Source: Candidatus Uhrbacteria bacterium (lineage in GTDB: Bacteria > Patescibacteriota > Patescibacteriia > UBA9934). From it: a stretch of DNA of 64,000 bases. Under the pieces are notes generated by a model, which searched no databases, had not been told where the DNA came from, and was given only the letters and a program-made list of their open reading frames with translations. The stretch spans positions 227,717 to 291,716 of the forward strand of contig CAWGHH010000001.1 of the NCBI GenBank assembly GCA_963822405.1. Reading direction: 5' to 3'. This document shows, one piece after another, positions 1 through 64,000 of the stretch (the first letter of the stretch is position 1; each line of letters begins with the position of its first letter). A program made the position numbers and the translations under genes.

Positions 1-1446
1 TTTCCCTTCATCGTACCCGCTGCCGCTGACCCAGAGGAATTCGCCTTGTTTCGCAAAGTCAGAGATGGTGGGTGCGCCGGCGTAGCTCATGGCGGATTTG
101 AGGCCGTCGATCATGCCTTTGACTACTGACTCGACAGAGCCGGCGTAGGCGATAGGGGCGGATTCGCCTTCGGGATTCCGGATTTCGGCCAGACTGCCTT
201 TTTGGATTCTTTCTATTTGATGGTCGAGCGAGGCCGAGCCCCTATACTGTTTCCAGAGCTGATTGCCTTTTCGCATTAAGATTCCCGGACCTTCGTCAGT
301 ACCGGCCAGCAGGCTACCGAGCATGACCGCGTCAGCACCGGCTACGAGCGCTTTTGCAAAGTCATCGCTACCTTTTATTCCGCCGTCGCCGATAATGTAA
401 ATACCGAGAGATTTCGCAACCGCAGCACAAGAGGCAATGGCGTGAATTTGCGGGGTACCGACGCCAGCTACTAGCCTGGTTTTGCATCTGGCACCGGGCC
501 CAATACCAACTTTTATACAATCTGCTCCAGCGTCGGCTAACAGTTTTACGTGTTCGGGATTATCAATGTTGCCAACTACTAAAACAGCCTTTGGAAATTG
601 TTTGCGAAGCTTTTTGGTAGCGTCAACAACTATCTTGGCCCCAGCGCGGGCGGTGTCGAGTAATAGTACGTCGGCGCCAGCTGCGAGTAGATTCTTGGCT
701 TCGTCGACATAATCGCCGGTCAGTCGTAATCCAACGCCAACAGCCAGTCGACCATGTTTATCGCGTACAGCATTAGAAAATTGTTTTCGCTTTTCAATAT
801 CTTTCGCGCTAATCAAGCCTTGTAACACACCGGCTTTATCGACGAGCGGTAGTTTCTCGATCTTATGTTCTTCAAGGAGAGACATTGCTGATGTCATCGA
901 GATGTTAGACGAGCCCGTAATCAACCCTTTATCGGTCATCACTTTCGACACTAGGGTAGCCGAGTCCTTCTCGTTCTTAAACCGATAATCGCGGGAGGTG
1001 AGTATTCCCTTGAGGTGACGGGCTTTGTCGACCACAAGGACGCTCGACACGCCATGATTACGCATGAGTTCCCAGGCTTCGCCGAGCGTAGCGTCTGGCG
1101 CGATCACGAGTGGATGCTCGATTCGCTCATTATCCATGCGCTTTACCTGCTCGACGGCTGATACTCGAGTTGCGAGTGGCGCGAATTGCGGCAAAAAGCC
1201 CAAGCCTCCGAGTCGTGCGAGTGCAATAGCCATGCGCGGACCAGTCACATCCTCCATGTTTGCGGACACGAGCGGGATATTGAGTTGAAAAGTTTTCGAA
1301 AGATTAACTTTAAAATTGCGCAGATCCGAACGTTTCTCAATTTCTGAATATTTCGTAACAATGGTCACATCCGAAAACGTCAGCGCTGGCCGGAGCGGTA
1401 GTCCTTTTTTGTCGAAGTAATTCTGGACCAATTTGTCGATTTTCAT
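1..1446 (-). CDS. guaB: IMP dehydrogenase (partial; C-terminus runs off window start)
   Basis: Minus-strand translation starts MKIDKLVQNYFDKKGLPL...ANMEDVTGPRMAIALARLGGLG and continues through the CBS pair and catalytic-loop region to GGIRNPE...KQGEFLWVSGSGY; ATG complement at 1444-1446. The ORF is open to position 1, so the feature is partial. Confidence 0.9.
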   Translation of the reverse strand, partial: MKIDKLVQNYFDKKGLPLRPALTFSDVTIVTKYSEIEKRSDLRNFKVNLSKTFQLNIPLVSANMEDVTGPRMAIALARLGGLGFLPQFAPLATRVSAVEQVKRMDNERIEHPLVIAPDATLGEAWELMRNHGVSSVLVVDKARHLKGILTSRDYRFKNEKDSATLVSKVMTDKGLITGSSNISMTSAMSLLEEHKIEKLPLVDKAGVLQGLISAKDIEKRKQFSNAVRDKHGRLAVGVGLRLTGDYVDEAKNLLAAGADVLLLDTARAGAKIVVDATKKLRKQFPKAVLVVGNIDNPEHVKLLADAGADCIKVGIGPGARCKTRLVAGVGTPQIHAIASCAAVAKSLGIYIIGDGGIKGSDDFAKALVAGADAVMLGSLLAGTDEGPGILMRKGNQLWKQYRGSASLDHQIERIQKGSLAEIRNPEGESAPIAYAGSVESVVKGMIDGLKSAMSYAGAPTISDFAKQGEFLWVSGSGYDEGK

Positions 1447-1543
1447 ACTGCTTGGATGGTACTGAAGGTGAGTACTAGTGGCAAACCTAGGCTGTGCGAG
1501 GCGCGAGTTTGTTTTTAAGGTACAATGTGAGAAGAGGAAATAT

Positions 1544-1762
1544 ATGGAAAGTGTACAACCCGGCAAAAGGTACAGGCATTACAAGGGTAATGAGTACAAA
1601 ATTCTTGGGGTTGGGAAACATTCGGAGACTAACGAAGATTTCGTTGTTTATCAGTCGCCTGACGGAGGACAGATATGGCTTAGGCCAGTGCAAATGTTTT
1701 TTGAGGTTGTAGAGTGGGAGGGGAAGCAGGTACCAAGATTCATTCAACTCGAAGTTCGATAA
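1544..1762 (+). CDS. DUF1653 domain protein
   Basis: GKRYRHYKGNEYKILGVGKHSETNEDFVVYQSPDGGQIWLRPVQMF matches the DUF1653 signature. Start taken at the internal Met (MESVQPG), not the upstream ORF-track start. Confidence 0.55.
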   Translation: MESVQPGKRYRHYKGNEYKILGVGKHSETNEDFVVYQSPDGGQIWLRPVQMFFEVVEWEGKQVPRFIQLEVR

Positions 1763-1774
1763 CTTGCTGACTAT

Positions 1775-2023
1775 ATGCTCACAAGAATTTTGATCGGAAT
1801 CGCGGTTTCTATTGGCGGATTCATTATGGTTTGGAAGACGCAGATTATGCTGGACACGGTTGGCCCAATTGAATGGGCAGAAAAGAATTTTGGTGGGGGA
1901 GGATCTAGACTTTTTTACAAACTCCTTGGAACGTTGATTATAGTTATAGGTTTCTTGGTGATTACTAACTTGTTTAATGACATTGTGGGAGGCGGAATTC
2001 AATCATTGTTTGGAGCAAAATAA
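1775..2023 (+). CDS. small hydrophobic membrane protein, hypothetical
   Basis: 82-aa ORF with two predicted TM helices and Gly-rich loops; no recognisable family. Confidence 0.35.
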   Translation: MLTRILIGIAVSIGGFIMVWKTQIMLDTVGPIEWAEKNFGGGGSRLFYKLLGTLIIVIGFLVITNLFNDIVGGGIQSLFGAK

Positions 2024-2030
2024 TATTTGT

Positions 2031-2576
2031 ATGGGTGGAAGCGCTTTTCTTAATCCAGAACAATTGATGGATGCCGGTGGCGTCCGTTTTGGGCACCACG
2101 TGGCTGATATTGGTACAGGTAGAACTGGCCATCTTGTTTTTCCGCTTTCTGGTCGAGTTGGTGAGGAGGGGAAGGTGTACGCAATTGATATTGATCCTGA
2201 AGCAGTTGCGATGGTTGAAGGTCTTCGCCGAACTCGTGGAACGCAGAATTTGCATGCTCTTTGGGCTGATGTCGAATCGCCCGGAACCGTACAAGTCCCT
2301 GAAGCGTCACTTGATGTTGCCTTCCTTGTGAATACATTGTGGACAATGAAGAAGCAGGAAGAAATGGCTGATGAGGTTAGCCGGTTAATGAAGGATGATG
2401 GTCGAATTTTTGTGATGGATTGGCGACAGAATGCCTTGCATCCACTTGCGCCAGCTCTAGAATATCGCCAGCAACCAGAGTTAGTAGACATCTATTTTGC
2501 TCAGGCCGATTGGTATCCGGCTTACGAAGTTCGGATCACGCCTCATCATTGGGCTCGGGCCTACGAGAGACTTTGA
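2031..2576 (+). CDS. class I SAM-dependent methyltransferase
   Basis: Motif I-like VADIGTGRTGH followed by an acidic motif (YAIDID); ATG at 2031 chosen inside the longer ORF-track frame. Confidence 0.55.
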   Translation: MGGSAFLNPEQLMDAGGVRFGHHVADIGTGRTGHLVFPLSGRVGEEGKVYAIDIDPEAVAMVEGLRRTRGTQNLHALWADVESPGTVQVPEASLDVAFLVNTLWTMKKQEEMADEVSRLMKDDGRIFVMDWRQNALHPLAPALEYRQQPELVDIYFAQADWYPAYEVRITPHHWARAYERL

Positions 2577-2616
2577 GTTGACTAGGGTTCGCTCTCGGTT
2601 TACCATCTTGCACAAT

Positions 2617-3021
2617 ATGTCCCAACTTTTGACCCTGCATTTCTGGTTCAATTCAGCTCCGGTAGCCATGAGTAATGAATTTTCTTACGGTTTCTTCATC
2701 TTCTTTGCTCTTCTAGCTATTGGCGCAGCGTTGTTGAGAATAGTTGCTAAGCGCACGGTGCGTGACGTTTATGATAAACAAGCCATTAGAATGGCTGGCA
2801 ACTTAATTGCTTGGCTTTCGTTCTTTGGTTTTGTCTGGCTCTTCTGTACTTACGAAGAAGTCCAAATCTTTGGTGTTCGAGGCTGGTTCATTCTCTGGGT
2901 TCTTGCTTTCATAGTTGGCGCTGTCAGGATTGCTCTCTTTGTTAAAAATGCCCCAGAACTTCGTGTAAAGAACGCTTCTCGTTCATCTGTTAACCAGTAC
3001 TTGCCTCGCCGTTCACGCTAG
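2617..3021 (+). CDS. hypothetical polytopic membrane protein
   Basis: 3-4 predicted TM helices (FFIFFALLAIGAALL, LIAWLSFFGFVWLF, WFILWVLAFIVGAV); start at the first internal ATG. Confidence 0.4.
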   Translation: MSQLLTLHFWFNSAPVAMSNEFSYGFFIFFALLAIGAALLRIVAKRTVRDVYDKQAIRMAGNLIAWLSFFGFVWLFCTYEEVQIFGVRGWFILWVLAFIVGAVRIALFVKNAPELRVKNASRSSVNQYLPRRSR

Positions 3022-3022
3022 T

Positions 3023-3379
3023 GTGGTGGAAATTCGTCGCAAGAAAGGGAATGATGGTGAAGACTTGGCGGCGGAATATTTGGTTAAGAAGGGATTTGAA
3101 ATTCTGGATAGACAATATCTAACTAGGCTTGGTGAAATCGATCTTGTGACCCGAGAGGGTAGCGAGATCGTTTTTGTTGAGGTGAAGGCACGTTTTGGGT
3201 TAGAATTTGGTCACCCAGAAGAATCGGTTACGCCGAGCAAACTCCGCAAGATCGCGAACACCGCTGAGCTGTATATTCGACAAAAGGGGATGATCGACGC
3301 GCCTTTCAGAATTGATGTCATCGCAATTAGGCTCGACCTTATTCCGCCAGAAATCGTGCATTTGGAAAATGTGTACTAG
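3023..3379 (+). CDS. yraN: YraN family (UPF0102) endonuclease
   Basis: GEDLAAEYLVKKGFEILDRQY...GEIDLV...EIVFVEVKAR is the typical YraN/UPF0102 core; GTG start. Confidence 0.7.
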   Translation: MVEIRRKKGNDGEDLAAEYLVKKGFEILDRQYLTRLGEIDLVTREGSEIVFVEVKARFGLEFGHPEESVTPSKLRKIANTAELYIRQKGMIDAPFRIDVIAIRLDLIPPEIVHLENVY

Positions 3380-3381
3380 CT

Positions 3382-3714
3382 ATGAATGACTTTTCTTCTT
3401 CTTGGGAGCTTGAGCGCCTTGATAACCCCGATGCGCGGTTTGCAGAGATCGCTCGGGAACTACAGCCCGGTGGAAAGTTTTCGTTTATCACGCTGAATAA
3501 AAATAGTGTTCAAGTCTTTTTGCAACGATATAAAACACCCATGCCGTGCAAGGCCAATGACCTCAAAACCCTTCGTCGTCTCGCCCAAAAATACGGCCTC
3601 ATCCCGGTTGTGCTCCGTCTGAAGGAAGACCCATCAAGCGCCTCACTTTTTTCAAAGATTCCCTGGTCCCTCAGCAAACCGCATATTGTGGGAGTGTTTC
3701 AGAAGGTATCATGA
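3382..3714 (+). CDS. hypothetical protein (weak methyltransferase-fragment resemblance)
   Basis: 110-aa ORF; the LQPGGKFSFITL segment resembles the post-motif-II region of class I MTases, but no N-terminal SAM-binding motif is present. Confidence 0.3.
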   Translation: MNDFSSSWELERLDNPDARFAEIARELQPGGKFSFITLNKNSVQVFLQRYKTPMPCKANDLKTLRRLAQKYGLIPVVLRLKEDPSSASLFSKIPWSLSKPHIVGVFQKVS

Positions 3715-3716
3715 AC

Positions 3717-3744
3717 TTGCACGTTTTCATTCTTGTGTTATCAT
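3717..3744 (+). promoter_or_regulatory. candidate sigma70-type promoter for nusA (TTGCAC-N16-TATCAT)
   Basis: TTGCAC at 3717-3722 and TATCAT at 3739-3744, about 50 nt upstream of the nusA ATG. Confidence 0.25.
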
Positions 3745-3793
3745 CTCTGCATAAGAACTCGGCTGATGGCCGGGTTCGTTGCTTAAATAGACT

Positions 3794-5041
3794 ATGTCAT
3801 CCCCAATAGAACAAGCCATTAGACAGATTTGTGAGGAAAAGGGACTTTCTTATGAGTCAGTACTTGAAACGATCGAGTCGGCACTGGCGGCTGCGTACCG
3901 TAAGGATTTTGGTGACAAATATCATAACCTTGAAGCCGAGTTTAACCCGGAGGATGCTTCTATTCGCGTTTTTGACGTGAAGACAGTGGTTGAGGACATC
4001 TCGGAGGAAGAGCTCGAAGAAGTTAGAAAGAAAGAAGCTGAAGAGTCAGCTGCTCGTGAAGCTCGTCGCGCTTTGGGTGAATACACTCCGGCCATTGAGG
4101 AAGTTTCAACCGAAGAAAAGCCAAAGTACAATCCAAAGACTGATGTCATGCTTTCTGAGGCAAAGATTTTACGTGGTGGCTCGAAGGTTGGGGACGTTTT
4201 GCGAACTGAGTTGCCAATCCCTGGTGAATTCGGTCGTATGGCTGCCATGACTGCTAAGCAGGTTATTACCCAGAAGCTCCGTGAAGCAGAGCGTGAAATT
4301 ATTTTCAATGAATTTAAGGGTGTTGAGAATACGGTTATCACTGGCACTGTCCAGCGCCGTGAAGGTCGTATTATTTTGGTAGACATTGGCCGAACTGCTG
4401 GCATCTTGAAGCCGGAAGATCAGATGATGACGGATCGTTATCGTTCTGGAGATCACATCAAGGTATTTGTTCGCGAAGTTTCTCTTGACGATGGCGGCGC
4501 ACAGATTTTACTTTCTCGTACGCACGAGTCGCTCGTTAAATATCTATTCGAAACGGAAATTCCAGAAATTGGTGAAGGCTCGGTTATCATTAAGGCTATT
4601 GCTCGTGAAGCTGGCGCCAGAACAAAGATTGCCGTGACTTCAAGCGACGCCCAGATTGATCCTATTGGTGCATGTATCGGTCAGCGTGGAACTCGTATTC
4701 AGACGATCATTGCCGAACTTGCCGGAGAGAAGATCGACATTATTGAATGGAGTGAAAATATCGCGAAGTTCATTGAGCAATCACTTGCTCCAGCTAAGAT
4801 TCAAGGTGTGCAGGTAGATGAAGATGAAAAGTTGGCCACGGTCATGGTTGTTCCGGAACAACTTTCTTTGGCTATTGGTCGCGGTGGACAGAACGTTCGC
4901 CTAGCGGCTCGTTTGACTGGTTGGAAGGTGAACATTCAGGAAGTAACTCCTGAAGGAACGCCAGTTCCGCTTGATGTTTCTGACTACGAAATCCCTGTTG
5001 AAGGAGAGCCTGTTGGCGTTGAAACCCCAAACGTTGAATAA
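3794..5041 (+). CDS. nusA: transcription termination/antitermination factor NusA
   Basis: N-terminal domain, S1 domain (TGTVQRREGRIILVDIG), two KH domains (IDPIGACIGQRGTRIQ; LAIGRGGQNVRLAARLTGW). An acidic insertion lies in the N-terminal domain. Confidence 0.9.
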   Translation: MSSPIEQAIRQICEEKGLSYESVLETIESALAAAYRKDFGDKYHNLEAEFNPEDASIRVFDVKTVVEDISEEELEEVRKKEAEESAAREARRALGEYTPAIEEVSTEEKPKYNPKTDVMLSEAKILRGGSKVGDVLRTELPIPGEFGRMAAMTAKQVITQKLREAEREIIFNEFKGVENTVITGTVQRREGRIILVDIGRTAGILKPEDQMMTDRYRSGDHIKVFVREVSLDDGGAQILLSRTHESLVKYLFETEIPEIGEGSVIIKAIAREAGARTKIAVTSSDAQIDPIGACIGQRGTRIQTIIAELAGEKIDIIEWSENIAKFIEQSLAPAKIQGVQVDEDEKLATVMVVPEQLSLAIGRGGQNVRLAARLTGWKVNIQEVTPEGTPVPLDVSDYEIPVEGEPVGVETPNVE

Positions 5042-5044
5042 TCT

Positions 5045-5821
5045 ATGGGCGACATCTTTACTGCGGTTCTTTATCAGCCACTCTATAACTTGCTGATTTT
5101 TATCTACAGTGTGTTTCCGTGGGGAGGTCTTGGGCTCGGCATTATCATTATGACGATTATTGTGCGGTTAGCCACCATGCCGTTGACCTACAAGTCGATG
5201 CGCGCCCAGAAGGAACTACAGGAAATTCAGCCAAAGATTGAAGCGATTAAGGCTAAGTATAAGGGACTTCCTAACCAGGAAGACATGGCAAAGGAACTGA
5301 TGGCAGTTTATAAGGTTCACAACGTGAATCCATTTGCCTCATGTTTGCCGACCATTATCCAGTTAGTTGTGTTTATCTCGCTTTTCCGAGTGTTGTCGGC
5401 CGGCATGAAGACAGTTGACCTGAACATGCTCTACCCGTTTGTGCACGCTCCGGCGGTTATCAGTCACATGTTCCTTGGGATGGATTTGAGCGTCGTTTCT
5501 ATTCCGCTTGGCATCTTGTCTGCGGCTATGCAATATTTGCAGGCTAAACAGATGATTGGTAAACGTCCGCCTAAGATTGTTCGTGAGGGTGCTGAGGGCT
5601 CTGAGGCAATGGATGAGGATATGACGGCTACCATGAACCGGATGACCTTAATCATGTTACCAATCATGATGCTCGTGATGGGTGTGACCACACTGCCTGG
5701 TGGCACAACCCTCTACATCTTTGCTAGCGCACTTATCACTTACGGCATTTACGAGTATTTCCTGAAGCCACCGGCTCCGACTGGGCCAGTGATTGAACTC
5801 TTGCCTCCAGTAACGAAATAA
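5045..5821 (+). CDS. yidC: membrane protein insertase YidC/Oxa1 (short form)
   Basis: GIIIMTIIVRLATMPLTYKSMRAQKELQEIQPKIEAIKAKYKG is the conserved YidC TM2 and coiled-coil region; 5 TM helices. Confidence 0.85.
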   Translation: MGDIFTAVLYQPLYNLLIFIYSVFPWGGLGLGIIIMTIIVRLATMPLTYKSMRAQKELQEIQPKIEAIKAKYKGLPNQEDMAKELMAVYKVHNVNPFASCLPTIIQLVVFISLFRVLSAGMKTVDLNMLYPFVHAPAVISHMFLGMDLSVVSIPLGILSAAMQYLQAKQMIGKRPPKIVREGAEGSEAMDEDMTATMNRMTLIMLPIMMLVMGVTTLPGGTTLYIFASALITYGIYEYFLKPPAPTGPVIELLPPVTK

Positions 5822-5863
5822 TAAGCACAGAAAGCCCGGCTAACCCCGGGCTTTCGTGTTAGA

Positions 5864-6892
5864 ATGCGCTTGACTATGGCTGTTAAGCAAAAAATACTTA
5901 AATCGTTTTTCGTTATTCTTGGGTTTTTGTTCGGCGCTGGTATTTTTGCTTTTCTGTTGTGGAAAACCGGAATTTCAAATGTTGCGTCGAGTCTGTATGA
6001 ATTCGGCATCCTTCCACTTCTGTTATTCTTCTGTATTTCTATTCTCAACTTTGGCCTCTATTCATTACGCTGGAAGATTATTCTTGACGCCATGCTCCCG
6101 GTTGGTAAACGAGTTTCTTATTTTAAGATGTTTTTCAATCGCATGAGTGGTTTTGCGGCGGGTTACTTGACGCCGGCTGCGCAAGTAGCGGGGGAGCCAA
6201 TTCGCGTAGCTATGCTTTTAGCTGACGGTGTGCCGGTAAAAGTTGCCACTGGATCAGTAGTCCTTGATCTCGCCTTCGAGGTCACGACTTTTGTTATTTA
6301 TGTTGCCTTGGGACTTGGTTTTGCTCTTACTCATGGCATGGCCAGTGGTGCCAGCGTGACAGGGTCTATTATTTTCATTTCGACTTTACTCCTGTTTCTG
6401 ATAGGTTTCTTTGTGATGACTATTCGCGGCGGGGGATTCTTTCACCGACTCATGAGAATTTCTCAACTGAGCCGTATCAAAGCAATTAATAATCTCGAGC
6501 ACTGGTTGATTGAAACAGAAGCTTTAATGAGCGAATTCTTTGTTGGTCGAGTCAAGGTAGTGGCGGCGGTAGTTGGCTTATCGCTCATGATGGCCGCATT
6601 TAAGGCTATAGAAGCATTCTTTATTGCGCACTTTTTGGGAGTAAACATTCAGCTTTCTGACGCGTTTCTCATGAGCACCTTGCCTGGCGTTTCTCTTCTT
6701 TTGCCAGTCCCGGCCGGTCTAGGTGTGTACGAGGGGAGTAATGAAGCCATGTTTACACTTCTTGGTCTACCATTAAATGCGGTTGCCTACACGGTCATTA
6801 TTCGCATGCGAGATTTCCTCTTTATTGGTATAGGCGTTACTTATGCAGTGATGCATGGCGAGCGACTAGTAACCAAACGTTATGGCAAATGA
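5864..6892 (+). CDS. flippase-like / lysylphosphatidylglycerol-synthase-TM-family membrane protein
   Basis: ~8 TM helices with the LYSLRWKIILDAM motif typical of the UPF0104/LPG_synthase_TM family. Confidence 0.5.
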   Translation: MRLTMAVKQKILKSFFVILGFLFGAGIFAFLLWKTGISNVASSLYEFGILPLLLFFCISILNFGLYSLRWKIILDAMLPVGKRVSYFKMFFNRMSGFAAGYLTPAAQVAGEPIRVAMLLADGVPVKVATGSVVLDLAFEVTTFVIYVALGLGFALTHGMASGASVTGSIIFISTLLLFLIGFFVMTIRGGGFFHRLMRISQLSRIKAINNLEHWLIETEALMSEFFVGRVKVVAAVVGLSLMMAAFKAIEAFFIAHFLGVNIQLSDAFLMSTLPGVSLLLPVPAGLGVYEGSNEAMFTLLGLPLNAVAYTVIIRMRDFLFIGIGVTYAVMHGERLVTKRYGK

Positions 6893-7778
6893 TCTTGAGA
6901 ATGCCATTTTTCGGACCACAGCGTACTTCTCGTATTTTTCGTACCCGCTAACCGCTTTTGAACTTTGGAAGTGGCTGTTGAATCCAACGGTGCCATATTC
7001 GTATCGCGAGGTACTCGATGCACTATTGACTTCTGAATTCCTCGAGAAGAAACTTGCTCGTGAATCTGGTTTTTTTGGTCTTGGTGATATTCGTACTCAG
7101 ATTGGTGAGCGGTCGAAGCGATTGGTTGACGCCCTTAAGAAGTACGATGTGCTTTCTCGTTACTTATCGTATTTATCTCGTATTCGATCGGTTAAGGGTG
7201 TTGCGGTTTGCAACTCGTTGGCCTTTCATCACACTACGCAAGAGAGCGATATTGATCTTTTTGTTATCACCGAGCCTGGCCGGACTTGGACCGCACGATT
7301 CTTTGCGGCCGTGCCTCTCATTCTTCTTCGACGCCGCCCGGGCGAGGCCAAAGAGAATCCAATCTGTTTAAGCTTCTTTGCTGACGAGTCTGCCCTTAAG
7401 CTTGAAAATATTAAGATTTCTGAAGATGATCCTTACTTGGCGTACTGGTCAATGAGCCTTATGCCGTTGTTCGATAAGAAACAATGGCAGCGGCAGTTCG
7501 CTGATGACAATCGTTGGGTGGGCGAGTGTTTGCCCAATGCTCACGGTGTTAAGCGAGCGCGTGCTTTTAGGTTTTCAGGTAAGAAGCTTTGCCCGCCTCC
7601 GTTATTTTCAGAAAAGCTTTTGAAGAAAGTGCAGGAGGATCGGCTCCCTCGGCACATGAAAGCCATGGCAAACGTGGACACGCGAGTGATTGTGCGTGAT
7701 GATATGTTGAAGTTTCATGATCGTGACCGTAGAGAAGAGATTAAGCTCGCCCTAGAAGAGCAGATGAGTGCAATATGA
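6882..7778 (+). CDS. hypothetical protein (possible nucleotidyltransferase-like fold)
   Basis: HHTTQESDIDLFVITEPG resembles the GS...DxD motif of the nucleotidyltransferase fold. It overlaps its neighbours by a few nt, consistent with operon membership. Confidence 0.3.
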   Translation: MANDLENAIFRTTAYFSYFSYPLTAFELWKWLLNPTVPYSYREVLDALLTSEFLEKKLARESGFFGLGDIRTQIGERSKRLVDALKKYDVLSRYLSYLSRIRSVKGVAVCNSLAFHHTTQESDIDLFVITEPGRTWTARFFAAVPLILLRRRPGEAKENPICLSFFADESALKLENIKISEDDPYLAYWSMSLMPLFDKKQWQRQFADDNRWVGECLPNAHGVKRARAFRFSGKKLCPPPLFSEKLLKKVQEDRLPRHMKAMANVDTRVIVRDDMLKFHDRDRREEIKLALEEQMSAI

Positions 7779-9088
7779 TCAAACAACGATACTTCACGTT
7801 TCTTCTCTCTGTCTTCGCCCTTCTCTTGCCTTGGCAATCGCGGTATATCTTTGCCATGTTGCCAATCGGGAACGCGGTCAGCGAATATGGCGTGATGAGC
7901 GTCTACGCTATTGAGTTATTACTCGTTATTGGTTTAGTTACTGGTTACGCTTGGCTTGGGCTGCCAAAACTAAGCGAAGAAAACCGTTCTCCGGCTATTT
8001 TGGCTGTGCTGATGATTCTGGCCGCTTTGGTTAGCGTTGCGTTTTCAGCTACTGGCGAACTTTCTCTAGCACAATCAACCCACGTTCTTTGCGCATTACT
8101 ATTTTTCTTGGCCTTACTTGATCCGCGTGTTGAACTGAAGAAAGTATTGCTTGGTTTTTCTATCGGCTTAGTTCCGCCACTTCTACTTGGGGCGTTCCAA
8201 GTACTTACTGGATTTTCAGCGGCGAGCACTTACCTTGGTTTGGCTGCGCGTAATGCTGAGCATCTTGGTGACTCGGTAATCACGCTTGGTGGCGGAGTGA
8301 GAATGTTACGTGCTTACGGGAGTTTTTCTCATCCGAATATTTTTGGCGGCTATTTGGCGGTTGGTACGGTGGCCGCTGGCACACTTTGGTACAACGCCAG
8401 ATCGCCTAAATACAAAACTGCATATTTCGCTCTAGGAGCCGCGCTTCTCATTGGTTTGTTTTTGACCGCCTCACGTTCAGCTGCTCTTGGTCTAGCACTC
8501 GGTACTGGCTTATCGCTCTTAGTTGTTCGCATGAAAGACACGGCGAAGGCGCGAATGGCCGTTATTCCACTGGCAATTTTAGTGATTGGTGCCACGCTCG
8601 CCATTACTCTATTCGCTCCTGGAGTGGCTGCTGATACGCGAGGCGGGGGAGTAAATGAGGCGCGGTCAATCGAGGAGCGGACAGCGCAGTATGTTGAGTA
8701 TTCGGCGGTCGAAAAACAGGCCACACCTTTGCAGGTTCTTGTCGGTCATGGGGTTGGTTCCTATGTGTTCGAACTCGCCAAGACATTTCCCGATCGACAG
8801 GTCTTTGACTATCAACCAATTCATTCTTTGCCGTTCTTGGTTTTCTTCGAGGTTGGCATTCTCGGTTCAATCATGATCATCTTTTGGCAGACTACCGTCG
8901 ACCTGATCAACTTTGCCCGTTTCCCAAACCGTAACGCCGTCGCCGCCTTTGCCATGGGCAACGTAGTTCTCGTAATCATCTTTTTCGACCATTATATTTG
9001 GTCATCTTGGTCTGGTCTTGCGCTCATCGCGTTCGTCATGGCGTTGACCGTAAGAATGGGCGAGCCAGAGCATTCAAAATCGATCTAG
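7775..9088 (+). CDS. O-antigen ligase/polymerase-like (Wzy_C family) membrane protein
   Basis: About 10-12 TM helices with a central loop (HPNIFGGYLAVG...TASRSAALGLALG) typical of WaaL/Wzy_C proteins. Confidence 0.5.
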   Translation: MIKQRYFTFLLSVFALLLPWQSRYIFAMLPIGNAVSEYGVMSVYAIELLLVIGLVTGYAWLGLPKLSEENRSPAILAVLMILAALVSVAFSATGELSLAQSTHVLCALLFFLALLDPRVELKKVLLGFSIGLVPPLLLGAFQVLTGFSAASTYLGLAARNAEHLGDSVITLGGGVRMLRAYGSFSHPNIFGGYLAVGTVAAGTLWYNARSPKYKTAYFALGAALLIGLFLTASRSAALGLALGTGLSLLVVRMKDTAKARMAVIPLAILVIGATLAITLFAPGVAADTRGGGVNEARSIEERTAQYVEYSAVEKQATPLQVLVGHGVGSYVFELAKTFPDRQVFDYQPIHSLPFLVFFEVGILGSIMIIFWQTTVDLINFARFPNRNAVAAFAMGNVVLVIIFFDHYIWSSWSGLALIAFVMALTVRMGEPEHSKSI

Positions 9089-9240
9089 GAGTTCTTCGAG
9101 GCTCCTCGGGACTCCTTTTCTTGCTCGGGAAGTTCGAGTCGGTCGAACTATTTTCTGATAATTCGAAGGATATCGACCTCCTAAGAACTTCGTATCCTCG
9201 CGGCGAAAAGAAGTCCCTTCGGAACCTCATACGATGCAAA

Positions 9241-9267
9241 TCAGCACTAGTTGACATAGAGTGCTAA
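9241..9267 (+). promoter_or_regulatory. CIRCE element (HrcA operator) upstream of groES
   Basis: TCAGCACTA-N9-GAGTGCTAA, against the consensus TTAGCACTC-N9-GAGTGCTAA; 36 nt upstream of the groES ATG. Confidence 0.65.
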
Positions 9268-9302
9268 CTAGCGCAAAATCGGCCTGTATTAATTTACAAA
9301 CT

Positions 9303-11239
<1,937 letters not shown>

Positions 11240-11269
11240 ACCCTGACGCCAGGAAGGGTCTAGAGGTGG

Positions 11270-11602
11270 ATGTTATTGGATTCAGGAAAGGACGGGGTGA
11301 AAATCCCGTCTTTTTCGTTTGACAATAAGCCATTTTCGAAGCACTCTCTTCGTCAGGAGGTGCTTTTGCTATCTATTCTCTTCGAGGTTATTCGAGACTT
11401 CGTTCTCGGTACTGGTCTCACTGATGAGGAATTCCTCATCTTGCAGATGGGGCCAATGACCGAATGGGAGGCTCGTCACGGGTCTGAGGACGATGAGGAA
11501 GTAGATCGTCAGCTGCAACGATGGGGAGAAGAGCGGTATCAACAGATCCTTAGAAAGGTACAAAAGGGGCGTGAGGAGCGAGAGTCGTGTTGGTTGTTGT
11601 AA
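11270..11602 (+). CDS. hypothetical ORF; the N-terminal part overlaps the groEL terminator, so the true start is probably later
   Basis: Open frame with an acidic C-terminal half and no known family; the first internal ATG after the terminator is at 11444. Confidence 0.2.
   Translation: MLLDSGKDGVKIPSFSFDNKPFSKHSLRQEVLLLSILFEVIRDFVLGTGLTDEEFLILQMGPMTEWEARHGSEDDEEVDRQLQRWGEERYQQILRKVQKGREERESCWLL
11288..11320 (+). terminator. rho-independent terminator after groEL
   Basis: GGACGGGG-tgaaaat-CCCGTC followed by TTTTTC. Confidence 0.5.
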
Positions 11603-11686
11603 CGGTTGCGTTCGCGTCTTGTCCTCGTAGCCGAAAGGTTGCGGGGGCGTTTATTTTTGGGAAAAAGTGTGGTGTAATGGGGATAT

Positions 11687-11977
11687 ATGGAACTCTCCAA
11701 GCAGGATCTCATCGAAATCATCGACGGTAGACTGAAGGTTTTTAAGGGTGAAATGAAGGAGGTTATAGAGCAAACCACAGATGATAGAGCTCGTTTGATC
11801 ATTGATCAGAATCGTTCCGAGATTCTGGCTTCAGAAGCTCGACAAGACAAAAAGATGGAAGTAATGGAGAAACGAATTATTGATACTATTTCAGATGTTG
11901 TAGGCGAAGGTGTCATTCCACAAATCGAAGAACATGAGGTTCGTTTAGTTAAACTTGAGCAGAAGTTGGCGGTTTAA
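11687..11977 (+). CDS. hypothetical coiled-coil protein
   Basis: 96-aa charged, heptad-like sequence followed by a terminator-like GGACGGGGTGAAGGCTTCGTCTTTTTC at 12026-12050. Confidence 0.35.
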   Translation: MELSKQDLIEIIDGRLKVFKGEMKEVIEQTTDDRARLIIDQNRSEILASEARQDKKMEVMEKRIIDTISDVVGEGVIPQIEEHEVRLVKLEQKLAV

Positions 11978-12093
11978 GAAGTTAAAAAAGTTTAAAAAGC
12001 TGTAAAGTTGAAAAAGTAGAGAAGGGGACGGGGTGAAGGCTTCGTCTTTTTCTTTTGCGGAAACTCCTTTTAGATGTTAGACTTTGCCGAGTT

Positions 12094-13200
12094 ATGTCCC
12101 ACCTCGACAACCGTATTGCCGATCTTGAAACTCGCTTGCAACAGGCGTGGGATGCTTTGCGTTTAGAGGAAACTCGTGCCCGGGCTGCGGAGATTGACGG
12201 GATAATGGGGGAGCCGAGTTTTTGGAATGATCAGAAGCAGGCGAGAACAATTTCACAGGAGGGGAGCGAGCTCAAGAAAGAGCTCGAACTTTGGGACGGT
12301 TTCAAGAAAGAGCTAGTTGAACTCGACGAGCTGGTGAAATTGAACGAATCAGAGGGCGACGAATCGATGAAGAAGGCCGCTGACGAGATGATGGTGAAGC
12401 TCGAAAAACAATTTAGCGAGATGGAGTTTCAGATGTTGCTGTCGGGGGAGTTCGATACGCGCAATGCGATCATGTCCTTTCATGCCGGTGCCGGCGGAAC
12501 GGATGCAAATGACTGGGTGGCTATGCTTTTGCGCATGTACACCAGGTTTGCTGAGAACCATGGTTGGACGGTTGAGACGCTCGACGAATCACGTGGCGAA
12601 GAAGCAGGATTTAAGAGCATTACCATCGCTATTCGCGGTAGGTTTGCTTATGGCTGGTTGAGGAGCGAACATGGTGTGCACCGGCTTGTGCGTATTTCGC
12701 CGTTCAACGCTGACAAAATGAGGCATACTACGTTTGCTTTGGTCGAGGTCTTGCCGGAGTTTGATGAGGTTGACGAAAAAGCGATCGAGCTTGATCCGGA
12801 GGACTTGCGAATTGATACGTTTATGGCCGGCGGTAAAGGCGGACAGTCGGTCAATACTACGTACTCGGCCGTGCGCATCACGCACATCCCGACGAACACC
12901 GTGGTCACTTGTCAGAACGAGCGTTCGCAGTTGCAAAACCGCGATACGGCCATGAAAGTGTTGAAATCTCGACTATACAAGTTAATGGTCGAAGCTCGCG
13001 CGACGAAACTCTCGGACGTGAAGGGCGAGCATAAGACCGCCGCCTGGGGAAACCAAATTCGATCTTACGTCCTCCACCCGTATAAAATGGTGAATGACCA
13101 TCGGACGGACGTTGAAACAGTTGATGCGGAGAATGTACTGAATGGCGATTTGAAGATGTTTATGGAGGCGTATTTGAGAAAGTCGGTTGAGAACCGTTAG
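12094..13200 (+). CDS. prfB: peptide chain release factor 2
   Basis: SPF tripeptide (RISPFNADKMRHTTF), GGQ motif (AGGKGGQSVNTTYSAVRITHIPT) and the RF2 N-terminal helix. The frame is uninterrupted, so no programmed +1 frameshift site is needed. Confidence 0.9.
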   Translation: MSHLDNRIADLETRLQQAWDALRLEETRARAAEIDGIMGEPSFWNDQKQARTISQEGSELKKELELWDGFKKELVELDELVKLNESEGDESMKKAADEMMVKLEKQFSEMEFQMLLSGEFDTRNAIMSFHAGAGGTDANDWVAMLLRMYTRFAENHGWTVETLDESRGEEAGFKSITIAIRGRFAYGWLRSEHGVHRLVRISPFNADKMRHTTFALVEVLPEFDEVDEKAIELDPEDLRIDTFMAGGKGGQSVNTTYSAVRITHIPTNTVVTCQNERSQLQNRDTAMKVLKSRLYKLMVEARATKLSDVKGEHKTAAWGNQIRSYVLHPYKMVNDHRTDVETVDAENVLNGDLKMFMEAYLRKSVENR

Positions 13201-13208
13201 TGTCTGTC

Positions 13209-13296
13209 ATTGCGAGGGGCCCGTCCGCGGGAGCCCGAAGCAACCTTGTGAGATTGCTTCGACCCAGACGATTACGTCTGGTCTCGCAAAGACTGA
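13209..13296 (+). repeat. ~88-bp structured repeat element, copy 1 (intact; TTGCGAG...CTCGCAAAGACTGA with nested hairpins)
   Basis: Matches the sequence that flanks the GIY-YIG gene at 61739-62132 almost identically, except that the central loop here is only 8 nt (ttgtgaga). Confidence 0.5.
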
Positions 13297-13317
13297 AACA
13301 AATACAAGACTAATCTT

Positions 13318-14235
13318 ATGAAAACACTAGTCACAGGTGGTTCTGGATTCATTGGCTCTCATCTTGTTGATCGCTTGATCGCGGACGGCCACGAGGTGAC
13401 GGTGATCGACAAAGTTGCGCCGAGCGACCTGAACAAGAATGACAAGGCGAAATATGTCATCATGAATATACTCGACAAAAAAGTTGAGGATATTTTTGCA
13501 GAGGCTAAACCGGAGCTACTTTTTCACTTAGCTGCCTACATTAACGATCGAGGCAGTATTAGGGAGCCATCCGTATGTACGGACACAAATGTCTTGGGAA
13601 CACTAAATGTACTCGAGTCCGCTAGGAAGTCTGGCGTGAAGCGAATAGTTTTTACTTCAACTGGTGTTTACTACGGCGAGCAGGACAAGATGCCAATTTC
13701 TGAAACTGCAGTTCCTAAGCCTATTACCCCGTACGGCATTTCAAAACTTATTGGTGAACAGTATCTTCGCTATTACCGCGAACACTTTGGTCTTTCTTCA
13801 ATGGCTCTTCGCTTGGGTAATGTTTATGGTCCACGGCAAGATGGCAGTCAAGAATGCGGAGGTATAGCTATTTTTACTGATCGACTGCTGAATGGTGAGG
13901 ACGCGTTCATGAATAATGACGGGCTGACCACGCGTGACTATATTTTTGTTGGCGACATTGTAAACGGCCTTATGAAGGCGGGGGAGAGCAAATACGTAGG
14001 TGTAGTTAACTGCTCAACTGGAGTCGGGACAACAACCAAACAACTTTACGATTTAGTTGCTGATGCCGTTGGTTCAGGTAAGCGACCCGTCGAACGCCCG
14101 GAAGTTCTCGACCATCCCAAGCATGTGGTGCTTGATCCTGGGCTCGCGAAAAGAGAACTGGATTGGGAAGCAAAAATGACCTTAAAAGAGGGAATTGCAG
14201 AAACTGTAAAGTGGTATAAGATGCATCGAGATTGA
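13318..14235 (+). CDS. NAD-dependent epimerase/dehydratase (UDP-sugar 4-epimerase family)
   Basis: MKTLVTGGSGFIGSHLVDRL Rossmann motif and a YxxxK-type catalytic region (the YGISKLIGEQY segment contains YGISK). Confidence 0.8.
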   Translation: MKTLVTGGSGFIGSHLVDRLIADGHEVTVIDKVAPSDLNKNDKAKYVIMNILDKKVEDIFAEAKPELLFHLAAYINDRGSIREPSVCTDTNVLGTLNVLESARKSGVKRIVFTSTGVYYGEQDKMPISETAVPKPITPYGISKLIGEQYLRYYREHFGLSSMALRLGNVYGPRQDGSQECGGIAIFTDRLLNGEDAFMNNDGLTTRDYIFVGDIVNGLMKAGESKYVGVVNCSTGVGTTTKQLYDLVADAVGSGKRPVERPEVLDHPKHVVLDPGLAKRELDWEAKMTLKEGIAETVKWYKMHRD

Positions 14236-14348
14236 TGCTATCTTGTGTCGTCCCTCCCATCCTGAGCGAGAGCGAAGGATCCGACTCTCAGGCCTGAGGG
14301 TCGGACTCTTCGCATGGCTCAGAGTGGGGACACATGGATAGACCTTTT

Positions 14349-15287
14349 ATGAAAATACTAGTCACTGGTGGCGAGGGATTTCTAGGTTCCCATATAGTCG
14401 ACGCGCTCGTAGCCCGAGGTGACGATGTTATTGCGGTTGACCACCATGCGCGGGAAAAAGTGCGCTACCCAAACCTTGGCGCGCGGATGATTTACGCGCG
14501 GTTTGGCGATCCGGTTGTTCGCGATGTGCTCATAAACGAACGGCCAGACGCCATTGTTCACGTAGCTGCGCAGATTAGTGTGACTAAATCTATCCGAGAT
14601 CCGCTTTATGATGCCCAGACCAACGTCATTGATGCGGTAAATTTATTGTCATGGGCTAAAGAAGCGGGTGTGCCTAGGATTGTTTTTGCTTCTTCGGGCG
14701 GGGCTATTTACGGTGATCATCCAGTCAGGCCAACGCCGATTATTCATAACCCTTCGCCTCTTTCTCCGTACGGAATAAACAAGTTCGGGTTTGAAAAATA
14801 TCTGGAGGGTTCCCGTGTGCTTGGTGGCCCGTCTGCTATTAGTTTACGTTTTTCAAATTTCTACGGTCCACGTCAACAGATTTCTAAAGAGTCCGGCGAG
14901 GGGAACGTGGTGACGCTATTTTTGAACCGGATTCTGGTTACTGGCCAGCCAATTACTATTTTTGGTGCAGGTGACGCTAGCAGAGATTATCTTTATGTTG
15001 ATGACGCGGTTAGCGTAATTCTTAAGGGTCTGGCTAGCGAGGTTGAAGGTCCTGTGAACATCAGCACCGGTCAGGCGGCGAGCATTCATGAGCTAGTAGA
15101 TCTTCTGATGGAGATCCATGGCCAGCCTCACGTTTTGAACTACGAACCATACCGTTCCGGAGAGGTTTACCACAGTGTTCTTGACCCCGAGTCGGCTGAG
15201 AGACTTCTTGGCTGGAAAGCGAAAATAGATTTGCGAGAAGGATTACGAAGAACCTATAATTGGTACAAAGAGACGTTCGGAGTTTAG
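14349..15287 (+). CDS. NAD-dependent epimerase/dehydratase, paralog
   Basis: MKILVTGGEGFLGSHIVDAL and YGINKFGFEKY; second SDR-extended family member in tandem. Confidence 0.8.
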   Translation: MKILVTGGEGFLGSHIVDALVARGDDVIAVDHHAREKVRYPNLGARMIYARFGDPVVRDVLINERPDAIVHVAAQISVTKSIRDPLYDAQTNVIDAVNLLSWAKEAGVPRIVFASSGGAIYGDHPVRPTPIIHNPSPLSPYGINKFGFEKYLEGSRVLGGPSAISLRFSNFYGPRQQISKESGEGNVVTLFLNRILVTGQPITIFGAGDASRDYLYVDDAVSVILKGLASEVEGPVNISTGQAASIHELVDLLMEIHGQPHVLNYEPYRSGEVYHSVLDPESAERLLGWKAKIDLREGLRRTYNWYKETFGV

Positions 15288-15290
15288 TTT

Positions 15291-16085
15291 ATGCACGCCA
15301 AAAAATCATACGGTCAGCATTTTCTAAAAGACCAGTCGGTTATTGATAAAATAATTGCTGCGGCGGATATACAGCCCGGCGATATTGTGGTTGAAGTTGG
15401 TCCAGGAACTGGCGCGCTGACTAAGTCTCTTGCGCCAATTTCGTCGAAGCTCGTACTGATTGAGGCTGACGGTGAGTTGATTCCGAGCCTCACTGCTCAA
15501 TTTCCTTCCGCCGAAATCATCAAAGCCGACGCCGCGAAATTCGATTTCATGTCAGTTGCGAAAGGAGAGTGGATCTTCGTCTCAAATCTCCCCTATAACG
15601 CCGGCAACGCCATTTTGATGAACGTCCTCACTTCGAAAAATCCTCCGAAGCGTTCTGTAGTCATGTTACAAAAAGAGGTGGGGGAGCGAATGCTCTGGCT
15701 TGACCCAGGCGTTCTCTCTGTGGCTGTTCAGCTTTACGCACAGGTGGAAAAGGTGTGCATAGTTCCTCCTGGCGCGTTTTCTCCACCGCCGAAAGTTGAG
15801 TCGATTGTGCTCAGACTGATTCCATACCACCCGACCACTGACCCACTTCATGCCCTCCCCCCCGACCCCCTCCACTTCGTGGAGGGGGAGGAACTCGCTA
15901 AGCGAGTTCTAGCCATCGCGAAGGCTGGGTTTGCTAATAGACGGAAACAATTACATAAAAATCTGTCAGAGGCAGGACTTTTTACTAGTGAAGAAGTGAA
16001 ATCTAAACTTGTCGAGCTCGGACATTCGCCACTAGCACGAGCCGAAGAACTTTCATTAAAAGATTGGATTGCACTTTCCGAATAA
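15291..16085 (+). CDS. rsmA: 16S rRNA (adenine1518/1519-N6)-dimethyltransferase RsmA/KsgA
   Basis: KKSYGQHFLKDQSVIDKII...VVEVGPGTGALT and NLPYN motifs. The C-terminal part carries a GC-rich palindromic insert. Confidence 0.85.
   Translation: MHAKKSYGQHFLKDQSVIDKIIAAADIQPGDIVVEVGPGTGALTKSLAPISSKLVLIEADGELIPSLTAQFPSAEIIKADAAKFDFMSVAKGEWIFVSNLPYNAGNAILMNVLTSKNPPKRSVVMLQKEVGERMLWLDPGVLSVAVQLYAQVEKVCIVPPGAFSPPPKVESIVLRLIPYHPTTDPLHALPPDPLHFVEGEELAKRVLAIAKAGFANRRKQLHKNLSEAGLFTSEEVKSKLVELGHSPLARAEELSLKDWIALSE
15853..15890 (+). repeat. GC-rich palindromic element inside rsmA (CCCCCTCCAC-ttc-GTGGAGGGGG)
   Basis: Perfect 10-bp inverted repeat with a 3-nt loop, in frame, encoding PPDPLHFVEGE; related to the elements at 44107, 44998 and 63293. 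Confidence 0.5.
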
Positions 16086-16118
16086 AACCCAGAACCTTCC
16101 GTGTTATAATCCTGGGGT

Positions 16119-16808
16119 ATGGACGAAAAGGGTTTCGTTTTACAGGAGCCCCGGCCAGAGCTGGGGAAAGAACAAAAAGTTGGGTTATTTTTTGTTATAA
16201 TTTGTGGCGTAGGCGCTACAATTTTGGGCGTGTTCTATGTTTGGAATCACATGGCCTCGCCCTTCATCATCACTTACACGGGACCAAAGCTTTTAGTGGG
16301 GGATGAAGCCTCAGCAAATGCGATAGCTAAAGAAAAGGCTACAGATACAGATTTAGACGGTCTTTCAGATTACGATGAGAAGAATGTTTACGGCACCAGC
16401 CCGTATCTTTCCGACACAGATTCAGATGGCATTGATGACCGAACAGAAGTAACTACTGGTACAGATCCGCTTTGTAAACAAGGTTCCGTTTGTACGGCTG
16501 GTGTGGCGGATTCTGGCGCATTCATTCCAACCACAGGCGCCGGAACTTTCCTAAGTGACATTCCAAACCCAGGATCAGCCCCAGTCCCACCAAGTGGCGT
16601 GGGCGGGGACTCTACACTTTCCACAAGCGCTGTATCTGGAACTCTTACGGCTGCTGACATTGAAAGGCTGAAGTCCTTACCGATTGATCAAGTACGAACA
16701 ATCCTGATTTCCTCCGGCGCTGACCAAGCAACCGTCACTGCCCTAAGCGACGCCGATGTTCAAAAGGCTTACCTTGACCTCCTGGCCTCCTTGACCCCTA
16801 CCCAATAA
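16119..16808 (+). CDS. membrane-anchored protein with thrombospondin-type-3-like calcium-binding repeats
   Basis: N-terminal TM helix (VGLFFVIICGVGATILGVFYVW), then DTDLDGLSDYDE and DTDSDGIDDRTE (DxDxDGxxDxxE) repeats and a Gly/Ser/Pro-rich linker. Confidence 0.5.
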   Translation: MDEKGFVLQEPRPELGKEQKVGLFFVIICGVGATILGVFYVWNHMASPFIITYTGPKLLVGDEASANAIAKEKATDTDLDGLSDYDEKNVYGTSPYLSDTDSDGIDDRTEVTTGTDPLCKQGSVCTAGVADSGAFIPTTGAGTFLSDIPNPGSAPVPPSGVGGDSTLSTSAVSGTLTAADIERLKSLPIDQVRTILISSGADQATVTALSDADVQKAYLDLLASLTPTQ

Positions 16809-16811
16809 ATT

Positions 16812-19800
16812 GTGTCACAAAAGCTGAACACATCTTTGAAGTATTTATCCCGACTGACTGTCGGCATGTTGCTTTTATGGGTCATGATCATGCCAAAGGT
16901 CTCTCATGCTTTGGAGATTCCACTGCCTCCAGTTGTGAATACTGGATTAACGCAGGAAGCGGCAAATAGTATTAGTAATGCCGCGGGAGCTGTTCAGGCA
17001 CCCTCACCAATGGTGGTGACTGTAGGTGCAGATGTTCCTTCAACTCTGAAGGGTATTTTAGATTCCGTAAAAGAATACGCCAAAAGTTCGTTGACGGGAG
17101 CTATTGCGACATATCTTGTAAATCTTACTACTTTTGCGGCGGATGAAGCCGCGCGTGAGGCCGCGGTGCGTTTGGTGAACTCGGGTCCGGGCGGAACTCC
17201 GCTTGTTGATCAACATCCTTGGGATAGCTATCTGAAGGATGTGGGTGCAGCTTCTGCTGGGGAGGCGCTTGGTTTATTGAATGATGAGATTACTGGGCCT
17301 GGTAAGGTTCTTCAGAACTTTAATTTATGTGCTCCTGGTAATGCAAACGTGCTTCTGTCATTCAAATTTGGCATCAAATCTGTTTTTCAAAAGCAAACGC
17401 CAAAGTGTAAAGTTAACGAAGTTGTTTCAAATTGGAAGGGTTTTATTGCAGATGTTTCTACCCAGGTCGGTGGCGGTCAGGCACGCAATCAGCACATCTT
17501 GACGCAATTAGCCGATGCTTTTGACCCTAACACCAACGAATTCTCCGTCGGCGTATCGCTAACTTCGAATATTTTAAACAACTCACAGGAAAAGGCGACG
17601 CTTAAGGTTGAGCAGCGTTTGAGTCAAAATGGCTTTCAAGATGTCACTGATTTCATCTCTGGTCAGGTTAAGACCCCGGCGAGCATGATTGTTAATGATT
17701 ATCAGCAGAAATTTAACAAACAAGGTGAAACGCGAAATCAGCTAAGTACTGCATTGCTTTCTAATACTGATGTTCTTCTGCAGATTGGTTTGCATGCAGG
17801 TAGTGTATTCACGAACACATTGCTTTCCAAACTAACGGAGAAAATTTACAACGGGTGGTTTGACGTCAATCCTGCGTTACAAAATACGAATCCATTTGAT
17901 CCGAGTTCATTTGCGCAAAATAATTCCGATGTCGCAACGGCTCGTTTGCGATCTATTTTTACGGCCACGCCACTCGAAATCACAAATTATAGCATTTTAT
18001 CGGATTTTAGTTCTTGTCCCCAATCAAATCGGGGGATATATAACTGTGTTGCCGATAGTTCTCTTATTTCTGCTATTGCGCGGGCATCTTCTGGCGTGGC
18101 GGTAACCGTGCAAGAGGCGATGGATCAGGGTTTATTGAAGCCTGATTGGCCTCTCATTCCTAGTTCTGATCATGCTCGTAACCAGGATCCATTCTGTTAT
18201 ACATATGGATATTGTTACGCGAACCTAGTGAAGCTTCGTAAGGCACGCGTTGTTTCAGTTGGTTGGGAATTTGCCGCGGACTCAGAGTTTAACTCGTCTA
18301 CCAATCCAACTACCTTACGCAAAGTTGTAGCTGGATTCAACGATTGTGACGCCTCGGGACAGCCGGATACTAACCATCCGTGGTGCAAACTGATCGACCC
18401 TACTTGGGTGTTGAAATATCCACAGACTCAATGTCGTGCAGCTGTTAATGGTCAGCTTTTGACATCTGGTGCCGCGGATGAACGTCAAACAGAGTGCGTA
18501 GACATGCCTAGTTGTATTGCGGAAGATGAGAATGGGAATTGTACTGGGGGATACGGATATTGTGTGAAAGAGAAGAACGCTTGGCAGTTCAGGGGACAGA
18601 GCTGTCCTGCGCAGTTTGCGTCGTGTATTACGGTGAAGAATTCAGAGAAAACGGTTTCGTACTTAAGAAATACGACTGATCCAGGCCCATGTACAGAAGA
18701 TAACGCTGGTTGTCAGTGGTATGCCACACAGAAGACTAAGCAGACGGATGGTTCGTTTAAATTCCCAGCTACAAATGTTCTAGCGGATGATGTTGCAACT
18801 GACACTTATAAGAATAGAACATACTTTACTAGCAGCGTTGAAGCTTGTCAGGCTGAAAATGGGGGATGTAAGGAGCTTGTTGTGCGTGACGCCACCTTGA
18901 GTTTGAACATGCTAGTGAACCCAAACCTGGAAGATGATACAGATAATAACGCCAAGCCGGATGGTTGGATTTTTAGCGCGCCTTCTAGCTCAACATTAGA
19001 TACGGCAAGTGCGTTTAGCAGGTCAGGAAGTAAAGCTGTGAAGACTGGAACGGGAATTGTTTATGAGCCTGGAGTGGAGTTTTCTCAGGGACGTTTTTAC
19101 ACTATGTCATTTTATGCTCGGCAGACTGTTGCCGGCGGATCTGATATTGGTGACATGTTTATTGGCTTTAGCGCTGATGACGGTTCGGGTATTAATCTTG
19201 GTGGCACCAGCATAATGGCCGGTGCAAATTCGGCTTGTGTACTTAAGGATGGAAATAATGATGGAAAAATGGATGCAGTTGATGTAACCGGTAAGCCTAC
19301 TGGCACTGTGTACGAGCGTTTCTCTTGTACATTTACTTCGCCTATTCAAGCAAACTCGGCAGCTAGGTTGTTTGCCTTTGTTGACCTGATGCCTGGTAAC
19401 GCTTGGATTGATGATGTTCAAGTAGAGCAGGGGCCGAAGGTTACTAATTTCCACAGTGGCTATTCGTCGACCACGCTCGCAAAAGAAGTCGTGAAGGTTC
19501 CGCCGTCATATCTTGGTTGTACTGGCGCGTCGACTGATCCGGCAGAGTGCGCAAAATATGCCAAGGTTTGTTCTGAAAATGATAACGGCTGTAGCGCGTA
19601 TACGCCTGCAAATGGAGACCCCGTCGTTACAGGAGTTGTTGACCTCGGGCTTCCGCTCCCTATTGTTGATGGACAAGACGAATGTCCGGCCGCTTGTGTT
19701 GGCTACGATACTTATAGACAAGAAGGTTTCGACATGGCAAAGAATTCAGGATCACGATTTGAGCCAGATGGTGTTTTTCCGCTTTATTTAATTCCAAGCA

Positions 19801-22800
19801 CCGCCAAGACTTGTCGGGATCAAGACGTTGGTTGTGATGAGTTCACGAATCTTTCGGACGAGAGCAAATCGTACTTTACTTATGTCCGAGCCTGCGTGAC
19901 CCCAGCTCAAGCTGAGGCAAACACCGGTTCTGACAACTCGGCCACTTTCTATACATGGGAAGGCTCTGATAATTCCGGTTACCAGTTGAAGACCTGGGAT
20001 TTATTACAGTCGAATTTGGGCTTGTCGACGTATACCTATCAGAACTCGCTTGGAATCGACACCGCTCCAGGTAACGCCCCATGTGAGCACGGAGTAGCTA
20101 CGCCAAATGGCATGACTTGTGCTGATGCTGTTGATTCTAACGGTGACCAGAAATATGACTGGGATACGGCTAGTTGCGATGAACACTCTGACATTTTCTC
20201 GAATTCTGATTGTCGGGAATTCTATGACGCTAACGGCGTAATTCACTATCGTTTGTGGTCAAACACGGTGACTGTAGATGCGGCCTGTTCTACATATAGA
20301 AAGACAGACGTAGTTGGCGCCGATCTAACGGAGAAGCAGGCCACCTGTACAAGTTCGGGCGGTTTCTTTGATGTTCAAGCTGGTACTTGTAGATATTACG
20401 GGCTGGCTACTGGCAGCAAGACTTGTTCAGCGGCGGCTAACGGTTGTCGTTCCTACACTGGAGGCAGAAGCCGAAACAGTTTTGTGGCGTATCAAGATTT
20501 GGTCGAGGACGGAAATCTGACTAAGTGGACTTCGGCTGTGCCGGCATCGCTCGTTTACAGTAACGAGTCACTGGCAACTGGCGGTCATTCTATTTCCACC
20601 AGTGCTCCTTTTGCTACATTGTCGAGCTCACTTACAGGCAAGCTACCTGCCAGCCGAACTTACACCTTGTCGTTCTTAGCTAAGGGAACCGGCACGCTCC
20701 AGGCTGGATTTGATTATCAAGCAGCTGTCGCTTCACCTACGATCGACTTAGCCTTTGGTTCGGTCACTGTTTCTCAGGGTTGGCAGCAGTATTCGCTTGG
20801 CCCACTAGACATGAGCAGTGTCTCAGCTATCTTTGGTAACGGGACGGCGCTCGCTTTTGTCCCGGCTGGTAACGTATTCGTTGATAATATTATTCTTCGA
20901 GCCGGCCAAGATAACATTACGCTCATCAAGAATTCATGGTCTACGCCAGCTGCTTGTGATCTGACGCCAACCGGCGCGCCAGCTCCGCAGTATTACTTGG
21001 GTTGTCAGCAATATTCTACGCAGACCGGTACTAAAGTTAACGTGAAGAGCTTTAGCAAGCTTTGCTCTGCAGATAAAGTTGGTTGCGCTAGCTTCTTCAT
21101 GACCGAGGAGAGTGCCTCGCCTCATGCTGAGGTTCATAACGCCACTTGTGGAACTATTGGCGGAGCAATTGCTACCGTTTCTACGGCTTGTCATTACGGT
21201 GTAAATGCTACTGCGTATGACATTACTACTCCGCTTCTTTGTACCATTGGTGTCGGCTCGAACAGCTGTCCATTTAATTTGAACTGGTATGTTGCCCCGG
21301 CTAATTTGCCAGCCCATCTAAAATACGCGCCGTCTACGGTCATAACGCCAGCCGATAAAGACGTGTTCCTGGTGGTGACAGATGACAAGAAGTGCGCCTC
21401 TGACGCTGCTGGTTGTACGGAATACGGTAAGCCAACTTACAATCAAGCTCGAACTGCTACAACCGGCGCGACGAGCAAGTTCTTGAAGAATAATCCGGCT
21501 AAGTATGTAGCATCTGGAGCGGATAAATCGATTCTTTGTTCGCAAAACGCGCTTTACTGTTCTGCTTGGACGGGAACTGGTGGCACGCAGTATTACTTTA
21601 AGGATCCAATCAATCAGACTTGTGAGTACAAGACAAACGTTAGCGTTGGCACTGTTTCCTACAGCGGTTGGTTCAAGACGGGCACCTCGGAACTTTGTTA
21701 CAACACTCCAAACTACGTCATTGGCGGAAACATGAGTGGTATTTGGAAGAATGGTGATGCGAACTATGCTGGCTGGGTTGGTACTTGTTCTACTCAGTAC
21801 AACTCCTGTTCCGAGTACCAGGATCCACTCGCCATCAAGACGAATGAAATCTACGGTAACTCTGATGGCACGCCGTATTTCACTCTTTCAACGTCACTTG
21901 GTTCTTCACGTTCGTCCGTTACTGGTACAGATTGTAACGGCAAAGTTTCATTAAAAGGCGGTTGCGCTCTGTTTAATGACACTTCCGTTTCTAGAAAGAC
22001 GGCTAACGCGTCAGCTACTGAAATGGCTTCTCGCCATGCTGATAAGTTATTTAACACTGAGCCTTATTCATTAGTCGATCCAATCGACTGTGACAGTAAC
22101 GCCACCGTCATTCACACACCTTCCAGTGGCGACGTTGATCTTTGTGCAAAACGGTGTGCCTATAGAGAGGGAAGTGTAAAAGACCTTACCAAGCCTGATA
22201 GCAATACTCCTATTTACGGATCTTCTTGTTACACCTCTGAGGACTGTGCGCCAGTTGATAGTGAATATGGCGAACGCGTGAAGGCCACAGGTTGTGACGC
22301 TGCAACTGCTGCTTTGCGTCTAAAAGATGACGCTAACACTGTTTTGGCCGTAAACCGAAACCGTGAATGTTCAGAATGGCTGTCTTGCGCTAACGCTCAA
22401 ACCGTTTGGGATGACGCTTCTAGCAGCTACAAGACAATCTGTGATCAGGTAGCTCTCTGTACGGAATATTCCGCTCAGGGTAGCTCCTCTTTCTGTTCAA
22501 AATGGAACTTTGATGCGCCAAAAGTAGTTCTTACTAATGACCGTTACACTTCTCGTGATGTCAGCTGGTACGGCAGTGAATACTCCGGAATGTCTATTCC
22601 TAATCTCTTCTCCGTCGAGGCCTTAGAGCAAGCAAACGTAGCGCCCAAGTTTACTTGTGATCTTTCCAAGCTACAAGATGGAGGTTCTGACAACGTAGAT
22701 CTTGCATATTTCAATGCAAACAACGGCAAATGGTGCTCTCTTGATGCGGAGTGCGGCACGGGTGCAAAATTCGTTGGTACATGTTCCGGCCCACAGGGCA

Positions 22801-25703
22801 ATGACGTTCGCCTAATATTGAACGCTGGAACATGTACTCAGGCGTACGGTCAGGCTTGCGCGGTAGGTACATGTGCGAATACCGGTGCGGCTTGTGCTAG
22901 ACAGGATCAATGCGGCACTACCGGTGGTGCCTGTGTAGTTGGCCAGTGTTATGCGCCTTCCTTAATAGTTCAGTCTTGCTTTAGTGACTCAGATTGTGGC
23001 GGCGGAGGTAAGGTTTGTTTGGGCAGCGTTTGTGCCTCAAAAGGAAATGTAGTGGTTACAGATACCCCAGCTTCAGGTCAAAGCTTATACAAACCAACGG
23101 AGGTTAATAAAGGTTGTGGTACTACGAATAAGTTTGTCAAATCAATCAATCTCAAGGACGGCACCTGTGTAAATGAAAAGTGTTTGCTAGCCCCAGACGG
23201 AAATGCCTTTGCTTTTGGAACTACAGAGGGAAAATCTTGCAAGGCATATCCAGAAACTACCAGCCCATTCTCGTCGGAAGTTGTTACGAACTGGTTTGAT
23301 ACCCTCGAGCAAAAGGTGTTAGTGGCGGATGTGCCAACATATGACGACATTCCTTACCAAAAGAGGTATGGATTTGAGCAGGCGAATACTTGTGCTCCGG
23401 GACAGGATTGTGTCTGCAGCTACAAGAAGGTGACATATTCTCAAGTTACGGGTGCACGGTATTTTGGTAAAACAACTGCAATAAATGGTCGTGGAATTTG
23501 TAGTTCTGGTCCTTATGTTAATAAATCATGTGACACCTATCTAGATTGTTCTAATACCACAGCGCTTGGAGAATGTTCGAAGCCTACTCGCGAAGACATT
23601 CTTCTTGGTATGGACGGTTATTGTTTGGAGCGTGATACGTCTATTAATGTGAACGGTGATCGTAATCAAAGTGCATGTATCAATTGGCTTCCTGTTGACC
23701 AGTTAGCCGGTAGCTCTGACCTTTATGGGAAGAGTACGGAGGCGGGATACTTTAAGGATACATGGGCTTGTGCTGAAACGGATATGTATGCGCAGTTGGC
23801 GCCAAGTCAGGTGCAGGCTACCGCTACTTCTGGTTGGAATGGTTTAACTACAATTGCTTGTGCCGTGTCTAATAATGGAATAATGAGTGCAGAAAAGTCA
23901 TTCGACGCTACTACCGTAAGTAGCTGTCTTAAGAACGCTACATGTCCGGCCGGGTACTGGGCATTGATCGGGCAACCGCACTGGATTGATAGGGGAAATA
24001 ATGGACATATTGCCGACGCATGCAACGTAGGAAACAATGATTGTCCATACGAATGTATTCCTATTGGATCATTTGTTGGAACGCAGTCCTGCGATATCAC
24101 TGGATCGTTCACTACCTCGCAGGCGGTTCCTATTTCGACGGCCAGAGAATCTACAAAACCGAATAACCGTATCGTAGGAATGGATCCTGGCACTGACAAG
24201 GTGGATACCGGTTTATCAAATTTTGATAAATTAGCAAAAGCCCTGTCTCTTTGTCGCACTCCTGCCGTGCTTTGGGATGACTCGATGCCAACCTTGCTCC
24301 ACACGATCTCTACGCCACCCGATCTGTCAAAATATTACAATCTAACCTTCACTCAGAAAAATCCTGACCCAGACGGCTACGAAATTATAGATGCTGTACG
24401 TTTCCCAGCTTGTAAGCAGGTGGTAAAAGTCAGTGACGGTAATATTTTTGCAGGTGCCGCTTGGACTGATCGTATGTTGAATCCGACTTCTGGTTTCGCG
24501 ATTGATAGTTCAGAGGGATCGGTGCGTTACACGTTGGATACTGCTAAACAGCCATATGGTCTTATTTTGGACGATGCGACCACACGTAAGGCACCTTTAT
24601 CTCCTTATGCGGTAGCGAGCTGTCAAAATAAGCAAACCGGGTCATTAATTTCAACGCCTTTGGGTACTGCGCCGTTTAATGTTTGCTATCCGTCAGGCCG
24701 ATGGATGCCGTATTCATCCGTTCCGGCAACTGATCCGGTTGCTCCAGAGGCTCGGTCATTTGTTGGGTTCGATATCAATACTAATGGTAACGGTTACGCT
24801 GGTCAGTGGCTTCCAAAGGGGACCTATTCGAATGCAGTAACGAATATTACACAACTATTCGCTAATCTGAATATTGGAGTCACTGGATCTTGGCGAAAGT
24901 GGACAAGCTGGGTTCCTTCGGGGTCTGTTAGTGGGGCAAACTTGAAGTATGAAACTGTATCTCCGCCAACGGCAGCTCTTGATGTCCGCGCCACGGAAGG
25001 CAATCCGCCAAAAATTTGGGCCATTGATCCGGCTACTTGTAACGGTTCTGAGTGTGAAGAGGGGCCATTAAATGCGATAACGGTTAATGACCAGAATACG
25101 GGGAATGTTTCTTCTTCAGACTTCCTCCGTGCCAGTGTAAAATTCTACGCGGCCGCAGATAAGAATCAGTTGCCATTGCGCCGTGTAATCATGGATTGGG
25201 GAGATGGTAACGAATCCGGTTCCGCCGCCGATGACAACTTCTATAAGAATCACCGCGGTCTTGAGCCAAACAGCACCGTCAGTAAGTGTGACGGCACCTC
25301 CGGCGAATGGGGTCTGACCGCAGAAAGCTGTGATCCAAATTACATCACCTACAGCCATATTTACACCTGTTCGTCTTCTACGCTTCTCAGCACACATGAT
25401 TGTACGGACACTAATAATGACGGCAAATTCGATAACGCGCCATGTATCAAAGAGCCCCGCACCATCGGCGCATCCTGCGTCTACCAGCCACGCGTGCATA
25501 CGAGAGATAATTGGGGGTGGTGTACGGGAGTTTGTACATTGGGAACTGATGGGAAGAGCGGATGTTATGCGGGAAATACCTATAGTGTGAATAGTGCTAA
25601 TGATGTAATAGATAGTGAGTGTTCGTACGGAATATATCCAGATCAAAATTCTACGAATGATCCATGGGTCTATTACAACGGACAGATAGTCGTGAAGCCA
25701 TAA
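16812..25703 (+). CDS. giant (2963 aa) secreted Cys-rich protein with C-terminal PKD domain
   Basis: GTG start. Signal peptide MSQKLNTSLKYLSRLTVGMLLLWVMIMPKVSHA; composition rich in T/S/G/N/D/C; recurring C-x(3-4)-[ND]-G-C-x-x-[YF] modules (CSENDNGCSAY, CRDQDVGCDEF, CASDAAGCTEY, CSAAANGCRSY); PKD-type motif MDWGDGNESGS...ITYSHIYTC near the C-terminus. Confidence 0.7.
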   Translation: MSQKLNTSLKYLSRLTVGMLLLWVMIMPKVSHALEIPLPPVVNTGLTQEAANSISNAAGAVQAPSPMVVTVGADVPSTLKGILDSVKEYAKSSLTGAIATYLVNLTTFAADEAAREAAVRLVNSGPGGTPLVDQHPWDSYLKDVGAASAGEALGLLNDEITGPGKVLQNFNLCAPGNANVLLSFKFGIKSVFQKQTPKCKVNEVVSNWKGFIADVSTQVGGGQARNQHILTQLADAFDPNTNEFSVGVSLTSNILNNSQEKATLKVEQRLSQNGFQDVTDFISGQVKTPASMIVNDYQQKFNKQGETRNQLSTALLSNTDVLLQIGLHAGSVFTNTLLSKLTEKIYNGWFDVNPALQNTNPFDPSSFAQNNSDVATARLRSIFTATPLEITNYSILSDFSSCPQSNRGIYNCVADSSLISAIARASSGVAVTVQEAMDQGLLKPDWPLIPSSDHARNQDPFCYTYGYCYANLVKLRKARVVSVGWEFAADSEFNSSTNPTTLRKVVAGFNDCDASGQPDTNHPWCKLIDPTWVLKYPQTQCRAAVNGQLLTSGAADERQTECVDMPSCIAEDENGNCTGGYGYCVKEKNAWQFRGQSCPAQFASCITVKNSEKTVSYLRNTTDPGPCTEDNAGCQWYATQKTKQTDGSFKFPATNVLADDVATDTYKNRTYFTSSVEACQAENGGCKELVVRDATLSLNMLVNPNLEDDTDNNAKPDGWIFSAPSSSTLDTASAFSRSGSKAVKTGTGIVYEPGVEFSQGRFYTMSFYARQTVAGGSDIGDMFIGFSADDGSGINLGGTSIMAGANSACVLKDGNNDGKMDAVDVTGKPTGTVYERFSCTFTSPIQANSAARLFAFVDLMPGNAWIDDVQVEQGPKVTNFHSGYSSTTLAKEVVKVPPSYLGCTGASTDPAECAKYAKVCSENDNGCSAYTPANGDPVVTGVVDLGLPLPIVDGQDECPAACVGYDTYRQEGFDMAKNSGSRFEPDGVFPLYLIPSTAKTCRDQDVGCDEFTNLSDESKSYFTYVRACVTPAQAEANTGSDNSATFYTWEGSDNSGYQLKTWDLLQSNLGLSTYTYQNSLGIDTAPGNAPCEHGVATPNGMTCADAVDSNGDQKYDWDTASCDEHSDIFSNSDCREFYDANGVIHYRLWSNTVTVDAACSTYRKTDVVGADLTEKQATCTSSGGFFDVQAGTCRYYGLATGSKTCSAAANGCRSYTGGRSRNSFVAYQDLVEDGNLTKWTSAVPASLVYSNESLATGGHSISTSAPFATLSSSLTGKLPASRTYTLSFLAKGTGTLQAGFDYQAAVASPTIDLAFGSVTVSQGWQQYSLGPLDMSSVSAIFGNGTALAFVPAGNVFVDNIILRAGQDNITLIKNSWSTPAACDLTPTGAPAPQYYLGCQQYSTQTGTKVNVKSFSKLCSADKVGCASFFMTEESASPHAEVHNATCGTIGGAIATVSTACHYGVNATAYDITTPLLCTIGVGSNSCPFNLNWYVAPANLPAHLKYAPSTVITPADKDVFLVVTDDKKCASDAAGCTEYGKPTYNQARTATTGATSKFLKNNPAKYVASGADKSILCSQNALYCSAWTGTGGTQYYFKDPINQTCEYKTNVSVGTVSYSGWFKTGTSELCYNTPNYVIGGNMSGIWKNGDANYAGWVGTCSTQYNSCSEYQDPLAIKTNEIYGNSDGTPYFTLSTSLGSSRSSVTGTDCNGKVSLKGGCALFNDTSVSRKTANASATEMASRHADKLFNTEPYSLVDPIDCDSNATVIHTPSSGDVDLCAKRCAYREGSVKDLTKPDSNTPIYGSSCYTSEDCAPVDSEYGERVKATGCDAATAALRLKDDANTVLAVNRNRECSEWLSCANAQTVWDDASSSYKTICDQVALCTEYSAQGSSSFCSKWNFDAPKVVLTNDRYTSRDVSWYGSEYSGMSIPNLFSVEALEQANVAPKFTCDLSKLQDGGSDNVDLAYFNANNGKWCSLDAECGTGAKFVGTCSGPQGNDVRLILNAGTCTQAYGQACAVGTCANTGAACARQDQCGTTGGACVVGQCYAPSLIVQSCFSDSDCGGGGKVCLGSVCASKGNVVVTDTPASGQSLYKPTEVNKGCGTTNKFVKSINLKDGTCVNEKCLLAPDGNAFAFGTTEGKSCKAYPETTSPFSSEVVTNWFDTLEQKVLVADVPTYDDIPYQKRYGFEQANTCAPGQDCVCSYKKVTYSQVTGARYFGKTTAINGRGICSSGPYVNKSCDTYLDCSNTTALGECSKPTREDILLGMDGYCLERDTSINVNGDRNQSACINWLPVDQLAGSSDLYGKSTEAGYFKDTWACAETDMYAQLAPSQVQATATSGWNGLTTIACAVSNNGIMSAEKSFDATTVSSCLKNATCPAGYWALIGQPHWIDRGNNGHIADACNVGNNDCPYECIPIGSFVGTQSCDITGSFTTSQAVPISTARESTKPNNRIVGMDPGTDKVDTGLSNFDKLAKALSLCRTPAVLWDDSMPTLLHTISTPPDLSKYYNLTFTQKNPDPDGYEIIDAVRFPACKQVVKVSDGNIFAGAAWTDRMLNPTSGFAIDSSEGSVRYTLDTAKQPYGLILDDATTRKAPLSPYAVASCQNKQTGSLISTPLGTAPFNVCYPSGRWMPYSSVPATDPVAPEARSFVGFDINTNGNGYAGQWLPKGTYSNAVTNITQLFANLNIGVTGSWRKWTSWVPSGSVSGANLKYETVSPPTAALDVRATEGNPPKIWAIDPATCNGSECEEGPLNAITVNDQNTGNVSSSDFLRASVKFYAAADKNQLPLRRVIMDWGDGNESGSAADDNFYKNHRGLEPNSTVSKCDGTSGEWGLTAESCDPNYITYSHIYTCSSSTLLSTHDCTDTNNDGKFDNAPCIKEPRTIGASCVYQPRVHTRDNWGWCTGVCTLGTDGKSGCYAGNTYSVNSANDVIDSECSYGIYPDQNSTNDPWVYYNGQIVVKP

Positions 25704-25713
25704 GAAAAAAATC

Positions 25714-25770
25714 GAGCCCCGTGGTGATGGGTTTGGCACCGCCAAACCCTTACGTCACGGGGCTTTTGCG
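25714..25770 (+). terminator. nested hairpin/terminator after the giant gene
   Basis: GAGCCCCGTG ... CACGGGGCT followed by TTTTG; the inner palindrome GGGTTTGGCaccGCCAAACCC occupies 25729-25749. Confidence 0.45.
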
Positions 25771-26490
25771 TTACGTGATATTTGGATGGGGATTGGGATT
25801 ATTCCGGTCACGTTCCCATTTGGCGGGGTTTTCGCGGATGTATTCCTGGATTCGTTTTAAATCACTCTTTCCTCTGATAATATGTTCGTAATAATCCCGT
25901 TGCCATAATTTTCCGATTCTTCCAACCTTTCCGAATCGATGACCTTTGGCGTATTCATTATAAAATGCGTTCGTGGTCATCGTCTTGAACCATTGGACGA
26001 AATCCGGAATTCCTTTAAACGCGCTCGCGTCCTCTCCATAACCGGCCGTCCCGGCCGCCGTTGGGGTCGACCCATGCGTCGACCCTTTCCCATCCTCCGA
26101 ACCGTTTTCGGATTTTAACGTCGACCTCTTTTCATTTCTTACCCGCGAAACGATTTCTATAATCCCGTGAAAATGATTGGGCATGGTTACGAATTCATGG
26201 ATACGAATTCCCGGAAATTTCTCCGGTAATTTATTCCAAAATTTATCCACGATCATTCCGTATTCATTTAATTCCATTATCGAAGGTGGATTTGTGCGAG
26301 GGTCGACGCATGGGTCGACCCCAACCTCGCGGATCACGCCGAACCATTCGATTCGGTCTTCGGTGACGGGATTAATAAAATAATATCCGGGTTGGGAGTA
26401 ATCGTATCCCTTTAAACGTAATTCCTTCCTACCGATTTCTTTCCATGAAAACATAAAACCCCATTTGTTTGGCCGATATGCGTCGGTCAT
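25771..26490 (-). CDS. IS200/IS605 family Y1 (HUH) transposase, RAYT-like
   Basis: HUH motif MPNHFHGIIEI and a C-terminal LWQRDYYEHIIR catalytic Tyr region. An insertion-like Gly/Ser-rich segment is present, and a 23-bp inverted repeat pair lies inside the coding sequence. Confidence 0.7.
   Translation of the reverse strand: MTDAYRPNKWGFMFSWKEIGRKELRLKGYDYSQPGYYFINPVTEDRIEWFGVIREVGVDPCVDPRTNPPSIMELNEYGMIVDKFWNKLPEKFPGIRIHEFVTMPNHFHGIIEIVSRVRNEKRSTLKSENGSEDGKGSTHGSTPTAAGTAGYGEDASAFKGIPDFVQWFKTMTTNAFYNEYAKGHRFGKVGRIGKLWQRDYYEHIIRGKSDLKRIQEYIRENPAKWERDRNNPNPHPNIT
26060..26082 (+). repeat. 23-bp palindromic repeat GGGGTCGACCCATGCGTCGACCC (left copy) inside the transposase gene
   Basis: The exact reverse complement is present at 26300-26322; each copy contains the self-complementary GGGTCGACCC. 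Confidence 0.55.
26300..26322 (+). repeat. 23-bp palindromic repeat (right copy, inverted)
   Basis: GGGTCGACGCATGGGTCGACCCC, the reverse complement of 26060-26082; the pair brackets the HUH core of the transposase ORF. Confidence 0.55.
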
Positions 26491-26633
26491 TTACGCCTGG
26501 GGAGTTATCTATATTGCACCATGGATTTTCCTGTGTTGTACGTGCCGTGTGGATATATAAGAAAACCCCGCCATCTCTCCAGAGGGCGGGGCTTGCGTCA
26601 AGCGTGAACTGACGTTCAGTCCTGATTTCCGTT

Positions 26634-27428
26634 TCAGTACTGCCAGTCACACTGGACGTCGGCGACGTATTGGTACGGGCTGTTGTCAACAACCGTCACC
26701 GAGAAACTTTTTCCGAGCACGACCACCGTATTTTCCAGGTAATAGGGGGCGGGTGGGTTACTAGTCTCAGAGGCCTCAACCCCGTTCACCAGAAGAACAA
26801 TTTGATCGTTTTTCAATTGCATTTCATCGCCAGCATGTCCGACGACGCTCATGTTCGGATTATCCTGCGGATGGATTTTTCCATCCTGATCGATCTTGAT
26901 TACCTGATTATCGAGATCGTGATGACCAAAGGATTCACCTTTGTGGCCATCCGCTGACGTGCTGTACCGCCACTTGTCGTACCCGCACGCGTACGTGCCG
27001 GGTTCGATGGTCTTGTGGAGATCGATGCGGACGGGGGCGGGGACGTTCAGCTGAACGGAGAAGTCCACGGGCATGGCGGCCCAGGGGTTTCCTTCGCCGT
27101 CCATGTACACGGGGTAGCCGAACTGGCCGGCTAGCGTCGGATCTCCCGCTTCCGCCGTGTAGTCGCCGGGGGCGTCCACGGGCTGCGTGTCACCGCTCGT
27201 CAGGGAGTAGTCCTTCGTCGGACCATAGAGGTACACGAGGGCATCGTCCGTGACGGAGGTGAGCTTGAAGACGTCCACGGTCACGGGCGCGAAGCCGGTG
27301 ACGGAAGTGTCTCCAGTGTCGCTCGTGTCGCAGGTCTGGCAGGAGTCCGTATCGGTCTCCTGACAGTCTTTGCACGGGTGGCAGGCGGTGAGGAGGGCGA
27401 GGATGCTGATGAAAGGAACGATGCGCAT
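26634..27428 (-). CDS. hypothetical lipoprotein (GC-rich)
   Basis: Lipobox ILALLTAC, then a Cys/Asp/Thr-rich linker (CKDCQETDTDSCQTCDTSDTGDT) and a beta-rich domain. A terminator hairpin lies at 26566-26600 on the coding strand. Confidence 0.5.
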   Translation of the reverse strand: MRIVPFISILALLTACHPCKDCQETDTDSCQTCDTSDTGDTSVTGFAPVTVDVFKLTSVTDDALVYLYGPTKDYSLTSGDTQPVDAPGDYTAEAGDPTLAGQFGYPVYMDGEGNPWAAMPVDFSVQLNVPAPVRIDLHKTIEPGTYACGYDKWRYSTSADGHKGESFGHHDLDNQVIKIDQDGKIHPQDNPNMSVVGHAGDEMQLKNDQIVLLVNGVEASETSNPPAPYYLENTVVVLGKSFSVTVVDNSPYQYVADVQCDWQY

Positions 27429-27693
27429 TGGCGTGTCTCCTGAAAGAAGTGAAGGCTGGGTTTTACCCCGCCCTGGTGAGAACTACGGCCAGGCACTCGC
27501 CCGGCTGGTATGCTGAGATTAGCAGAAAAATGGGAAAAAGTCAACGGATGTGTACAAATAGTGGATTTGGTCGGACAAAAAGGCCTATTTAGAGAAAATA
27601 TCCACAGGATTACAGAGCGGTAGTTTTTAGCTATTTTGTTTGACCTGGCCACGTTGTCCGTATATCGTTACCTGATCATTCTTTATAGAGAGT

Positions 27694-28152
27694 ATGGCCT
27701 GTATTTTTTGTGACATCGTATCGGGGCATGTTCAGTCTTATAAAGTTTGGGAAGATGAAAAGCATCTTGCTTTTTTATCCATTTTTCCTAATACAGTGGG
27801 TGCTACTGTGGTTATACCAAAGAGCCATCACCCGAGTTATGCTTTTGATCTCCAAGATGATGTTTTATGTGATCTAGTGAAGGCTACAAAGCAGGTTGCC
27901 CAGCTTCTTGATAAAAGTTTCGAAGATGTTGGTCGTACGGGCATGGTGTTTGAAGGATTTGGTGTGGACCACGTACACGCGAAACTATTCCCGATGCATG
28001 GCACGAAGATTGCTTCATGGAAAGCTATTCATTCGACGCTGCGTACATTCTATGCAACGTATCCAGGGTATATCGCTTCACACGACGGCGATCGGATGAG
28101 TGACGAGCTCCTTGCGGATACTGCAAAAAAGATAACCGACCTCAATAAATAA
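27694..28152 (+). CDS. HIT family (histidine triad) hydrolase
   Basis: CIFCDIVSG N-terminus and histidine triad VDHVHAKLFP. Confidence 0.8.
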   Translation: MACIFCDIVSGHVQSYKVWEDEKHLAFLSIFPNTVGATVVIPKSHHPSYAFDLQDDVLCDLVKATKQVAQLLDKSFEDVGRTGMVFEGFGVDHVHAKLFPMHGTKIASWKAIHSTLRTFYATYPGYIASHDGDRMSDELLADTAKKITDLNK

Positions 28153-28154
28153 AA

Positions 28155-28192
28155 GGACGGGCCGCACCACTAGGGTACGGCCCGTTTTGTTA
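28155..28192. terminator. bidirectional hairpin terminator between convergent HIT and aaRS genes
   Basis: ACGGGCCG-13 nt-CGGCCCGT followed by TTTTGTT; the complement gives a T-rich run on the other strand. Confidence 0.5.
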
Positions 28193-29506
28193 CGGAGTAA
28201 GCCGATTCACACCTCGGTAAAGGTAGGTCACCTCGCGCACGTTGCCGAGTCCGGTGAGGAGCATTAGCATGCGCGTGAGGCCAAAGCCGAAGCCACCGTG
28301 TGGAGGCATTCCGTACCGGAAGAAGTCGAGATAGAACTGAATGCTTGAGGGGTCCAATCCTTTTTCTATCGCCTGCTCTCGCAGGATGTCGTAGCGATGT
28401 TCGCGCTGTGCACCGCTCGTCACCTCCAAGCCGTTCCAGAGCAGGTCGAAGCTCTTGGTTAGGCTCGGATCGTGGGTGTGTCGCATGTGGTAGAAGGGTC
28501 GGACGCCAATTGGCCAGTCTGTCACGAACACGAACTCGTGTCCATGCTGTTCTTTTACCCATTTGCAGATTAGTTTTTCGCCTTCCGGATCGAGATCGCC
28601 ACCCGCTTCGGGTGGAATCACGTGCCCGAGCCCTTCCAGGATTTCGTAGGCCTTGGCCATGGTGATCCTGGGGAACGGAACTGCGGGTACCACGACTTCT
28701 TTGCCGTAGATCTTTCTGATTTTTTCCCCATGTATTTCAGCCACACGGGCGATAGTATGTGCAATCCACCGTTCTTCGATCGACATGACGTCTTCGTGGG
28801 AATCGACCCAGGCCACTTCGACGTCAACGGAAGTGAATTCCGTATCGTGTCGGATAGTGTGCGATTTGTTCGCGCGGAACACGGGTCCGATCTCGAACAC
28901 GCGGTCGAAACCTGCCGCGATTCCCATCTGCTTGTAGAACTGTGGCGATTGCGCAAGGTACGCAGTACCGCCGAAGTACGGCAGGGAGAACAGTTCGGCT
29001 CCGGATTCGCTGCCGTGGCCCATGAGCTTCGGCGAGTGGATCTCGAGGAAGCCATTCATGGTCCACCATTCGCGCATGGCGTGCTCGGCCGTCGTTTGGA
29101 TCTCGAAGACCAGACGGTTTGCTGGGTTCCGCAGATCCAGAAAGCGCCAGTTCAGGCGATCCTGGAGCTGGGGGTTGATTCCGAGCGGGAGCGGCTTTTC
29201 GGCCGGTCCGACCACCGTGATTTGCTCGGGGATGATCTCCACCCCACCGAGTTTCACCTGGGGGTTGGCTACGAGCCGGCCAGTGATGTCCACGGCGGCC
29301 TCAGGTACCAGCTGGCTCAAGATGGTGGCGAGCTCACTGCCGGCTTCCGGCTTGAAGTACGTCACCTGTACCCAACCGGTATGATCACGCACGACCAGGA
29401 AGGTCATGCGTTTTTTGTCGCGCAGGTGTTCCACCCACCCGCACACCCGTACGATCTGTTCTCCACCGACAAGGGAAAGAGTCCCGATGAGATTCCGCTG
29501 TAACAT
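28190..29506 (-). CDS. class IIb aminoacyl-tRNA synthetase, archaeal/eukaryal-type AspRS/AsnRS-like (aspartate--tRNA ligase likely)
   Basis: N-terminal OB anticodon-binding fold (VRVCGWVEHLRDKKRMTFLVVRD), motif 2 FRANKSHTIRHDTEFTSVDVE, motif 3 GGFGFGLTRMLM. Start set at ATG 29504-29506; the longer ORF-track N-extension is Ser/Cys-rich and unlikely. Confidence 0.7.
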   Translation of the reverse strand: MLQRNLIGTLSLVGGEQIVRVCGWVEHLRDKKRMTFLVVRDHTGWVQVTYFKPEAGSELATILSQLVPEAAVDITGRLVANPQVKLGGVEIIPEQITVVGPAEKPLPLGINPQLQDRLNWRFLDLRNPANRLVFEIQTTAEHAMREWWTMNGFLEIHSPKLMGHGSESGAELFSLPYFGGTAYLAQSPQFYKQMGIAAGFDRVFEIGPVFRANKSHTIRHDTEFTSVDVEVAWVDSHEDVMSIEERWIAHTIARVAEIHGEKIRKIYGKEVVVPAVPFPRITMAKAYEILEGLGHVIPPEAGGDLDPEGEKLICKWVKEQHGHEFVFVTDWPIGVRPFYHMRHTHDPSLTKSFDLLWNGLEVTSGAQREHRYDILREQAIEKGLDPSSIQFYLDFFRYGMPPHGGFGFGLTRMLMLLTGLGNVREVTYLYRGVNRLTP

Positions 29507-29531
29507 TGTGCCTCCTAGAGTTGTACTGATG

Positions 29532-30851
29532 CTACGGATAGACCGAGCGTCGGAAGGTACGAGGGAAGGGGATTGCATCCCGCACATGGTTGATGTTGAG
29601 GAGCCATCGCATGAGGCGTTCGACCCCCATGCCGAAGGCAATATGAGGCACGGGTCCGAATCCGCGCAGGTCTCGAATCCACTCGTACCGGGCGTCGCCC
29701 AGTTTCCCTTTTTCCGCCATTCGTTCGTCAAGCATCGGAAGTCCTACGATCTTTTCAGCTACACCGAGCAGCTCACCATATCCACGTGGAGCAATCAGGT
29801 CAGCAGTTCGCGTTACCTCCGGGTCGTCCGGATCGATAACGTACGGAAAGGGTTCCACCACGCGTGGAATGCCCATGATCCAGAAGGGACCGGTGTAGTT
29901 CTTTGAGAGGATGTCTTCCTCGGCAGAGCTGAGCCCTTTACCAAAGGAGATATCACAGCCCTTAGCCTGCAACTGGCTGATCGCATCGCGATAACGCAGG
30001 CGCGGGAAGGGTCCGTTCAGGCCCTCGGTGGAGTAGGAAGTACCGAGTACTTTGGTCGTCTCTTCTCCACATTCGCGACAGGCATGAGTGAGGCCCGCAA
30101 TGATGTTTTCCACGAGGGCGATAATGTCCTCGAGATCGCCGAACGTGGCTTCTGCCTTGATGTGCCAGTATTCCATGAGGTGCCGCTTGCTCCGGCTTTC
30201 CTCCCCGCGAAAACTGGGACCGATGTTGTAGACTCGCTCGAGCGCATGTGCCGCGCTCTCGAGGTAGTAACCCACGCACTGCGTGAGCAAAACCTTCTCG
30301 CCATTGATTTCGAGTCCGAGCGCGCTATTATCTTCGTAAAGTGGCACCGGCGTCAGGATAGGCGCAGTGATCTCTACGAAGCGATGATCGCGGAACCAGC
30401 GTCGTGCTTCCCAGAGAAGGGAGTCGCGAAACCGCATGATCGCAGCGATTTTCGGATGGCGAAGGTATAGGTGGCGATGCGCGAGCAGGTGATCGCTCAG
30501 ATTAGGATCGAACACGTCGAAGTCCTCCCTGAGCTGTGGCGAGATCTGTTTTGTGGCAGCTGAGATGATGGATAGTGAATCGGCCTTCACTTCCAGGTCC
30601 CGCGTATGTGGGTTCTCTTGTAAGTGACCATCGACTCGTACCGAGCTCTCAACTAGAGCGCGTTTTGCGGCCTCGAAGTCAGCTTCTGGCACTATCGATT
30701 TGTCCATTATGACCTGGATTTTGCCGGTGCTATCCGACACGTCCAGAAAGATTGCTTGTCCATGTCTCCGGCGTGCGGTGAGCCAGCCAAGAAGCGTGAC
30801 AGGCGTCCCGACACCGAGATATTTAAGGTCCTTGACGTAAATACTTTTCAC
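29532..30851 (-). CDS. class IIb aminoacyl-tRNA synthetase paralog (asparagine--tRNA ligase likely)
   Basis: OB fold VTLLGWLTARRRHGQAIFLDV, motif 2 FRGEESRSKRHLMEYWHIKAE, and a C-terminal GMGVERLMRWLL...IPFPR typical of AsnRS/archaeal AspRS. Confidence 0.7.
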   Translation of the reverse strand: MKSIYVKDLKYLGVGTPVTLLGWLTARRRHGQAIFLDVSDSTGKIQVIMDKSIVPEADFEAAKRALVESSVRVDGHLQENPHTRDLEVKADSLSIISAATKQISPQLREDFDVFDPNLSDHLLAHRHLYLRHPKIAAIMRFRDSLLWEARRWFRDHRFVEITAPILTPVPLYEDNSALGLEINGEKVLLTQCVGYYLESAAHALERVYNIGPSFRGEESRSKRHLMEYWHIKAEATFGDLEDIIALVENIIAGLTHACRECGEETTKVLGTSYSTEGLNGPFPRLRYRDAISQLQAKGCDISFGKGLSSAEEDILSKNYTGPFWIMGIPRVVEPFPYVIDPDDPEVTRTADLIAPRGYGELLGVAEKIVGLPMLDERMAEKGKLGDARYEWIRDLRGFGPVPHIAFGMGVERLMRWLLNINHVRDAIPFPRTFRRSVYP

Positions 30852-30959
30852 AACGCACCACCAAGCTTGATTGGTTCATCCAATGCTCCCCTGTGAAGCA
30901 TTCGGACCCTTGATCTTGGCTAAAATGAGAGATTCTGTCAAGCTATCGGAGGAGGTCTC

Positions 30960-31987
30960 ATGGTTCCCATCGATATTCGTGCTTATATGGCGTATACGTT
31001 GGCTTTTACTCCCGAGGAGAATACGCTCCGTGCTGAACTGATGGACTGGCTGCCGGTCGAGATCGTTGATAGTCATGCACACAGCAATATGCCTGAGCAT
31101 GTGTCTTCGGTCGATTCCCGGGCGTACGCCCACATGCTTTCGACGTTCCCCTTTTCTCTTTGGAGGATTCGAAGGCTATGCATCAGCGATTTTTTCCGGG
31201 AAAGAAGGTTCGTGCCTTGCGCTTCTCTCATGTGTTTCGTGGCATTGATCATCGGATCGTGAATTCGTATCTAATTGCCGAAAGTGCATCGACAGATCGC
31301 GTCGCCCTGTACGGGCTGCCGGACGACGAAGAGTATACGGTGGAGGAGTTGCGGACTGGCAGGTACTCGGCTCTTAAAATGTACTACTTGTATCTTGAGC
31401 CTCCGGGTACGGAGATCTATCAGTATTTTCCACCCCGAATCCTCAGGGAGGCAGAGCGTCTAGGAGTGCCGATCATTCTTCATCTGCCGAGGCGCATCAC
31501 GCAGTGTCTGCCGGATCTTCTTCGTCTGATCTCAGACTTCCCTCGTCTCACAGTGGTGCTCGCGCATCTGGGTCTTACCAAGATGCCCGTTCCTGGCCTC
31601 GCGGAGGCGTATGCATCTGTAGCCGTGCACGACAATATCTTCATGGATACAGCAATGGTGCCGAGTGCCGAAGTCGTAAAGATGGCACTCGCCGCTTTTG
31701 GGAGTAAGCGCATCCTTTTTGGTTCTGACGAACCTGTGAGTATGGTTCGTGCAGTTGTGTATGCCCATCCAGATTTGGGTCAGCGCCTGATCACAGAATA
31801 CCCATATCACTGGGTAAATCCAGAAGAGCATCGGAGTTTCAGGCATTTGGCTAAAGGAGCAATGCACGGTCTGTGGCCTGCACTGCGAGCCATCAAAGAA
31901 GCAGTCGAATCATTGGATGAGGAAGAGCGGTCTAAAGCTAGACAACGCATCTTTCACAACAACGCGGTCAAAGTGTTTGGCTTCTAA
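30960..31987 (+). pseudogene. amidohydrolase-2 family metal-dependent hydrolase, reading frame broken near 31150-31200
   Basis: The N-terminal IVDSHAH metal-binding motif is in frame 0 (30960-31262). The TIM-barrel remainder (PIILHLPRR...VLAHLG...LFGSDEP) is in frame 2 (31160-31987), and a T6 run lies at 31190-31195. Confidence 0.5.
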
Positions 31988-32040
31988 GTAAGTACAACGA
32001 TAAAGACCCCGGACACGTCGTGCTCCGGGGTCACCTTTTT

Positions 32041-33039
32041 ATGAAGAGTTTAAAGTATCTAATAATTTTTGGAGCCTCACTAGTCGTTTTAATCACGATC
32101 GGTACTTTTGTGTATTCAGAATTGCACGCCCCATCTCTTGAAAGAGACTTGATATCGACCGGAGTGCACGCCGATATCGGGGTTATTGGTTACGACGGGG
32201 AAGGTGACATGACCGCTAGTGACGGCGCTCGTATTCATTATTGGTTTTATAACAGAGGTAGTAAGCTGGTTACGGTATTTTTCCATGGAGGCCCCGGTCA
32301 TGGTTCTGAGGATTTTAGAGTTTGGCAGGCGGAGGCTCATGCAGATGAGATCGGTTCTATATTGGTATTTGATCAGCGGGGGAGTGGCGAATCGGAAATG
32401 CGAAAGGAATTTGAAAATACAATTACCTTTGATCGCTATATTCAAGACATTGATGAATTACGAAATTATGTTATTCCGAACAACGAGGTGGTCATTTTTG
32501 GTCGATCATTTGGTGGACTTTTGGCTATGAACTACGCCAACTCGCAGCCGATCGGTGTTAAGGGCTACATGATTGTTGCCCCTGAACCAATGAACATGTA
32601 TGGAGATGAAGATCTAGATGAAGCTTTTACTAAAAAATACACAGAAAAGTATTTATGGGATCAGTTTGTGGCGGATTCCAATCTCATCTATAAGAGAGTT
32701 AACGATAGTGGGTACGTTGAGCCGGTAGTGAAAGAGCTAACTCATGAGGAGATTAGAATTGAGGAAGAAACTCAGCTTGATTTTAATAAAGCGATTGAGC
32801 AAAACATGCCGGAATTAAAGGATGATAATTATCATTTAGTTGCCGCATTGGCAGATGTACCAACTTTGGTGGTATTCGGATCATACGATTTTATGGTTCC
32901 GCCATTTGTGATTGAAAAAATGAAACCATATTTACCGCACGCCACATTTCTTGAACTCGAAGGTAGCCATTTTGTGGCCTATGCACTTCAGGACGAATTT
33001 TTTGCTGGGGTAAAAACATTTTTCGAAAGCTTAAAATAA
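32041..33039 (+). CDS. alpha/beta hydrolase, proline iminopeptidase (S33)-like
   Basis: N-terminal signal/anchor, HGGPG oxyanion motif (VFFHGGPGHGS) and GRSFGG nucleophile elbow. Confidence 0.7.
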   Translation: MKSLKYLIIFGASLVVLITIGTFVYSELHAPSLERDLISTGVHADIGVIGYDGEGDMTASDGARIHYWFYNRGSKLVTVFFHGGPGHGSEDFRVWQAEAHADEIGSILVFDQRGSGESEMRKEFENTITFDRYIQDIDELRNYVIPNNEVVIFGRSFGGLLAMNYANSQPIGVKGYMIVAPEPMNMYGDEDLDEAFTKKYTEKYLWDQFVADSNLIYKRVNDSGYVEPVVKELTHEEIRIEEETQLDFNKAIEQNMPELKDDNYHLVAALADVPTLVVFGSYDFMVPPFVIEKMKPYLPHATFLELEGSHFVAYALQDEFFAGVKTFFESLK

Positions 33040-33086
33040 TCCCATTAACAGGCTATTTTTCTGTTTTTGCCTAAACTAAACCGCAC

Positions 33087-33407
33087 CTATGAGAGGTGCG
33101 GGGCGACGGCGAGCGCGGAAGGCTGCCGATTTACGTGGTTGTAGTAGTGTACTTGGCCGATCGCGTAAAGTGCGAAAGCGATGCAGGGGATTTGCGGGTA
33201 CACGATGTAGTAGGTCCCGTCATGGAGGCCGGCGAGGATCCAGAGGATGCAGGCGCCAACCGTCCAGTACTGCTTACGGGCGGACATGCCCTTTGTTGAT
33301 CCGAGTTTGCGGTTGATCTTGATTTGATCGACCATGCCGTCGAAGATGATGCCAAGTTGGAATGCGCTAGCCAGATTACCAATGGTCAGCAGATCGATGA
33401 GATGCAT
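33087..33407 (-). CDS. hypothetical small membrane protein
   Basis: 106-aa ORF with 3 predicted TM helices. The overlapping + strand ORFs are GC-driven and regarded as spurious. Confidence 0.35.
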   Translation of the reverse strand: MHLIDLLTIGNLASAFQLGIIFDGMVDQIKINRKLGSTKGMSARKQYWTVGACILWILAGLHDGTYYIVYPQIPCIAFALYAIGQVHYYNHVNRQPSALAVAPHLS

Positions 33408-33569
33408 GAGTTACTCCTGTTTAAACATTTCATGATAGCACAAAATGAGGGTTTTGTCAACCAAAAAAGCTGTAATTTTCGCTGTTATTAGCGATTATAT
33501 GAGTGCTCCGGAATAACCGGTACCATTATTTTATTGTGTTTGGTATCTTATGGTCGCGAATAACACATA

Positions 33570-33905
33570 ATGAGGGGGTGGCCTGTGATTTCAGCATTGG
33601 TGTTGTTTGTTATGACGTTCGTTGGGATAGCGTGGAACTCATTTGACGTGTATTTGCTGTCCTATCGTCTGGTTAAGCTGGGACCCAGCCAGTATATCGA
33701 AACAAATCGTGTACAGGTGATGCTCGGTGGAATGTTTGTTATATGGTCCTACCAGTGGGGCGTAGTTTATGAACATTCCATCGGTGCTAGTCCGTATTTT
33801 CTGATGATGCGGGCTATTCTGCTCATTGCATCCATCGTACAGATGATTGGTATTGTCACGTATTTCCTTCTCTTGCGAAAGTTTAAGATAGAGAATAAGT
33901 CTTAA
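33570..33905 (+). CDS. hypothetical small membrane protein
   Basis: 111-aa ORF with 3 predicted TM helices (ISALVLFVMTFVGIAW; MLGGMFVIWSYQW; AILLIASIVQMIGIVTYFLLL). Confidence 0.35.
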   Translation: MRGWPVISALVLFVMTFVGIAWNSFDVYLLSYRLVKLGPSQYIETNRVQVMLGGMFVIWSYQWGVVYEHSIGASPYFLMMRAILLIASIVQMIGIVTYFLLLRKFKIENKS

Positions 33906-33971
33906 AGTTACGTCACGGGCGTCAGCCTCGAGATACACTCGGGGCTTTTCTTTTTCTTATCCCCAGACTCT

Positions 33972-33985
33972 GTCGGTGGTCACCG
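33972..33985 (+). promoter_or_regulatory. palindromic site GTCGGTG-gt-CACCG (copy 1) upstream of the M23 peptidase gene
   Basis: A near-identical 16-bp palindrome recurs at 34027-34042, 55 bp downstream. Confidence 0.3.
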
Positions 33986-34026
33986 GCAGGCTATTGTCAT
34001 GGTCGAATTGAGGATTTGAAATAGTT

Positions 34027-34042
34027 GTCGGTGGTCACCGAC
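34027..34042 (+). promoter_or_regulatory. palindromic site GTCGGTG-gt-CACCGAC (copy 2)
   Basis: Perfect 7-bp arms around a GT centre; direct repeat of 33972-33985. Confidence 0.3.
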
Positions 34043-34419
34043 ATGTATTGGTTCTGCGCTCGTTGAGCGTATTTTTGTTTCAAGGCTTAATGGCTTTAGA
34101 ACGTTCTACGCCAGCCGGCCAGCTGGCAACACGCCTGGCATAGCCGGGCAAGCAACTGAACATCTAATGCGTCCTAACTGAACAAAAGGGAAGGACACCT
34201 TGGAGAGCAGAAGCGATTATGACTTGTAGATGACTGCCGGGAATGGAGCTTTAACTGGGGAGTTTGGCTCTATTCCCGTTCTCGATAGGAGGAAATACCG
34301 ACCTCTATCTCCTCTCTCTCCTCGTGTCGGCATTGGATTCTTCTCTCCGAACGTTAGTTCGTACTCCCATATCGTTCGGGGTGGAATAATCTTCCCCAAT
34401 TACTTGTTTGGAGGATCTC

Positions 34420-36174
34420 ATGGATCGTCAGTATCGTCCGGTGTTCTTCCTGGTCAGTGTATTCCTTCAGGGTTGTGGCCCTCAGTATGCGCTCGACCAA
34501 GCGTTGGACGAGCAGAACGGAACGGCCGAAAACAATGGAGAAGGCGGTGGTACGGATGTGATCGTGGCTAATATGCCCTTTGCGAAGGGCTATGGCAGCC
34601 GGTGTGTGCAGGGCGCGAATGGCTCCTACTCGCATCAGTACACGAGCACGAAGTACGACCTCGACTTCGATACGCCGAACGACACGAAGGACCTCATCTA
34701 CGCGCCTATGAGCGGAACCGCGTATGTCCACGATGACGGAACGCACGGCTTCGGCCGGCACGTGAACCTGGATCTGCACGACGGCACGTACCTCATCATG
34801 GGGCACATGTCTGACGTGTTCATTCAAAACGGGACTGACGTGGCTGCGGGACAGATCCTGGGGTTTGAAGGAACCACGGGAAACTCGACCGGCGATCACG
34901 TGCACTTTGGACGGCATTCGGGCGACGCCAAGAAGGCGGGTAGCTACGGCGCCAGTTTGTCTGGGCTGAAGGTCAGAATGTTCGACGTGAACACGAACGT
35001 GGACGCGGACGTCATGACAAGTGACGCGACGTGCTCGCTCTCCGGCGGCCATCTGTATAAGTCGGAACTGCCGACTGCGCACTGGCATCCGGTGGGTACG
35101 TTCCTCAAGCGTCCGGGCGATTCGCTCGTGTTCGAGCGGGTGACGGGAAACGGCGTGCTCGCCTACATGAACGAGAACGCGTTTCTCTCCCGGGGTTACA
35201 GCTTTACGGACGTGGCCCTCATGTCCGATGAGGAGCTGGCCTGTTACTCCAGGGCGGTGACCGTTTCCAGCGCGGGTTACGTGCGGGCGCTACGGGATTC
35301 CAGTGGCGACGCCTGGATTCTCATTGGCCAGACGAACGACTCTGGGCGAAAGCGTCTTCGGGTGGACGAGACTGGCGTGGTGGGGATTCTGCAGAGCTAC
35401 GGTATCAGGGCGAGTTCGTATGACGACATCGATCACGGCGCTGACTCGGAAATCAGTTCGTACCCGAGCGCGGGGCGGGCGAGTTACCGGGACGGAACGC
35501 TGGTCTCCCAAGAAGGGAAGAGCGACGTGTACATCATGAACGCTGGCGTGGCCATGCCCATTCGGGACTGGAATACGCTACTCCTCATGGGGTTCAGCGG
35601 TCGGGACATTATTCGGGTGACCGGCGACGAGCTCCTGACGAACGTCACGTCAAAGGGCAACTGCAGTACGGACACGTATTGCATCACGAAAGAAGATATT
35701 ACCGAGTGCGCTCACACAGAGGAGGTTGACGATGCGAACGAATTCGAAACGGATTCAGGAACTGGTGCGCAGGGGAATGATGATTCGGGAGGGAACCAAG
35801 ATTCGGCAGTGGCAGATCAAGCGTTTACGCTTCAGTGGGTCACGCCGAATCGGCTGCTGGCTGATTGGATCACGGTAGCTGGTACCTGGACCCCGGCGTC
35901 CGGGGAAACCATCGGCTGGGATCCTATGCTGGCCGGCGTGCACAACGCGAACTCCGTCATCTACAGCAAACACAGCGTGAGTCACGGCGACAAATTCCGT
36001 TTCTCCATGGCCTACGGCTTGGGGAGCGCAGAATCCTGGTCATGCTTGGCACCTTTTCCGCCGGGCATCACTCGGGGCTCGCTCGTGACCGAAGTGGACG
36101 GTGTCTCCGTTTCCGTGCACACCGTGGCGGATCCAAATTCCGCCGGGTGTCAGCTTGAACTCGTCATTCCGTAG
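34420..36174 (+). CDS. M23 family metallopeptidase lipoprotein with long C-terminal extension
   Basis: Lipobox FLQGC. LytM-type catalytic motifs: HDGTHGFGRH.N.D (HxxxD; last D inferred from the translation) and GDHVHFG (HxH). An ~350-aa C-terminal domain of unknown function follows. Confidence 0.7.
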   Translation: MDRQYRPVFFLVSVFLQGCGPQYALDQALDEQNGTAENNGEGGGTDVIVANMPFAKGYGSRCVQGANGSYSHQYTSTKYDLDFDTPNDTKDLIYAPMSGTAYVHDDGTHGFGRHVNLDLHDGTYLIMGHMSDVFIQNGTDVAAGQILGFEGTTGNSTGDHVHFGRHSGDAKKAGSYGASLSGLKVRMFDVNTNVDADVMTSDATCSLSGGHLYKSELPTAHWHPVGTFLKRPGDSLVFERVTGNGVLAYMNENAFLSRGYSFTDVALMSDEELACYSRAVTVSSAGYVRALRDSSGDAWILIGQTNDSGRKRLRVDETGVVGILQSYGIRASSYDDIDHGADSEISSYPSAGRASYRDGTLVSQEGKSDVYIMNAGVAMPIRDWNTLLLMGFSGRDIIRVTGDELLTNVTSKGNCSTDTYCITKEDITECAHTEEVDDANEFETDSGTGAQGNDDSGGNQDSAVADQAFTLQWVTPNRLLADWITVAGTWTPASGETIGWDPMLAGVHNANSVIYSKHSVSHGDKFRFSMAYGLGSAESWSCLAPFPPGITRGSLVTEVDGVSVSVHTVADPNSAGCQLELVIP

Positions 36175-36242
36175 AACTCGTGGGACGCTCATGGAATATC
36201 CGTGAGCGTCCTAACTTTTTTTCATGATATAATTCACTCGCT

Positions 36243-39194
36243 ATGCACATTAGACCGTTCCTGCGGTCACTACTAAGTTTCTTTTCTCGTCACAAGGGAG
36301 CAATAATGATTGCGTCTCTATTTTTGGTCGTCGGTATTTCATTGTTCGGCGGGGCTCACATGGTTTCGGCGCAGGACTTGGGTACATCTGATCCAACAAC
36401 CGGCGAGTCCTCGTCAGCGGTTGGCACTGCCGCGAAGACAGCGGCGGCAATATTTTCTGGTGCGACTTTTGTGAACACCGTTTTAAGTGCCTTGACCTAT
36501 ATTCTTAACTATATAGTCATTGCTCTTGGAAAAATTACCATCTTGCTGATTGAGATAATCATCATTCCAATTTTAAACTACAATTCTTTTTCTTCAAGCC
36601 CGATTATTGGTCTTGGCTGGTCACTAGTACGTGACGTGATGAACATGTTTGTGATTGTGGCTTTGATTGCAATTGCCGTTTTAACCATCGTCGGCAATCA
36701 CAAAGCTCACTGGGAGCAACAGCTACCACAATTACTTATTGCGGTTGTGCTCATGAATTTTAGTCGAACAATCTGTGGACTATTTATTGATGTCAGTCAG
36801 GTGATCATGTTTACATTCGTTAATGCTTTGCTCGATATTGCTTCCGGCAACTTTATTCAGCTCTTCCAGCTTCAGGATTTTGGTAAGTTAAATCCCGTCA
36901 CTATCACCGCCTCTATAGTTGACGGCAATGGTTTTGATCCGTTCAGGCAATTCATTGAGGCATTTCTACAGATTCCTCTGTATGGTTCCATTGTTGCCAT
37001 CTTGTTCTTACTCGCTCTCGCGTTTCTTTACCGTATCGTTCTCCTCTGGATCCTGGTCATCTTGTCACCAATGGCCTTTTTCATGGGTGGTATTAAGGGA
37101 ATTTTTCATGGCGCAGAAAAATCTGCTGGTGACTGGTGGGGCAAGTTCACCGGCGCTCTCATGATGGGGCCTATTCTTACTTTCTTCCTCTGGCTTGCTC
37201 TGGCCGCTGCTTCAAGCGGTTCTATGGCCACGGCCGAGCATTTTGATGCTGCCACAGCCGGTGACACTACATTCTTCGTAGCCGCTCTTGACTCTAGTCA
37301 CGTAACTAGTCTTCTTCTTGCTCTCATTCTCCTCACAGTCGGCATGCAAATTGCCGGCGAACAGGCCAGCAAAGTTGGTGGCGCCGCCGCTTCACTTATT
37401 AATGAAGGTATGGGCAAGAAAGTTGTGGGCGGCGCGCTTAGGATGTCTACTGCTCCTATGCGATATGCGGCCACTGAAGGTGCGGCTAGAGCTAATATTG
37501 CGCTTGCTCCGACCGGATCAAAGTCGCTCATGGAAGGTGTCGGTAAGAAGATCGTTGGCGCAGGCGCGGCCGTTGGTGGAGTTCCATTGCTTGGTGCAGG
37601 TTTAGCTTCCATGGGCGGTGCAGCTGAAACATATGGAGCCAGTGTCCGTAAGGGACGTGAAGAGGCTGCTGTTAAGGCTTTCGCCGGTCAGAGTGAATCG
37701 CAAAAAATGGCTACGGTTGACATGATGGAGAAGAATCCTGGTCGATCTTCGGTAGAGGATCAGAAAGCCGTACAGAAGTCTTATCTTGATGATAAATTTA
37801 GAAAAGACAGAGAGAAGCATCTTGTTGACGGCGGTATGAATCCGGATGTTGCCAAGAAGAACGTTGAAGATAAATTCATTTCTACACTTTCCGGAGATCT
37901 TGAAAAGGTAGACACCTTGCCGGAAGCTGAGCAGACAAAGGTTTACGGCATGGCAAGCAAGAATATTGCTAAGATTTATAATAGCGGACCAAAGGGTGAA
38001 GAGATGGCCAAGAAGCTTATTGCTGGTGACAAGTTTGTGACCAGTAAGTTATACGATCAGGCTGAGGCTTTTGACGAAGTAAAAAATCCTGGAGTAGCTA
38101 AGCTTATTAAGGGCAAGCCAACCGACAAGATGAAACGCAATAAGGACGGCGAAATAATCGGAGCATATACGCAGGGAGAATTGGCCGCAACTGGTCAGTA
38201 TGGGCAGAAAGTTAAGGACATGGTTAATCCAACCGTCGCGCCAACTGTCCGTCAGCAGGCACATTTTGAAGAGCTCAAAACACAGGGCAGTGATGCGGGT
38301 GCATTTAAAGAGGCATTTGATAAAGAGAAAATTAGTGTTGCTGACGTTAAGGCTGGGGATTTTGCGGGCGACAGGGGAAATCAATTAACACAAGCGCTTG
38401 TGAGCGCAAAAGTTAATGTCGATAATCTTGGAGCTGGATCGTTCGATCCTTCCGTAGCTACCAATCCAGTTAGACAAGAGTTCGTAAAGAATGTTGTTTC
38501 TCAGCAAAAGGCCCAGGTTATCACTAGTGCGCTATCAAGCGGGAAAGTTACTTTGGCCGAGGTTAAGGAGTCTGACTTCACAGGTGCTACTACAGCTCAG
38601 AAATTTGAGCTAACGCGTGGCATTGTTGGAGCTGACGATACTTTGAAGGAGGAATACATGGATCCGCAGGTTCGTGACGCATTTGCGACTTCCGTGTCTG
38701 AGATGGGGTCTTTGGGTGTTCTCGGTCAGGAAGATGTGGCAGTAGCACAAGGAATGCTTCTTAGAGCTGGTAAGCCGGTGGAGGAGGTATTGCCAACGAT
38801 CCACTTGAGTCCAGTTGCTCTACCATCGTCATCTCAAGATCTTAGTCGCTTAGGTCAGCTTGTAAAGAATGATGCTGGAACTGCTAGGCATTTTGCTCCG
38901 GCGGTACCAGCAGATCTTGCAGCTCCAAATGAGATTACTAAGGTTATTTCTGAAAACATCAAGCCTGCTCAACTCAAGAAGTTAGTAGAGCAGATTTTGT
39001 CGGCTAAGGATGATCAAATGAAGGCTCAATCACGGGCGAGTCTTGAGACTATTGCTAAAGCGGTTGAAGTCCAGCATGCAGCGGCTCAAAGGCAGGCTTA
39101 TCTTCCTGGTGCTGGGAATGCCACAAAGCGTCAGCGTCTTAATGATTTGCACGATCAACTTTCTGAAACGATGCACACTGTGCGTTCGCTGTAA
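36243..39194 (+). CDS. large polytopic membrane protein, VirB6/TrbL/PrgH-like (T4SS channel component candidate)
   Basis: Signal sequence plus ~7 TM helices in the first 380 aa, then an ~600-aa Lys/Ala-rich hydrophilic C-terminal region. It lies upstream of PrgI-like and VirB4-like genes. Confidence 0.4.
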   Translation: MHIRPFLRSLLSFFSRHKGAIMIASLFLVVGISLFGGAHMVSAQDLGTSDPTTGESSSAVGTAAKTAAAIFSGATFVNTVLSALTYILNYIVIALGKITILLIEIIIIPILNYNSFSSSPIIGLGWSLVRDVMNMFVIVALIAIAVLTIVGNHKAHWEQQLPQLLIAVVLMNFSRTICGLFIDVSQVIMFTFVNALLDIASGNFIQLFQLQDFGKLNPVTITASIVDGNGFDPFRQFIEAFLQIPLYGSIVAILFLLALAFLYRIVLLWILVILSPMAFFMGGIKGIFHGAEKSAGDWWGKFTGALMMGPILTFFLWLALAAASSGSMATAEHFDAATAGDTTFFVAALDSSHVTSLLLALILLTVGMQIAGEQASKVGGAAASLINEGMGKKVVGGALRMSTAPMRYAATEGAARANIALAPTGSKSLMEGVGKKIVGAGAAVGGVPLLGAGLASMGGAAETYGASVRKGREEAAVKAFAGQSESQKMATVDMMEKNPGRSSVEDQKAVQKSYLDDKFRKDREKHLVDGGMNPDVAKKNVEDKFISTLSGDLEKVDTLPEAEQTKVYGMASKNIAKIYNSGPKGEEMAKKLIAGDKFVTSKLYDQAEAFDEVKNPGVAKLIKGKPTDKMKRNKDGEIIGAYTQGELAATGQYGQKVKDMVNPTVAPTVRQQAHFEELKTQGSDAGAFKEAFDKEKISVADVKAGDFAGDRGNQLTQALVSAKVNVDNLGAGSFDPSVATNPVRQEFVKNVVSQQKAQVITSALSSGKVTLAEVKESDFTGATTAQKFELTRGIVGADDTLKEEYMDPQVRDAFATSVSEMGSLGVLGQEDVAVAQGMLLRAGKPVEEVLPTIHLSPVALPSSSQDLSRLGQLVKNDAGTARHFAPAVPADLAAPNEITKVISENIKPAQLKKLVEQILSAKDDQMKAQSRASLETIAKAVEVQHAAAQRQAYLPGAGNATKRQRLNDLHDQLSETMHTVRSL

Positions 39195-39212
39195 TTGTGA
39201 GGGACTAACCGT

Positions 39213-40859
39213 ATGGCTATTGCTGACCTGCTCAAAATTCCACCGGTCCGTTCCTTTCTGTTGGGAGGCAAGAGCCTTGCTGAATTTAGGGTTGTCGCTA
39301 AAAACAATGATTTACCAGTTGAGCGCGCAGTTGAATTCCTTGATTTGTGTAATGCAGTAATTGATGGGGCGTTGCCAATGGCGGAGGTGCCGGGGATTAT
39401 TGCGCAGGCGTTTGGGAAGGATGAGGAGACGGCTAAAAAGATTTCGGCGGATATTTTTGGGTATCGAATTTTGCCACTTGAACCGTTTATTCCTGGGATT
39501 GGTGCGCAGATCACGGCTTGGGGCGGAAAATTGGAAGACTATCCAGCTAGACCGATTAGCAAAGAGCAAATTACCGCCTTTTCATGGGCGCAGAGGATGA
39601 ATGAGCTTGCTAATCTTGGATTTTCAGATGTGCTTGTGAAGCGTTTAGCCTTACTTCTTGATGGTCGAATTAGAGGCGAGAAAAATGCTGAAGCACTAAG
39701 AACATTTTTCGGTAGGCCGTTGACTATTGGTGGTTTAGCTTTATTGAAGGAAAAAGTTGAAGCTTTGTTGGCAGAAGTAGAGCGTGAGGCACCGTATATT
39801 GAAACAGTATCTGAAGAAGAATGGCAGAAGATAGAAATTGCAAAGGCTGAGGCGGAGGCTGCGGAAGAGGTGGAGGAATCGGCGGAGGGGTTTGGCGACG
39901 CCAAACCCGTACAACAGGAGGTGGCATTGTCGCAGGCTATAGAAATCGCCCCGCCAAAAGAATTAGCAGCAGAGGTGCCGTCAACGGTTGGTTTTGTGCC
40001 GGATAATTTAAAAGAAGTTGTTGATGAAGCTATAGATGCAGTAAAAGAAATACTTTTAGCAGAGAATATTTCTTTGGATAAATTCCGGTCACTAGCTCAG
40101 ATGAATATTAGAGGTGTTCGCGAACCAGGCCAGACGCGGGATATTCTTGAGAAAGAATACAAGTTAGCTGGCGCTGATTTGCGTGTAGTGTTGGATGCGC
40201 TAGCCGCCGGCAAGAAGAGATTTGATTTGGCGAAGGGGTTTGGCGGCGCCAAACCCGTACATAGCGAGGTGCCCGAAGGGCATAATCAGAATGAGTCCAA
40301 GGAATCGAGTGCCCTCGACCAAAAATTTGCGCAACTCACTAAGACCTTGCCGGAAGAATCCATTGAACCAATCATGCCGGGGTCAAGAGTATCGGCGGCG
40401 CGGGACACTCAATCACCCTCGACCAAGAAAATCATTCCTCTTAAGCCTAGGCCAGCCAAGGCTGAGTTAACTGTTGGTAGCGTTGCTCCAGGGGCTGTTG
40501 ATCGAAAGATGACTGACATAGTTCAGGCCTCGCGTTTAATGGGGCCAGTTGATCAGATTCAGAGCTTGTCGACAACTGAGTTTAGGCGCATGTCCAGTGA
40601 TCCCGCTGAGGCTGCGCGGAAAGTGGAAGATTTAATTATTGCGCTGTTAGCTACTGGCTATGAAGAGCGAGTGAGCGGTATTAATGCTTGGCGTAAGAGT
40701 CCTTTGAACCAGATGTATCTAGAGATTTCTGAAGAAGCACTAGGTGCCGGCATGACCATTCCGGATATTTGCAGCAAGCGCCGTAAAGAAAAAAGAGACT
40801 GTTTGAGCCCGGCGGAAATTAAAGCGATTATTGGACTTAATGCCAAGCTGAGATTTTAA
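39213..40859 (+). CDS. hypothetical acidic soluble protein (T4SS-cluster associated)
   Basis: 548 aa, no TM helices. Contains an internal ~44-bp direct repeat, each copy holding the GGGTTTGGCGnCGCCAAACCC palindrome (encoding GFGDAKPV and GFGGAKPV). Confidence 0.4.
   Translation: MAIADLLKIPPVRSFLLGGKSLAEFRVVAKNNDLPVERAVEFLDLCNAVIDGALPMAEVPGIIAQAFGKDEETAKKISADIFGYRILPLEPFIPGIGAQITAWGGKLEDYPARPISKEQITAFSWAQRMNELANLGFSDVLVKRLALLLDGRIRGEKNAEALRTFFGRPLTIGGLALLKEKVEALLAEVEREAPYIETVSEEEWQKIEIAKAEAEAAEEVEESAEGFGDAKPVQQEVALSQAIEIAPPKELAAEVPSTVGFVPDNLKEVVDEAIDAVKEILLAENISLDKFRSLAQMNIRGVREPGQTRDILEKEYKLAGADLRVVLDALAAGKKRFDLAKGFGGAKPVHSEVPEGHNQNESKESSALDQKFAQLTKTLPEESIEPIMPGSRVSAARDTQSPSTKKIIPLKPRPAKAELTVGSVAPGAVDRKMTDIVQASRLMGPVDQIQSLSTTEFRRMSSDPAEAARKVEDLIIALLATGYEERVSGINAWRKSPLNQMYLEISEEALGAGMTIPDICSKRRKEKRDCLSPAEIKAIIGLNAKLRF
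39888..39908 (+). repeat. palindrome GGGTTTGGCGaCGCCAAACCC (in frame inside CDS)
   Basis: Perfect 10-bp arms; the same core is found at 25729-25749 and 40236-40256. Confidence 0.5.
40236..40256 (+). repeat. palindrome GGGTTTGGCGgCGCCAAACCC (in frame inside CDS)
   Basis: Second intragenic copy, 348 bp downstream of the first. Confidence 0.5.
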
Positions 40860-40882
40860 TTTTGGCATGGTAGAATGGTGCT

Positions 40883-41323
40883 ATGCCGCGGAATCAATTT
40901 GTCGTTCCTCAGTTTCTTGATATCGAGCCGAGAATCATCGGTCCGATTACGGCTAGACAATTTATTATCATGTTAGTGGTAGTGTTAGTTGATTTTGCTG
41001 TTTATAGAATTTTCGCCAATAACATTCCCGTACTTCTCTTGCTCGCACTGCCAATTACTGGTCTTGGTGGAATCTTTGCCTTTGGAAAAGTTAATGGACA
41101 GCCGTTTCATGTTATTTTCTTGAACGTTATTCAAACAATTCGTCGACCCGGAAAACGCGTGTGGGATAAGACAATTTCTGACGCTGAGTTAAAAGTGCTG
41201 ATGTCGCTTGAAACGCTTCCGCCACCTGTTGTTAAGACGCGCAAAGGGCCGCTTGAAGGGTCCAGACTGTCAGAGTTGACCCTGATTGTGAATACTGGCG
41301 GCGTTTACGGTGGGGACGAATAA
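40883..41323 (+). CDS. PrgI/VirB3-like small membrane protein
   Basis: 146 aa with two TM helices (FIIMLVVVLVDFAVYRIF; VLLLLALPITGLGGIFAF); positioned directly upstream of the VirB4-like ATPase, as in Gram-positive-type T4SS loci. Confidence 0.4.
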   Translation: MPRNQFVVPQFLDIEPRIIGPITARQFIIMLVVVLVDFAVYRIFANNIPVLLLLALPITGLGGIFAFGKVNGQPFHVIFLNVIQTIRRPGKRVWDKTISDAELKVLMSLETLPPPVVKTRKGPLEGSRLSELTLIVNTGGVYGGDE

Positions 41324-41334
41324 TAAAACGGTTT

Positions 41335-42030
41335 ATGGCTATCCCAAAAAATAAACTCGCTAAGCCTAAAGTTGGACCTCCGACTCAAAGATTTCTTGAT
41401 ATTGCGGAAATTCGGGAAGATACAGTGGTGATGAAGGATGGAACCTTGAGAGCAGTGTTATTAGTGTCGAGCATTAACTTTGCCCTGAAAAGTGAAGACG
41501 AACAGCAGGCAACTATCCAAGGCTACATGCAATTTTTGAACGGTCTTGAGCATCCTATTCAGATTTCCATTCAATCTCGTAAGATGAATGTTGATGCGTA
41601 CATGCAGAAGATGAAGACCCAGGAGGAGACTATTAGCAATGAATTATTGAAGGGGCAAATTCGTGACTACATGTCATTTGTGTCAGAGCTGGTTGAGCTT
41701 GGCGAGATTATGCAGAAGCGCTTTTTCTGCATTATTCCGTATGATCCAATTGAGGCCGGACAGAAAAGCGGGTTTGTTCAGAGATTAACTGCGGCTATCT
41801 CGCCAGCAGCCATGTTGAAACTAAACGCTAAGCAGTTCCGAGACCGTCGGGATGTGCTTGTTCAGCGTGTAGGAAACATTGCTGGCGGTTTGCAGAGCAT
41901 GGGTTTGCAGGTAGTCCAGCTTGATACGCAGGGACTGATTGAACTTTATTACAATTCCTATAATCCAGGAGCGGCGGATGAGCAAAAGCTCGCCCCGATT
42001 GAAAAGCTCCAGGTTGAGACTCGCTTTTAA
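41335..42030 (+). CDS. hypothetical protein, T4SS-associated (VirB4 N-terminal-like motif)
   Basis: FLDIAEIREDTVVMKDGTLRAVLLVSSINFALKSEDEQ resembles the N-terminal motif of VirB4/TrbE proteins. It is a separate ORF; frame 0 of the next gene has a TGA at 42015-42017 upstream of its ATG. Confidence 0.4.
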   Translation: MAIPKNKLAKPKVGPPTQRFLDIAEIREDTVVMKDGTLRAVLLVSSINFALKSEDEQQATIQGYMQFLNGLEHPIQISIQSRKMNVDAYMQKMKTQEETISNELLKGQIRDYMSFVSELVELGEIMQKRFFCIIPYDPIEAGQKSGFVQRLTAAISPAAMLKLNAKQFRDRRDVLVQRVGNIAGGLQSMGLQVVQLDTQGLIELYYNSYNPGAADEQKLAPIEKLQVETRF

Positions 42031-42032
42031 GT

Positions 42033-43952
42033 ATGGCTTTTAACGTCGAAGACCTAAAAAAACAGCCTACTAGCGTGGCCACTAAAGCCCGCAAGCTTTC
42101 CGTTCAAGAAATGAAGGCTACAGAAGAGCGAGCGACCCTTGAGGAGGAACGGTCTTTTAGGCGAGGCACGGTTAGCGTTCGTGATCTAATTGCGCCAGCG
42201 TCTTTTGAGGTGCAGTCAACATATTTGGTAGTTGGTGATCGGTTTTGCCGGACACTATTTGTGACCACTTATCCACGTTACGTTGGTATTGGTTGGGGCG
42301 CGCCGATCATTAACTTCAAGGGAACAATTGATATTGGCATGTTCGTGTACCCAGTGAAGAGTGAGGTAATTTTGAAGCAACTACGTGACAAAGTTGGTCA
42401 GATTGAGTCGCAGATTGTATCTGATAATGAAACGGGGAAGCCACGTGATCCTATTCAAGAAACTGCGCTGCGTGATGTTGAGCAACTTCGAGATGACCTA
42501 ACGCAGGGAATCGAGCACTTCTTTCAGTTCGCTTTTTACGTGACCATGTATTCAGATAGCAAAGAGAACTTGGATAAGCGAACAGAAGAAATCGAAGCAA
42601 TATTTGGCGGAAAACTTATTTATTCAAAGCGTGGTTTGTATCAGGCCGAGCAGGGATTCAATTCGACATTGCCGTTGTGTAATGATGAGCTAATGGTTCC
42701 GTTTAACATGAATACGAGCCCGATTGCCTCGTCATTCCCATTTATCTCGTCTGATGTATCTAGCGACAATGGAATTCTTTATGGCATTAACCGCCACAAT
42801 AACTCGTTGATTTTGTTTGATCGTTTTTCGTTGCAGAATGCAAATTCGATCGTGTTTGCTACTTCCGGTGCGGGTAAAAGCTACTGTGTGAAGCTCGAAA
42901 TTTTACGCTCGATGATGATGGGCACGGACGTCATTGTTATTGATCCAGAAATGGAATATCGCCAGCTATCAGATGCTGTTGGCGGTACTTATGTGAACGT
43001 TTCGCTTTCTTCCCAAGCTCGCATAAACCCATTTGATCTTCCAAGGCCAAAAGGCGAAGAAACTTCTGTTGAAGATATTTTGCGTAGTGCGGTTATTACG
43101 CTCAAGGGGCTTCTGCGTATCATGATTGGTAAGCCAATGGGGGAGAAGGCGGTGCTTGGTTTTACGCCGGAAGAAGATTCGTTGCTTGACCGGGCCTTGC
43201 TTGAAACTTACGCCAAGAAAGATATTACGGCTGATTTGCCAAGCATGCTCGGTATCACTGAGTACCCAACGCTGAGTGACTTGGTCGAAATCTTAGAGGG
43301 CATGGAAGGCGGAGAGAACCTGGTAGCGAGATTAACAAAGTTTACTTCGGGGACTTTTGCCGGACTGCTGAACTCGCCAACTACGGTTGAGATGAGAAAT
43401 CAGCTAGTTATTTTCTCAGTGCGTGACCTTGAGGATGAGCTGCGTCCAATGGCTATTTATACCATTGTTAACTATATCTGGAACGTGGTTCGCTCGGAGC
43501 GGAAGAAGCGCATTTTGACTATTGATGAAGCGTGGTGGTTGATGCAAAATGAGGACTCGGCTAAATTTATCTTTGCCCTGGTCAAGCGTGCGCGCAAATA
43601 TTATCTAGGCGTGACGACTATTACGCAGGACGTTAATGACTTTTTGCGCAGCCAGTATGGTCAAGCGATTGTGACTAACTCGTCCATGCAGATTTTGCTT
43701 AAGCAATCACCGGCGGGCGTAGACACAATTTGCAATACTTTTAACTTAACCCAAAGTGAAAAGTATTTGTTGCTTGAGGCTGCTATTGGCGAGGGCATCT
43801 TCTTTGCCGGTCAGAAACACGCGGCTATTAAGATCGTTGCCTCTTATACAGAAGACCAGATTATTACGACTAATCCAGAGCAGTTACTGAAGATTGAGCG
43901 CGCCCGGGAAGAATTGCAAAAGTCATTGCAGAATGACGCCGATAAGAAATAA
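42033..43952 (+). CDS. VirB4/TraC/PrgJ-like type IV secretion ATPase
   Basis: Walker A FATSGAGKSYCV, Walker B ILTIDEAWWLM, and the conserved YPRYV...GWGAPII region. Confidence 0.75.
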   Translation: MAFNVEDLKKQPTSVATKARKLSVQEMKATEERATLEEERSFRRGTVSVRDLIAPASFEVQSTYLVVGDRFCRTLFVTTYPRYVGIGWGAPIINFKGTIDIGMFVYPVKSEVILKQLRDKVGQIESQIVSDNETGKPRDPIQETALRDVEQLRDDLTQGIEHFFQFAFYVTMYSDSKENLDKRTEEIEAIFGGKLIYSKRGLYQAEQGFNSTLPLCNDELMVPFNMNTSPIASSFPFISSDVSSDNGILYGINRHNNSLILFDRFSLQNANSIVFATSGAGKSYCVKLEILRSMMMGTDVIVIDPEMEYRQLSDAVGGTYVNVSLSSQARINPFDLPRPKGEETSVEDILRSAVITLKGLLRIMIGKPMGEKAVLGFTPEEDSLLDRALLETYAKKDITADLPSMLGITEYPTLSDLVEILEGMEGGENLVARLTKFTSGTFAGLLNSPTTVEMRNQLVIFSVRDLEDELRPMAIYTIVNYIWNVVRSERKKRILTIDEAWWLMQNEDSAKFIFALVKRARKYYLGVTTITQDVNDFLRSQYGQAIVTNSSMQILLKQSPAGVDTICNTFNLTQSEKYLLLEAAIGEGIFFAGQKHAAIKIVASYTEDQIITTNPEQLLKIERAREELQKSLQNDADKK

Positions 43953-43955
43953 TTT

Positions 43956-44519
43956 ATGACCAGAAAAAGTGAAATCGGTTTAGCTGTTGGAGTTTTAGTC
44001 TTATTGATTATTGTTGTTATTGCATTCATGCTTCGTCAGCCGGTAAAGTCTGCCATCGTGAGCGACGCAAGCGTCGTGCCAATCACCACTTCGAATGGTA
44101 CGCAGCTTCCCCCTCCCGGGGGGATAGAGGGGGTCGTTCCCGCGCCCGTTGCCAATCCTCAAACCGCTACCATGATTTTCGTTGAACGGTTTTCGAGCTA
44201 TTCGTCAGAATCTAATTTTGCGAATGTGAAAGATGTGTTGTCACTTGTGACAGCTAGCTTATCTACTAAGATCCAGGCTGTAGCCACTGAACAACGTGCG
44301 AAGGGAATAGATCAAGCCTATTACGGGATATCGACTAAAGTTATTTCACAGAACGTGCAGGAACAGACGGACACAGTCGCTACTATCATAGTTAGCACCC
44401 AACGAGCTGAGTCGATCGGCAGTCCAAGTAACGCCACTGTTCGTTATCAAGATGTTACAGTTAAGCTCATAAAAGAAGGCGAAGCATGGAAAGTGGACGA
44501 TTTCACCTGGGCAATTTAG
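43956..44519 (+). CDS. membrane-anchored hypothetical protein (end of T4SS-like cluster)
   Basis: N-terminal TM anchor LAVGVLVLLIIVVIAFML. Carries a GC-rich palindromic insert encoding PPPGGIEGVVPAP. Confidence 0.4.
   Translation: MTRKSEIGLAVGVLVLLIIVVIAFMLRQPVKSAIVSDASVVPITTSNGTQLPPPGGIEGVVPAPVANPQTATMIFVERFSSYSSESNFANVKDVLSLVTASLSTKIQAVATEQRAKGIDQAYYGISTKVISQNVQEQTDTVATIIVSTQRAESIGSPSNATVRYQDVTVKLIKEGEAWKVDDFTWAI
44107..44135 (+). repeat. GC-rich palindromic element TTCCCCCTCCCGGGGGGATAGAGGGGGTC (in frame)
   Basis: CCCCCTC/GAGGGGG inverted termini; same family as 44998-45056 and (reverse complement) 63293-63322. Confidence 0.5.
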
Positions 44520-45175
44520 TCGAGCCGTTCTTAAACGCAATTTTTCCGCGTTATTGTGTTTCGTGTAAACAGGAAGGATCTTTACTCTGTTCTTCTTGTT
44601 TTGCAGATTTTGATGATCGAGTATTTAAGGTCGAGGACAGCCATTTAACAATGTTCGCCTACGGCAACCCGATTATTCGTGATCTGATCAAGGCGTATAA
44701 ATATGACTTTGATCATTCGGCCTTTAGAATCTTGCAGCGTCTGGCCGAGCCGGAGATGCAAATTTTGAAGTCTTTTATTGGTGAAGGAATTCTGACACCC
44801 ATCCCACTGGCTTCATTGCGATTCCGAGAGAGGGGATTTAACCAGGCCGAAGAAATTGGTTGATGGCTCGCGAAATCAACTGGTGCGGAGATCTCTGATC
44901 TTCTAAAAAGGGAAGAAACAAGAGGCCACCAGGCTGAGCGTACCGTGGAAGAACGCGAAACGGCCATGGAACGGAGTCCGTTCAATATGGTTGCAACTTC
45001 CCCCTCCCAGGGGCTCGCCCGTAGGGCGGTCTACGCCCGAGGGGATAGAGGGGGTCTCAGTGTGGTTCTCATCGACGACGTCTGGACCACCGGTTCAACC
45101 ATGAAGGCGGCCGAAAGAACCTTGAAAAACAGCGGAATTGAGAATGTGAAATATATAACTTTAGCCAAAGGTTAG
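44486..45175 (+). pseudogene. comFC: ComFC-like phosphoribosyltransferase (competence protein F family) interrupted by an in-frame TGA at 44861-44863
   Basis: N-terminal Cys4 zinc finger (CVSCKQEGSLLCSSC), RERGFNQAEEIG motif, and a PRTase motif VVLIDDVWTTGSTM downstream. Both parts are in the same frame, separated only by TGA (EEIG*WLAKSTG). Confidence 0.55.
44998..45056 (+). repeat. GC-rich palindromic element, long variant (TTCCCCCTCCC-31 bp-GGGGATAGAGGGGGTC), in frame in the comFC-like gene
   Basis: Shares both termini with 44107-44135 but carries an extra internal 31-bp segment with its own imperfect palindrome (CTCGCCCGTAGGGCGGTCTACGCCCGAG). Confidence 0.5.
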
Positions 45176-45202
45176 TTGTTCGTTTGGGGATGGCACCCTT
45201 GC

Positions 45203-45223
45203 TAACGCGACTGAGTCGCGTTA
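45203..45223 (+). promoter_or_regulatory. candidate Zur/Fur-family operator: TAACGCGAC-tga-GTCGCGTTA
   Basis: Perfect 9-bp inverted repeat 13 nt upstream of the Fur-family gene ATG. Confidence 0.4.
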
Positions 45224-45235
45224 AGCTAAAGGGGT

Positions 45236-45676
45236 ATGCCAGATGAAAGAGTAGAGTCAGTCATCGGAGAAATGCAATATGAAGGATTCCGGATCTCTCC
45301 TCTTCGACGAGAAATTATTGATATTTTCCTTCGATATAAACCTCCACAATCGGCCGATGAATTACAGGTTATACTTAATAAACGAAAAGTTCTATTTCAC
45401 AGGGCTTCTCTATATAGGGAGTTAGAATTCTTGATTAATTGGAAATTCTTGGAAAAGGTTTTGTTCGGTGATGGTGTTACAAGATACGAAACATCCTGGC
45501 ATAAGCATCATCATCACTTGGTTTGTACTAATTGTTCGTCTTCAGTTGATGTCGAGTTTCCAGAGTCTCCTCTTGAGAAAGTTGCTGAAGTTGCGGCAGA
45601 CAAATATTCCTTCTCTATTAAAAGTCACACTCTTGAATTTTTCGGCCTATGTCAAAAATGCCAGTCTTCGCGATAA
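45236..45676 (+). CDS. zur: Fur family transcriptional regulator (Zur-like)
   Basis: Winged-helix N-terminus, HHHHLVCTNC metal site, and C-terminal CxxC (CQKC). Confidence 0.8.
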   Translation: MPDERVESVIGEMQYEGFRISPLRREIIDIFLRYKPPQSADELQVILNKRKVLFHRASLYRELEFLINWKFLEKVLFGDGVTRYETSWHKHHHHLVCTNCSSSVDVEFPESPLEKVAEVAADKYSFSIKSHTLEFFGLCQKCQSSR

Positions 45677-46326
45677 AAAACCTTGGCTACTCAGCCGGTG
45701 GCAACGTCATTTTAGACGGGGTCACGGTTGATATTCATGAAGGCGAATATCTTGGAGTGATCGGTCCAAATGGCGGAGGCAAAACAACTTTTTTGAAAAT
45801 ATTACTTGGGTTGATTGAACCAACCGAAGGTTCTATTGGGCGTAAGGTTGACCGCGCTCGCGTGGGCTACATTCCGCAACGCAGCAACACTATTGGCGAG
45901 CATTTTCCAGCTACCGTGAGAGAGATTATTGAAAGTGGTCAGACGCCAGTGAAGAAGAACGCTAAAGCTCTCGCTAGAGCCATAGACGCTACTGGCGTTA
46001 AACATCTTTTAGCTCGACGAATCGGTACTTTGTCTGGCGGTGAACGCCAGCGAGTTTTGATTGCTCGCGCCTTGTCAGCGGAACCAAAAGTGCTCATGCT
46101 TGATGAACCGACGAGCGCGATTGACGTTAAAGGCCAAGAAGATTTCTTTCACTTTGTCCGAGAACTACGAGACAAGTTGAAGCTTACGGTTATTTTAGTG
46201 TCGCACGATGTTGATGTTGTATCACATGAAGTAGACGAAGTATTGTGTTTGAACCGTCACATGATTTGTCACGGTCCAACGGAGGAAATCATGCGTCATC
46301 CACACCTTATCCACGGACATAAATAG
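45649..46326 (+). CDS. znuC: metal (zinc/manganese) ABC transporter ATP-binding protein, ZnuC-like
   Basis: Walker A GPNGGGKTT, signature LSGGERQRV, Walker B LMLDEPTSAID. Confidence 0.8.
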   Translation: MSKMPVFAIKNLGYSAGGNVILDGVTVDIHEGEYLGVIGPNGGGKTTFLKILLGLIEPTEGSIGRKVDRARVGYIPQRSNTIGEHFPATVREIIESGQTPVKKNAKALARAIDATGVKHLLARRIGTLSGGERQRVLIARALSAEPKVLMLDEPTSAIDVKGQEDFFHFVRELRDKLKLTVILVSHDVDVVSHEVDEVLCLNRHMICHGPTEEIMRHPHLIHGHK

Positions 46327-46327
46327 T

Positions 46328-47368
46328 ATGGACAATGCTAATTACGCCCGTGCCAAGGTTTTGAACATCATCAAAGAAGGGGAGACTAATGATTCTAGTG
46401 GCTCGATGAAATTTCAGAATGTCACTCTTGAGATCCAAAGCGGAACTGAGCACGGTAAGATAGTAAATACTGAATACTCTACGGCCTCCGCCATTTTTGA
46501 TAAACAGAAATTACACACTGGTGAGCAGGTCGTTATTGCCAAGTCAACGGATTATCGCGGCGACACCTATGACGTCATGGACAGCTATAGATTGCCAATG
46601 GTTGGCGTATTCTTGTTGATTTTCTTTGTCCTGGCTGCTTTTTTTGGTAAAGGCAACGGGGCGCGCGCCGTGCTTGGACTTGGCGTCAGTTTGCTCGTCC
46701 TCATGTTATTCGTTGTCCCGCAAATCTTTGCCGGTCATAGTCCGCTTTTGATTTGTGGTCTTGGTTCGGCATTTATTGCGATCATTTCTATTCTCTTGTC
46801 GCACGGTTTGAATATCCGAAGTTACGTCGCTCTCGGGGCGACTCTATTTGCGCTCGTGGTTGCGTTCGTCTTCTCTGCGCTCGCCGTTCACTTGGCTGCG
46901 TTATCCGGGGGAGGAACCGAAGAGGCAATGTTCTTGCAACTAAACTATTTAACTAATGTCGATCTTCAAGGTCTGCTTTTGGGTGGCATGGTGATTGGTA
47001 CTCTGGGTGTACTCGACGATGTGACGACCGCGCAAGTGGCTGCCGTAGAAGAAATTCACAACGCCAATGACCGGTTTACCGCTGTTGAGTTATATCAGCG
47101 CGGGCTGTCTGTCGGGCGAGAGCATATCGCTTCACTCGTGAACACACTCGCTCTTGCCTATGTTGGCGCATCATTTCCAATTTTCCTGCTGTTCTCCATG
47201 CCAGACGCGCCACCACTATGGGTACTTCTGAATTCTGAGCAGATCATGGAGGAAATTGTCAGAGCGTTAGTTGGTGGGGGAGCTTTGATCTTGGCGGTTC
47301 CGATTTCAACTATCCTGGCCGCTTACATCTTTGCTGGACGAAAAATTAGAAAACAACACTATGATTGA
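46328..47368 (+). CDS. YibE/F family membrane protein
   Basis: N-terminal soluble region followed by 7-8 TM helices, with sequence character of PF07907. Confidence 0.55.
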   Translation: MDNANYARAKVLNIIKEGETNDSSGSMKFQNVTLEIQSGTEHGKIVNTEYSTASAIFDKQKLHTGEQVVIAKSTDYRGDTYDVMDSYRLPMVGVFLLIFFVLAAFFGKGNGARAVLGLGVSLLVLMLFVVPQIFAGHSPLLICGLGSAFIAIISILLSHGLNIRSYVALGATLFALVVAFVFSALAVHLAALSGGGTEEAMFLQLNYLTNVDLQGLLLGGMVIGTLGVLDDVTTAQVAAVEEIHNANDRFTAVELYQRGLSVGREHIASLVNTLALAYVGASFPIFLLFSMPDAPPLWVLLNSEQIMEEIVRALVGGGALILAVPISTILAAYIFAGRKIRKQHYD

Positions 47369-48167
47369 TTTTTTTAGCTCGGAATTGCTTTTAAGAGGTT
47401 TGCTGGCCGGTCTGGCTGTAGCCGCAGTCGCGCCAGTACTTGGTATCTTTTTGACGGTCAAGCGACAGTCGCTAATTGCTGATACCATTGCGCACTCTTC
47501 ATTAGCCGGTGTAGCCATTGGTATTGCTCTCGGCATTAATCCCATTATTGGCGCGGTCATGTTTGCGTTCCTAGCCGCCATTGTCATTCACTTGCTTGGA
47601 CGACGCGGGGGAATGCTGTCGAACGACGCCTCACTTGCGGTAGTTATGAGCGGTGGGTTGGCGCTAGCGGTAGTAATTTTGTCAGCGTCTGGTCAGCTTG
47701 ATACTGAGGCACTCGAATTTTTATTCGGCAATATTTCTAATGTTGGTATCCCGCAACTCACTGCAATTATTCTCGCCTCGACTACAGTATTATCATTCAT
47801 GATCCTGTTCTTCCGCGCCCTGTTCCTGATCGCCTTTGACGAAGACATTGCTCGCTCACAGGGAATGCGTGTAGACGCCTATAACCTCTTTCTAGCCCTG
47901 GCTACGGCCGTAGTGGTAGCAGTTGGCATGCAGGTAGTTGGCGTCTTGCTCATGGGTGCACTCATGATCATCCCTGTACTTGGCGCTCTAGAATTCGGTC
48001 GAAGTTTTAAGCAGACAACATTGATAGCTGTCATCATCTCTCTGTTGAGCGTTTTCATTGGCATGTATCTCGCTTTCACCTTTAATCTCGCCGCTGGAGG
48101 AACAATAGTCCTTGTAGCTATTGGTTTCTTTGTTTCTGGCCTGACCGTTAAGGCTCTTAGGCAATAG
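47361..48167 (+). CDS. znuB: metal ABC transporter permease (ABC-3 family, ZnuB-like)
   Basis: 8 TM helices with the ABC-3 family permease signature regions. Confidence 0.75.
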   Translation: MIDFFSSELLLRGLLAGLAVAAVAPVLGIFLTVKRQSLIADTIAHSSLAGVAIGIALGINPIIGAVMFAFLAAIVIHLLGRRGGMLSNDASLAVVMSGGLALAVVILSASGQLDTEALEFLFGNISNVGIPQLTAIILASTTVLSFMILFFRALFLIAFDEDIARSQGMRVDAYNLFLALATAVVVAVGMQVVGVLLMGALMIIPVLGALEFGRSFKQTTLIAVIISLLSVFIGMYLAFTFNLAAGGTIVLVAIGFFVSGLTVKALRQ

Positions 48168-48176
48168 GAAAACTAC

Positions 48177-49937
48177 TTAACTCTTGCTCTCTCTGTGTAG
48201 TAACATGTCGATCGCTTCTTTGAGCGATCCCGCTGGGATAATTTCTCCTCCGTTTACAAAGAATATTTCGTCGGCATTCTCGATCGTGTTGAGTCGATGG
48301 GCGATGATGATGCGCGTGGTTTCTTTCGGGAGTGCGTTTAATGCTTCGCCGAGTAGTTGCTCGGTGACGGTGTCGATGTTCGCGGTGGCCTCGTCGAGGA
48401 TCAAGAGTTCTGGTTCACGCAAGATGGCGCGCATGAAGGCTAGGATTTGTTTTTGACCGGCTGAAAGTGAGCCGCCAGTGTTGCCGATTTCGGTTTGCAG
48501 ACCCTTATCGAACCGCGCCACAAGTTTTGTGAGATCCATTTTCTCGAGCTGTGTTGTTAGCTCTTCGTCAGATACATCTGCCAGCTTTTCGTTTCCGTAA
48601 ATAATGTTGTCGCGCACTGTTCCATGAAAGAGGAACGGATCCTGAAGAATGAAGCCAATTTTTTGCGTGCGTTCGGCGCTAGAGTAAGAGCGAATGTCAC
48701 GGCCGTTAAGTAAAACCGTTCCCGATGTCGGGTCATATAAACGCGCCGCGAGTGACGCGGTTGTGGTCTTGCCACCGCCCGTTGGACCAACTAACGCGTA
48801 GGTTTTGCCGGTGTTGAATATGAGGTTTACATTGTGGAGTACGGATTTGCCATCGGGATAGCTGAATTGTACGTCCCTGAATTCGAGCATTGCGGCTTGG
48901 TGTAGGGGCAAGGCGCCGCCTTGCCCGTACGCCGAGGCCGCAATCACGCCCATATCTGATGACAATCCCATGATGTTCTCAATCCTGTCACCGGCGGCCA
49001 GTGCGCCTTGGAAGGACGCCCAGAATGACGCGATTTGGCGCACGGGGTCATAAAAGCGCGAGATATAGCTGAGCGAACTGACGAGGAGTCCAATGGTCAG
49101 TTGGCCGGACATAATGAGCGAGATGCCGTACGTGATAGCAATAAGCTGCGCGGCATTTCCCATGAGGCTGTAAATTGGGGAGAAGACGGTGTTCGCAATG
49201 CCTGCGCCAACAGCCGCGCCATAGTTTTTAGTATTCGCCTCGGCTAAATGTTTGCGGAAATAATCCTGGCGGTTAAAGGCGACCACAACTTTGAAGTTTT
49301 CTAGGCTTTCTTGAACCGCGCCACTGAACGCGCCGGTCATTTGCATGCTTTTCGCGTTCTGCTTCTTGATGATGCCAGAAGTTACCTGCGTAATAATTAG
49401 TAGGGCGAGGGCAGGAATAAGCGTAGCTACGCCAAGTTTCGTGTTAATCGACACGAGCGAGATAGCTGCGCCAATAATCATGAAACCGTTGCCCACAAAT
49501 TGCATGACGGCTTGAGAGAAAAATTGGTTCAGTTTGTCCGTGTCGTTGTTGATGCGTGAGATGAGATCACCGGCTTTATTCTGGTTGAAGAACGCCACTG
49601 GGAGTTCTTCCAGCTTGCCGAAGATCGCATTGCGCAATCGGAAGAGTACACGTTGTCCAACGGCGCCCATGGTGGTGGTCTGCACATAACCGGCAACGAA
49701 CGCTCCGAGGTAGATGAGGGTGAGTTGTAGGGCGACAACGTTTAGACCAGCAAGGTCATGGTGAATGATGTGCGTATCGATAGCATGCCCAATGAGCACC
49801 GGTGCTAAAAGATTTAAGCCGGAGTTCAATAGAATGGCGACGAGCGCAATGAACATTGGGAGCTTTTCGTCCTTGATAAACGGCCAGAAGAACCGGAGTT
49901 TGGCTTTGCTCGGAGTAGTATTAAGACTGTAGTTCAT
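48177..49937 (-). CDS. ABC exporter, fused permease/ATP-binding protein (type I exporter half-transporter)
   Basis: 6-TM N-domain; Walker A GPTGGGKTT, signature LSAGQKQILAFMRA, Walker B LILDEATANID. Confidence 0.85.
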   Translation of the reverse strand: MNYSLNTTPSKAKLRFFWPFIKDEKLPMFIALVAILLNSGLNLLAPVLIGHAIDTHIIHHDLAGLNVVALQLTLIYLGAFVAGYVQTTTMGAVGQRVLFRLRNAIFGKLEELPVAFFNQNKAGDLISRINNDTDKLNQFFSQAVMQFVGNGFMIIGAAISLVSINTKLGVATLIPALALLIITQVTSGIIKKQNAKSMQMTGAFSGAVQESLENFKVVVAFNRQDYFRKHLAEANTKNYGAAVGAGIANTVFSPIYSLMGNAAQLIAITYGISLIMSGQLTIGLLVSSLSYISRFYDPVRQIASFWASFQGALAAGDRIENIMGLSSDMGVIAASAYGQGGALPLHQAAMLEFRDVQFSYPDGKSVLHNVNLIFNTGKTYALVGPTGGGKTTTASLAARLYDPTSGTVLLNGRDIRSYSSAERTQKIGFILQDPFLFHGTVRDNIIYGNEKLADVSDEELTTQLEKMDLTKLVARFDKGLQTEIGNTGGSLSAGQKQILAFMRAILREPELLILDEATANIDTVTEQLLGEALNALPKETTRIIIAHRLNTIENADEIFFVNGGEIIPAGSLKEAIDMLLHRESKS

Positions 49938-51624
49938 AGGCGTGGGTGCTTTGTTGGGATTTTACAATCTGCACATATTCCGGCGAGGTTTCCATGAGTT
50001 CTGTATGCGTGCCGATGGCCAGTACTTCGCCCTCCATAAGCAAGATAATTTGGTTATACGTTTCGGCTGACGCTACTTTTTGAGTGACCGACACAAGCGT
50101 CATGAGGGGATAATTCTTTGTGATATTTTCAAGGACTTTTCGTTCCGTCTGTGCGTCGACGCGTGCAGTGAAATCATCCAGGAAGAGCACATTCGGTTTG
50201 TGCGCCAGGGCGCGAGCTAGCATGATGCGTTGCTTCTGTCCGCCGGAAAGATTCGTTCCACGCTCGGAGACGATAGTATCGAGTCCATCCGAGAGCGTTG
50301 AAACGAAGTCTTTGAGTTCCGCGGTAGCGATAGCGAGCTGTACGTCTTCCTTGCTAGCGTTTTGTCCAAAGGCAATGTTCTCGCGAAGCGTTAAGTTAAA
50401 GAGCACGCTATCTTGAAAGACGATGCCGAGGTGTGAACGGAGTTGGGTTTGGTCGTAATCAAAAAGTGGCTTGTCGTCGTACTTGATAATTCCCGTGTCT
50501 GGTTTAGTGAGGCCGGCGAGCAAATAGAGAAGCTGGGTTTTGCCGGCAGCAGTTGGTCCGATAATTGCTGTTCTCGTGTTTGGATGAATGTGAAACGAAA
50601 CGTTCTTCATGACCGCTTTGGTTTCGTACGAAAGGGAGACATCCTCGACGGACAACTCGCCCAAGAATTTACTTACTGGTTCGCCACCTTCCTTTTCTTC
50701 TGTTGCTTTGAGTACTTCTTCAATACGCGCGCAAGAAACCGCTGAGCGAGAAATTGCATTACTCATGAAACCAAGCATGAAGATAGGGAAGATGAGAATT
50801 CCGAGGTACGTCATGAAGGCAGCAAAGTCTCCAATCAACAAAGTGCCGTTAATGATGTATCGGCCGCCCAGGATCACCATCACGAGGAGTGCGCTGTTCG
50901 CAATTAGTGTGATGAGCGGAATCAAGCCAGCGAAGATTTTTAGTATCTGTAAACCAACATTTTTTGCATCTTCATTAGTTTTCAAGAAACGATCATATTC
51001 GAGTACCTGCGAGTTCAAGACGCGAATAATTGCCGCGCCAAGAATGCTCTCATTGATAACCGCGTTTAGCCGATCAATTACTTCTTGGCCTTTTTTGAAC
51101 AGTGGGCGAATATACCCAAAAAGCCCAAAGAGCGCGAACATAATAAGAGGAACAATCGACAAGACCGCTAGACCAAGTTTCCAGTTAATCGACAGCAGGA
51201 AATACGCTGCGCCAATGATGACGAAGAGGGAAGAAAGAACCGTTGGTACTGCCTGTGAGACAAACTGCTTAACTGCGTCAACATCAGACGAGAAGTAAGT
51301 AAGAAGAATAGACGGCGATTTTCTTTGCACAAAGAGGAAGTCTTGGCGCGAAATTTTTGTGGCCAGTTCGTTTCTCAGGTCTCTCGCTACTTTTTCCCCG
51401 ACCGTTGTTTGGAAAACGGCGAGTAGCGCTCCAAAGATGAAAATACCACCAGCAACCAGCGTGAACTCCGTTAAGATGGCAGACATTGAAAACACGCCCA
51501 GAGCGTACGTATTCATGGCTTTAGCAATGATTTTCGGGACAACTAGGTTCAGCATCTGCTGGCCAAGCGCCAAGCAGACAATCAGCGCTACGAGTGCTTT
51601 ATAGGATTTGAGGAGTTTGAGCAT
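49921..51624 (-). CDS. ABC exporter, fused permease/ATP-binding protein (heterodimer partner)
   Basis: 6-TM N-domain; GPTAAGKTQ, LSGGQKQRIMLARA, LFLDDFTARVD. Overlaps the downstream partner by 17 nt. Confidence 0.85.
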   Translation of the reverse strand: MLKLLKSYKALVALIVCLALGQQMLNLVVPKIIAKAMNTYALGVFSMSAILTEFTLVAGGIFIFGALLAVFQTTVGEKVARDLRNELATKISRQDFLFVQRKSPSILLTYFSSDVDAVKQFVSQAVPTVLSSLFVIIGAAYFLLSINWKLGLAVLSIVPLIMFALFGLFGYIRPLFKKGQEVIDRLNAVINESILGAAIIRVLNSQVLEYDRFLKTNEDAKNVGLQILKIFAGLIPLITLIANSALLVMVILGGRYIINGTLLIGDFAAFMTYLGILIFPIFMLGFMSNAISRSAVSCARIEEVLKATEEKEGGEPVSKFLGELSVEDVSLSYETKAVMKNVSFHIHPNTRTAIIGPTAAGKTQLLYLLAGLTKPDTGIIKYDDKPLFDYDQTQLRSHLGIVFQDSVLFNLTLRENIAFGQNASKEDVQLAIATAELKDFVSTLSDGLDTIVSERGTNLSGGQKQRIMLARALAHKPNVLFLDDFTARVDAQTERKVLENITKNYPLMTLVSVTQKVASAETYNQIILLMEGEVLAIGTHTELMETSPEYVQIVKSQQSTHAYELQS

Positions 51625-51680
51625 AGAATATGTAGGAACGAATATAATAACAAAACACCCGCCAAAAGGCGAGTGATTCG

Positions 51681-51757
51681 TGGTGCGCGCGGCAGGGTTC
51701 GAACCTGCGACCCCCAGCTCCGCAAGCTGATGCTCTATCCAGCTGAGCTACGCGCGC
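51681..51757 (-). tRNA. tRNA-Arg (anticodon GCG as read)
   Basis: Cloverleaf GCGCGCG-TA-GCTCAGCTGGATAGAGC-A-TCAGC-TTGCGGA-GCTGG-GGGTC-GCAGGTTCGAACCCTGC-CGCGCGC-A-CCA; CCA is encoded. Confidence 0.75.
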
Positions 51758-51801
51758 ACAATCTGAAACTATCTAAAGTGTCTTTTTGCGGAGAAAAAAC
51801 A

Positions 51802-52329
51802 TTATAATTTATACACTCTACGGAGGGTGTCTGTCAAACTTTCTCCTTCGCGATCAAGGTTCTCGAAGACATACGGTAAAAGGCCTTGTCTGACTTCATT
51901 TGGGTTCATGTCATCCAAATGAATGGAAAGTGTTGGCTGGAGTCTGCCCTGCATTGAAACGTAAAGATATTTGATATCTGGTGGAGCGTACGAGATAGAG
52001 AAATCTTTGATGATTTCGTAGGGGTAGAACTGGTCACCAAGGACTACGCCGGAGGTCGTTACATAGGCGCGAACCTTGGCTGGTTGCTTCAAGTCTCGCA
52101 TGAGGAGAATGACCGAGAACATTAAAAGAATGAGAGCGAACACAAAATTGGCCGTCATGAGTGCGTACAAAAGCATGGTCAGACCCAAGGCACCGGCGGC
52201 CACATACCAGCCGGTGGTCCGTTCTGACGGTGGATATTCCCAAGTTTCCCACGTAGCAATGACGTTTCCAACGTCAATATGCTCATGGGTTTCTTCTTCT
52301 TTTTGTTTTTTTACTGCCCCCTTTGCCAT
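51802..52329 (-). CDS. hypothetical membrane protein
   Basis: Two adjacent TM helices (WYVAAGALGLTMLLYALMTANFVFALILLMFSVILL) then a soluble C-terminal domain; start taken at MAKGAVKK. Confidence 0.35.
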   Translation of the reverse strand: MAKGAVKKQKEEETHEHIDVGNVIATWETWEYPPSERTTGWYVAAGALGLTMLLYALMTANFVFALILLMFSVILLMRDLKQPAKVRAYVTTSGVVLGDQFYPYEIIKDFSISYAPPDIKYLYVSMQGRLQPTLSIHLDDMNPNEVRQGLLPYVFENLDREGESLTDTLRRVYKL

Positions 52330-52409
52330 ATGCTTGCCCACAGTATAACATGAGCACGCTTGAAAAAGAGTCACAATTCAGGTAGTCTACGCCCGTTCGT
52401 CAAAACCGC

Positions 52410-52498
52410 GGAAGGGTGACCGAGTGGTTTAAGGTAACGGTCTTGAAAACCGTCGAGGTTAATAGCCTCCGCGAGTTCGAATCTCGCCCCTTCCGCCA
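52410..52498 (+). tRNA. tRNA-Ser (anticodon TGA)
   Basis: Long variable arm; anticodon stem-loop ACGGT-CTTGAAA-ACCGT; T-arm GAGTTCGAATCTC; CCA encoded. Confidence 0.8.
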
Positions 52499-52527
52499 GA
52501 AAATTGTTTGTTCCAAAAAAGCCTTGT

Positions 52528-52617
52528 GGAGAGATGGCCGAGTGGCTTAAGGCACAGGTTTGCTAAACCTGCGTACCTGAAAGGGTACCGGAGGTTCGAA
52601 TCCTCTTCTCTCCGCCA
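52528..52617 (+). tRNA. tRNA-Ser (anticodon GCT)
   Basis: Long variable arm; anticodon stem-loop CAGGT-TTGCTAA-ACCTG; T-arm GAGGTTCGAATCCTC; CCA encoded. Confidence 0.8.
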
Positions 52618-52683
52618 CAAACGCACCTTGAAAGAGGTGCTTTTGTATTATGAGGAAACTCCAGGTATTGTAGGGGGAATACT

Positions 52684-53238
52684 ATGAAGCGCGCTAAATT
52701 TCTCCAGACTTTTTTGAAGGACGTGTCGGTCGCGTCAGTAACGCCAACTTCCAGACGGGCAGTGAAAAAGATTTGTAGCAAGATCGATTTTGCTAAATCG
52801 GGAATGATTGTAGTTGAGTATGGGGCTGGTAGCGGTGTAGTGAGCGTTGAGCTATTGAAGCGGTTGCCGGCCGACGGGAAACTATTTTTGATCGAGCAGA
52901 ATACGGAGTTCGTTAATCACTTACGCGAGATACTTTTAGATCCTCGAGTAGTAATTTTCACTTCTTCGGCTGAACACGTTGAAACATTGCTGGCCGAGCA
53001 GGGAATCAATCATGCAGACGCAATTATTTCGAGCATTCCTTTTACATTTTTGCCACCGCTTGTCGCGAAATCGATTATCGAAAAATCGGCCAAGCTTTTG
53101 GGGTCAACCGGCGTCTTCGTGATGTTTCAATTCAATCCGCAGGCTAAGAAATTACTTAAGCAGTTTTTTGGAAAGATTGATTCTGGACTTGTCCTCTTGA
53201 ACATCCCGCCACTTTTAACTTGGAAAGCTAGAGCGTAA
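52684..53238 (+). CDS. class I SAM-dependent methyltransferase (small rRNA/lipid MTase-like)
   Basis: Motif I VVEYGAGSGVVS, acidic motif LFLIEQN. Confidence 0.55.
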   Translation: MKRAKFLQTFLKDVSVASVTPTSRRAVKKICSKIDFAKSGMIVVEYGAGSGVVSVELLKRLPADGKLFLIEQNTEFVNHLREILLDPRVVIFTSSAEHVETLLAEQGINHADAIISSIPFTFLPPLVAKSIIEKSAKLLGSTGVFVMFQFNPQAKKLLKQFFGKIDSGLVLLNIPPLLTWKARA

Positions 53239-53824
53239 CTGCGCCTCGACGAAGAACTGAAATTCGACCATCTTTTTCGTGTACCATGGTTGACGGTAAA
53301 TTGTGGGGGAGTGGACCGGCATTAATGATGGCGTCTGGTTTGAAGGCTTGTTTGCTAAAAGCCGCAATCAGACTCTCAAGGTCATAGAGTTCCGGTTCGC
53401 CGGAGATATTGGCACTTGTGGATACAATGGGGACGCCGAGTTGGTCGGCCAGAGCTTGAGCAATCGGGTGGCTTGATTGGCGCACCGAAATGGTCGAACC
53501 GGTCAGACATTGTTGGGCGATTTGATTGTTCTCTTTGACCGGCAACACAATGTTCAATGGTCCTGGCCAGTGTTTTTCGGCCAGCATCTTCAGTTGAGGT
53601 GACCAAGCGACATACTTCTCGCCGTAAGGGTCGGCGGACGGTAAAAGAATAGTTACACCTTTGTCCTCTGGCCTACCTTTGATCAAGAAAATTCTTTTTA
53701 CGGCTTCGGCATTCGTTGCGTCGCAGCCAATTCCGTAAGAGGTTTCGGTTGGATAAATAATCACTTTGCCGGTTTTGAGAAGTTCAACAGCTTCCTTGAT
53801 TTGGGTTGAAGAAAGGATTTTCAT
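53228..53824 (-). CDS. tsaC: L-threonylcarbamoyladenylate synthase TsaC/YrdC
   Basis: KVIIYPTETSYGIGCDATN...IFLIKGRP YrdC signature. Confidence 0.8.
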   Translation of the reverse strand: MKILSSTQIKEAVELLKTGKVIIYPTETSYGIGCDATNAEAVKRIFLIKGRPEDKGVTILLPSADPYGEKYVAWSPQLKMLAEKHWPGPLNIVLPVKENNQIAQQCLTGSTISVRQSSHPIAQALADQLGVPIVSTSANISGEPELYDLESLIAAFSKQAFKPDAIINAGPLPHNLPSTMVHEKDGRISVLRRGAVTL

Positions 53825-53893
53825 ACAGTTTTATTTTACACCATAGATCAGCACTTGCGTTTTTGCCAAGGCTTGGTATAATCCGCGGAACTT

Positions 53894-55968
53894 ATGGCAA
53901 TTCATTTGAAGGACTCGATCGCTTCTATTGCAACAATTGGCGCGGCCAAGGCGAAAGACTTTGCTAGGCTGGGCATCACAAATTTACACGAAGCACTTTT
54001 TGATTTTCCTTTTCGCTACGATGATTTGTCTCACGCAGTAGTGATTGCGGATGTAAAAGCCGGTCAGAAAGTGACGGTCGAGGGACCATCATGAATATTG
54101 AGAATCGTCAGAGTGCTAAGTCTAGAAAGATGATCATGACCGAGGCGATCATTGAAGACGGTACCGGCGCAATCAAGGCCGTTTGGTTTCACCAGGGCTT
54201 TTTGACTAAGGTTCTTAAGTCAGGACAGATTATTTCTTTGGCTGGCAAGGTCGATGACCGTTACGGTCTGTCCCTCGTGAATCCAGCGTATGAGGTAGTC
54301 GGCAGCGGAAAGATTGGCAAGGAAACTGGTCGAATTGTTCCGATTTATAAACTTACCGGTGCCTTGACTCAGAAGGTCCGCCGAAGAGTCGCTGAGGCTT
54401 CTCTTGGTTCAGTCAAAGAAGTTGAGGAATGGATGCCAGATAGAATTGTTTCAGAGGTTGAACTGATGGGACTTCACGGCGCTATCACTGAGCTACACTT
54501 TCCGTCGACGACTGAAGAAAAAGACAAGGCGTTGCGTCGTCTAAAATTTGACGAGTTTTTCTTGCACCAACTGTTGCACGCCAAGAGTCGTCGCGAGCTT
54601 AAGATGCGTAAGGCGCCAAAGGTTCCGTTTGACGAGGCCTACATGAAAGAGCTCGTAGCTGGCTTGCCTTTTGAATTAACTGGCGCGCAAAAGAAAGCTG
54701 TTTGGGCGATTATTAAGGATATGAATCGTCCGGAACCAATGAACCGGTTGCTTGAAGGTGACGTTGGTAGTGGTAAGACTGTTGTGGCGGCGTTAGTAGC
54801 TTGCAATGCATCAAAAGACGGTTGGCAGACGGCCATGTTGGCACCGACCGAGATCCTGGCCGAGCAACACGCTCAAACTTTGCAGAAACTATTTGGCTCT
54901 AGATTAACGATTGCGCTTTACACTCGAACAAAACGACGCGTGGGTGGCAAAGAGGTGACTAAGGCTCAGCTACTTTCCGCGCTTAAAAACGGCGCCGCTC
55001 AATTTGTCGTTGGCACACATGCGTTGCTGACACAGGATGTGTTGTTCGACCGTCTAGGATTGATTGTAGTGGACGAACAACACCGTTTTGGTGTGAAGCA
55101 ACGCCAGGCACTTAAGGACAAGCAGGGCGATCAGGACGGTATCCCCCACTTGCTGTCGATGACCGCTACGCCGATTCCTCGCTCGCTCGCACTCGTGCTT
55201 TACGGTGACCTCGACCGCTCAATTTTGAACGAATACCCAGCTGGTAGAAAACCAATTTTGACTGAGATGGTCGAGCTTGGCCGGGAAGAGCCAATTTACG
55301 AAATGATGCGCGAGCAAATGGCTTCTGGTCGGCAGATTTTTGTGGTCTGTCCTTTGATCGACGAGTCTGACGCGCTTGGTGTGAACTCTGTGCACGAGGT
55401 GTATCAGGAGTTTATGCTTGAGGCTTTCCGTGGCTTCAAAGTTTCCATGTTGCATGGTCGCATGAAGACTAAGGAGAAGGACGACGTCATGCGTGAATTT
55501 GCTGAGGGCAGATCGAACATGCTCATCTCGACAACGGTAGTCGAGGTTGGCGTTGACGTACCAAACGCAACAGTTATGTACGTTGAAGGTGCCGAGCGTT
55601 TCGGTCTGGCGCAGCTTCACCAGCTTCGCGGACGTGTTGGCCGTGGCGAACACCAGAGCTATTGTTATTTGCATCCCTCCGGCATCTTGGGTGAGGTTGC
55701 TTATGAGCGCATGAAGGCCATTGAAAACAGCCAGGACGGTTTTGACTTGGCCGAGCGTGATCTCCAGCTCCGTGGTCCAGGTAGTGTCTTCGGCACAAAC
55801 CAGTCCGGCTTCGACCAGTTCAAGCTCGGTACCATGAATGACATTGATCTCATGTCTCACGCTAAGGATTTCTCAAAAGAAGTCCTCGACGAAAGCCCCG
55901 ACCTCACTAACTATCCCAAACTCCGCGCCCGTTTGTACGAATACGTTGACGAAGTGCACTTCGAATAA
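53894..55968 (+). CDS. recG: ATP-dependent DNA helicase RecG (frame break at GGG run 54082-54084 between wedge domain and helicase core)
   Basis: The N-terminal segment (FDFPFRYDD...KVTVEG) is in frame 2 and ends at TGA 54092. The helicase core (GDVGSGKT, DEQHRFG, QLRGRVGRG) is in frame 1, starting at ATG 54091. Confidence 0.8.
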
Positions 55969-55975
55969 GGAAACT

Positions 55976-56059
55976 AAAAAGTCAGTATTGTCTCGAAAAT
56001 GGAGTCGGCCAGTAATGTACGGCGCCCTCCTGGCATTTTCTCGACAACACTGACTTTTT
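55976..56059. terminator. long hairpin (bidirectional terminator) between convergent recG and DUF4325 genes
   Basis: AAAAAGTCAGTATTGTC...GACAACACTGACTTTTT, ~17-bp stem with a 37-nt loop; a compact paralog is at 57176-57215. Confidence 0.45.
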
Positions 56060-56067
56060 GTTTTCCT

Positions 56068-56355
56068 TTACTTGTTGAACGTGAAACCGTGTACCTCTTC
56101 AAGAATTTGTAGAGTAGCCTTAACAGATGGATTCTCAGTATTGGCCAGAAGGAGGTTGGCTCCGTACATTTCGTGGAGCGGTTTGAGGAATTCATCGCCC
56201 CACGAGGGAGAGAAAGTGATGACGCCAGTAAAGTCGATGGTAATAATTTGATCGGTTGAGACCTCTGGTAGGCTTGGTCTGAAAGCGGCGAATGCTTCGC
56301 GACCAGCCTGACGAGAGGTGAGAGTGGTTCCAAATTTGCTGAGAGCGATAGTCAT
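56068..56355 (-). CDS. DUF4325 / STAS-like domain protein (candidate antagonist partner of the upstream GHKL ATPase)
   Basis: MTIALSKFGTTLTSRQAGREAFAAF...QIITIDFTGVITFSPSWGDEF resembles the STAS-like DUF4325 family; start taken at the internal Met. Confidence 0.45.
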   Translation of the reverse strand: MTIALSKFGTTLTSRQAGREAFAAFRPSLPEVSTDQIITIDFTGVITFSPSWGDEFLKPLHEMYGANLLLANTENPSVKATLQILEEVHGFTFNK

Positions 56356-56365
56356 ATAGGGATAT

Positions 56366-57091
56366 TTAATACTGAATATACACAAACGTTCCATTTATTG
56401 GGTGCGATGAAGTTAGTATTTCAAGCGATCGGTTTCCTTGTGCGAGATGAACGATGGCATTACCAGATTGAAATGATAGTTTGATGGGGTTATGATTTAC
56501 GACTGAGCGTACGAACTTTAGTCCGTTGCCTCTGTTTTCTGGAGCTCGACCGGTCACCACCTCGGTAAAAGCTGTTTGCAGTGCTTCTGAATCATTAGTT
56601 AGGTTTTGTCTGACACGTTTGAGTGTAGCTAGAATTCCTTGCCCTCGGTCCGCTAGAACGATATATTTTTTGTTAAGGTCGAAGGCAAAGAAAATACCCG
56701 GAACATCTGGCCAGTTGCCAAGGTTATGATCAAATGAGTTATTTCCAATTTCGCCGGCAATTGCAACCCAGAGTGGGAAGTCTTGGGAAATGCCCGGAGT
56801 CTGTTGCAGGGCAGTTTGAAATCTATTTAGTCGAGTTTGGAACGTGCCGCTGTTTGGGCAATACTGAGCCATGGGTGGTGGCTCGCTTTGGGCGCTGGTT
56901 GCCCAGTCTTGAGCGATTTTAGCCAAATCCTTTGAGAATATATCTATAGTCCACTGATGATATCTTCGGTGCCCGCCAGGAGATACAAAATCCGCTCGGA
57001 GTTTGCCTGATTTGTCCCATCTTCGGAGTGTTTGGAGATTGACCCCCAGGAGCTCTGCAGCCTCTGAAATACTGAGCATTTCGGTATCCAT
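56366..57091 (-). CDS. MerR-type HTH fused to GHKL (HATPase_c) ATPase, anti-sigma-factor/RsbW-like kinase
   Basis: N-terminal HTH LSISEAAELLGVNLQTLRRWDKSGKL; C-terminal N-box EIGNNSFDHN, G1 DRGQGI, G2 GNGLKF. Confidence 0.55.
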   Translation of the reverse strand: MDTEMLSISEAAELLGVNLQTLRRWDKSGKLRADFVSPGGHRRYHQWTIDIFSKDLAKIAQDWATSAQSEPPPMAQYCPNSGTFQTRLNRFQTALQQTPGISQDFPLWVAIAGEIGNNSFDHNLGNWPDVPGIFFAFDLNKKYIVLADRGQGILATLKRVRQNLTNDSEALQTAFTEVVTGRAPENRGNGLKFVRSVVNHNPIKLSFQSGNAIVHLAQGNRSLEILTSSHPINGTFVYIQY

Positions 57092-57107
57092 ATAGATAAA
57101 ATCTATA
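57091..57107 (+). promoter_or_regulatory. palindrome TATAGAT-aaa-ATCTATA abutting the MerR-HTH gene start
   Basis: Perfect 7-bp inverted repeat at -17..-1 relative to the start codon; AT-rich CTATACA-type direct repeats follow upstream. Confidence 0.3.
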
Positions 57108-57175
57108 CATTTATAGTAAAAACCTATACAAAACTATACATAAACATACAAAATCTGTCAACGGTCAACGAAAAC

Positions 57176-57215
57176 AAAAAGTCAGTATTGTCTTTTCTCG
57201 ACAACACCGACTTTT
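57176..57215 (-). terminator. hairpin terminator after surface-protein operon (compact copy of the 55976 hairpin)
   Basis: AAAAAGTCAGTATTGTC-ttttc-TCGACAACACCGACTTTTT. Confidence 0.45.
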
Positions 57216-57229
57216 TGGTTTCGTTTGGC

Positions 57230-58922
57230 CTAGAACGCGAGCGTACCACCGTTGGCGGTAAGATGCTTTACATACATTCCGTCAATGTTGACACCCGTGT
57301 TCGTTGAATCAGACCAGTTCATGCCCTTGAGGAGGGGTTTGGATGGGACAAGTGGTTCGGCTGGGAGGTCGAAGCGAATGACGTCGTCATCAGCTGAGCT
57401 GGCACCCGTTGCGTCGAAGTAAAGGGCAAACGTGTGGCTAGTGCCCTTTGTAATTACTGATGCAGTTGGGAGATTGATCCTTATGAAAGTTACGTTACCA
57501 GACGAAACGCAGGCTACTCCATTGCTATCCATGAGCGTCCAGTTGGTGTCTGCAGTATCAAGTGAGGTGCTTGAGTCCTGGTATAGGTCATAGATGTCGA
57601 AGTCTGCAGCCACAGTGTTGCCGCAGAGGTTCCAGCCAGTATTTGCGTTATCATTTGAGCTCATCTTAAAAGTGAGTGCATTAAGAACTACATCATCGCC
57701 TGCACTGGCTGCTACGTTAAAGCGAATCACTTCATTTCGACCGACAACTGCAGAACCCGATGGGCTGGAAGATGCGATGGAAATTGTGGGGCGAGTTTCG
57801 CGGAGAGTGAACGTTCCTCCCTGATAACCAACCCCCATTTCAACTTCTGTGATTACATTTCCTGAGGTCATGCCAATAGCTTTGAAGACACCGCCAGGTA
57901 AGAAGCCGAATGCTTCGCTGAAGGTCATGCCTGAGGCTCCGTTTCCTGTATTGCTGATATCGGCAGTATCTACGAACACTTCAATCACGGCTGCATTTGA
58001 AGCGCCGGTAGGAACGAAAAGGGTCAGGCCAGTGAATTTGACGAGATGATTTGAGACCGCTCCGATGCTGGTAACGGTCGCTCCGGTTGCATCTTTGTAG
58101 GAGATCTTCACGGTTTTAACAGCTGCATCATCGCCAACATTTTTAATGGTCAACGTTTGAACTGTATACGGCTCGTTAGTAGCGGTGAGTTTGAATACGC
58201 CGGCTTTGACAGTGCTATTCGCAAGAGCGATGTTGTTCGGGGTATTTGGATCAACGGAAAGACTGAGATTGCCGTGATCTTTAACTGTTATAGCAACTGA
58301 TTGTGAGGCGTTAACTCCTGGATCTTTTGGTCTCGCCAATATAGATACGGGCACCGGGTAGTGCACTCCCTTGGCCGTTTTCTGCGGATACATCAGTGTC
58401 GCTGTTAACAGAAAAGGCATAAATATCTGGGCTTGATCCATCTGGAGGAACGTTCGCAAAAGTACAATGAAGTGAATAGCCTCTTCCGGCATTAGCAGGA
58501 ATGGTAAGGTCTAGGTTTTCAAAAATTGCCCGTCCCAAATTATCAACTAGCACTGGAGCGGTAAGCGAATGACCTTGAAGATCCCAAAGCTGACAATTCG
58601 AGATGTGATCAGCTGGAGTTACGTTATTTTCTACACTCGCAAAGGTTCCGTCAGAATCGCCGATGACGTTAAATATAAGGCGCTTAACTCTGACGGGTTT
58701 GTTTTGTGCTTGAAGACTTATCGCTAGAACAGGATCAAGTCCAGTGCCAACAACTACTGCATGAGAAATAGTTTGAGGAACAGTTTTAACAACTAGAATT
58801 GGCAAAGCATTATTCGCCGCAATCACAAACCCCGCCGCTGCGGCGAGTAAGCCGGTGCCCATGATGGCAATGCCGACTAGGGCACTGGTTGTTGTTTGAA
58901 CTGCTGTTGATGTTTGTTGCAT
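57230..58922 (-). pseudogene. surface-protein paralog B, frameshifted near 58340-58390
   Basis: The ORF 58311-58949 (N-terminal part, frame 2) and the ORF 57230-58492 (C-terminal part, frame 1) together give 573 codons, against 572 for intact paralog A. They are collinear with A on both sides of the overlap. Confidence 0.5.
58830..58922 (-). repeat. 93-bp exact repeat (5' end of paralog B coding region), identical to 60556-60648
   Basis: Encodes the shared MQQTSTAVQTTTSALVGIAIMGTGLLAAAAGFVIAA signal anchor. Confidence 0.7.
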
Positions 58923-58929
58923 ATTGTAT

Positions 58930-60648
58930 TTAGAAGACGAGCGTGCCACCGGTTATTGGCAGATTTTTGATGAAATTACCGTTTATGAGGTCTAGTCCAT
59001 TCACACCTTCGCGCCATTGGATAGTGTGTAGCAATGGGGAAAATTGGTGAGCTGGCTCGGAAACAATTTCAACTTTGATGGCGTCGTCCTGCGCTGAATC
59101 AGCGCCAGTTGAATCTACGATGAGTGAAAATGTATGAGAAGTTCCTGCTGAGATATTGCCATGAACAAGATTTACTAACGCATATCCCACAACTGCCTGT
59201 TCACGATCAGCCGGACCGCACTGATTACCATCAGCATTCATGATTATCCATGACGAATTGTTATTGCTAAGAACCTCTCCTGTTGTGAGGTCCTTAAGTT
59301 CCCACTTCGATGTGTCCCCGAGTCCGCTAACCGTGGAGGATCCGCACGACGCCCATGGGTGTTCAATGTGAGAGAAAGTATCGATCTTGAAAGTCATTTG
59401 TGACATGCTTAGATCACCAGCTGGATCTGCCGCTACATTGAACCGTAGGACTTCTGAACGGCCAGGAATTGCGGCTCCTGAAGGGGTTGAAGAGGATAGA
59501 GTGATGGTCGGGCGAGTCTTGCGGATTTCTAATCCGGCAGGGCTAGGAATATCACCGTTCATGTTCGCTTCGGTGATAACTTTGCCGGAAGTGTTGCCAC
59601 GCGCCATGAAGCTGCCTGGAGTTGTGAGATCAAGTGTCGCGCTCATGCCCCAGCCTGAACGAACAGGGCTGGTGGAGTTGATTGGTGCAGCTTCAAATGT
59701 TACATCGATCGGTAGGGCATTAGTCGCACCTGCTGGAACGTTAATAGCTAGTCCGGTGAAGTCGGCTACGCCGTTTACAAAAGCTACACCATTAGTCATG
59801 AGTCGGCCATCTGGAAGTTTGTAACCAAGGAAGGCGAAGTTTGCACCTCCAAGTTCACCGTATTGCTTGATGCGAAGTTTTTGGATGGTGAACGCTTCGT
59901 TAGTGCTTGAGAATTTGTATGTAGCAATCTTTGCTTGAGTACCAGCGATGATAATGTCGTCCTTCGGAGAGGTTGGGTCGATGCTGGCGGAAAGTTTTCC
60001 GCTACTTCTAACTGTCACGGTTACCGGTCCACCCATGTTTACACCGACATCCGCTGGACTTCCTACGTTGATTCGATCGGCGCCTAGGATATTGTTCGCG
60101 ATAGTCGCTCTGGCTACGACGTTGGCAGGATTGCCTCCAAGCTCGAACGCCATGATGTACTTATCGTTCGCAGAACTGCCTGCGAGGTCGCAGTTAATAG
60201 TGAACTGGGTAACCGTGTTAGCCGGCAATGTGAATGTGTCAGCAAAGGTTATTATGTTTCCGTTTTCAATGTATGACGGCCCGGCAAAGACAGAGCCGGT
60301 TTGCTTATTTTTGATTACGCACGAGGTTACTAAATCAGCGCCCGAAAGATCGTTTTCAATTGTATTAAAGTTGCCGTCGCTATCTGCCAGCACATCAAAA
60401 ACAAGTTTATTTATAGTTATGCCTTTATTTTTAGCTTCTAAGCTAAAGCCGAGCATTTGTTCATCTCGTGCACCTTGCACAGCACTATGTGCGGTTGGCT
60501 TTGGGGTTGCTCTGATATTCAGAATAGGACCAGTGTTACTAGCCGCGATTACGAATCCCGCCGCTGCGGCGAGTAAGCCGGTGCCCATGATGGCAATGCC
60601 GACTAGGGCACTGGTTGTTGTTTGAACTGCTGTTGATGTTTGTTGCAT
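58930..60648 (-). CDS. surface/cell-envelope protein paralog A (signal-anchored, beta-rich, 572 aa)
   Basis: N-terminal hydrophobic anchor, Thr/Ser/Asn/Gly-rich beta-type domains, conserved C-terminal ...TGGTLVF. A TATAAT sits 7 nt upstream of the ATG, with a G9 tract in the -35/spacer region. Confidence 0.55.
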   Translation of the reverse strand: MQQTSTAVQTTTSALVGIAIMGTGLLAAAAGFVIAASNTGPILNIRATPKPTAHSAVQGARDEQMLGFSLEAKNKGITINKLVFDVLADSDGNFNTIENDLSGADLVTSCVIKNKQTGSVFAGPSYIENGNIITFADTFTLPANTVTQFTINCDLAGSSANDKYIMAFELGGNPANVVARATIANNILGADRINVGSPADVGVNMGGPVTVTVRSSGKLSASIDPTSPKDDIIIAGTQAKIATYKFSSTNEAFTIQKLRIKQYGELGGANFAFLGYKLPDGRLMTNGVAFVNGVADFTGLAINVPAGATNALPIDVTFEAAPINSTSPVRSGWGMSATLDLTTPGSFMARGNTSGKVITEANMNGDIPSPAGLEIRKTRPTITLSSSTPSGAAIPGRSEVLRFNVAADPAGDLSMSQMTFKIDTFSHIEHPWASCGSSTVSGLGDTSKWELKDLTTGEVLSNNNSSWIIMNADGNQCGPADREQAVVGYALVNLVHGNISAGTSHTFSLIVDSTGADSAQDDAIKVEIVSEPAHQFSPLLHTIQWREGVNGLDLINGNFIKNLPITGGTLVF

Positions 60649-60655
60649 ATGGGTA

Positions 60656-60689
60656 ATTATAACTTGTTTAGTTGTGTGTTGGGGGGGGG
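60656..60689 (-). promoter_or_regulatory. candidate promoter with homopolymeric G9 (C9 on coding strand) tract in the -35/spacer region
   Basis: -10 TATAAT (complement of 60656-60661); poly-G at 60681-60689 lies 19 nt further upstream and 2 nt past the stop of the AAA+ gene. Confidence 0.35.
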
Positions 60690-60691
60690 TG

Positions 60692-61702
60692 TTAAGAAGT
60701 TTTATTTCTAGCAGATGCTGCGTCCATATGTTCTCGCCACTGATTGACTACGTCCTCAATGTCTTCTTTGCGAACTGCAGGATGTTTGGTCTGTTTAGCG
60801 GCGCCGTGGACAAGGCCAAGATGCTTGCCGTGACTTTTATCTTCAAACTCGATGGAAACTTTGGCGGCGGCTTCGTCGATCAAATCAATTGCTTTGTCTG
60901 GAAGGAATCGACCGCGGATATATTTATCTGACAGTCGAACCGCCTCTTTCAGCACGTCGTCTGGAATAGTTACTTTGTGAAACGCTTCGTATTCTGGTCG
61001 TAGAGTTTTGAGCATTCTCACTGCCTGTTCCGGCTCAGGTTCGTCGACGAGTACTGGTTGGAATCGTCTATCAAGCGCGGCATCTTTCTTGATGTACTTA
61101 GCGTATTCATCCCAAGTAGTCGCGCCAATGATGTGAAGGTCGCCACGTGCAAGGGCTGGCTTGAACAAGTCGGTTACATTGAGCGAGCCTTCGCTTCCGC
61201 TCCCTTGAACAATCATGTGTACTTCGTCAATAAACAAAATAGTCTCGCGGGAATCGCCCTCGAGGTCTTTTAGAAAGTCGCTAACCCGTTTTTCGAGCTC
61301 ACCACGGAATTTAGTCTCGCCAAAAAGGGAGGCGAGGTTAATTGCGATCAAAGATTTGCCCTTGAGCGAATCTGGAACATTACCTTTCGCCATTCTGTCT
61401 GCCAGGCCATGTACAATAGCGGTTTTTCCTACTCCAGGCTCGCCAATTAACAGGGGATTATTCTTGCTGCGACGCAATAGAATGTGAATCGTCCGTTCGA
61501 TTTCTCCTTCGCGATCAGAAAACGGATCAAGCTTACCCTTCTTGGCGAGTTCGATCAGATCCGTCGAAAATGCACTCGGTTTAGTCGAGGATTTCTTACT
61601 GCCAGTGTTCGAACTTCCCGTTTTCCCTTGATACAAAATAATCGCACCAACAATACCGCAAATAATTGCTATACCCCACAAGACATTCGGATCCATAGGC
61701 AA
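60692..61702 (-). CDS. membrane-anchored AAA+ ATPase, ClpA/ClpB D1-domain-like (single domain)
   Basis: N-terminal TM helix (LWGIAIICGIVGAIILY), then LDPFSDREGEIERTIHILLRRSKNNPLLIGEPGVGKTAIVHGLA, ILFIDEVHMIV, sensor/arginine-finger region DAALDRRFQPV, and PDKAIDLIDEAAA. No N-domain, M-domain or D2. Confidence 0.7.
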   Translation of the reverse strand: MPMDPNVLWGIAIICGIVGAIILYQGKTGSSNTGSKKSSTKPSAFSTDLIELAKKGKLDPFSDREGEIERTIHILLRRSKNNPLLIGEPGVGKTAIVHGLADRMAKGNVPDSLKGKSLIAINLASLFGETKFRGELEKRVSDFLKDLEGDSRETILFIDEVHMIVQGSGSEGSLNVTDLFKPALARGDLHIIGATTWDEYAKYIKKDAALDRRFQPVLVDEPEPEQAVRMLKTLRPEYEAFHKVTIPDDVLKEAVRLSDKYIRGRFLPDKAIDLIDEAAAKVSIEFEDKSHGKHLGLVHGAAKQTKHPAVRKEDIEDVVNQWREHMDAASARNKTS

Positions 61703-61738
61703 AAGTTTGCCTAAGTATACATCGATTTTTTCCCGTCT

Positions 61739-62132
61739 TTGCGAGAGTCCCGTCCGCGGGAGCTCGAAGCAACCTCAAAAGAGCTCACTCGAAATATCAC
61801 GCCAAGTCGGATTTTCAGTCGCAATTAACAGCATTTTCTTGTTTCTCGACCCAGCCTTAATCTGCTTCTCTCTAGAAATCGCATCGTATGCTGTTGAAAA
61901 TACTTCAACATATACGAGTTTTATGCAGTTGTATTCCTTCGTAAATCCTTCGACGAGTTTATCTTTGTGTTCTTGGACTCTTCGAGAGATGTCGTTCGTG
62001 ACGCCTGTGTATAGGACAGAATTATGGGGATTTGTCATGATGTACACGTAGTAACTCCGCTCTTCCATATAAGAAATATCATTGGGGTTGCTTCGACCCA
62101 ACGGATTACCGTTGGTCTCGCAAAGACTGATA
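61739..62132 (+). repeat. structured repeat element, copy 2, with GIY-YIG ORF occupying its central loop
   Basis: Left arm 61739-61774 and right arm 62087-62132 match 13209-13296 (TTGCGAGRG.CCCGTCCGCGGGAGCYCGAAGCAACC ... TTGCTTCGACCCARACGRATTAC...GGTCTCGCAAAGACTGA). Confidence 0.45.
61775..62068 (-). CDS. GIY-YIG nuclease family protein (UPF0213-like)
   Basis: YYVYIMTNPHNSVLYTGVTNDISRRVQEH contains the GIY-YIG motif pair plus the conserved Arg and Glu. Confidence 0.7.
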   Translation of the reverse strand: MEERSYYVYIMTNPHNSVLYTGVTNDISRRVQEHKDKLVEGFTKEYNCIKLVYVEVFSTAYDAISREKQIKAGSRNKKMLLIATENPTWRDISSELF

Positions 62133-62136
62133 GGGG

Positions 62137-63414
62137 CTACTTCGCCAACTCTCTCACATGCTTAACATTCTTCGGTGTAAGCGAAGTTGCCATACCTAGC
62201 CTTTCGGCTTCTTTCAGTCGGCGTTCAAGGAAGGGGACGGAGCGGACTTCGCCGCCCAGGCCAAGTTCGCCGACGATGATTGTATCGGCGGGGAAGGTTT
62301 TGTCGTTGATCGCTGAAATAATTGCGGCAGCGACTGCGAGATCGGCGGCGTGTTCGTCGATTTTGATTCCGCCGACTACGTTTACGAAGACGTCCTGGTC
62401 GTAGACCTTGAGGCCGGCGCGTTTGGACACGATCGCGAGCACCATTTGTAACCTCGACGCGTCATAACCGGATGTGCGACGAACTGGATTTGGGAAGAAT
62501 GACTTGTCGACGAGTGCTTGAATTTCGACGAGGAACGGTCGCGATCCTTCCATGATGCAGGTGACGACAGAGCCAGGACCTGGCACGCGCTCTTTTAAGA
62601 ATCGAGCCGACGGGTTCTCGACCGCAATTAATCCCTTCTCTGTCATCTCGAAAACGCCGATTTCTTCGGTGCTACCAAAACGGTGCTTGTTCGCACGAAG
62701 AATTCTGTACGTCGAGTCTGGGTCGCCTTCAAGGGTAAGAAGGGTGTCGACCAGGTGCTCGAGCGTCTTTGGCCCCGCAATAGTTCCTTCTTTAGTCACT
62801 TGGCCAATAATTAAAACCGGCGTGTTTGTAGATTTTGCGAAGCTGATCAGCTCGGTTGTCGCCGCTCGCACCGCAGTTGGCGTTCCTGGAAATGCGTCAG
62901 CTTCTGCCACCATCATGGTCTGAATAGAATCGACGATTACGATGCTCGGTTTTGCTTCTCTCGCGGCCGCAATAATTGCGCCAACATCGACTGCATTCGA
63001 AAACAGGATCGTGCCCGGGTTAATTCCGAGGCGTTCAAAGCGTAGGCGAACCTGGCCTTCGGATTCTTCGCCAGATGCGTAATAGGCCGTTTGAAAACCC
63101 GCAATCTGGGCCACGATGGTCGACTTGCCGATTCCCGGTTCACCAGCGAGGAGCGTTACAGATCCTGGCACGATTCCTCCGCCAAGGACTCGATCGAGCT
63201 CGGAAAGCCCAGTTGGGATGGGGGAGGTGACGGTGGCGGTGGCTTCGCCTAATTTCAAAACAGGCGCAGGTTTTGCGTGGCTGGTGCCTTTTGACCCCCC
63301 TAGCCCCCCCGGGAGGGGGGAACCATCCTCGGCTAATGTTCCCCATTTTCCACACTCCGTGCATCGCCCAGACCATTTTAGAACCTGGGTATCGCAGTGA
63401 GAACAGCTGTACAT
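62137..63414 (-). CDS. radA: DNA repair protein RadA/Sms
   Basis: N-terminal C4 zinc finger (CSHCDTQ...CTECGKW), Walker A GEPGIGKST, KNRFG motif (RANKHRFG), and a Lon-protease-like C-domain. Carries a GC-rich palindromic insert after the zinc finger. Confidence 0.9.
   Translation of the reverse strand: MYSCSHCDTQVLKWSGRCTECGKWGTLAEDGSPLPGGLGGSKGTSHAKPAPVLKLGEATATVTSPIPTGLSELDRVLGGGIVPGSVTLLAGEPGIGKSTIVAQIAGFQTAYYASGEESEGQVRLRFERLGINPGTILFSNAVDVGAIIAAAREAKPSIVIVDSIQTMMVAEADAFPGTPTAVRAATTELISFAKSTNTPVLIIGQVTKEGTIAGPKTLEHLVDTLLTLEGDPDSTYRILRANKHRFGSTEEIGVFEMTEKGLIAVENPSARFLKERVPGPGSVVTCIMEGSRPFLVEIQALVDKSFFPNPVRRTSGYDASRLQMVLAIVSKRAGLKVYDQDVFVNVVGGIKIDEHAADLAVAAAIISAINDKTFPADTIIVGELGLGGEVRSVPFLERRLKEAERLGMATSLTPKNVKHVRELAK
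63293..63322 (-). repeat. GC-rich palindromic element in radA (reverse complement TTCCCCCCTCCCGGGGGGGCTAGGGGGGTC)
   Basis: Same family as 44107-44135, in gene-sense orientation; encodes the Pro/Gly-rich loop GSPLPGGLGGSKG. Confidence 0.5.
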
Positions 63415-63415
63415 A

Positions 63416-64000
63416 TTAGTTGCACATTGGAGAGTACTCCTTACTGTCAGCTGAGTCATCCTTCATGCAACAGTAGTCTTTGAAGTCGTATTCAAAGCAG
63501 CCGGCGGGATTATGACCAGAAACAATTGGTGTGCTGTTGGCTGTTGTACATGACCGTTTGCTAAGCTGTTTGCCATCAAGCTCGTAATGCCATGCTTCGC
63601 TGGTCAATCTGCAAAAACCATTGGCTGTCATGATTTGATTCATTGTGGTCATGTCTTTCACGTTGGCAATGAAATCACCCGGGCTACCTTCGGGGAAAAT
63701 ATCAACGGCTACATTTGAGGTATGAGGACAGTTTCTAGCTTGTCCGTTGGAAGTTAGAATGTTCGTTCCTGTGGCCGGATCAGTTACTCCGAGTAGCATT
63801 CCAGTTGCGGTAAAAGTTCTATTGGCATACGAAACTACGGTTGATCTGCCGTATGTACTTCCTGTTGGATCGCAGGTAGACGGTTTATGCGGTGAGCCAG
63901 GTGCCATGAAGCGCTCAAAGAATAATCTAGCTTGAACGCTAACGTCTCTGCTGGCGGAAGTAACTTGAATATTTTTTCCTGTTTGGGCGAAATATATACC
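63416..64000 (-). CDS. peptidase M15 (VanY/D-Ala-D-Ala carboxypeptidase-like) family protein, partial (N-terminus beyond window end)
   Basis: CPHTSNVAVDIF (HxxxxxxD) and LTSEAWHYEL (ExxH) zinc-binding motifs; the frame stays open to position 64000. Confidence 0.5.
   Translation of the reverse strand, partial: GIYFAQTGKNIQVTSASRDVSVQARLFFERFMAPGSPHKPSTCDPTGSTYGRSTVVSYANRTFTATGMLLGVTDPATGTNILTSNGQARNCPHTSNVAVDIFPEGSPGDFIANVKDMTTMNQIMTANGFCRLTSEAWHYELDGKQLSKRSCTTANSTPIVSGHNPAGCFEYDFKDYCCMKDDSADSKEYSPMCN

Follow-up and report, generated by a model that had tools for sequence, protein, structure and literature searches.

To our knowledge, no site-specific nuclease restricted to single-stranded DNA (ssDNA) was known before the Ssn enzymes, which are in development as tools. 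They are single-domain GIY-YIG ssDNA nucleases flanked by hairpins named "Ssn-related motif" (SRM), with which they form the Ssn/SRM system (Chenal et al., Nat Commun 2025, PMC11893778). The N. meningitidis enzyme, SsnA, has 94 aa and one GIY-YIG domain (CDD cd10448), and this domain was used to delimit the Ssn family, with E < 1e-10 as the criterion of homology (PMC11893778). SsnA binds the hairpin repeat NTS, CGTCATTCCCGCGMAVGCGGGAATCYRG, solely as ssDNA and does not bind RNA; it cuts ssDNA a few nucleotides upstream of the hairpin, 5' of GTC, and does not cut double-stranded DNA (dsDNA) (PMC11893778). Within NTS, the GTC before the palindrome is most important for cleavage and the C after the palindrome for binding (PMC11893778). 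Ssn homologues across bacteria are flanked by SRM hairpins, and in N. meningitidis the system brings about an NTS-dependent reduction of transformation by NTS-flanked DNA (PMC11893778). The NTS-ssnA-NTS layout has been called 'identical to' an insertion sequence (IS) and a parallel with REP/RAYT has been drawn, no evidence of movement being given (PMC11893778). A literature search returned no follow-up paper on Ssn mobility; the repeat sequences, searched as literature text, returned primers only, and the literature on COG2827 and YhbQ contained nothing useful.

Here we analyse a 64-kb stretch of DNA (hereafter the window) from a host that appears to be Patescibacteria-like, to judge by how the nearest epimerase homologues are named, which contains an empty copy of a hairpin repeat at 13.2 kb and a second copy, filled with a gene for a small GIY-YIG protein, at 61.7-62.1 kb. 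Both loci very probably belong to the Ssn/SRM system, and we take the filled copy to be an autonomous, IS-like form and the empty copy a gene-less derivative of it.

Two related hairpin doublets in the window

The two loci comprise the following features.

13206-13296, ORF-less doublet of ~88 bp, between prfB and an epimerase gene
13206..13245, + strand, left arm of the empty doublet, SRM-like hairpin GTCATTGCGAG-GGGCCCGTCCGCGGGAGCC-CGAAGCAACC; ssDNA fold with a TTGC/GCAA closing stem and an inner hairpin, -9.2 kcal/mol
13246..13251, no strand, 6-nt spacer (TTGTGA) separating the convergent hairpins of the empty doublet
13252..13293, - strand, right arm of the empty doublet, SRM-like hairpin GTCTTTGCGAG-ACCAGACGTAATCGTCTGGGT-CGAAGCAATC as read on the - strand; its conserved 5' flank TCA reaches 13296; ssDNA fold -10.0 kcal/mol, z = -3.1
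61735..61774, + strand, downstream SRM-like hairpin GTCTTTGCGAG-AGTCCCGTCCGCGGGAGCT-CGAAGCAACC, adjoining the ssn stop codon and convergent with the gene
61775..62068, - strand, ssn, gene of a single-domain GIY-YIG nuclease (Pfam PF01541), 294 bp, 97 aa
62069..62085, - strand, 17-nt leader from the upstream hairpin to the ssn start codon (ATG)
62086..62127, - strand, upstream SRM-like hairpin in the gene's orientation, GTCTTTGCGAG-ACCAACGGTAATCCGTTGGGT-CGAAGCAACC; its conserved 5' flank TCA reaches 62130; ssDNA fold -10.1 kcal/mol, z = -3.5

The empty copy (13206-13296) reads GTCATTGCGAG GGGCCCGTCCGCGGGAGCC CGAAGCAACC ttgtga GATTGCTTCG ACCCAGACGATTACGTCTGGT CTCGCAAAGAC tga. The filled unit measures ~393 bp, arms included, and the ssn stop codon abuts ...GAAGCAACC; with its gene enclosed by convergent hairpins, it has the NTS-ssnA-NTS layout, whereas in the empty copy hairpins of the same two kinds stand back to back.

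A preliminary description of this DNA had reported that an ~88-bp repeat at 13209-13296 recurs split in two at 61.7-62.1 kb, with a GIY-YIG ORF (61775-62068) between the arms and its stop codon adjoining one of them. All of this is borne out, since both arms were located, the ORF coordinates agree and the ORF matches PF01541. Chance can be ruled out: the segment 13210-13245 recurs at 61739-61774 with 3 mismatches over 36 nt, where 0 such matches are expected (100 shuffles), and 37 of 43 positions are identical between 13254-13296 and 62088-62130, a match that is missed when at most 3 mismatches are allowed because it contains 6 substitutions. On the left side the similarity runs 4 nt further out (GTCA at 13206, GTCT at 61735), and the outer inverted repeat is therefore 11 bp long, GTC(A/T)TTGCGAG / CTCGCAAAGAC. 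The two halves of this repeat pair without mismatch in the filled copy, and a single A-A mismatch interrupts them in the empty one. The arm 13206..13245 shows 90% identity to 61735-61775. The window contains four such arms only, in two units. A weak third 'copy' at 16-63, with 65% identity, was judged to be due to chance, and a second hairpin family is present at 14250-14330 (CCATCCTGAG...GAAGGATCC, without GTC).

Each arm follows the motif GTC(A/T)TTGCGAG, a variable inner stem-loop, then CGAAGCAA(C/T)C, and as ssDNA folds by itself (-9 to -10 kcal/mol), with TTGC pairing with GCAA in a closing stem, an internal loop rich in purines, and the inner stem-loop. The inner hairpins are under selection: the two copies differ by nine substitutions, of which eight combine into four compensatory base-pair changes within these hairpins, three in the right hairpin (CCAGACG/CGTCTGG versus CCAACGG/CCGTTGG; 13252-13293 versus 62086-62127) and one in the left (GGG/CCC versus GAG/CTC). 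The basic unit is better read as one oriented hairpin of ~40 nt (40-42 nt), and the 88-bp stretch as two inverted hairpins. In 80 homologous loci (see below), hairpins of this kind are also arranged in tandem (43 adjacent pairs) and divergently (79 pairs), which speaks against the earlier view of a single 88-bp element with an ORF in its central loop. Terminal inverted repeats, also noted earlier, are indeed present and can be extended to 11 bp; yet in two hairpins placed tail to tail both these repeats and the 'central stem' arise automatically, and they are not independent evidence of a larger structure.

Either strand of the whole empty copy is predicted to form a cloverleaf, with energies of -45 and -50 kcal/mol for RNA (z = -5.7 and -5.9) and of -29 and -30 kcal/mol for DNA (z = -6.0 and -6.2), far better than shuffles. 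Such a strong RNA fold (z = -5.7), together with the compensatory differences between copies, might point to an 88-nt structured RNA (cis-regulatory RNA, sRNA or ribozyme) whose central loop can accommodate an ORF, as in intron-like RNAs. We consider this highly improbable, since the two strands fold equally well, as expected of inverted DNA repeats and not of an oriented RNA, the units stand in either orientation relative to their neighbours, and the hairpins are also found in tandem. Moreover, SsnA does not bind RNA (PMC11893778), intron-like features are absent and no host gene is interrupted. A search of the whole window against Rfam at gathering thresholds returned tRNAs only, with no intron RNA in the 64 kb, and at E <= 10 the locus gave a chance miRNA match only; the structured-RNA reading was dropped.

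Both units are intergenic, and the empty doublet starts 5 nt past the prfB stop codon, as would fit a transcription signal. That the shared flanks are ordinary terminators or promoters of the neighbouring genes is nevertheless the least probable of the readings we weighed, and is contradicted on several counts: promoter and terminator scans found a T-tract terminator or a sigma-70-like promoter at neither unit, the neighbour genes at the two sites are unrelated, and the orthologous junctions in relatives either lack the sequence or carry another flavour of the repeat.

The filled copy encodes a probable member of the Ssn family

The only ORF of the filled unit is that of the GIY-YIG protein, and no transposase domain was found in the unit. 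PF01541 covers residues 6-77 of the 97-aa protein (E 8e-18) and is its sole Pfam match, while NCBIfam gave no other domain and no family assignment; the model of group-I-intron endonucleases, TIGR01453, scored 17.7 bits against a cut-off of 56. In a sequence search of the PDB the nearest entries were distant UPF0213 structures (1ZG2, E 2e-6).

A tblastn search over 7.3 Gb of a plasmid collection matched the protein to the only ssnA locus in N. gonorrhoeae (E 5e-17, 43.5% identity), and the SsnA orthologue encoded there aligns with it by BLASTP over 85 aa at 44% identity (E 9e-27). This gonococcal sequence comes from an N. gonorrhoeae chromosome mis-filed among plasmids; its ORF of 94 aa lies amid many NTS copies, GTCATTCCCGCGCAGGCGGGAATC, and was taken as the SsnA orthologue from this length and NTS context. 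The ends of the SRM family around the homologues of the window protein, tGTCA and TC, are the same determinants as in the Neisseria NTS. Judged by these sequence matches, the 97-aa protein is a predicted site-specific ssDNA endonuclease of the Ssn family, and the arms are its putative cognate SRMs.

The published SRM string, HGTCWYN(0-2)YYVSBRHN(0-5)WNVSBRGN(0-2)RNCYNB, has zero matches in the window on both strands, because the arms are 40-42 nt long and continue after GTCW with TTGCGAG, a sequence outside what the string permits. This string is a search heuristic derived from 29 genomes and not a definition of the family (PMC11893778).

With a GC content of 41%, ssn lies below the window (48.5%) and the RadA gene (54%). 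Homologues with 55-69% identity occur in many phyla, and the closest ones are in other phyla. The low GC content and the distribution of these closest homologues suggest that ssn is of foreign origin. An identical protein is present on a second assembly of the same genome, where the contig ends inside the left arm.

The hairpin-ssn-hairpin arrangement recurs in many phyla

We fetched 80 loci coding for the closest homologues of the window protein (55-69% identity), from Cyanobacteria, Chloroflexi, Patescibacteria, Planctomycetota, Bacteroidota, Desulfobacterota and others. Across these loci the upstream side of the gene carries GTCATTGCGAG, a variable hairpin, then CGAAGCAATCT, and the downstream side shows a motif of this kind as its reverse complement, with extra gene-less copies nearby. 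In 58 of the 80 loci the gene has an SRM on each side within 200 nt, in forward orientation upstream and in reverse orientation downstream. Of 70 scored flanking pairs, 51 are convergent and enclose ssn, and the upstream hairpin mostly stops 2-60 nt short of the start codon. The density of SRMs, under a flavour-restricted definition of the motif, is 406 in 520 kb near ssn (7.8 per 10 kb) versus 5 in 381 kb (0.13 per 10 kb) in controls consisting of 80 loci selected by RadA, a difference of ~60-fold. With a looser definition, 475 hairpins are found in the ssn loci versus ~58 in shuffles. The association of the repeat with a GIY-YIG gene, first seen in the window, thus holds widely, with both flanks occupied in the majority of loci, and further copies with and without the ORF turn up with the same architecture in dozens of genomes of many phyla, contrary to the possibility that the similarity is confined to the window's two loci.

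When the ends were scored by anchoring on TTGCGA...GCAA alone across the 80 loci, the flanks proved conserved as tGTCA on the 5' side (64/92/91/90/85%) and TC on the 3' side (88/89%). The inner segments differ in sequence among loci and fold better than shuffles.

Gene-less convergent doublets (n=63, with spacers of 5-40 nt, typically 5-35 nt) outnumber filled ones in the 80 loci. Some are present in several near-identical copies per genome, for instance six in locus L010, and within single genomes the flanks differ between copies. In five of the 19 loci where this could be tested, there is an empty doublet whose two arms are at least 85% identical to those of the local ssn gene, in the same arrangement, so that the empty/filled pair seen in the window is a general feature of the family. 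One empty spacer (L033) keeps the first 6 nt of the leader, which hints at deletion. The spacer of the window's own empty copy contains nothing convincing in the way of remnants of the leader or of the 3' end of ssn.

The filled unit is absent from the orthologous site of close relatives

Orthologous junctions at RadA were taken from metagenome RadA relatives. In the two close relatives L083 (81% RadA identity, 194-kb contig) and L082 (80%), the synteny from RadA to an AAA-ATPase gene is kept, with no arms and no ssn. The RadA-ATPase intergenic region of L083 is 50 nt long, and what lies right of the window unit can be aligned with the promoter-proximal part of this region. It follows from these two junctions that the ~393-bp unit is either an insertion in the window's lineage or was precisely lost in the relatives, and compared with these relatives the filled unit, arms included, behaves as an insertion. 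In more distant relatives RadA is directly followed by gene-less doublets, which have the same flavour in L090 and a GTCATCC(C/T)GA flavour in L084 and L087. A related hairpin family is also found inserted in frame in a RadA gene.

At the site of the empty copy, relatives with 79-80% identical epimerases (L162, L164) have doublets of a different flavour at the prfB-epimerase junction, and the assembly of L163 has a gap there. As these relatives carry other-flavour doublets and offer no empty site, a recent insertion is not proven at this junction, which has been occupied for longer, its repeat flavours being replaced.

Copy boundaries were inspected for target-site duplications, as the preliminary description had proposed, and none was found at the two window sites, at the empty site of L083 or at multi-copy doublets (L010, L032, L033, L043, L048, L061 and others). 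No other signature of transposition was found at either window site.

Homing, mobility or host function

Many GIY-YIG enzymes are homing endonucleases, and homing into the central loop had been suggested for this locus. The ORF-less doublet would then be the target allele, in which a break made by the GIY-YIG enzyme is repaired from the filled copy by recombination via the ~40-bp arms, ssn being copied in on the way. The occurrence of both arms in the same arrangement in empty and filled copies, in the window and in five of 19 loci, agrees with this scenario, as does the exact fit of the gene, which is bounded by the two arms and whose stop codon adjoins one. We think it unlikely, since characterised Ssn enzymes leave dsDNA uncut and cut ssDNA 5' of GTC, outside the doublet and not in its centre (PMC11893778), and the single-domain protein of 97 aa lacks a DNA-binding extension like that of I-TevI. 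Furthermore, L082 and L083 lack the arms too, so that these arrived with the gene or before it, and empty doublets outnumber filled ones.

We favour the reading in which the filled copy is an autonomous IS-like form and the empty copy a gene-less derivative, like a MITE or a REPIN, because relatives lack the arms along with the gene, empty doublets are the more numerous and turn up with the same arms in other phyla, and L033 retains a leader remnant. The earlier proposal of a mobile unit or its deletion derivative thus survives in part: the insertion is supported by L082 and L083, an ORF-less derivative is plausible, and the mode of movement is conjectural. We infer the direction from filled to empty copy, as well as any mobilisation by Ssn, from these patterns.

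A mechanism can be outlined by analogy. Each SRM may fold when the DNA becomes single-stranded, during replication, transformation, conjugation or extrusion; Ssn would then bind the semi-palindrome and the 3' C of the folded SRM, and would cut a few nucleotides 5' of GTC. A convergent pair would in this way receive one cut per strand, at the two outer borders of the unit. Both the chemistry and the position of cleavage would here be those of the enzymes characterised in Neisseria and Wolbachia. Since DNA hydrolysis by GIY-YIG nucleases involves no covalent intermediate, cut-and-paste movement would need host functions.

A broader proposal, which we put forward tentatively and hold at less than even probability, is that SRM doublets are non-autonomous mobile elements within a new class of bacterial transposable elements whose autonomous form is SRM-ssn-SRM. 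The only encoded function would be the 97-aa nuclease, whose cuts at the outer GTCs would leave host replication or repair to complete the movement. Several observations bear on mobility, namely presence and absence at an orthologous site, doublets that are identical yet stand in unrelated flanks, gene-less copies with the same two arms as the gene-bearing one, the replacement of one flavour by another at the same site in relatives, and the in-frame hairpin in RadA.

It is also possible, if rather doubtful, that the system is a domesticated host function with no current mobility. SRMs would be chromosomal marks, as has been proposed for Neisseria, at which Ssn cuts incoming or exposed ssDNA and thereby modulates transformation or recombination around the flanked genes, and the empty doublet would be one more mark. 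The sole function shown experimentally for the family, the NTS-dependent reduction of transformation in N. meningitidis (PMC11893778), is of this kind; the target-site duplications that were not found and the purifying or compensatory selection on the hairpins are also in its favour. However, a domesticated function leaves unexplained the identical doublets in unrelated flanks of one genome, the absence of the unit at the orthologous site of relatives, and the low GC content of ssn with its closest homologues in other phyla, and it is compatible with an origin from a mobile element and does not exclude one.

Significance and comparison with known systems

Each new pair of enzyme and hairpin is a candidate specificity for ssDNA tools, and the empty/filled pair, together with the empty orthologous site, provides substrates and junctions that make the mobility of Ssn/SRM testable. 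Since the hairpin is missed by the published string, the diversity of SRMs and their occurrence in Patescibacteria-like hosts may be under-counted.

SRM hairpins were seen to coincide with assembly problems, namely the contig end inside an arm and the scaffold gap at the prfB-epimerase junction. Breaks of this kind matter for metagenome binning and annotation.

Among described protein families, UPF0213 (B. halodurans BH0048, PDB 1ZG2; B. subtilis YazA) also comprises small, single-domain GIY-YIG proteins that are detectable relatives of the window protein, but these are much more distant than SsnA (E 2e-6 to 1ZG2; 35% identity to yazA). With the GIY-YIG homing endonucleases, such as I-TevI and the Seg enzymes, the locus shares the catalytic fold and the fact that the gene behaves as an insertion absent from related genomes. 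Unlike them, the window protein has no C-terminal DNA-binding domain, its gene lies outside any intron or phage, and the Ssn class acts on ssDNA hairpins and makes no double-strand break in an intron-less allele.

The likeness to IS elements and MITEs lies in the 11-bp terminal inverted repeat and in the existence of gene-bearing and gene-less versions with shared ends and unrelated flanks. The differences are that no target-site duplication was found, that there is no DDE, serine or tyrosine transposase, and that the window's 'terminal repeats' are autonomous hairpin motifs which are also found singly.

REP/REPIN-RAYT systems resemble the locus in architecture only: short extragenic hairpins, often in inverted doublets, flank the gene of a hairpin-specific ssDNA enzyme, the doublets are dispersed in intergenic regions, their flavours are genome-specific, and the enzyme gene is single-copy. 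The enzyme here is a hydrolytic GIY-YIG nuclease, and not an HUH/Y1 protein (IS200/IS605 TnpA-like) with a covalent 5'-phosphotyrosine. For both REP/REPIN-RAYT and Ssn, enzyme-driven mobilisation is hypothetical in this context.

The closest match remains the Ssn/SRM system itself, with which the locus shares a single-domain GIY-YIG protein of ~95 aa whose gene has hairpin repeats on either side, the 5' GTCA, semi-palindrome and 3' TC of these repeats, the presence of further copies elsewhere, and a distribution over many phyla. The window hairpin differs in being longer (40-42 nt) and more composite than the Neisseria NTS, and in its apparently Patescibacteria-like host, of which the main text of Chenal et al. 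makes no mention (PMC11893778). The gene-less convergent doublet that shares both arms of the ssn unit, and insertion polymorphism at orthologous sites, likewise appear to be undescribed in that main text (PMC11893778). The Ssn/SRM system having been published in 2025, the two window loci are a new example of it, and what they add is modest: a long composite flavour that escapes the search string, a Patescibacteria-like host, the relation between empty and filled copies, and a truly empty orthologous site.

A second hairpin-repeat family

The window contains one copy of a second hairpin-repeat family, GTCCCTCCCATCCTGAGCGAGAGCGAAGGATCC-GACTCTCAGGCCTGAGGGTC-GGACTCTTCGCATGGCTCAGAGTGGGGAC, which looks like a doublet of another flavour of the Ssn-related motif (SRM), with (C/A)CC replacing the GTC triplet. 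Further copies lie in relatives:

Copies of the second hairpin-repeat family
Window, 14250-14330: between the epimerase genes 13318-14235 and 14334-15287
L162 (relative at the prfB-epimerase junction), ~455-560: at that junction
L083 (close relative by RadA), 2809-2908: within the RadA ORF 2501-3862

The prfB-epimerase junction is occupied by this family in L162, whereas the window carries a TTGCGAG-flavour doublet there. In L083, the copy interrupts the RadA gene in frame, directly C-terminal to the Walker A motif, adding about 29 residues (…VAQIA[TSFTSIPSRPEVATEGSDPHKRKSDPSLSLRMV]TSYYASGEE…) and leaving the reading frame of the 453-aa protein unbroken. This arrangement is reminiscent of the Rickettsia palindromic elements, which likewise insert in frame.

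Other repeats

In another close relative, L082, the RadA-ATPase intergenic region is filled by a long palindromic repeat that differs from the second hairpin family; it lies past the RadA stop codon (~1985-2095) and is built from CAGGT(G/A)TCAGG units (…CAGGTTTCAGGTGTCAGGTATCAGG…CCTGATACCTGACACCTGACACCTG…). The window itself holds a short palindromic repeat in two or three copies, as well as a direct repeat, one copy of which sits just past the stop codon of a 572-aa ORF (58930-60648, - strand), while the other overlaps the 5' end of the same ORF:

Other repeats in the window
39876-39923 and 40224-40271, weakly 25717-25764: short palindromic repeat, GGGGTTTGGCG(A/G)CGCCAAACCC
58795-58924 (past the stop codon) and 60521-60650 (5' end): direct repeat of 130 nt, 91% identity, copies 1726 nt apart

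Assembly breaks at SRM sites and the start of ssn

Assembly problems were found at SRM sites. The Logan contig from ERR12037365 (L081), which is 100% identical to window positions 61743-64000, terminates within the left SRM arm, 32 nt past ssn, and in the NCBI scaffold of a relative (L163, ~1097-1190) the junction between prfB and the epimerase gene contains a run of Ns. Concerning the gene itself, the ssn ORF (61775-62068) is called as a 90-aa product in NCBI/ENA versus a 97-aa product in Logan, the latter beginning at the ATG at 62068; the longest possible ORF would begin at a TTG at 62101, which is within the upstream hairpin.

Comparison with the gonococcal ssnA locus

The PLSDB plasmid entries NZ_CP119140.1 and NZ_CP119142.1 are in fact 2.17-Mb Neisseria gonorrhoeae chromosomes (L165), and it is because they are listed there that the gonococcal ssnA locus and its NTS repeats, the Neisseria counterpart of the SRM, could be recovered. 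In N. gonorrhoeae, the NTS found right after the ssnA stop codon runs in the gene's own orientation, whereas in the ssn family of the window the gene and its downstream hairpin are in convergent orientation.

What the first reader, a model, noticed from the sequence alone, without database searches (positions are those of the whole stretch)
15853..63322. Family of short GC-rich palindromic elements inserted in frame into unrelated protein-coding genes
Four loci carry a related element: 15853-15890 in rsmA, 44107-44135 in a T4SS-associated gene, 44998-45056 in comFC, and 63293-63322 in radA. Its termini are CCCCCTC(C) and (G)GAGGGGG, with a core TTCCCCCTCCCGGGGGG-ATAG-AGGGGGTC; the comFC copy has an extra 31-bp internal segment. 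All copies sit inside ORFs without breaking the frame and add Pro/Gly-rich loops (PPPGGIEGV, PPDPLHFVEGE, GSPLPGGLGGSKG). Their GC content stands far above the local ~45% background, and they are always in the same orientation relative to the host gene. This resembles Rickettsia palindromic elements (RPEs), which proliferate inside genes, but has no obvious precedent in this type of genome. It implies an active or recently active non-autonomous mobile element, possibly mobilised by the RAYT-like transposase at 25771-26490.
Basis: seen in the sequence. Interest (0 to 1): 0.75.

Follow-up and report, generated by a model that had tools for sequence, protein, structure and literature searches.

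The report
Tiny palindromic repeats inside Patescibacteria genes
Three of the four flagged sites carry one real ~30-base GC-rich palindromic repeat that sits in frame in flexible linkers of unrelated genes of an ultrasmall (Patescibacteria/CPR) bacterium; this extends the known REP and Rickettsia-type in-gene repeats to a new phylum and a smaller size, but it is not a new kind of element.

Summary
Copies A (44107-44135), B (44998-45056) and C (63293-63322, minus strand) share a ~30-nt element, TTCCCCC(C)TCCC-G5-7-[A/C]TAG(A)GGGGGTC, far beyond chance. Further copies lie in two relatives: one orthologous to C, one at a new locus and antisense to its gene.

The rsmA site (D) is not the same family. 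It is a different double hairpin in the opposite orientation, and its 30 inserted bases are the reverse complement of its own flanks.

B is a composite. Its inner 28-mer is a separate element, found 100% identical in a relative's Sua5/YrdC gene as a clean 30-nt insertion.

The host is a Patescibacteria MAG. Its genes also carry other in-frame hairpin families, including canonical GTAG-tagged REPs, and it is these that sit beside the RAYT, not the CCCCCT family.

The link to the RAYT at 25771-26490 is therefore unsupported, and "always the same orientation" is wrong. In-gene REPs and RPEs are already documented in other phyla.

Most likely this is a REP/RPE-like miniature repeat family that persists only in permissive coding loops. 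How it is mobilised is unknown. No CCCCCT copy has a clean empty site.

Verdict: new variant of a known kind, moderate interest.

The parts
44107..44135 (+). Copy A of the CCCCCT family: TTCCCCCTCCCGGGGGGATAGAGGGGGTC. It lies in frame (+3, PPPGGIEGV) in the variable post-TM linker of ORF 43956-44519.
   Evidence: Orthologs L004 and L005 have unrelated sequence of similar length at this position.
44998..45056 (+). Copy B, a composite. The outer halves of the CCCCCT element (44998-45013 and 45041-45056) enclose a nested 28-mer. It reads in frame +2 in the ComFC loop just before the VVLIDDVWTTGST motif.
   Evidence: The same loop in L004, L005, L053 and L124 holds other hairpin elements.
45014..45041 (+). 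Nested independent 28-nt element CTCGCCCGTAGGGCGGTCTACGCCCGAG, bounded by G-runs (possible GG duplication). It accounts for the 30-nt length difference between B and A.
   Evidence: 100% identical at L001:19508-19535, where it forms a clean 30-nt/10-aa insertion in Sua5/YrdC that is absent from the window and L005 orthologs.
63293..63322 (-). Copy C: TTCCCCCCTCCCGGGGGGGCTAGGGGGGTC on the gene strand. It lies in frame (SPLPGGLGGS) in the RadA linker between the zinc ribbon and the ATPase domain.
   Evidence: Present in L002 with 4 nucleotide differences, all synonymous. Absent in L003 and L001.
15853..15909 (.). Site D in rsmA, not the same family. It holds two adjacent perfect hairpins, 15866-15888 (CCCCCTCCAC-ttc-GTGGAGGGGG) and 15891-15909 (GAACTCGC-taa-GCGAGTTC). 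The 30 nt inserted at 15873-15902 are the reverse complement of both flanks. Its architecture is reversed relative to A, B and C.
   Evidence: The insertion is shared with L042 and absent in L043 and in most RsmA orthologs. It lies in the interdomain linker when aligned to PDB 3r9x.
15291..16085 (+). Host gene rsmA/ksgA.
   Evidence: Pfam RrnaAD, E=4.5e-48; homologs.
43956..44519 (+). Host ORF of copy A: 187 aa, N-terminal TM helix, no Pfam hit. It lies directly downstream of the VirB4/TraG-like ATPase gene 42033-43952.
44486..45175 (+). Host gene comFC (ComF-type phosphoribosyltransferase). It is interrupted by an in-frame TGA at 44861-44863.
62137..63414 (-). Host gene radA (425 aa).
25771..26490 (-). 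RAYT-like Y1/HUH transposase (NHFH motif, RDYYEH). Its own ORF carries two in-frame GGGTCGAC hairpins, at 26060-26086 and 26299-26325.
   Evidence: (I2).
25729..25753 (-). GTAA-tagged REP-like hairpin GGGTTTGGC-nnn-GCCAAACCC, nested in the terminator immediately 3' of the RAYT gene. This is a different family showing the same in-gene phenomenon.
   Evidence: (D3).
39884..39912 (-). GTAC-tagged REP-like hairpin, in frame in the 548-aa protein gene of the T4SS cluster (site 1). At this same site L005 carries a CCCCCT-family copy and L004 carries yet another hairpin.
40232..40260 (-). Second GTAC-tagged REP-like hairpin in the same gene (site 2).
48902..48930 (+). GTAG-GGGCAAGGC-gcc-GCCTTGCCC-GTAC hairpin in the ABC-transporter TMD-NBD linker; the window protein is 7 aa (21 nt) longer here than the GCA_041659765.1 ortholog.

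Best explanation
A, B (outer part) and C are copies of one family of miniature, non-coding, GC-rich palindromic repeats about 29-31 nt long. The architecture is a pyrimidine arm, a purine arm, [A/C]TAG, then a second purine arm ending in TC.

They are REP/RPE-like selfish or near-neutral DNA that has been copied to several places in this Patescibacteria lineage. In a genome with almost no intergenic space, copies survive only in hypervariable, flexible protein linkers. There they are tolerated for three reasons:
- their length keeps the reading frame;
- five of the six frames are open;
- C-runs and G-runs translate to Pro, Gly, Ser or Leu in any frame.

**Shown:** the family relationship; dispersal to non-orthologous loci in at least two genomes; patchy presence among relatives; location in variable linkers; nesting of a second small element inside copy B; and far higher conservation of the elements than of surrounding DNA.

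**Inferred:** that copies arise by insertion of a single-stranded hairpin intermediate handled by an HUH-type (RAYT-like) or other unidentified enzyme. The RAYT in this window is probably not that enzyme, because its flanking and related hairpins belong to a separate GTAG-tagged family.

Site D is a different, locally templated double hairpin.
For: **Family and non-chance status:**

**Dispersal**
- L005:5223-5251 carries a copy 27/29 identical to A, in a different gene and antisense to it.
- L002 carries the ortholog of C.

**Patchy presence**
- Absent from radA of L003 and L001.
- Absent from 62 kb of GCA_041659765.1.

**Conservation well above background**
- The relatives' radA genes are only 79-80% identical in nucleotides, with about half of third codon positions changed.
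- Yet A and B match 27/27, and A and L005 match 27/29.
- The nested 28-mer is 28/28 identical between the window and L001 at non-homologous loci, with a clean 30-nt empty site in two orthologs.

**Generality of the phenomenon**
- Other hairpin families occupy the same loops in relatives.
- One of these has two copies per contig.
- Four independent indels each add a net 30 nt.
- Perfect hairpins are 7-fold enriched over shuffles.
- A Candidatus Uhrbacteria MAG (L038) has such elements in frame in ORFs whose sequences resemble AlaRS and MnmA (assigned by eye, no domain search).

**Tolerated positions:** variable-length linkers in RadA, ComFC and RsmA alignments and against a solved KsgA structure.

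**Coding compatibility:** frames.

**Independent assemblies** carry the same elements, so they are not assembly artefacts.

**Precedent:** intragenic REPs in PMC3733652 and RPEs in PMC10969869.
Against: - No CCCCCT copy has a clean empty site. In radA and the T4SS-associated ORF the element occupies a stretch no longer than the unrelated sequence in relatives. This fits replacement or rapid linker turnover as well as it fits insertion.
- Only 3 copies lie in 64 kb, and the rest of the genome could not be read. The genome is not in genome contigs.
- No terminal inverted repeats with a target-site duplication are visible.
- There is no GTAG or CGTC tag, and no adjacent transposase.
- Copies of one family cluster within 1 kb or less (A/B, and the pairs of other families in single genes). 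This is also what local conversion or copying would produce.
- Site D shows that at least some hairpins here are templated from their own flanks.
Confidence: 0.6

Rival explanations
1. There is no transposition. Hairpins arise in situ in hypervariable linkers by replication template switching or fold-back repair, and then spread to nearby sites by short-patch ectopic conversion.
For: - The rsmA insertion is the reverse complement of both of its flanks, giving two perfect hairpins.
- A and C replace sequence rather than add to it.
- Same-family copies cluster within 0.2-0.9 kb: A/B, the pair in the 548-aa gene, and the pair in the RAYT gene. The two sites in one gene carry the same family within a genome but different families between genomes.
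- Template switching is an accepted source of perfect inverted repeats (PMC6649704).
Against: - The identical 28-mer lies at non-homologous loci in two genomes whose radA genes share about 79% nucleotide identity, and its orthologous empty sites are clean.
- A, C and the L005 copy share about 29 nt with no flanking homology and lie up to 19 kb apart or in another genome.
- Local templating cannot produce the same sequence at unrelated sites.
Confidence: 0.2
2. The hairpins are selected cis-elements, placed in coding linkers because the genome lacks intergenic space. They could be mRNA stability or processing signals, pause signals, or a protein-binding site. Alternatively, the Pro/Gly peptides themselves are selected as linkers.
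For: - Hairpins recur at the same linker positions in orthologs even where the sequence differs.
- The C copy and its L002 ortholog differ at 4 nucleotides, all synonymous.
- Many related hairpins pair an SD-like purine arm with an anti-SD-like pyrimidine arm (the SD/anti-SD reading is my own inspection).
Against: - The element is absent from relatives with 92-93% identical RadA, and from most orthologs.
- It is used in different frames and in both orientations.
- The fold energy of A and C is no better than shuffled sequence.
- No Rfam family matches.
- It lies in unrelated genes with no common regulatory logic.
Confidence: 0.1
3. The element is a substrate of the RAYT at 25771-26490.
For: - The ORF is a bona fide Y1/HUH RAYT-like protein.
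- RAYT homologs in related contigs are flanked by cognate hairpins (L052 on both sides, L044).
- The CCCCCT element has a conserved xTAG next to a hairpin, a geometry like the GTAG tag of REPs.
Against: - No CCCCCT copy lies within 15 kb of the RAYT.
- The hairpin on the RAYT's 3' flank is GTAA-GGGTTTGGC..., a member of a separate GTAG/GTAC-tagged family with 4 loci in the window.
- The CCCCCT tag is [A/C/T]TAG lying between two arms, not an unpaired terminal GTAG.
- No RAYT homolog was found in the 40 kb held of the L005 genome, which does carry a copy.
Confidence: 0.1
4. The similarity is low-complexity chance, or the elements are assembly artefacts.
For: - The sequences are dominated by C- and G-runs.
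- A loose two-arm pattern hits 29 unrelated genomes.
Against: - Exact 11+16-nt blocks are shared by A and B, with zero occurrences in shuffles.
- Only 6 hits appear in 1.08 Mb of related DNA, five of them in this lineage.
- The same elements appear in independent Logan, JGI and NCBI assemblies.
Confidence: 0.03

Closest known systems
Rickettsia palindromic elements (RPEs; Ogata et al. 2000, 2002; reviewed in PMC10969869)
   Same: Both are palindromic repeats dispersed in frame in unrelated housekeeping genes of a small-genome bacterium. Both are tolerated in loops and are lineage-specific.
   Different: - RPEs are about 100-150 bp and each family encodes a conserved peptide in one frame. This element is about 30 nt and is used in at least two sense frames and antisense.
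- There is no sequence similarity, and no CGTC tag.
- The phylum is different.
GTAG-/CGTC-tagged REPs, including intragenic REPs, and REPIN-RAYT systems (PMC3733652, PMC3116915)
   Same: - Both are 20-40-nt stem-loops with a short conserved tetranucleotide next to the stem, in several families per genome.
- Intragenic in-frame units are documented, often in repair genes.
- A RAYT is present in the window, with its own GTAG-type hairpins that are also in frame in genes.
   Different: - The CCCCCT family has [A/C]TAG between two purine arms rather than an unpaired terminal GTAG or CGTC.
- It is not next to the RAYT and is not arranged as inverted doublets.
- All copies seen are intragenic.
- Copy number is unknown.
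Yeast mitochondrial GC clusters such as GC42 (PMC4478555)
   Same: Both are about 30-40-bp GC-rich hairpin elements standing out from a lower-GC background. Both are mobile on population timescales, with a 2-nt target duplication (AG there, possibly GG for the nested 28-mer here), and both merge or nest.
   Different: GC clusters belong to an organelle genome and are mostly intergenic. There is no sequence relationship, and their mechanism is also unknown.
Cyanobacterial small dispersed repeats (SDR, 21-27 nt; Elhai et al. 2008). Recalled from memory and cited in PMC3116915; the paper was not readable here.
   Same: Both are very small (<30 nt) dispersed repeats embedded in hairpins and nested in other repeats.
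   Different: Not tested. SDRs are mainly intergenic and have a different sequence.
Coding palindromes of Nematomorpha mitochondria (PMC6649704)
   Same: Both are perfect inverted repeats inside protein-coding sequence. Template switching is proposed there, which is relevant to site D.
   Different: Those are long (up to 284 bp), with both arms coding, and they are not dispersed repeat families.

Membership tests
Rickettsia palindromic elements (RPE) | Palindromic repeat of about 100-150 bp | tested here: not met
   Copies are 29-31 nt; 59 nt only because of a nested second element.
Rickettsia palindromic elements (RPE) | In-frame insertion in unrelated protein-coding genes | tested here: met
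   A, B and C lie in frame in three unrelated genes.
Rickettsia palindromic elements (RPE) | Family-specific conserved peptide read in one frame | tested here: not met
   A is read in +3, B and C in +2, and the L005 copy antisense, so the peptides differ.
Rickettsia palindromic elements (RPE) | CGTC (or TGTC/CCTC) tag at one end, as for RPE-4 and RPE-6 in PMC3733652 | tested here: not met
   Element ends are TTCCCCC... and ...GGGGGTC. No terminal CGTC is present (by inspection).
GTAG REP / REPIN-RAYT | Short (20-40 nt) imperfect palindrome, repeated in the genome | tested here: met
   Three copies in the window plus two in relatives. Genome-wide copy number is not testable here.
GTAG REP / REPIN-RAYT | Unpaired GTAG-like tetranucleotide at one end of the stem-loop | tested here: not met
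   - The CCCCCT family has ATAG or CTAG between the purine arms and no terminal GTAG.
- In contrast, the GGGNNNGGC-nnn-GCCNNNCCC hairpins in the window carry GTAG, GTAC or GTAA.
GTAG REP / REPIN-RAYT | Copies flank the cognate RAYT gene | tested here: not met
   - Neither flank of the RAYT carries a CCCCCT element.
- The 3' flank carries the GTAA-GGGTTTGGC hairpin.
- Other RAYTs elsewhere in the genome could not be examined.
GTAG REP / REPIN-RAYT | Predominantly extragenic, often as inverted doublets (REPINs) | tested here: not met
   All copies are intragenic singletons.
MITE | 70-300 bp with 15-30-bp terminal inverted repeats and a target-site duplication | tested here: not met
   - Size is about 30 nt, and no TSD is visible for A, B or C.
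- The nested 28-mer has imperfect 11-nt TIRs (CTCGNNCGTAG/CTACGNNCGAG) and a possible GG duplication; this is inconclusive.
Mobile element in general | Occupied versus precise empty site in close relatives | tested here: inconclusive
   - Met for the nested 28-mer (L001 versus the window and L005).
- Met for other hairpin families.
- Not met for the CCCCCT copies themselves, where relatives have unrelated sequence of similar length.

The most novel reading that the evidence does not exclude
Patescibacteria may harbour a previously undescribed, widespread superfamily of roughly 30-nt elements with the architecture pyrimidine arm, loop, purine arm, xTAG, purine arm.
- They colonise coding linkers in 30-nt steps.
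- They nest in one another and replace one another at hot spots.
- They stay nearly identical between genomes whose synonymous sites are saturated.

This would imply an active, dedicated mobilisation system distinct from the known GTAG-REP/RAYT pairing, and a steady source of new protein linker sequence in ultrasmall bacteria.
Probability: 0.3. Interest if true: 0.75.

Novelty: new variant of a known kind. Interest (0 to 1): 0.55.

Why it matters
- **Extends a known phenomenon.** If confirmed genome-wide, in-gene palindromic repeats, so far known mainly from Rickettsia and a few REP-rich proteobacteria and PVC bacteria, would extend to the Candidate Phyla Radiation, at a much smaller element size.
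- **Shows where selfish DNA can survive.** In genomes with almost no intergenic space, the only available niche appears to be flexible protein loops.
- **Practical consequences.** These repeats inflate and diversify linker regions of core proteins (RadA, KsgA, ComF, ABC transporters; probably AlaRS and MnmA). They can mislead alignments and domain boundaries. They also offer strain-level markers.
- **A tractable comparison.** A canonical GTAG-REP/RAYT pair and a non-GTAG family coexist in one small genome, which makes it a good system for asking what mobilises untagged hairpin repeats.

Tried and rejected
- **Whole-genome census.** The window's genome is not in genome contigs. The source accession was not recoverable.
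- **Viral origin.** No exact or near-exact copy of the CCCCCT element or of the nested 28-mer exists in IMG/VR.
- **Known RNA families.** Rfam matched nothing on the elements, at gathering or permissive thresholds.
- **Hairpin stability as evidence.** A and C fold no better than shuffled sequence. Only D and the perfect hairpins stand out.
- **Distant loci as empty sites.** The 80 metagenome loci found with the VirB4-like protein were mostly too distant (≤37% identity for the 548-aa protein) to serve as empty-site controls for A and B. They were still useful for showing that the phenomenon is general.
- **Other transposases.** None was found in the GC-rich 26-36 kb region.
- **Alternative genetic code.** I considered reading TGA as a sense codon because of the in-frame TGA in comFC. 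I rejected it: all other long ORFs, including one of 2963 aa, are intact under code 11, and orthologs have Arg, Ser or Lys at that codon.
- **Other interpretations considered and dropped.** CRISPR or Cas1-type spacer integration, DGR targets and DNA-uptake sequences do not fit: there are no flanking direct repeats, no template repeat, and the density is too low.
- **Elhai 2008 SDR paper.** It could not be read.

Full report
**1. What the window is**

RadA, RsmA and ComF homolog searches place the window in Patescibacteria (CPR). The named hits are mostly labelled "Patescibacteria group bacterium", and a few "Candidatus Uhrbacteria". The RsmA protein and the ComF N-terminal fragment are 100% identical to proteins on a 366-kb NCBI/ENA contig, but that record could not be fetched.

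Pfam confirms the host genes:
- RsmA (RrnaAD);
- a ComF-type phosphoribosyltransferase;
- RadA;
- an unannotated 187-aa ORF directly after a VirB4/TraG-like ATPase;
- a Y1/HUH (IS200-like, RAYT-type) protein at 25771-26490.

I obtained DNA from close relatives:
- GCA_041659765.1: L001, L004 and L043, 62 kb in total;
- a JGI contig: L005 and L042, 40 kb;
- L002 (Logan) and L003 (JGI).

These relatives are not very close. radA is only 79-80% identical in nucleotides, with about half of third codon positions changed.

**2. Checking the observation**

The four sequences are as described.

A (44107-44135) and B (44998-45056) share TTCCCCCTCCC and the exact 16-mer GGGGATAGAGGGGGTC. The 16-mer occurs twice in the window and never in 100 dinucleotide shuffles. 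CCCCCTCCC occurs three times against 0.38 expected. C is the same element on the minus strand, with homopolymer length changes and CTAG in place of ATAGA.

Two wider searches agree on the membership:
- A strict pattern over 1.08 Mb of related Patescibacteria DNA finds A, B and C, the L002 ortholog of C, a new copy at L005:5223-5251, and one marginal hit.
- An nhmmer profile of the five copies gives the same members. It scores site D only at E=65, and on the opposite strand.

So three loci, not four, belong to one family.

Reading frames differ between copies: A +3, B and C +2. The L005 copy is antisense to its host gene. The claim of constant orientation therefore fails. Five of the six frames of A are open, and all translate to Pro, Gly, Ser or Leu-rich peptides.

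comFC carries an in-frame TGA 135 nt upstream of B.

**3. Copy B is a composite**

B is 30 nt longer than A. Its inner 28-mer, CTCGCCCGTAGGGCGGTCTACGCCCGAG, is 100% identical to L001:19508-19535.

In L001 it forms a clean 30-nt, 10-aa insertion (GSPVGRSTPE) in the Sua5/YrdC gene. The window and L005 orthologs show the precise empty site ACC|GGTTCG. Both occurrences are bounded by G-runs, which is compatible with a GG duplication.

A 28/28 match between genomes with about 79% background identity, at non-homologous loci and in different frames, is the clearest evidence here that very small elements move, or are copied, in this lineage.

**4. Ortholog comparisons for the CCCCCT copies**

- **radA.** The element is present in the window and in L002, with four differences, all synonymous. 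It is absent in L003 and L001, where an unrelated stretch of similar length fills the linker between the zinc ribbon and the ATPase domain.
- **T4SS-associated ORF.** L004 and L005 have unrelated sequence of similar length.
- **comFC.** The loop before the VVLIDDVWTTGST motif holds a different hairpin element in each relative:
  - L004: CTCCTCCTT-tcc-AAGGAGGAG-TCG-GAGGAGGT. Its peptide LLLSKEESEEV also appears in RsmA of other relatives.
  - L005: CCCCCTTCTT-acg-AAGAAGGGGG-CTAG-GGGGG.
  - L053, L054 and L105: CTCCCCCTT-acg-AAGGGGGAG-TTG-GAGGGGGT, a net +30 nt compared with L056, with a second copy elsewhere on the same contigs.
  - L124: CCCCTCCTT-ccc-AAGGAGGGG-TAG-GGGGTGG.

The family is therefore lineage-specific and sits in hypervariable linkers. 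However, no CCCCCT copy has a clean empty site, so insertion is inferred for them rather than shown.

**5. Site D (rsmA)**

Compared with L043 and most orthologs, the window and L042 carry a 30-nt insertion at 15873-15902, CACTTCGTGGAGGGGGAGGAACTCGCTAAG. It lies between the ancestral ACCCCCTC and CGAGTT.

The inserted DNA contains the reverse complement of both flanks. This creates two adjacent perfect hairpins, at 15866-15888 and 15891-15909. A fixed-sequence mobile element would not do this. It points instead to local templating, by template switching or fold-back synthesis, or to later palindrome "correction". I leave the exact process unexplained.

The site lies in the interdomain linker of KsgA when aligned to a solved structure.

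**6. The wider phenomenon, and the RAYT**

Perfect hairpins (stem ≥9, loop 3-6) are enriched in the window: 7 observed against 1.0±1.0 in shuffles. Most lie inside long ORFs.

A second family has the form GTA[G/C/A]-GGGNNNGGC-nnn-GCCNNNCCC. It has four loci in the window against none in shuffles:
- two in frame in the 548-aa protein gene of the T4SS cluster;
- one in an ABC-transporter linker, where the window protein is 7 aa (21 nt) longer than the GCA_041659765.1 ortholog;
- one nested in the terminator immediately 3' of the RAYT gene.

These meet the published definition of GTAG REPs: a tag, a 5-13-bp stem, a 2-3-nt loop, and association with a RAYT (PMC3733652). RAYT homologs in related contigs are likewise flanked by cognate hairpins (L052 on both sides, and L044).

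The RAYT ORF itself carries two in-frame GGGTCGAC hairpins as a perfect 27-nt inverted pair around the HUH motif. The GCA_041659765.1 ortholog has GTAG/GTAC-GGGCATGGC hairpins at the equivalent sites.

At site 1 of the 548-aa gene, three genomes carry three different elements: a GTAC REP in the window, GCGGGGTT-tta-AACCCCGC in L004, and a CCCCCT copy in L005. Within a genome, the two sites of a gene tend to carry the same family.

In a Candidatus Uhrbacteria MAG (L038), two ORFs whose sequences resemble AlaRS and MnmA carry PPLxLRGG-type hairpin inserts. I assigned those two names by eye and ran no domain search on them.

**7. Mechanism**

Best supported: A, B and C belong to a REP/RPE-like family of miniature palindromic repeats that has been copied to several permissive coding linkers. 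Survival is filtered by frame, by open reading frames and by benign Pro/Gly translation.

The conservation of the elements (27/27, 27/29 and 28/28) against a saturated synonymous background argues for either recent copying or strong sequence constraint from a recognising enzyme.

The mobilising activity is unknown. By analogy with REPs, an HUH enzyme acting on a single-stranded hairpin next to the conserved xTAG is plausible. The window's RAYT is linked to the GTAG family, however, not to this one.

Two features keep a template-switch or conversion model alive as the main rival. Same-family copies cluster locally, and A and C look like replacements rather than additions. Chance and assembly artefact are excluded for A, B and C.

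**8. Comparison with known systems, and novelty**

- RPEs share the in-frame lifestyle. They are about five times longer and have a fixed coding frame (PMC10969869).
- Intragenic GTAG and CGTC REPs are documented in Opitutus, Thauera, Rickettsia and others, often in repair genes (PMC3733652). The concept is therefore not new.
- The CCCCCT family lacks both tags, is not adjacent to the RAYT and is not arranged as doublets, so I do not file it as a GTAG or CGTC REP.
- Yeast mitochondrial GC clusters are a close functional analogue: about 40-bp GC hairpins with a 2-nt target duplication that merge with one another (PMC4478555).
- My literature searches found no report of such elements in Patescibacteria.

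**Verdict:** a real family, and a new variant of a known kind in a new phylum, with several unusual details: size, nesting, net +30-nt steps and hot-spot replacement. Interest is moderate.

Noticed in passing
window 44861-44863: comFC has an in-frame TGA (…EEIG*WLAKSTG…). Orthologs have Arg, Ser or Lys at this codon, and the N-terminal 125-aa fragment is called as a separate protein in public records. It is probably a nonsense mutation or pseudogene rather than recoding, because other long ORFs are intact under code 11.
   Followed up: partly
window 39884-39912, 40232-40260, 48902-48930, 25729-25753: Canonical GTAG/GTAC/GTAA-tagged REP-like hairpins (GGGNNNGGC-nnn-GCCNNNCCC). Three are in frame inside genes: the 548-aa T4SS-cluster protein (twice) and an ABC-transporter linker. 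One is nested in the terminator next to the RAYT gene. There are four loci against none in shuffles.
   Followed up: yes
window 26060-26086 and 26299-26325 (inside RAYT ORF 25771-26490): A perfect 27-nt inverted pair of GGGTCGAC hairpins lies in frame on either side of the HUH motif of the RAYT itself. The ortholog in GCA_041659765.1 (L043:20500-20520 and 20648-20668) has GTAG/GTAC-GGGCATGGC hairpins at the equivalent positions.
   Followed up: partly
L001:19506-19535 versus window 53228-53824 (Sua5/YrdC): A clean 30-nt insertion of the same 28-mer that is nested in copy B. The empty site is present in the window and in L005, and G-runs lie at both ends.
   Followed up: yes
window 15873-15902: The 30 nt inserted in rsmA are the reverse complement of both immediate flanks, producing two back-to-back perfect hairpins. 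The way they formed is unexplained; template switching or fold-back synthesis is possible.
   Followed up: partly
several loci (window B versus A; window rsmA; L005:11445-11489 ABC ATPase; L053 versus L056 comFC): Four independent hairpin-element gains each add a net 30 nt exactly. This suggests a preferred unit size of about 28-30 nt.
   Followed up: partly
window 39213-40859 versus L004:4784-6391, L005:4546-6159 and L059:6592-8827: This T4SS-cluster protein gene is a hot spot. Two linker sites carry the same hairpin family within a genome but different families between genomes. L059 has three copies of yet another hairpin (ACGGGCAAAC-gcacgg-GTTTGCCCGT).
   Followed up: partly
L038:4035-7385 (Candidatus Uhrbacteria MAG): Two ORFs whose sequences resemble AlaRS and MnmA (assigned by eye, no domain search) carry one and four in-frame CCCCCTCTTA-nnn-TAAGAGGGGG-type hairpins, giving peptides such as PPLNLRGG, PPLILRGG and PPLKLRGG.
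   Followed up: no
window 13206-13296, 61735-61775 and 62083-62130; also L002:6272-6307 and L005:6195-6220: Another repeat family (GTCATTGCGAGG…GAAGCAACC / GGTTGCTTCG…CTCGCAAAGAC). Next to radA its two halves bracket about 300 bp, where the relative L001 has a small GIY-YIG gene. It may be a selfish GIY-YIG cassette with terminal repeats.
   Followed up: no
window 28190-30851: Two adjacent, partly overlapping class-II aaRS paralogs (tRNA-synt_2 plus an OB fold) lie in a locally GC-rich stretch (0.53-0.57 against about 0.47). This may be a foreign segment.
   Followed up: no
window 58795-58924 and 60521-60650: A 130-nt direct repeat (91% identity) 1.7 kb apart. A second repeat pair lies at 49426-49484 and 51167-51225 in the tandem ABC-transporter genes. 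Both are probably paralog homology.
   Followed up: no
L025, L027 (Bacteroidaceae), L015, L029, L017: The architecture of pyrimidine arm, loop, purine arm, (T/C)TAG, AGGGGGTC also turns up in non-CPR genomes, for example …GAGGGGGAGTTAGAGGGGGTC. The superfamily may extend far beyond Patescibacteria.
   Followed up: no

Follow-up and report, generated by a model that had tools for sequence, protein, structure and literature searches.

The locus analysed here raises the question of why a Patescibacterium with a genome of 1.0 Mb keeps a gene for a secreted protein of almost 3,000 residues, and what this protein does at the cell surface. The gene takes up 0.89% of the genome, a cost from which strong selection for its retention is implied, and the other genomes that carry homologues are also of about 1 Mb. 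Patescibacteria account for a large part of the diversity of bacteria, and the ways in which they attach to their hosts and exploit them are largely unexplained. The features of the giant gene, of the small gene that precedes it and of their surroundings in the window (the whole stretch of 64,000 nucleotides of Candidatus Uhrbacteria DNA that was analysed) are listed in Table 1.

Table 1. Position of the features discussed in the text (nucleotides of the window; aa, residues of the respective precursor).
Feature	Position	Strand	Details
ksgA (rRNA adenine dimethylase)	15291-16085	+	Pfam RrnaAD, E 4.5e-48
Small partner gene	16119-16808	+	229 aa, ATG start; open reading frame exactly as first called
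Small partner, TM helix	16179-16235	+	aa 21-39; Kyte-Doolittle 19-residue mean 2.54
Small partner, two TSP3-type repeats	16344-16472	+	aa ~76-118; Pfam TSP3_bac, 2 stretches
Giant gene	16812-25703	+	2,963-aa precursor, GTG start; full-length collinear homologues
Giant, Sec signal peptide	16812-16910	+	aa 1-33; predicted cleavage after SHA (...MIMPKVSHA/LE)
Giant, N-terminal Cys-poor domain with conserved motifs	16989-18011	+	aa ~60-400; all-helical prediction, AF2 pLDDT <50
Giant, most conserved Cys-rich core	18015-18881	+	aa ~402-690; windowed conservation, invariant columns
Giant, supermodule copy 1 (C-x6-C hairpin, CBM, YLGC...CSExDVGC hairpins)	18825-19844	+	aa ~672-1011; hhalign
Giant, CBM4/9/16/22-type beta-jelly-roll domain 1	18894-19451	+	aa ~695-880; PF02018, Foldseek, AF2
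Giant, supermodule copy 2, with second CBM4/9-type jelly roll (aa ~1225-1362)	20403-21425	+	aa ~1198-1538; hhalign
Giant, dense cysteine-knot-like cluster	22656-23183	+	aa ~1949-2124; 26 Cys, spacings mostly 5-10
Giant, most variable region	24099-25001	+	aa ~2430-2730; 7-33% identity, many indels, AF2 pLDDT <50
Giant, strongly conserved extreme C terminus (...DPWVYY[ND]GxIxVxP-COOH)	25620-25700	+	conservation 0.61 at aa 2951-2963
Peptidase_M23 peptidoglycan hydrolase	34408-36174	+	588 aa; PF01551 E 1.1e-14; NCBIfam peptidoglycan hydrolase matches
p983, polytopic membrane protein	36243-39194	+	~10 TM segments in aa 20-455, ~500-aa hydrophilic C-terminal part
p548, conserved position, no recognisable domain	39213-40859	+	
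PrgI family (VirB3-like) membrane protein	40883-41323	+	146 aa; PF12666 43.7 bits (cut-off 27); same position in p983-centred loci
TrsD/TraC-like, resembles N-terminal part of VirB4	41335-42030	+	231 aa; NCBIfam, below curated cut-offs
VirB4-like T4SS ATPase	42033-43952	+	639 aa; NF045971 341.6 bits (cut-off 325); PF19044 P-loop_TraG E 2.2e-27
p187, bitopic membrane protein after VirB4	43956-44519	+	TM aa 7-25; ~180-aa gene at same position in p983-centred loci
RecG	54091-55968		

Both open reading frames of the original prediction were recovered with exact coordinates. The GTG start and signal peptide that it had assigned to the giant are backed by the homologues, nearly all of which, among those listed, have a canonical signal peptide with ...PK.A.A at its end. 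The start codon lies 3 bases after the small-partner gene. The public gene call of an identical protein (P0001, 2939 aa) begins at M25 and has thereby lost the signal peptide, which is the sole strongly hydrophobic stretch of the giant. The mature protein has ~2,930 aa, 312 kDa, a pI of 4.8 and 120 Cys, and its composition (S 9.7, A 9.3, T 9.1, G 8.4, D 6.6, N 6.5 and C 4.05%) agrees with its earlier description as rich in Thr, Ser, Gly, Asn, Asp and Cys. As to sortase or other anchoring signals, the giant contains none: no TM segment, no lipobox, no LPxT[GASN] anywhere in the sequence and, at the C terminus (...NGQIVVKP), neither a hydrophobic tail nor LPXTG. Promoter and terminator scans gave results at chance level.

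Apart from unusual length and a non-ATG start, nothing suggested that the giant is an artefact, be it a mis-assembly of repeats or an over-extended reading frame, and we consider the chance of this negligible. Besides the identical P0001, more than 100 collinear full-length homologues are present in public assemblies, a relative is encoded in 471 genome stretches of GTDB species representatives, and 1,152 representative clusters match the N-terminal part. Collinear homologues of ~3,000 aa fall into more than 1,100 clusters at 50% identity; the family spans ~2,700-3,900 aa, and even its distant giants are true collinear homologues, with E values of 1e-246 to 1e-277. At the DNA level, TRF detected no tandem repeats in 16000-25800 save one 28-nt trace. 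A chimeric mis-assembly of repeats, raised at the outset as the alternative, is excluded because DNA tandem repetition is absent and hundreds of independent assemblies contain collinear homologues. The family is annotated as 'hypothetical' throughout, and a literature search found no description of it. The giant and its small partner are a conserved, previously undescribed family in ultra-small Patescibacteria.

The cysteines had been thought to belong to many copies of a C-x(3-4)-[ND]-G-C-x-x-[YF] module, forming repeated disulfide-stabilised units. This motif occurs in 2 copies only (aa 920 and 1205); what recurs instead is a looser C-x6-C hairpin, often C-x5-G-C-x-x-[YFW], which is the true recurrent element; 16 consecutive Cys pairs have a spacing of 7 compared with 3.8 ± 1.9 (maximum 10) in shuffled sequences. 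Profile self-comparison with hhalign revealed a single duplication, of aa ~672-1011 against aa ~1198-1538 (probability up to 95.7%), in which the duplicated unit is a hairpin-CBM-hairpin supermodule whose hairpin HMMs cross-match. About 85% of the giant is unique, collinear sequence, so the notion of an array of repeated units did not hold.

The cysteine framework itself is very strongly kept: 118 of the 120 Cys are retained in at least 85% of 40 homologues with 31-63% identity, and mean Cys conservation across 215 homologues is 91%. Motifs of the CxxCH and CxxC types are absent (zero of each), which rules out a haem or Zn-ribbon reading of the cysteines, and an RTX reading of the Asp content is ruled out by the lack of GGxGxD; DxDxDG motifs are likewise missing from the giant. 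For 30 of 64 variable Cys columns the best-correlated partner in presence and absence was the sequence-adjacent Cys, as against ~1.7% expected by chance, and six Cys pairs were substituted jointly without gaps. This covariation is only partly usable for assigning disulfide connectivity because many of the paired losses are joint deletions. Judging from the sequence, some 59 mostly local disulfides are probable. For a bacterial protein, the combination of a non-repetitive chain of ~3,000 residues, about 59 probable disulfides and hardly any recognisable domains is unusual, and makes the giant a good target for structural biology as well as a useful lineage marker.

Searches of Pfam, NCBIfam and PDB with the whole giant and with a 40-sequence profile returned nothing except CBM_4_9. 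PF02018 matched the window protein with 27.9 bits (cut-off 25.9) and all 16 of 16 diverse family members (best E 7.1e-12). Over the first of the two domains, AF2 pLDDT reached 80-90, and Foldseek against PDB matched CBM16 2zey with E 4.8e-6 and TM 0.67; together with 3oea, 2xon, 1gui and 4xup (E 4.8e-6 to 4e-4, probability 1.0, target TM 0.5-0.67), the matches cover families CBM16, CBM4, CBM22 and CBM61. Foldseek also places this type of fold in phage tailspikes and in receptor-binding modules of binary toxins. The second domain matched the laminarinase CBM4 1gui in the PDB profile search (E 0.0026, profile positions 1254-1342). By HMM and by fold these domains resemble CBM4, CBM9, CBM16 and CBM22 modules, and they have the motifs characteristic of CBM_4_9, NPxFE at the N terminus and DDV at the C terminus. 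The two jelly rolls were absent from the original prediction, according to which the repeat module has no obvious counterpart among named domains; this remains true of the Cys hairpin module, which is unassigned, but the two CBM_4_9 domains do map to a well-known family, which for these segments partly refutes the original reading. That the giant binds carbohydrate through them is assumed from the fold.

CBM4/9 modules usually accompany glycoside hydrolases. Unlike the usual CBM_4_9 modules, those of the giant have no recognisable glycoside hydrolase attached and are set between the disulfide hairpins of the duplicated supermodule. If the giant were a secreted enzyme or wall-degrading factor that attacks host polysaccharide or peptidoglycan, with CBMs for targeting and a catalytic domain hidden in ~2,500 unassigned residues, the laminarinase, endoglucanase and xylanase contexts of the CBM matches would be accounted for, large parts of the protein with low-confidence models could harbour such a domain, and a preprint entitled 'Giant genes are rare but implicated in cell wall degradation by predatory bacteria' points, by its title, in the same direction; giant genes of other ultra-small or predatory bacteria have been connected with the degradation of cell walls. 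However, no catalytic domain was detected by Pfam (window protein and 16 diverse members) or NCBIfam (window protein), nor any catalytic family by PDB profile or fold search, in line with the earlier remark that enzymatic motifs are not evident, and the invariant residues are mostly Cys, Gly, Pro, Trp and Tyr, with no recognisable catalytic constellation. We therefore consider an enzymatic role very unlikely.

Near the C terminus, where a PKD domain had been proposed, the motif is indeed present: DWGDG (aa 2795-2799) and YSHIY (aa 2847-2851) are both conserved, and WGDG...YxHxY resembles the WDFGDG...HxY of PKD domains (PF00801/PF18911) from archaeal surface-layer proteins, collagenases and PrtV. 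The domain assignment fared less well. Between the two halves of the motif lies a ~45-residue insertion with two conserved Cys pairs, which canonical PKD domains do not have; Pfam PKD models gave no match to the window protein at E <= 1 and to 0 of 16 members at E <= 0.5, the alignment profile matched no PKD-containing PDB chain at E <= 1, and Foldseek found nothing significant with the C-terminal AF2 model, which is of low confidence. A C-terminal PKD/Ig-like sandwich is thus weakly supported.

The AF2 models were built from a 26-row alignment and had a mean pLDDT of ~57 and a pTM of 0.31-0.41, and they are not reliable for the helical domain at the N terminus or for the majority of the Cys-rich regions; fold searches outside the confident islands carry no meaning, and because of these poor models the statement that ~85% of the giant is without known fold is a weak one. 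One confident island (aa ~415-535) lies within the Cys-rich core, which shows a mean identity to the query of 57-67% over aa 401-600, holds an invariant ...DPxCYTYGYC..NLVKLRKAR... motif and the first C-x6-C hairpins, and found neither a sequence match in the PDB profile search nor a fold match with Foldseek. The Cys-poor region that precedes it is always N-terminal in the 1,152 representative clusters and is a candidate anchor-interaction domain. The cysteine-knot-like cluster differs in length among homologues and is variably conserved, with Cys gained and lost in blocks, and the most variable region of the giant is a candidate for the part that determines specificity.

The giant had been put forward as an extracellular protein for host attachment, and its export, its cysteine richness and its occurrence in small-genome Patescibacteria are consistent with this; it is, on the other hand, not a modular repeat adhesin. 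It belongs to the same size class as Bap, RTX adhesins, SiiE, LapA and the Apilactobacillus proteins Giant1-5 and, like them, is extracellular, has an acidic pI and has been proposed to act in contact between cells. Whereas those proteins have tens of near-identical Ig-like repeats in variable copy number and very few Cys, the giant has one duplication and no repetition at the DNA level, and in its family the length is constant (~2,700-3,900 aa) and the Cys framework invariant. A tandem-repeat giant adhesin with Bap, RTX or BIg arrays was rejected on the basis of the single hhalign duplication, the absence of arrays in TRF and the lack of GGxGxD and DxDxDG. In classical S-layer proteins Cys is scarce, and SLH or comparable modules bind the wall. 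An S-layer protein was also rejected, given the Cys content of 4.05% and the lack of any SLH or S-layer family match in Pfam and NCBIfam (16 members by Pfam).

The small gene upstream encodes, as predicted, a protein with a TM anchor and TSP3-like repeats. It is a type-II single-pass membrane protein in which the helix is followed by extracytoplasmic TSP3 repeats, two paired Cys, a linker and a helical part at the C terminus. TSP3_bac (PF18884) was matched with 29.3 bits (cut-off 25), the DxDxDGxxDxxE motif is present, and the alignment of small partners keeps DTDxDGLxDYDE...DSDSDG with D76, T77, D78, D80, G81, D84, D86, E87, D99, D101, S102, D103, G104 and D107 invariant. Against PDB profiles the protein matched 7c7u, the Ca-binding region of a biofilm-associated surface protein, with E 1e-5. 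From the motif, the repeats would be expected to bind Ca2+. Like other bacterial TSP3-repeat proteins, among them surface proteins with calcium-binding linkers such as OmpA-like proteins, CglD and MtsD, the small partner has canonical DxDxDGxxDxxE repeats, two in number, that score above the cut-off of Pfam, and it gave weak NCBIfam matches to the TSP3 regions of CglD and MtsD. Unlike these proteins, the small partner is short and single-pass, keeps a juxtamembrane SPF..YTGP motif of its own, has a C-terminal helical region and is invariably paired with the giant gene. In all 77 loci with upstream DNA it is found immediately 5' of the giant on the same strand, mostly with a gap of 0-16 nt, and the same adjacency was observed in Buchananbacteria, Komeilibacteria, Falkowbacteria and two further lineages. 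In our reading the two genes form one conserved unit, probably with coupled translation, whose products would make up a structure on the cell surface; in this structure we propose the small partner as the membrane tether of the giant.

This unit has a fixed place on the chromosome. ksgA always lies immediately upstream of the pair: it was found there in 51 of 51 loci that extend 8 kb or more in this direction and also in the distant-lineage loci L085, L086, L087, L090 and P0155, and all loci examined, whether from Uhrbacteria, Buchananbacteria, Komeilibacteria or Falkowbacteria, have the order ksgA, small anchor, giant. ksgA marks the conserved position of the module and has no part in its function. 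In the Uhrbacteria-type loci, surface-glycan genes are close by (two NAD-dependent sugar epimerases/dehydratases and Wzy_C, with a glycosyltransferase in L003). Two minus-strand genes just after the giant, an IS200-like Y1_Tnp remnant (4 of 35 loci) and a 264-aa Cys-rich lipoprotein-like open reading frame (6 of 35), were left out of the system because they are not conserved.

Downstream in the window lies a T4SS-like cluster of the monoderm (MPF_FATA-like) type (Table 1), a linkage that the original prediction lacked, as it did the ksgA-anchor-giant context. Its first gene encodes the M23 hydrolase, in the position expected for a VirB1-like enzyme; it follows the giant in 31 of 35 Uhrbacteria-type loci (median distance 4.0 kb), and p983 does so in 22 of 35, both counts being limited by flank length. 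p983 has no Pfam or NCBIfam match and none to VirB6, TrbL or PrgH HMMs; by topology and position it is a candidate 'extended VirB6'-type channel subunit. The TrsD/TraC-like gene matched NCBIfam VirB4_plasma (E 4.4e-7), TrsD (E 6.2e-5) and the CD1110 N-terminus (E 6.9e-5), and PF26593 TraC-like matched its orthologues in p983-centred loci. NF045971, matched by the ATPase that follows, is the VirB4-like conjugal transfer ATPase of the CD1110 family, and p187 could, from its position, occupy a VirB8-like slot. Neither a relaxase nor a coupling protein was seen among the scanned ORFs of the window, and T4SS clusters of Patescibacteria are mostly without relaxase (PMC12102498).

The giant gene of the window is not in one operon with the T4SS cluster, because 8.7 kb with opposite-strand and unrelated genes separate them. 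The link that we draw between them comes from synteny. In each of three p983-centred loci the giant lies 4.3-6.4 kb upstream of a p983-PrgI-TraC-like-VirB4 series, and in L086 and L087 the p983 homologue (E 2e-41 and 3e-14) starts 9 and 25 nt, respectively, after the giant. In the P0155 locus, the giant is followed by two small unannotated genes, with no p983 within the flank.

The same synteny could arise if the giant were a housekeeping scaffold of the envelope (a wall strut, a sheath or a shape or division factor) whose CBMs bind the cell's own wall glycan, the T4SS genes being part of the chromosomal backbone near ksgA. In the Uhrbacteria-type loci of these streamlined genomes, unrelated housekeeping genes (ksgA, a prfA/B-like release factor gene and groEL) are as syntenic as the T4SS genes are, and the single chromosomal position by ksgA with surface-glycan genes nearby would also be expected of a scaffold. 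So would the extreme conservation of length, collinearity and Cys framework over at least 1,100 clusters from several candidate phyla: such a near-invariant sequence and Cys framework are unusual for an adhesin that sets host range, and fit structural housekeeping equally well. What argues against a scaffold is that in distant lineages, where the epimerase/release factor/GroEL block is swapped for LeuRS, Sua5 and RNA polymerase, ksgA-anchor-giant(-p983) persists although the other neighbours change, that p983 abuts the giant in two lineages, and that the giant has no SLH or similar wall-binding module. A scaffold role is, in our judgement, possible but doubtful.

The linkage to p983 and VirB4 also speaks against a stand-alone adhesin that works independently of the T4SS, alone or with type IV pili, on hosts or on polysaccharide particles, as does the lack of the repeat arrays and rapid divergence typical of such adhesins. 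A secreted, disulfide-rich giant with two CBMs and an Ig/PKD-like domain, a variable stretch at aa ~2430-2730 that could set specificity, and a small genome with a presumed episymbiotic lifestyle would nevertheless suit it, and we regard this explanation as unlikely.

A closer parallel for the preferred role, host attachment in conjunction with the T4SS, is offered by the PrgB/aggregation-substance adhesins of MPF_FATA T4SSs. In pCF10, the adhesin gene is upstream of genes for VirB6-like, PrgI (VirB3) and VirB4 proteins and wall hydrolases. Like PrgB, the giant is a large surface protein that is exported by Sec and whose gene precedes T4SS genes on their own strand. The differences are considerable: the giant has no polymer-adhesin (GbpC-type) domain by Pfam or NCBIfam (16 members) and no LPXTG sortase signal, is ~2x the length of PrgB with ~118 conserved Cys, would be tethered via a separate TM/TSP3 protein whereas PrgB is attached covalently to peptidoglycan, and is chromosomal and conserved at class level whereas PrgB is plasmid-borne. 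Moreover, its neighbouring T4SS belongs to a relaxase-less kind (PMC12102498), unlike the conjugative systems of the pCF10 type. PrgB binds a surface polymer of the partner cell for T4SS contact (PMC12857230), and we propose the same for the giant. Gram-positive T4SSs depend on surface adhesins such as PrgB rather than on pili, and S. epibionticum, the sole Patescibacterium tested, cannot grow as an epibiont without its T4SS (PMC12857230); a dedicated survey found no adhesin for Patescibacteria T4SSs (PMC12102498). The giant family is a concrete candidate for this missing surface component.

Host attachment is the most plausible role of the giant, and the specific reading that we favour, with a probability of roughly 0.45, is that of a membrane-tethered, disulfide-rigidified, glycan-binding surface fibre which serves as host-contact module of the Patescibacteria T4SS. 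After export, the giant would be oxidised, presumably by an MdbA/VKOR-type pathway (MdbA-like oxidoreductase and VKOR are enriched in CPR; PMC6744442), into a rigid multi-domain fibre or scaffold of ~312 kDa, locked by its some 59 mostly local disulfides. Its attachment to the cell may be non-covalent, through the small Ca2+-binding tether in the membrane, and the two would probably meet at the Cys-poor helical N-terminal domain of the giant and the C-terminal helical region of the tether. The CBM modules and the variable C-proximal region would then bind glycans on the surface of the host or partner cell, and the resulting docking of the episymbiont would allow the adjacent relaxase-less T4SS to operate. 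The giant would in this way be a functional counterpart of PrgB-type adhesins, unrelated to them in sequence and architecture.

In a bolder form of this reading, which we consider improbable, the anchor and the giant would be an integral extracellular part of the T4SS itself, a Ca2+-tethered docking stalk or conduit beside the extended-VirB6-like p983 that bridges the wall of the episymbiont to the envelope of the host and replaces a pilus or outer-membrane core complex; if true, the T4SSs of ABY1-type lineages would be an architectural class of their own, new among such systems. A different surface structure, the Pam pilus of CPR bacteria, has been described in a preprint, concerns other classes and is unrelated to the giant family.

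The two adjoining plus-strand ORFs of the original prediction were borne out at exactly the coordinates first given, and both the giant protein and its TSP3 partner are real (see table). Only three bases separate the two ORFs, and from its GTG start the giant carries a predicted signal peptide (...MIMPKVSHA before LE), which was its only clearly hydrophobic stretch in a hydrophobicity scan. Start and signal peptide, both proposed earlier, are upheld by the homologues, since nearly all those listed have canonical signal peptides ending in ...PK.A.A; because of these the GTG was preferred over the M25 start of P0001, the public call of an identical protein. That call (2,939 aa) drops most of the signal peptide (window 16812-16884), which is regained in canonical form, as in the homologues, from the GTG 3 nt past the small-gene stop. 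S, A, T, G, D and N are abundant in the giant, which has 120 Cys (4.05%), and the mature protein has a computed size of about 2,930 aa and 312 kDa and a pI of 4.8. Motif and hydrophobicity scans of the whole protein detected neither LPXTG nor a C-terminal hydrophobic tail, and the whole-protein motif scan was also negative for CxxC, CxxCH, RTX and TSP3. The small protein has a single TM helix (aa 21-39), two TSP3_bac repeats scoring over the Pfam threshold, a conserved Cys pair and a helical C-terminal region, and could act as the membrane tether of the giant.

Features encoding the giant protein, its small partner, the variable island and the T4SS-like cluster (window positions)
Feature	Position	Strand	Remarks
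Small-protein ORF	16119-16808	+	229 aa, ATG start
Giant ORF	16812-25703	+	2,963 aa, GTG start
IS200-like Y1 transposase remnant	25771-26490	minus	variable island
Lipoprotein-like Cys/Asp/Thr-rich ORF	26634-27428	minus	264 aa; variable island
M23 peptidoglycan hydrolase	34408-36174	+	before p983
p983	36243-39194	+	about 10 TM segments and large hydrophilic domain (TM scan); heads cluster
p548	39213-40859	+	without recognisable domain
PrgI/VirB3	40883-41323	+	PF12666, 43.7 bits vs 27
TrsD/TraC-like protein	41335-42030	+	NCBIfam hits below curated cut-offs
VirB4-like ATPase	42033-43952	+	NF045971, 341.6 bits vs 325
p187	43956-44519	+	bitopic (TM scan)

More than 150 full-length collinear homologues of the giant (2,900-3,400 aa, 31-63% identity) came up in a word-indexed search, all annotated as 'hypothetical' and originating from Patescibacteria or Candidatus Uhrbacteria, and scanning a single genome for each GTDB species found 471 stretches encoding a relative. 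When aa 60-695, the N-terminal part of the giant free of CBM, was used as query, an exhaustive HMMER search gave 1,152 clusters with E <= 1e-3, of which 825 reached E <= 1e-30, and it always matched the N-terminal end of proteins of about 2,700-3,870 aa. No tandem repetition was found in the gene at the DNA level, and profile self-comparison of the protein revealed one duplication only, a supermodule of about 340 aa (aa ~672-1011 versus ~1198-1538) made up of a hairpin, a CBM and YLGC...CSExxVGC hairpins, outside which the sequence is unique. The giant gene is real and belongs to a large family; the many-repeat architecture initially proposed does not hold, and the motif C-x(3-4)-[ND]-G-C-x-x-[YF], expected in many copies, occurs only twice.

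What does recur is a C-x6-C hairpin, frequently in the form C-x5-G-C-x-x-[YFW], and consecutive Cys pairs at spacing 7 numbered 16, versus 3.8 ± 1.9 in shuffles. Of the 120 Cys, 118 were conserved in 85% or more of a set of 40 homologues, and mean Cys conservation was 91% in 215 homologues; haem and zinc-ribbon Cys spacings were not found in the giant. Of the 64 Cys columns that vary, 30 correlated best in presence/absence with the sequence-adjacent Cys (chance about 1.7%), many paired losses being joint deletions and hence uninformative for pairing. Gap-free joint substitution was observed in six pairs (173/199, 462/468, 512/525, 1859/1877, 1883/1895 and 2194/2200), and the Cys missing from three distant homologues had likewise been lost as adjacent pairs. 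These sequence data fit, short of proof, mostly local disulfides. The giant is secreted, anchorless and locked by its Cys framework, probably through disulfides, for which the reported enrichment of CPR genomes in MdbA-like thiol-disulfide oxidoreductase and VKOR (PMC6744442) makes an oxidation pathway plausible. A DsbA/Thioredoxin_4 gene near ksgA (rRNA adenine dimethylase), the anchor and the giant in one of two lineages (P0155 locus, L085) may bear on oxidative folding.

CBM_4_9 was the one Pfam family found in the giant; the window protein scored over its gathering threshold, and 16/16 diverse members had it. Searching PDB sequences with a profile picked up the second CBM copy, which matched CBM4 of laminarinase 1gui. 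For aa 36-1225 and 1764-2963, AF2 gave models of low overall confidence (pLDDT about 57), with four confident islands (aa ~415-535, 705-875, which is the CBM, 1005-1215 and ~2733-2903). In Foldseek the first model matched only CBM16/4/22/61 jelly rolls (E 5e-6, TM 0.67), a fold shared by phage tailspike and binary-toxin receptor-binding modules. Some 360 residues at the N-terminus are conserved, have few Cys and are helical by low-confidence AF2 prediction. The giant thus has two CBMs and, at its C-terminus, a putative Ig/PKD-like domain; because the structure models are weak, a hidden enzymatic domain is possible.

The small TM/TSP3 gene lay directly 5' of the giant gene, on the same strand, in 77/77 loci with upstream DNA, usually with a gap of 0-16 nt, and was preceded by ksgA in 51/51 loci. 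Through homologues of the small protein, the same order was reached in Candidatus Buchananbacteria, Candidatus Komeilibacteria, the JGI lineage and another Patescibacterium (P0155 locus), whose giants are true collinear homologues (E 1e-246 to 1e-277, 25-28% identity, 104-113 Cys). Candidatus Falkowbacteria, with a giant known as an N-terminal fragment (E 8e-81), has this order plus a small extra gene between small gene and giant; its 125-aa product belongs to the '23S_rRNA_IVP' family (PF05635; L090, 10826-11203), and it breaks the otherwise tight coupling. The membrane-anchored TSP3 protein is an obligatory partner of the giant, and the pair is kept across several candidate phyla, which we take to be GTDB class ABY1. 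Giant and anchor make up a large and ancient family of two genes, wholly lacking annotation, in ABY1-type Patescibacteria, as assigned from the taxon labels of the records and ABY1 loci described in PMC12102498; a literature search found no paper describing the giant-protein family. Many module-bearing MAG records (L005-L084; TPA_asm bulk submissions, e.g. L081, OZ246408.1) are titled 'uncultured Gammaproteobacteria bacterium', and a further one 'Candidatus Kapaibacterium'; these titles look like placeholder or wrong taxonomy because the records agree with Uhrbacteria-type genomes in gene content and synteny. A complete 1.0-Mb chromosome is among them. Upstream of the module, surface-glycan/lipid-modification genes at 5864-9088 and 13318-15287 (LPG_synthase_TM, an unannotated 298-aa ORF, a Wzy_C O-antigen-ligase-like gene and two NAD-dependent sugar epimerases/dehydratases) are present in Uhrbacteria-type loci and absent from the distant lineages examined.

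The giant is located beside a monoderm-type T4SS cluster. This cluster (34408-44519, plus strand) looks complete, and no relaxase was seen among the window ORFs scanned. A p983 homologue is the next gene after the giant in Komeilibacteria (9 nt) and the JGI locus (25 nt), and in Uhrbacteria-type loci the two are set apart by a short island of variable content plus M23; M23 was found downstream of the giant in 31/35 loci (median 4 kb). In three p983-centred loci on other contigs, with the giant 4.3-6.4 kb upstream of p983, the order was giant, p983, p585-737, PrgI, TraC-like, VirB4 and a ~180-aa gene. Patescibacteria T4SSs are MPF_FATA-like and chromosomal, usually lack a relaxase and have KsgA abundant near virB4, with comF, recG and radA among the genes of ABY1-class loci (Quinonero-Coronel et al., 2025, PMC12102498); RecG is encoded at 54091-55968. 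Also described are 'extended VirB6' proteins, whose hydrophilic domains are large (PMC12857230).

From gene context and domain content we infer that the giant would form a rigid fibre, held by disulfides, that attaches to glycans on the host surface and supplies cell-cell contact for the T4SS, a role analogous, not homologous, to that of PrgB. Gram-positive T4SSs need surface adhesins instead of pili, and S. epibionticum cannot grow on its host without its T4SS (2025 review, PMC12857230). The main rival, a housekeeping envelope scaffold with incidental T4SS synteny, is favoured by the extreme conservation of the giant and by equally conserved housekeeping neighbours; against it, ksgA-anchor-giant(-p983) stays while other neighbours change. 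The pair is of greater interest than a generic giant adhesin.

VirB4 function is split over two ORFs 2 nt apart (41335-43952), the first encoding a TrsD/TraC-like N-terminal part of 231 aa and the second an ATPase of 639 aa; the split recurs in three other lineages and agrees with the TrsD observation in PMC12102498. After p187, a small double-zinc-ribbon ORF (44486-44863) is possibly a ComF N-terminus. VirB2-like pilins are reported for Patescibacteria, and T4SS_pilin (PF18895) genes less than 10 kb upstream of ksgA-anchor-giant in the P0155 locus and L085 may bear on them. The variable island between giant gene and T4SS cluster (25771-34400) also holds HIT, Asn/Asp-tRNA synthetase, amidohydrolase and alpha/beta hydrolase genes, and its GC reaches 0.51-0.57 versus about 0.47 elsewhere; its content varies between genomes, with Y1_Tnp-like genes again found at this position in other lineages.
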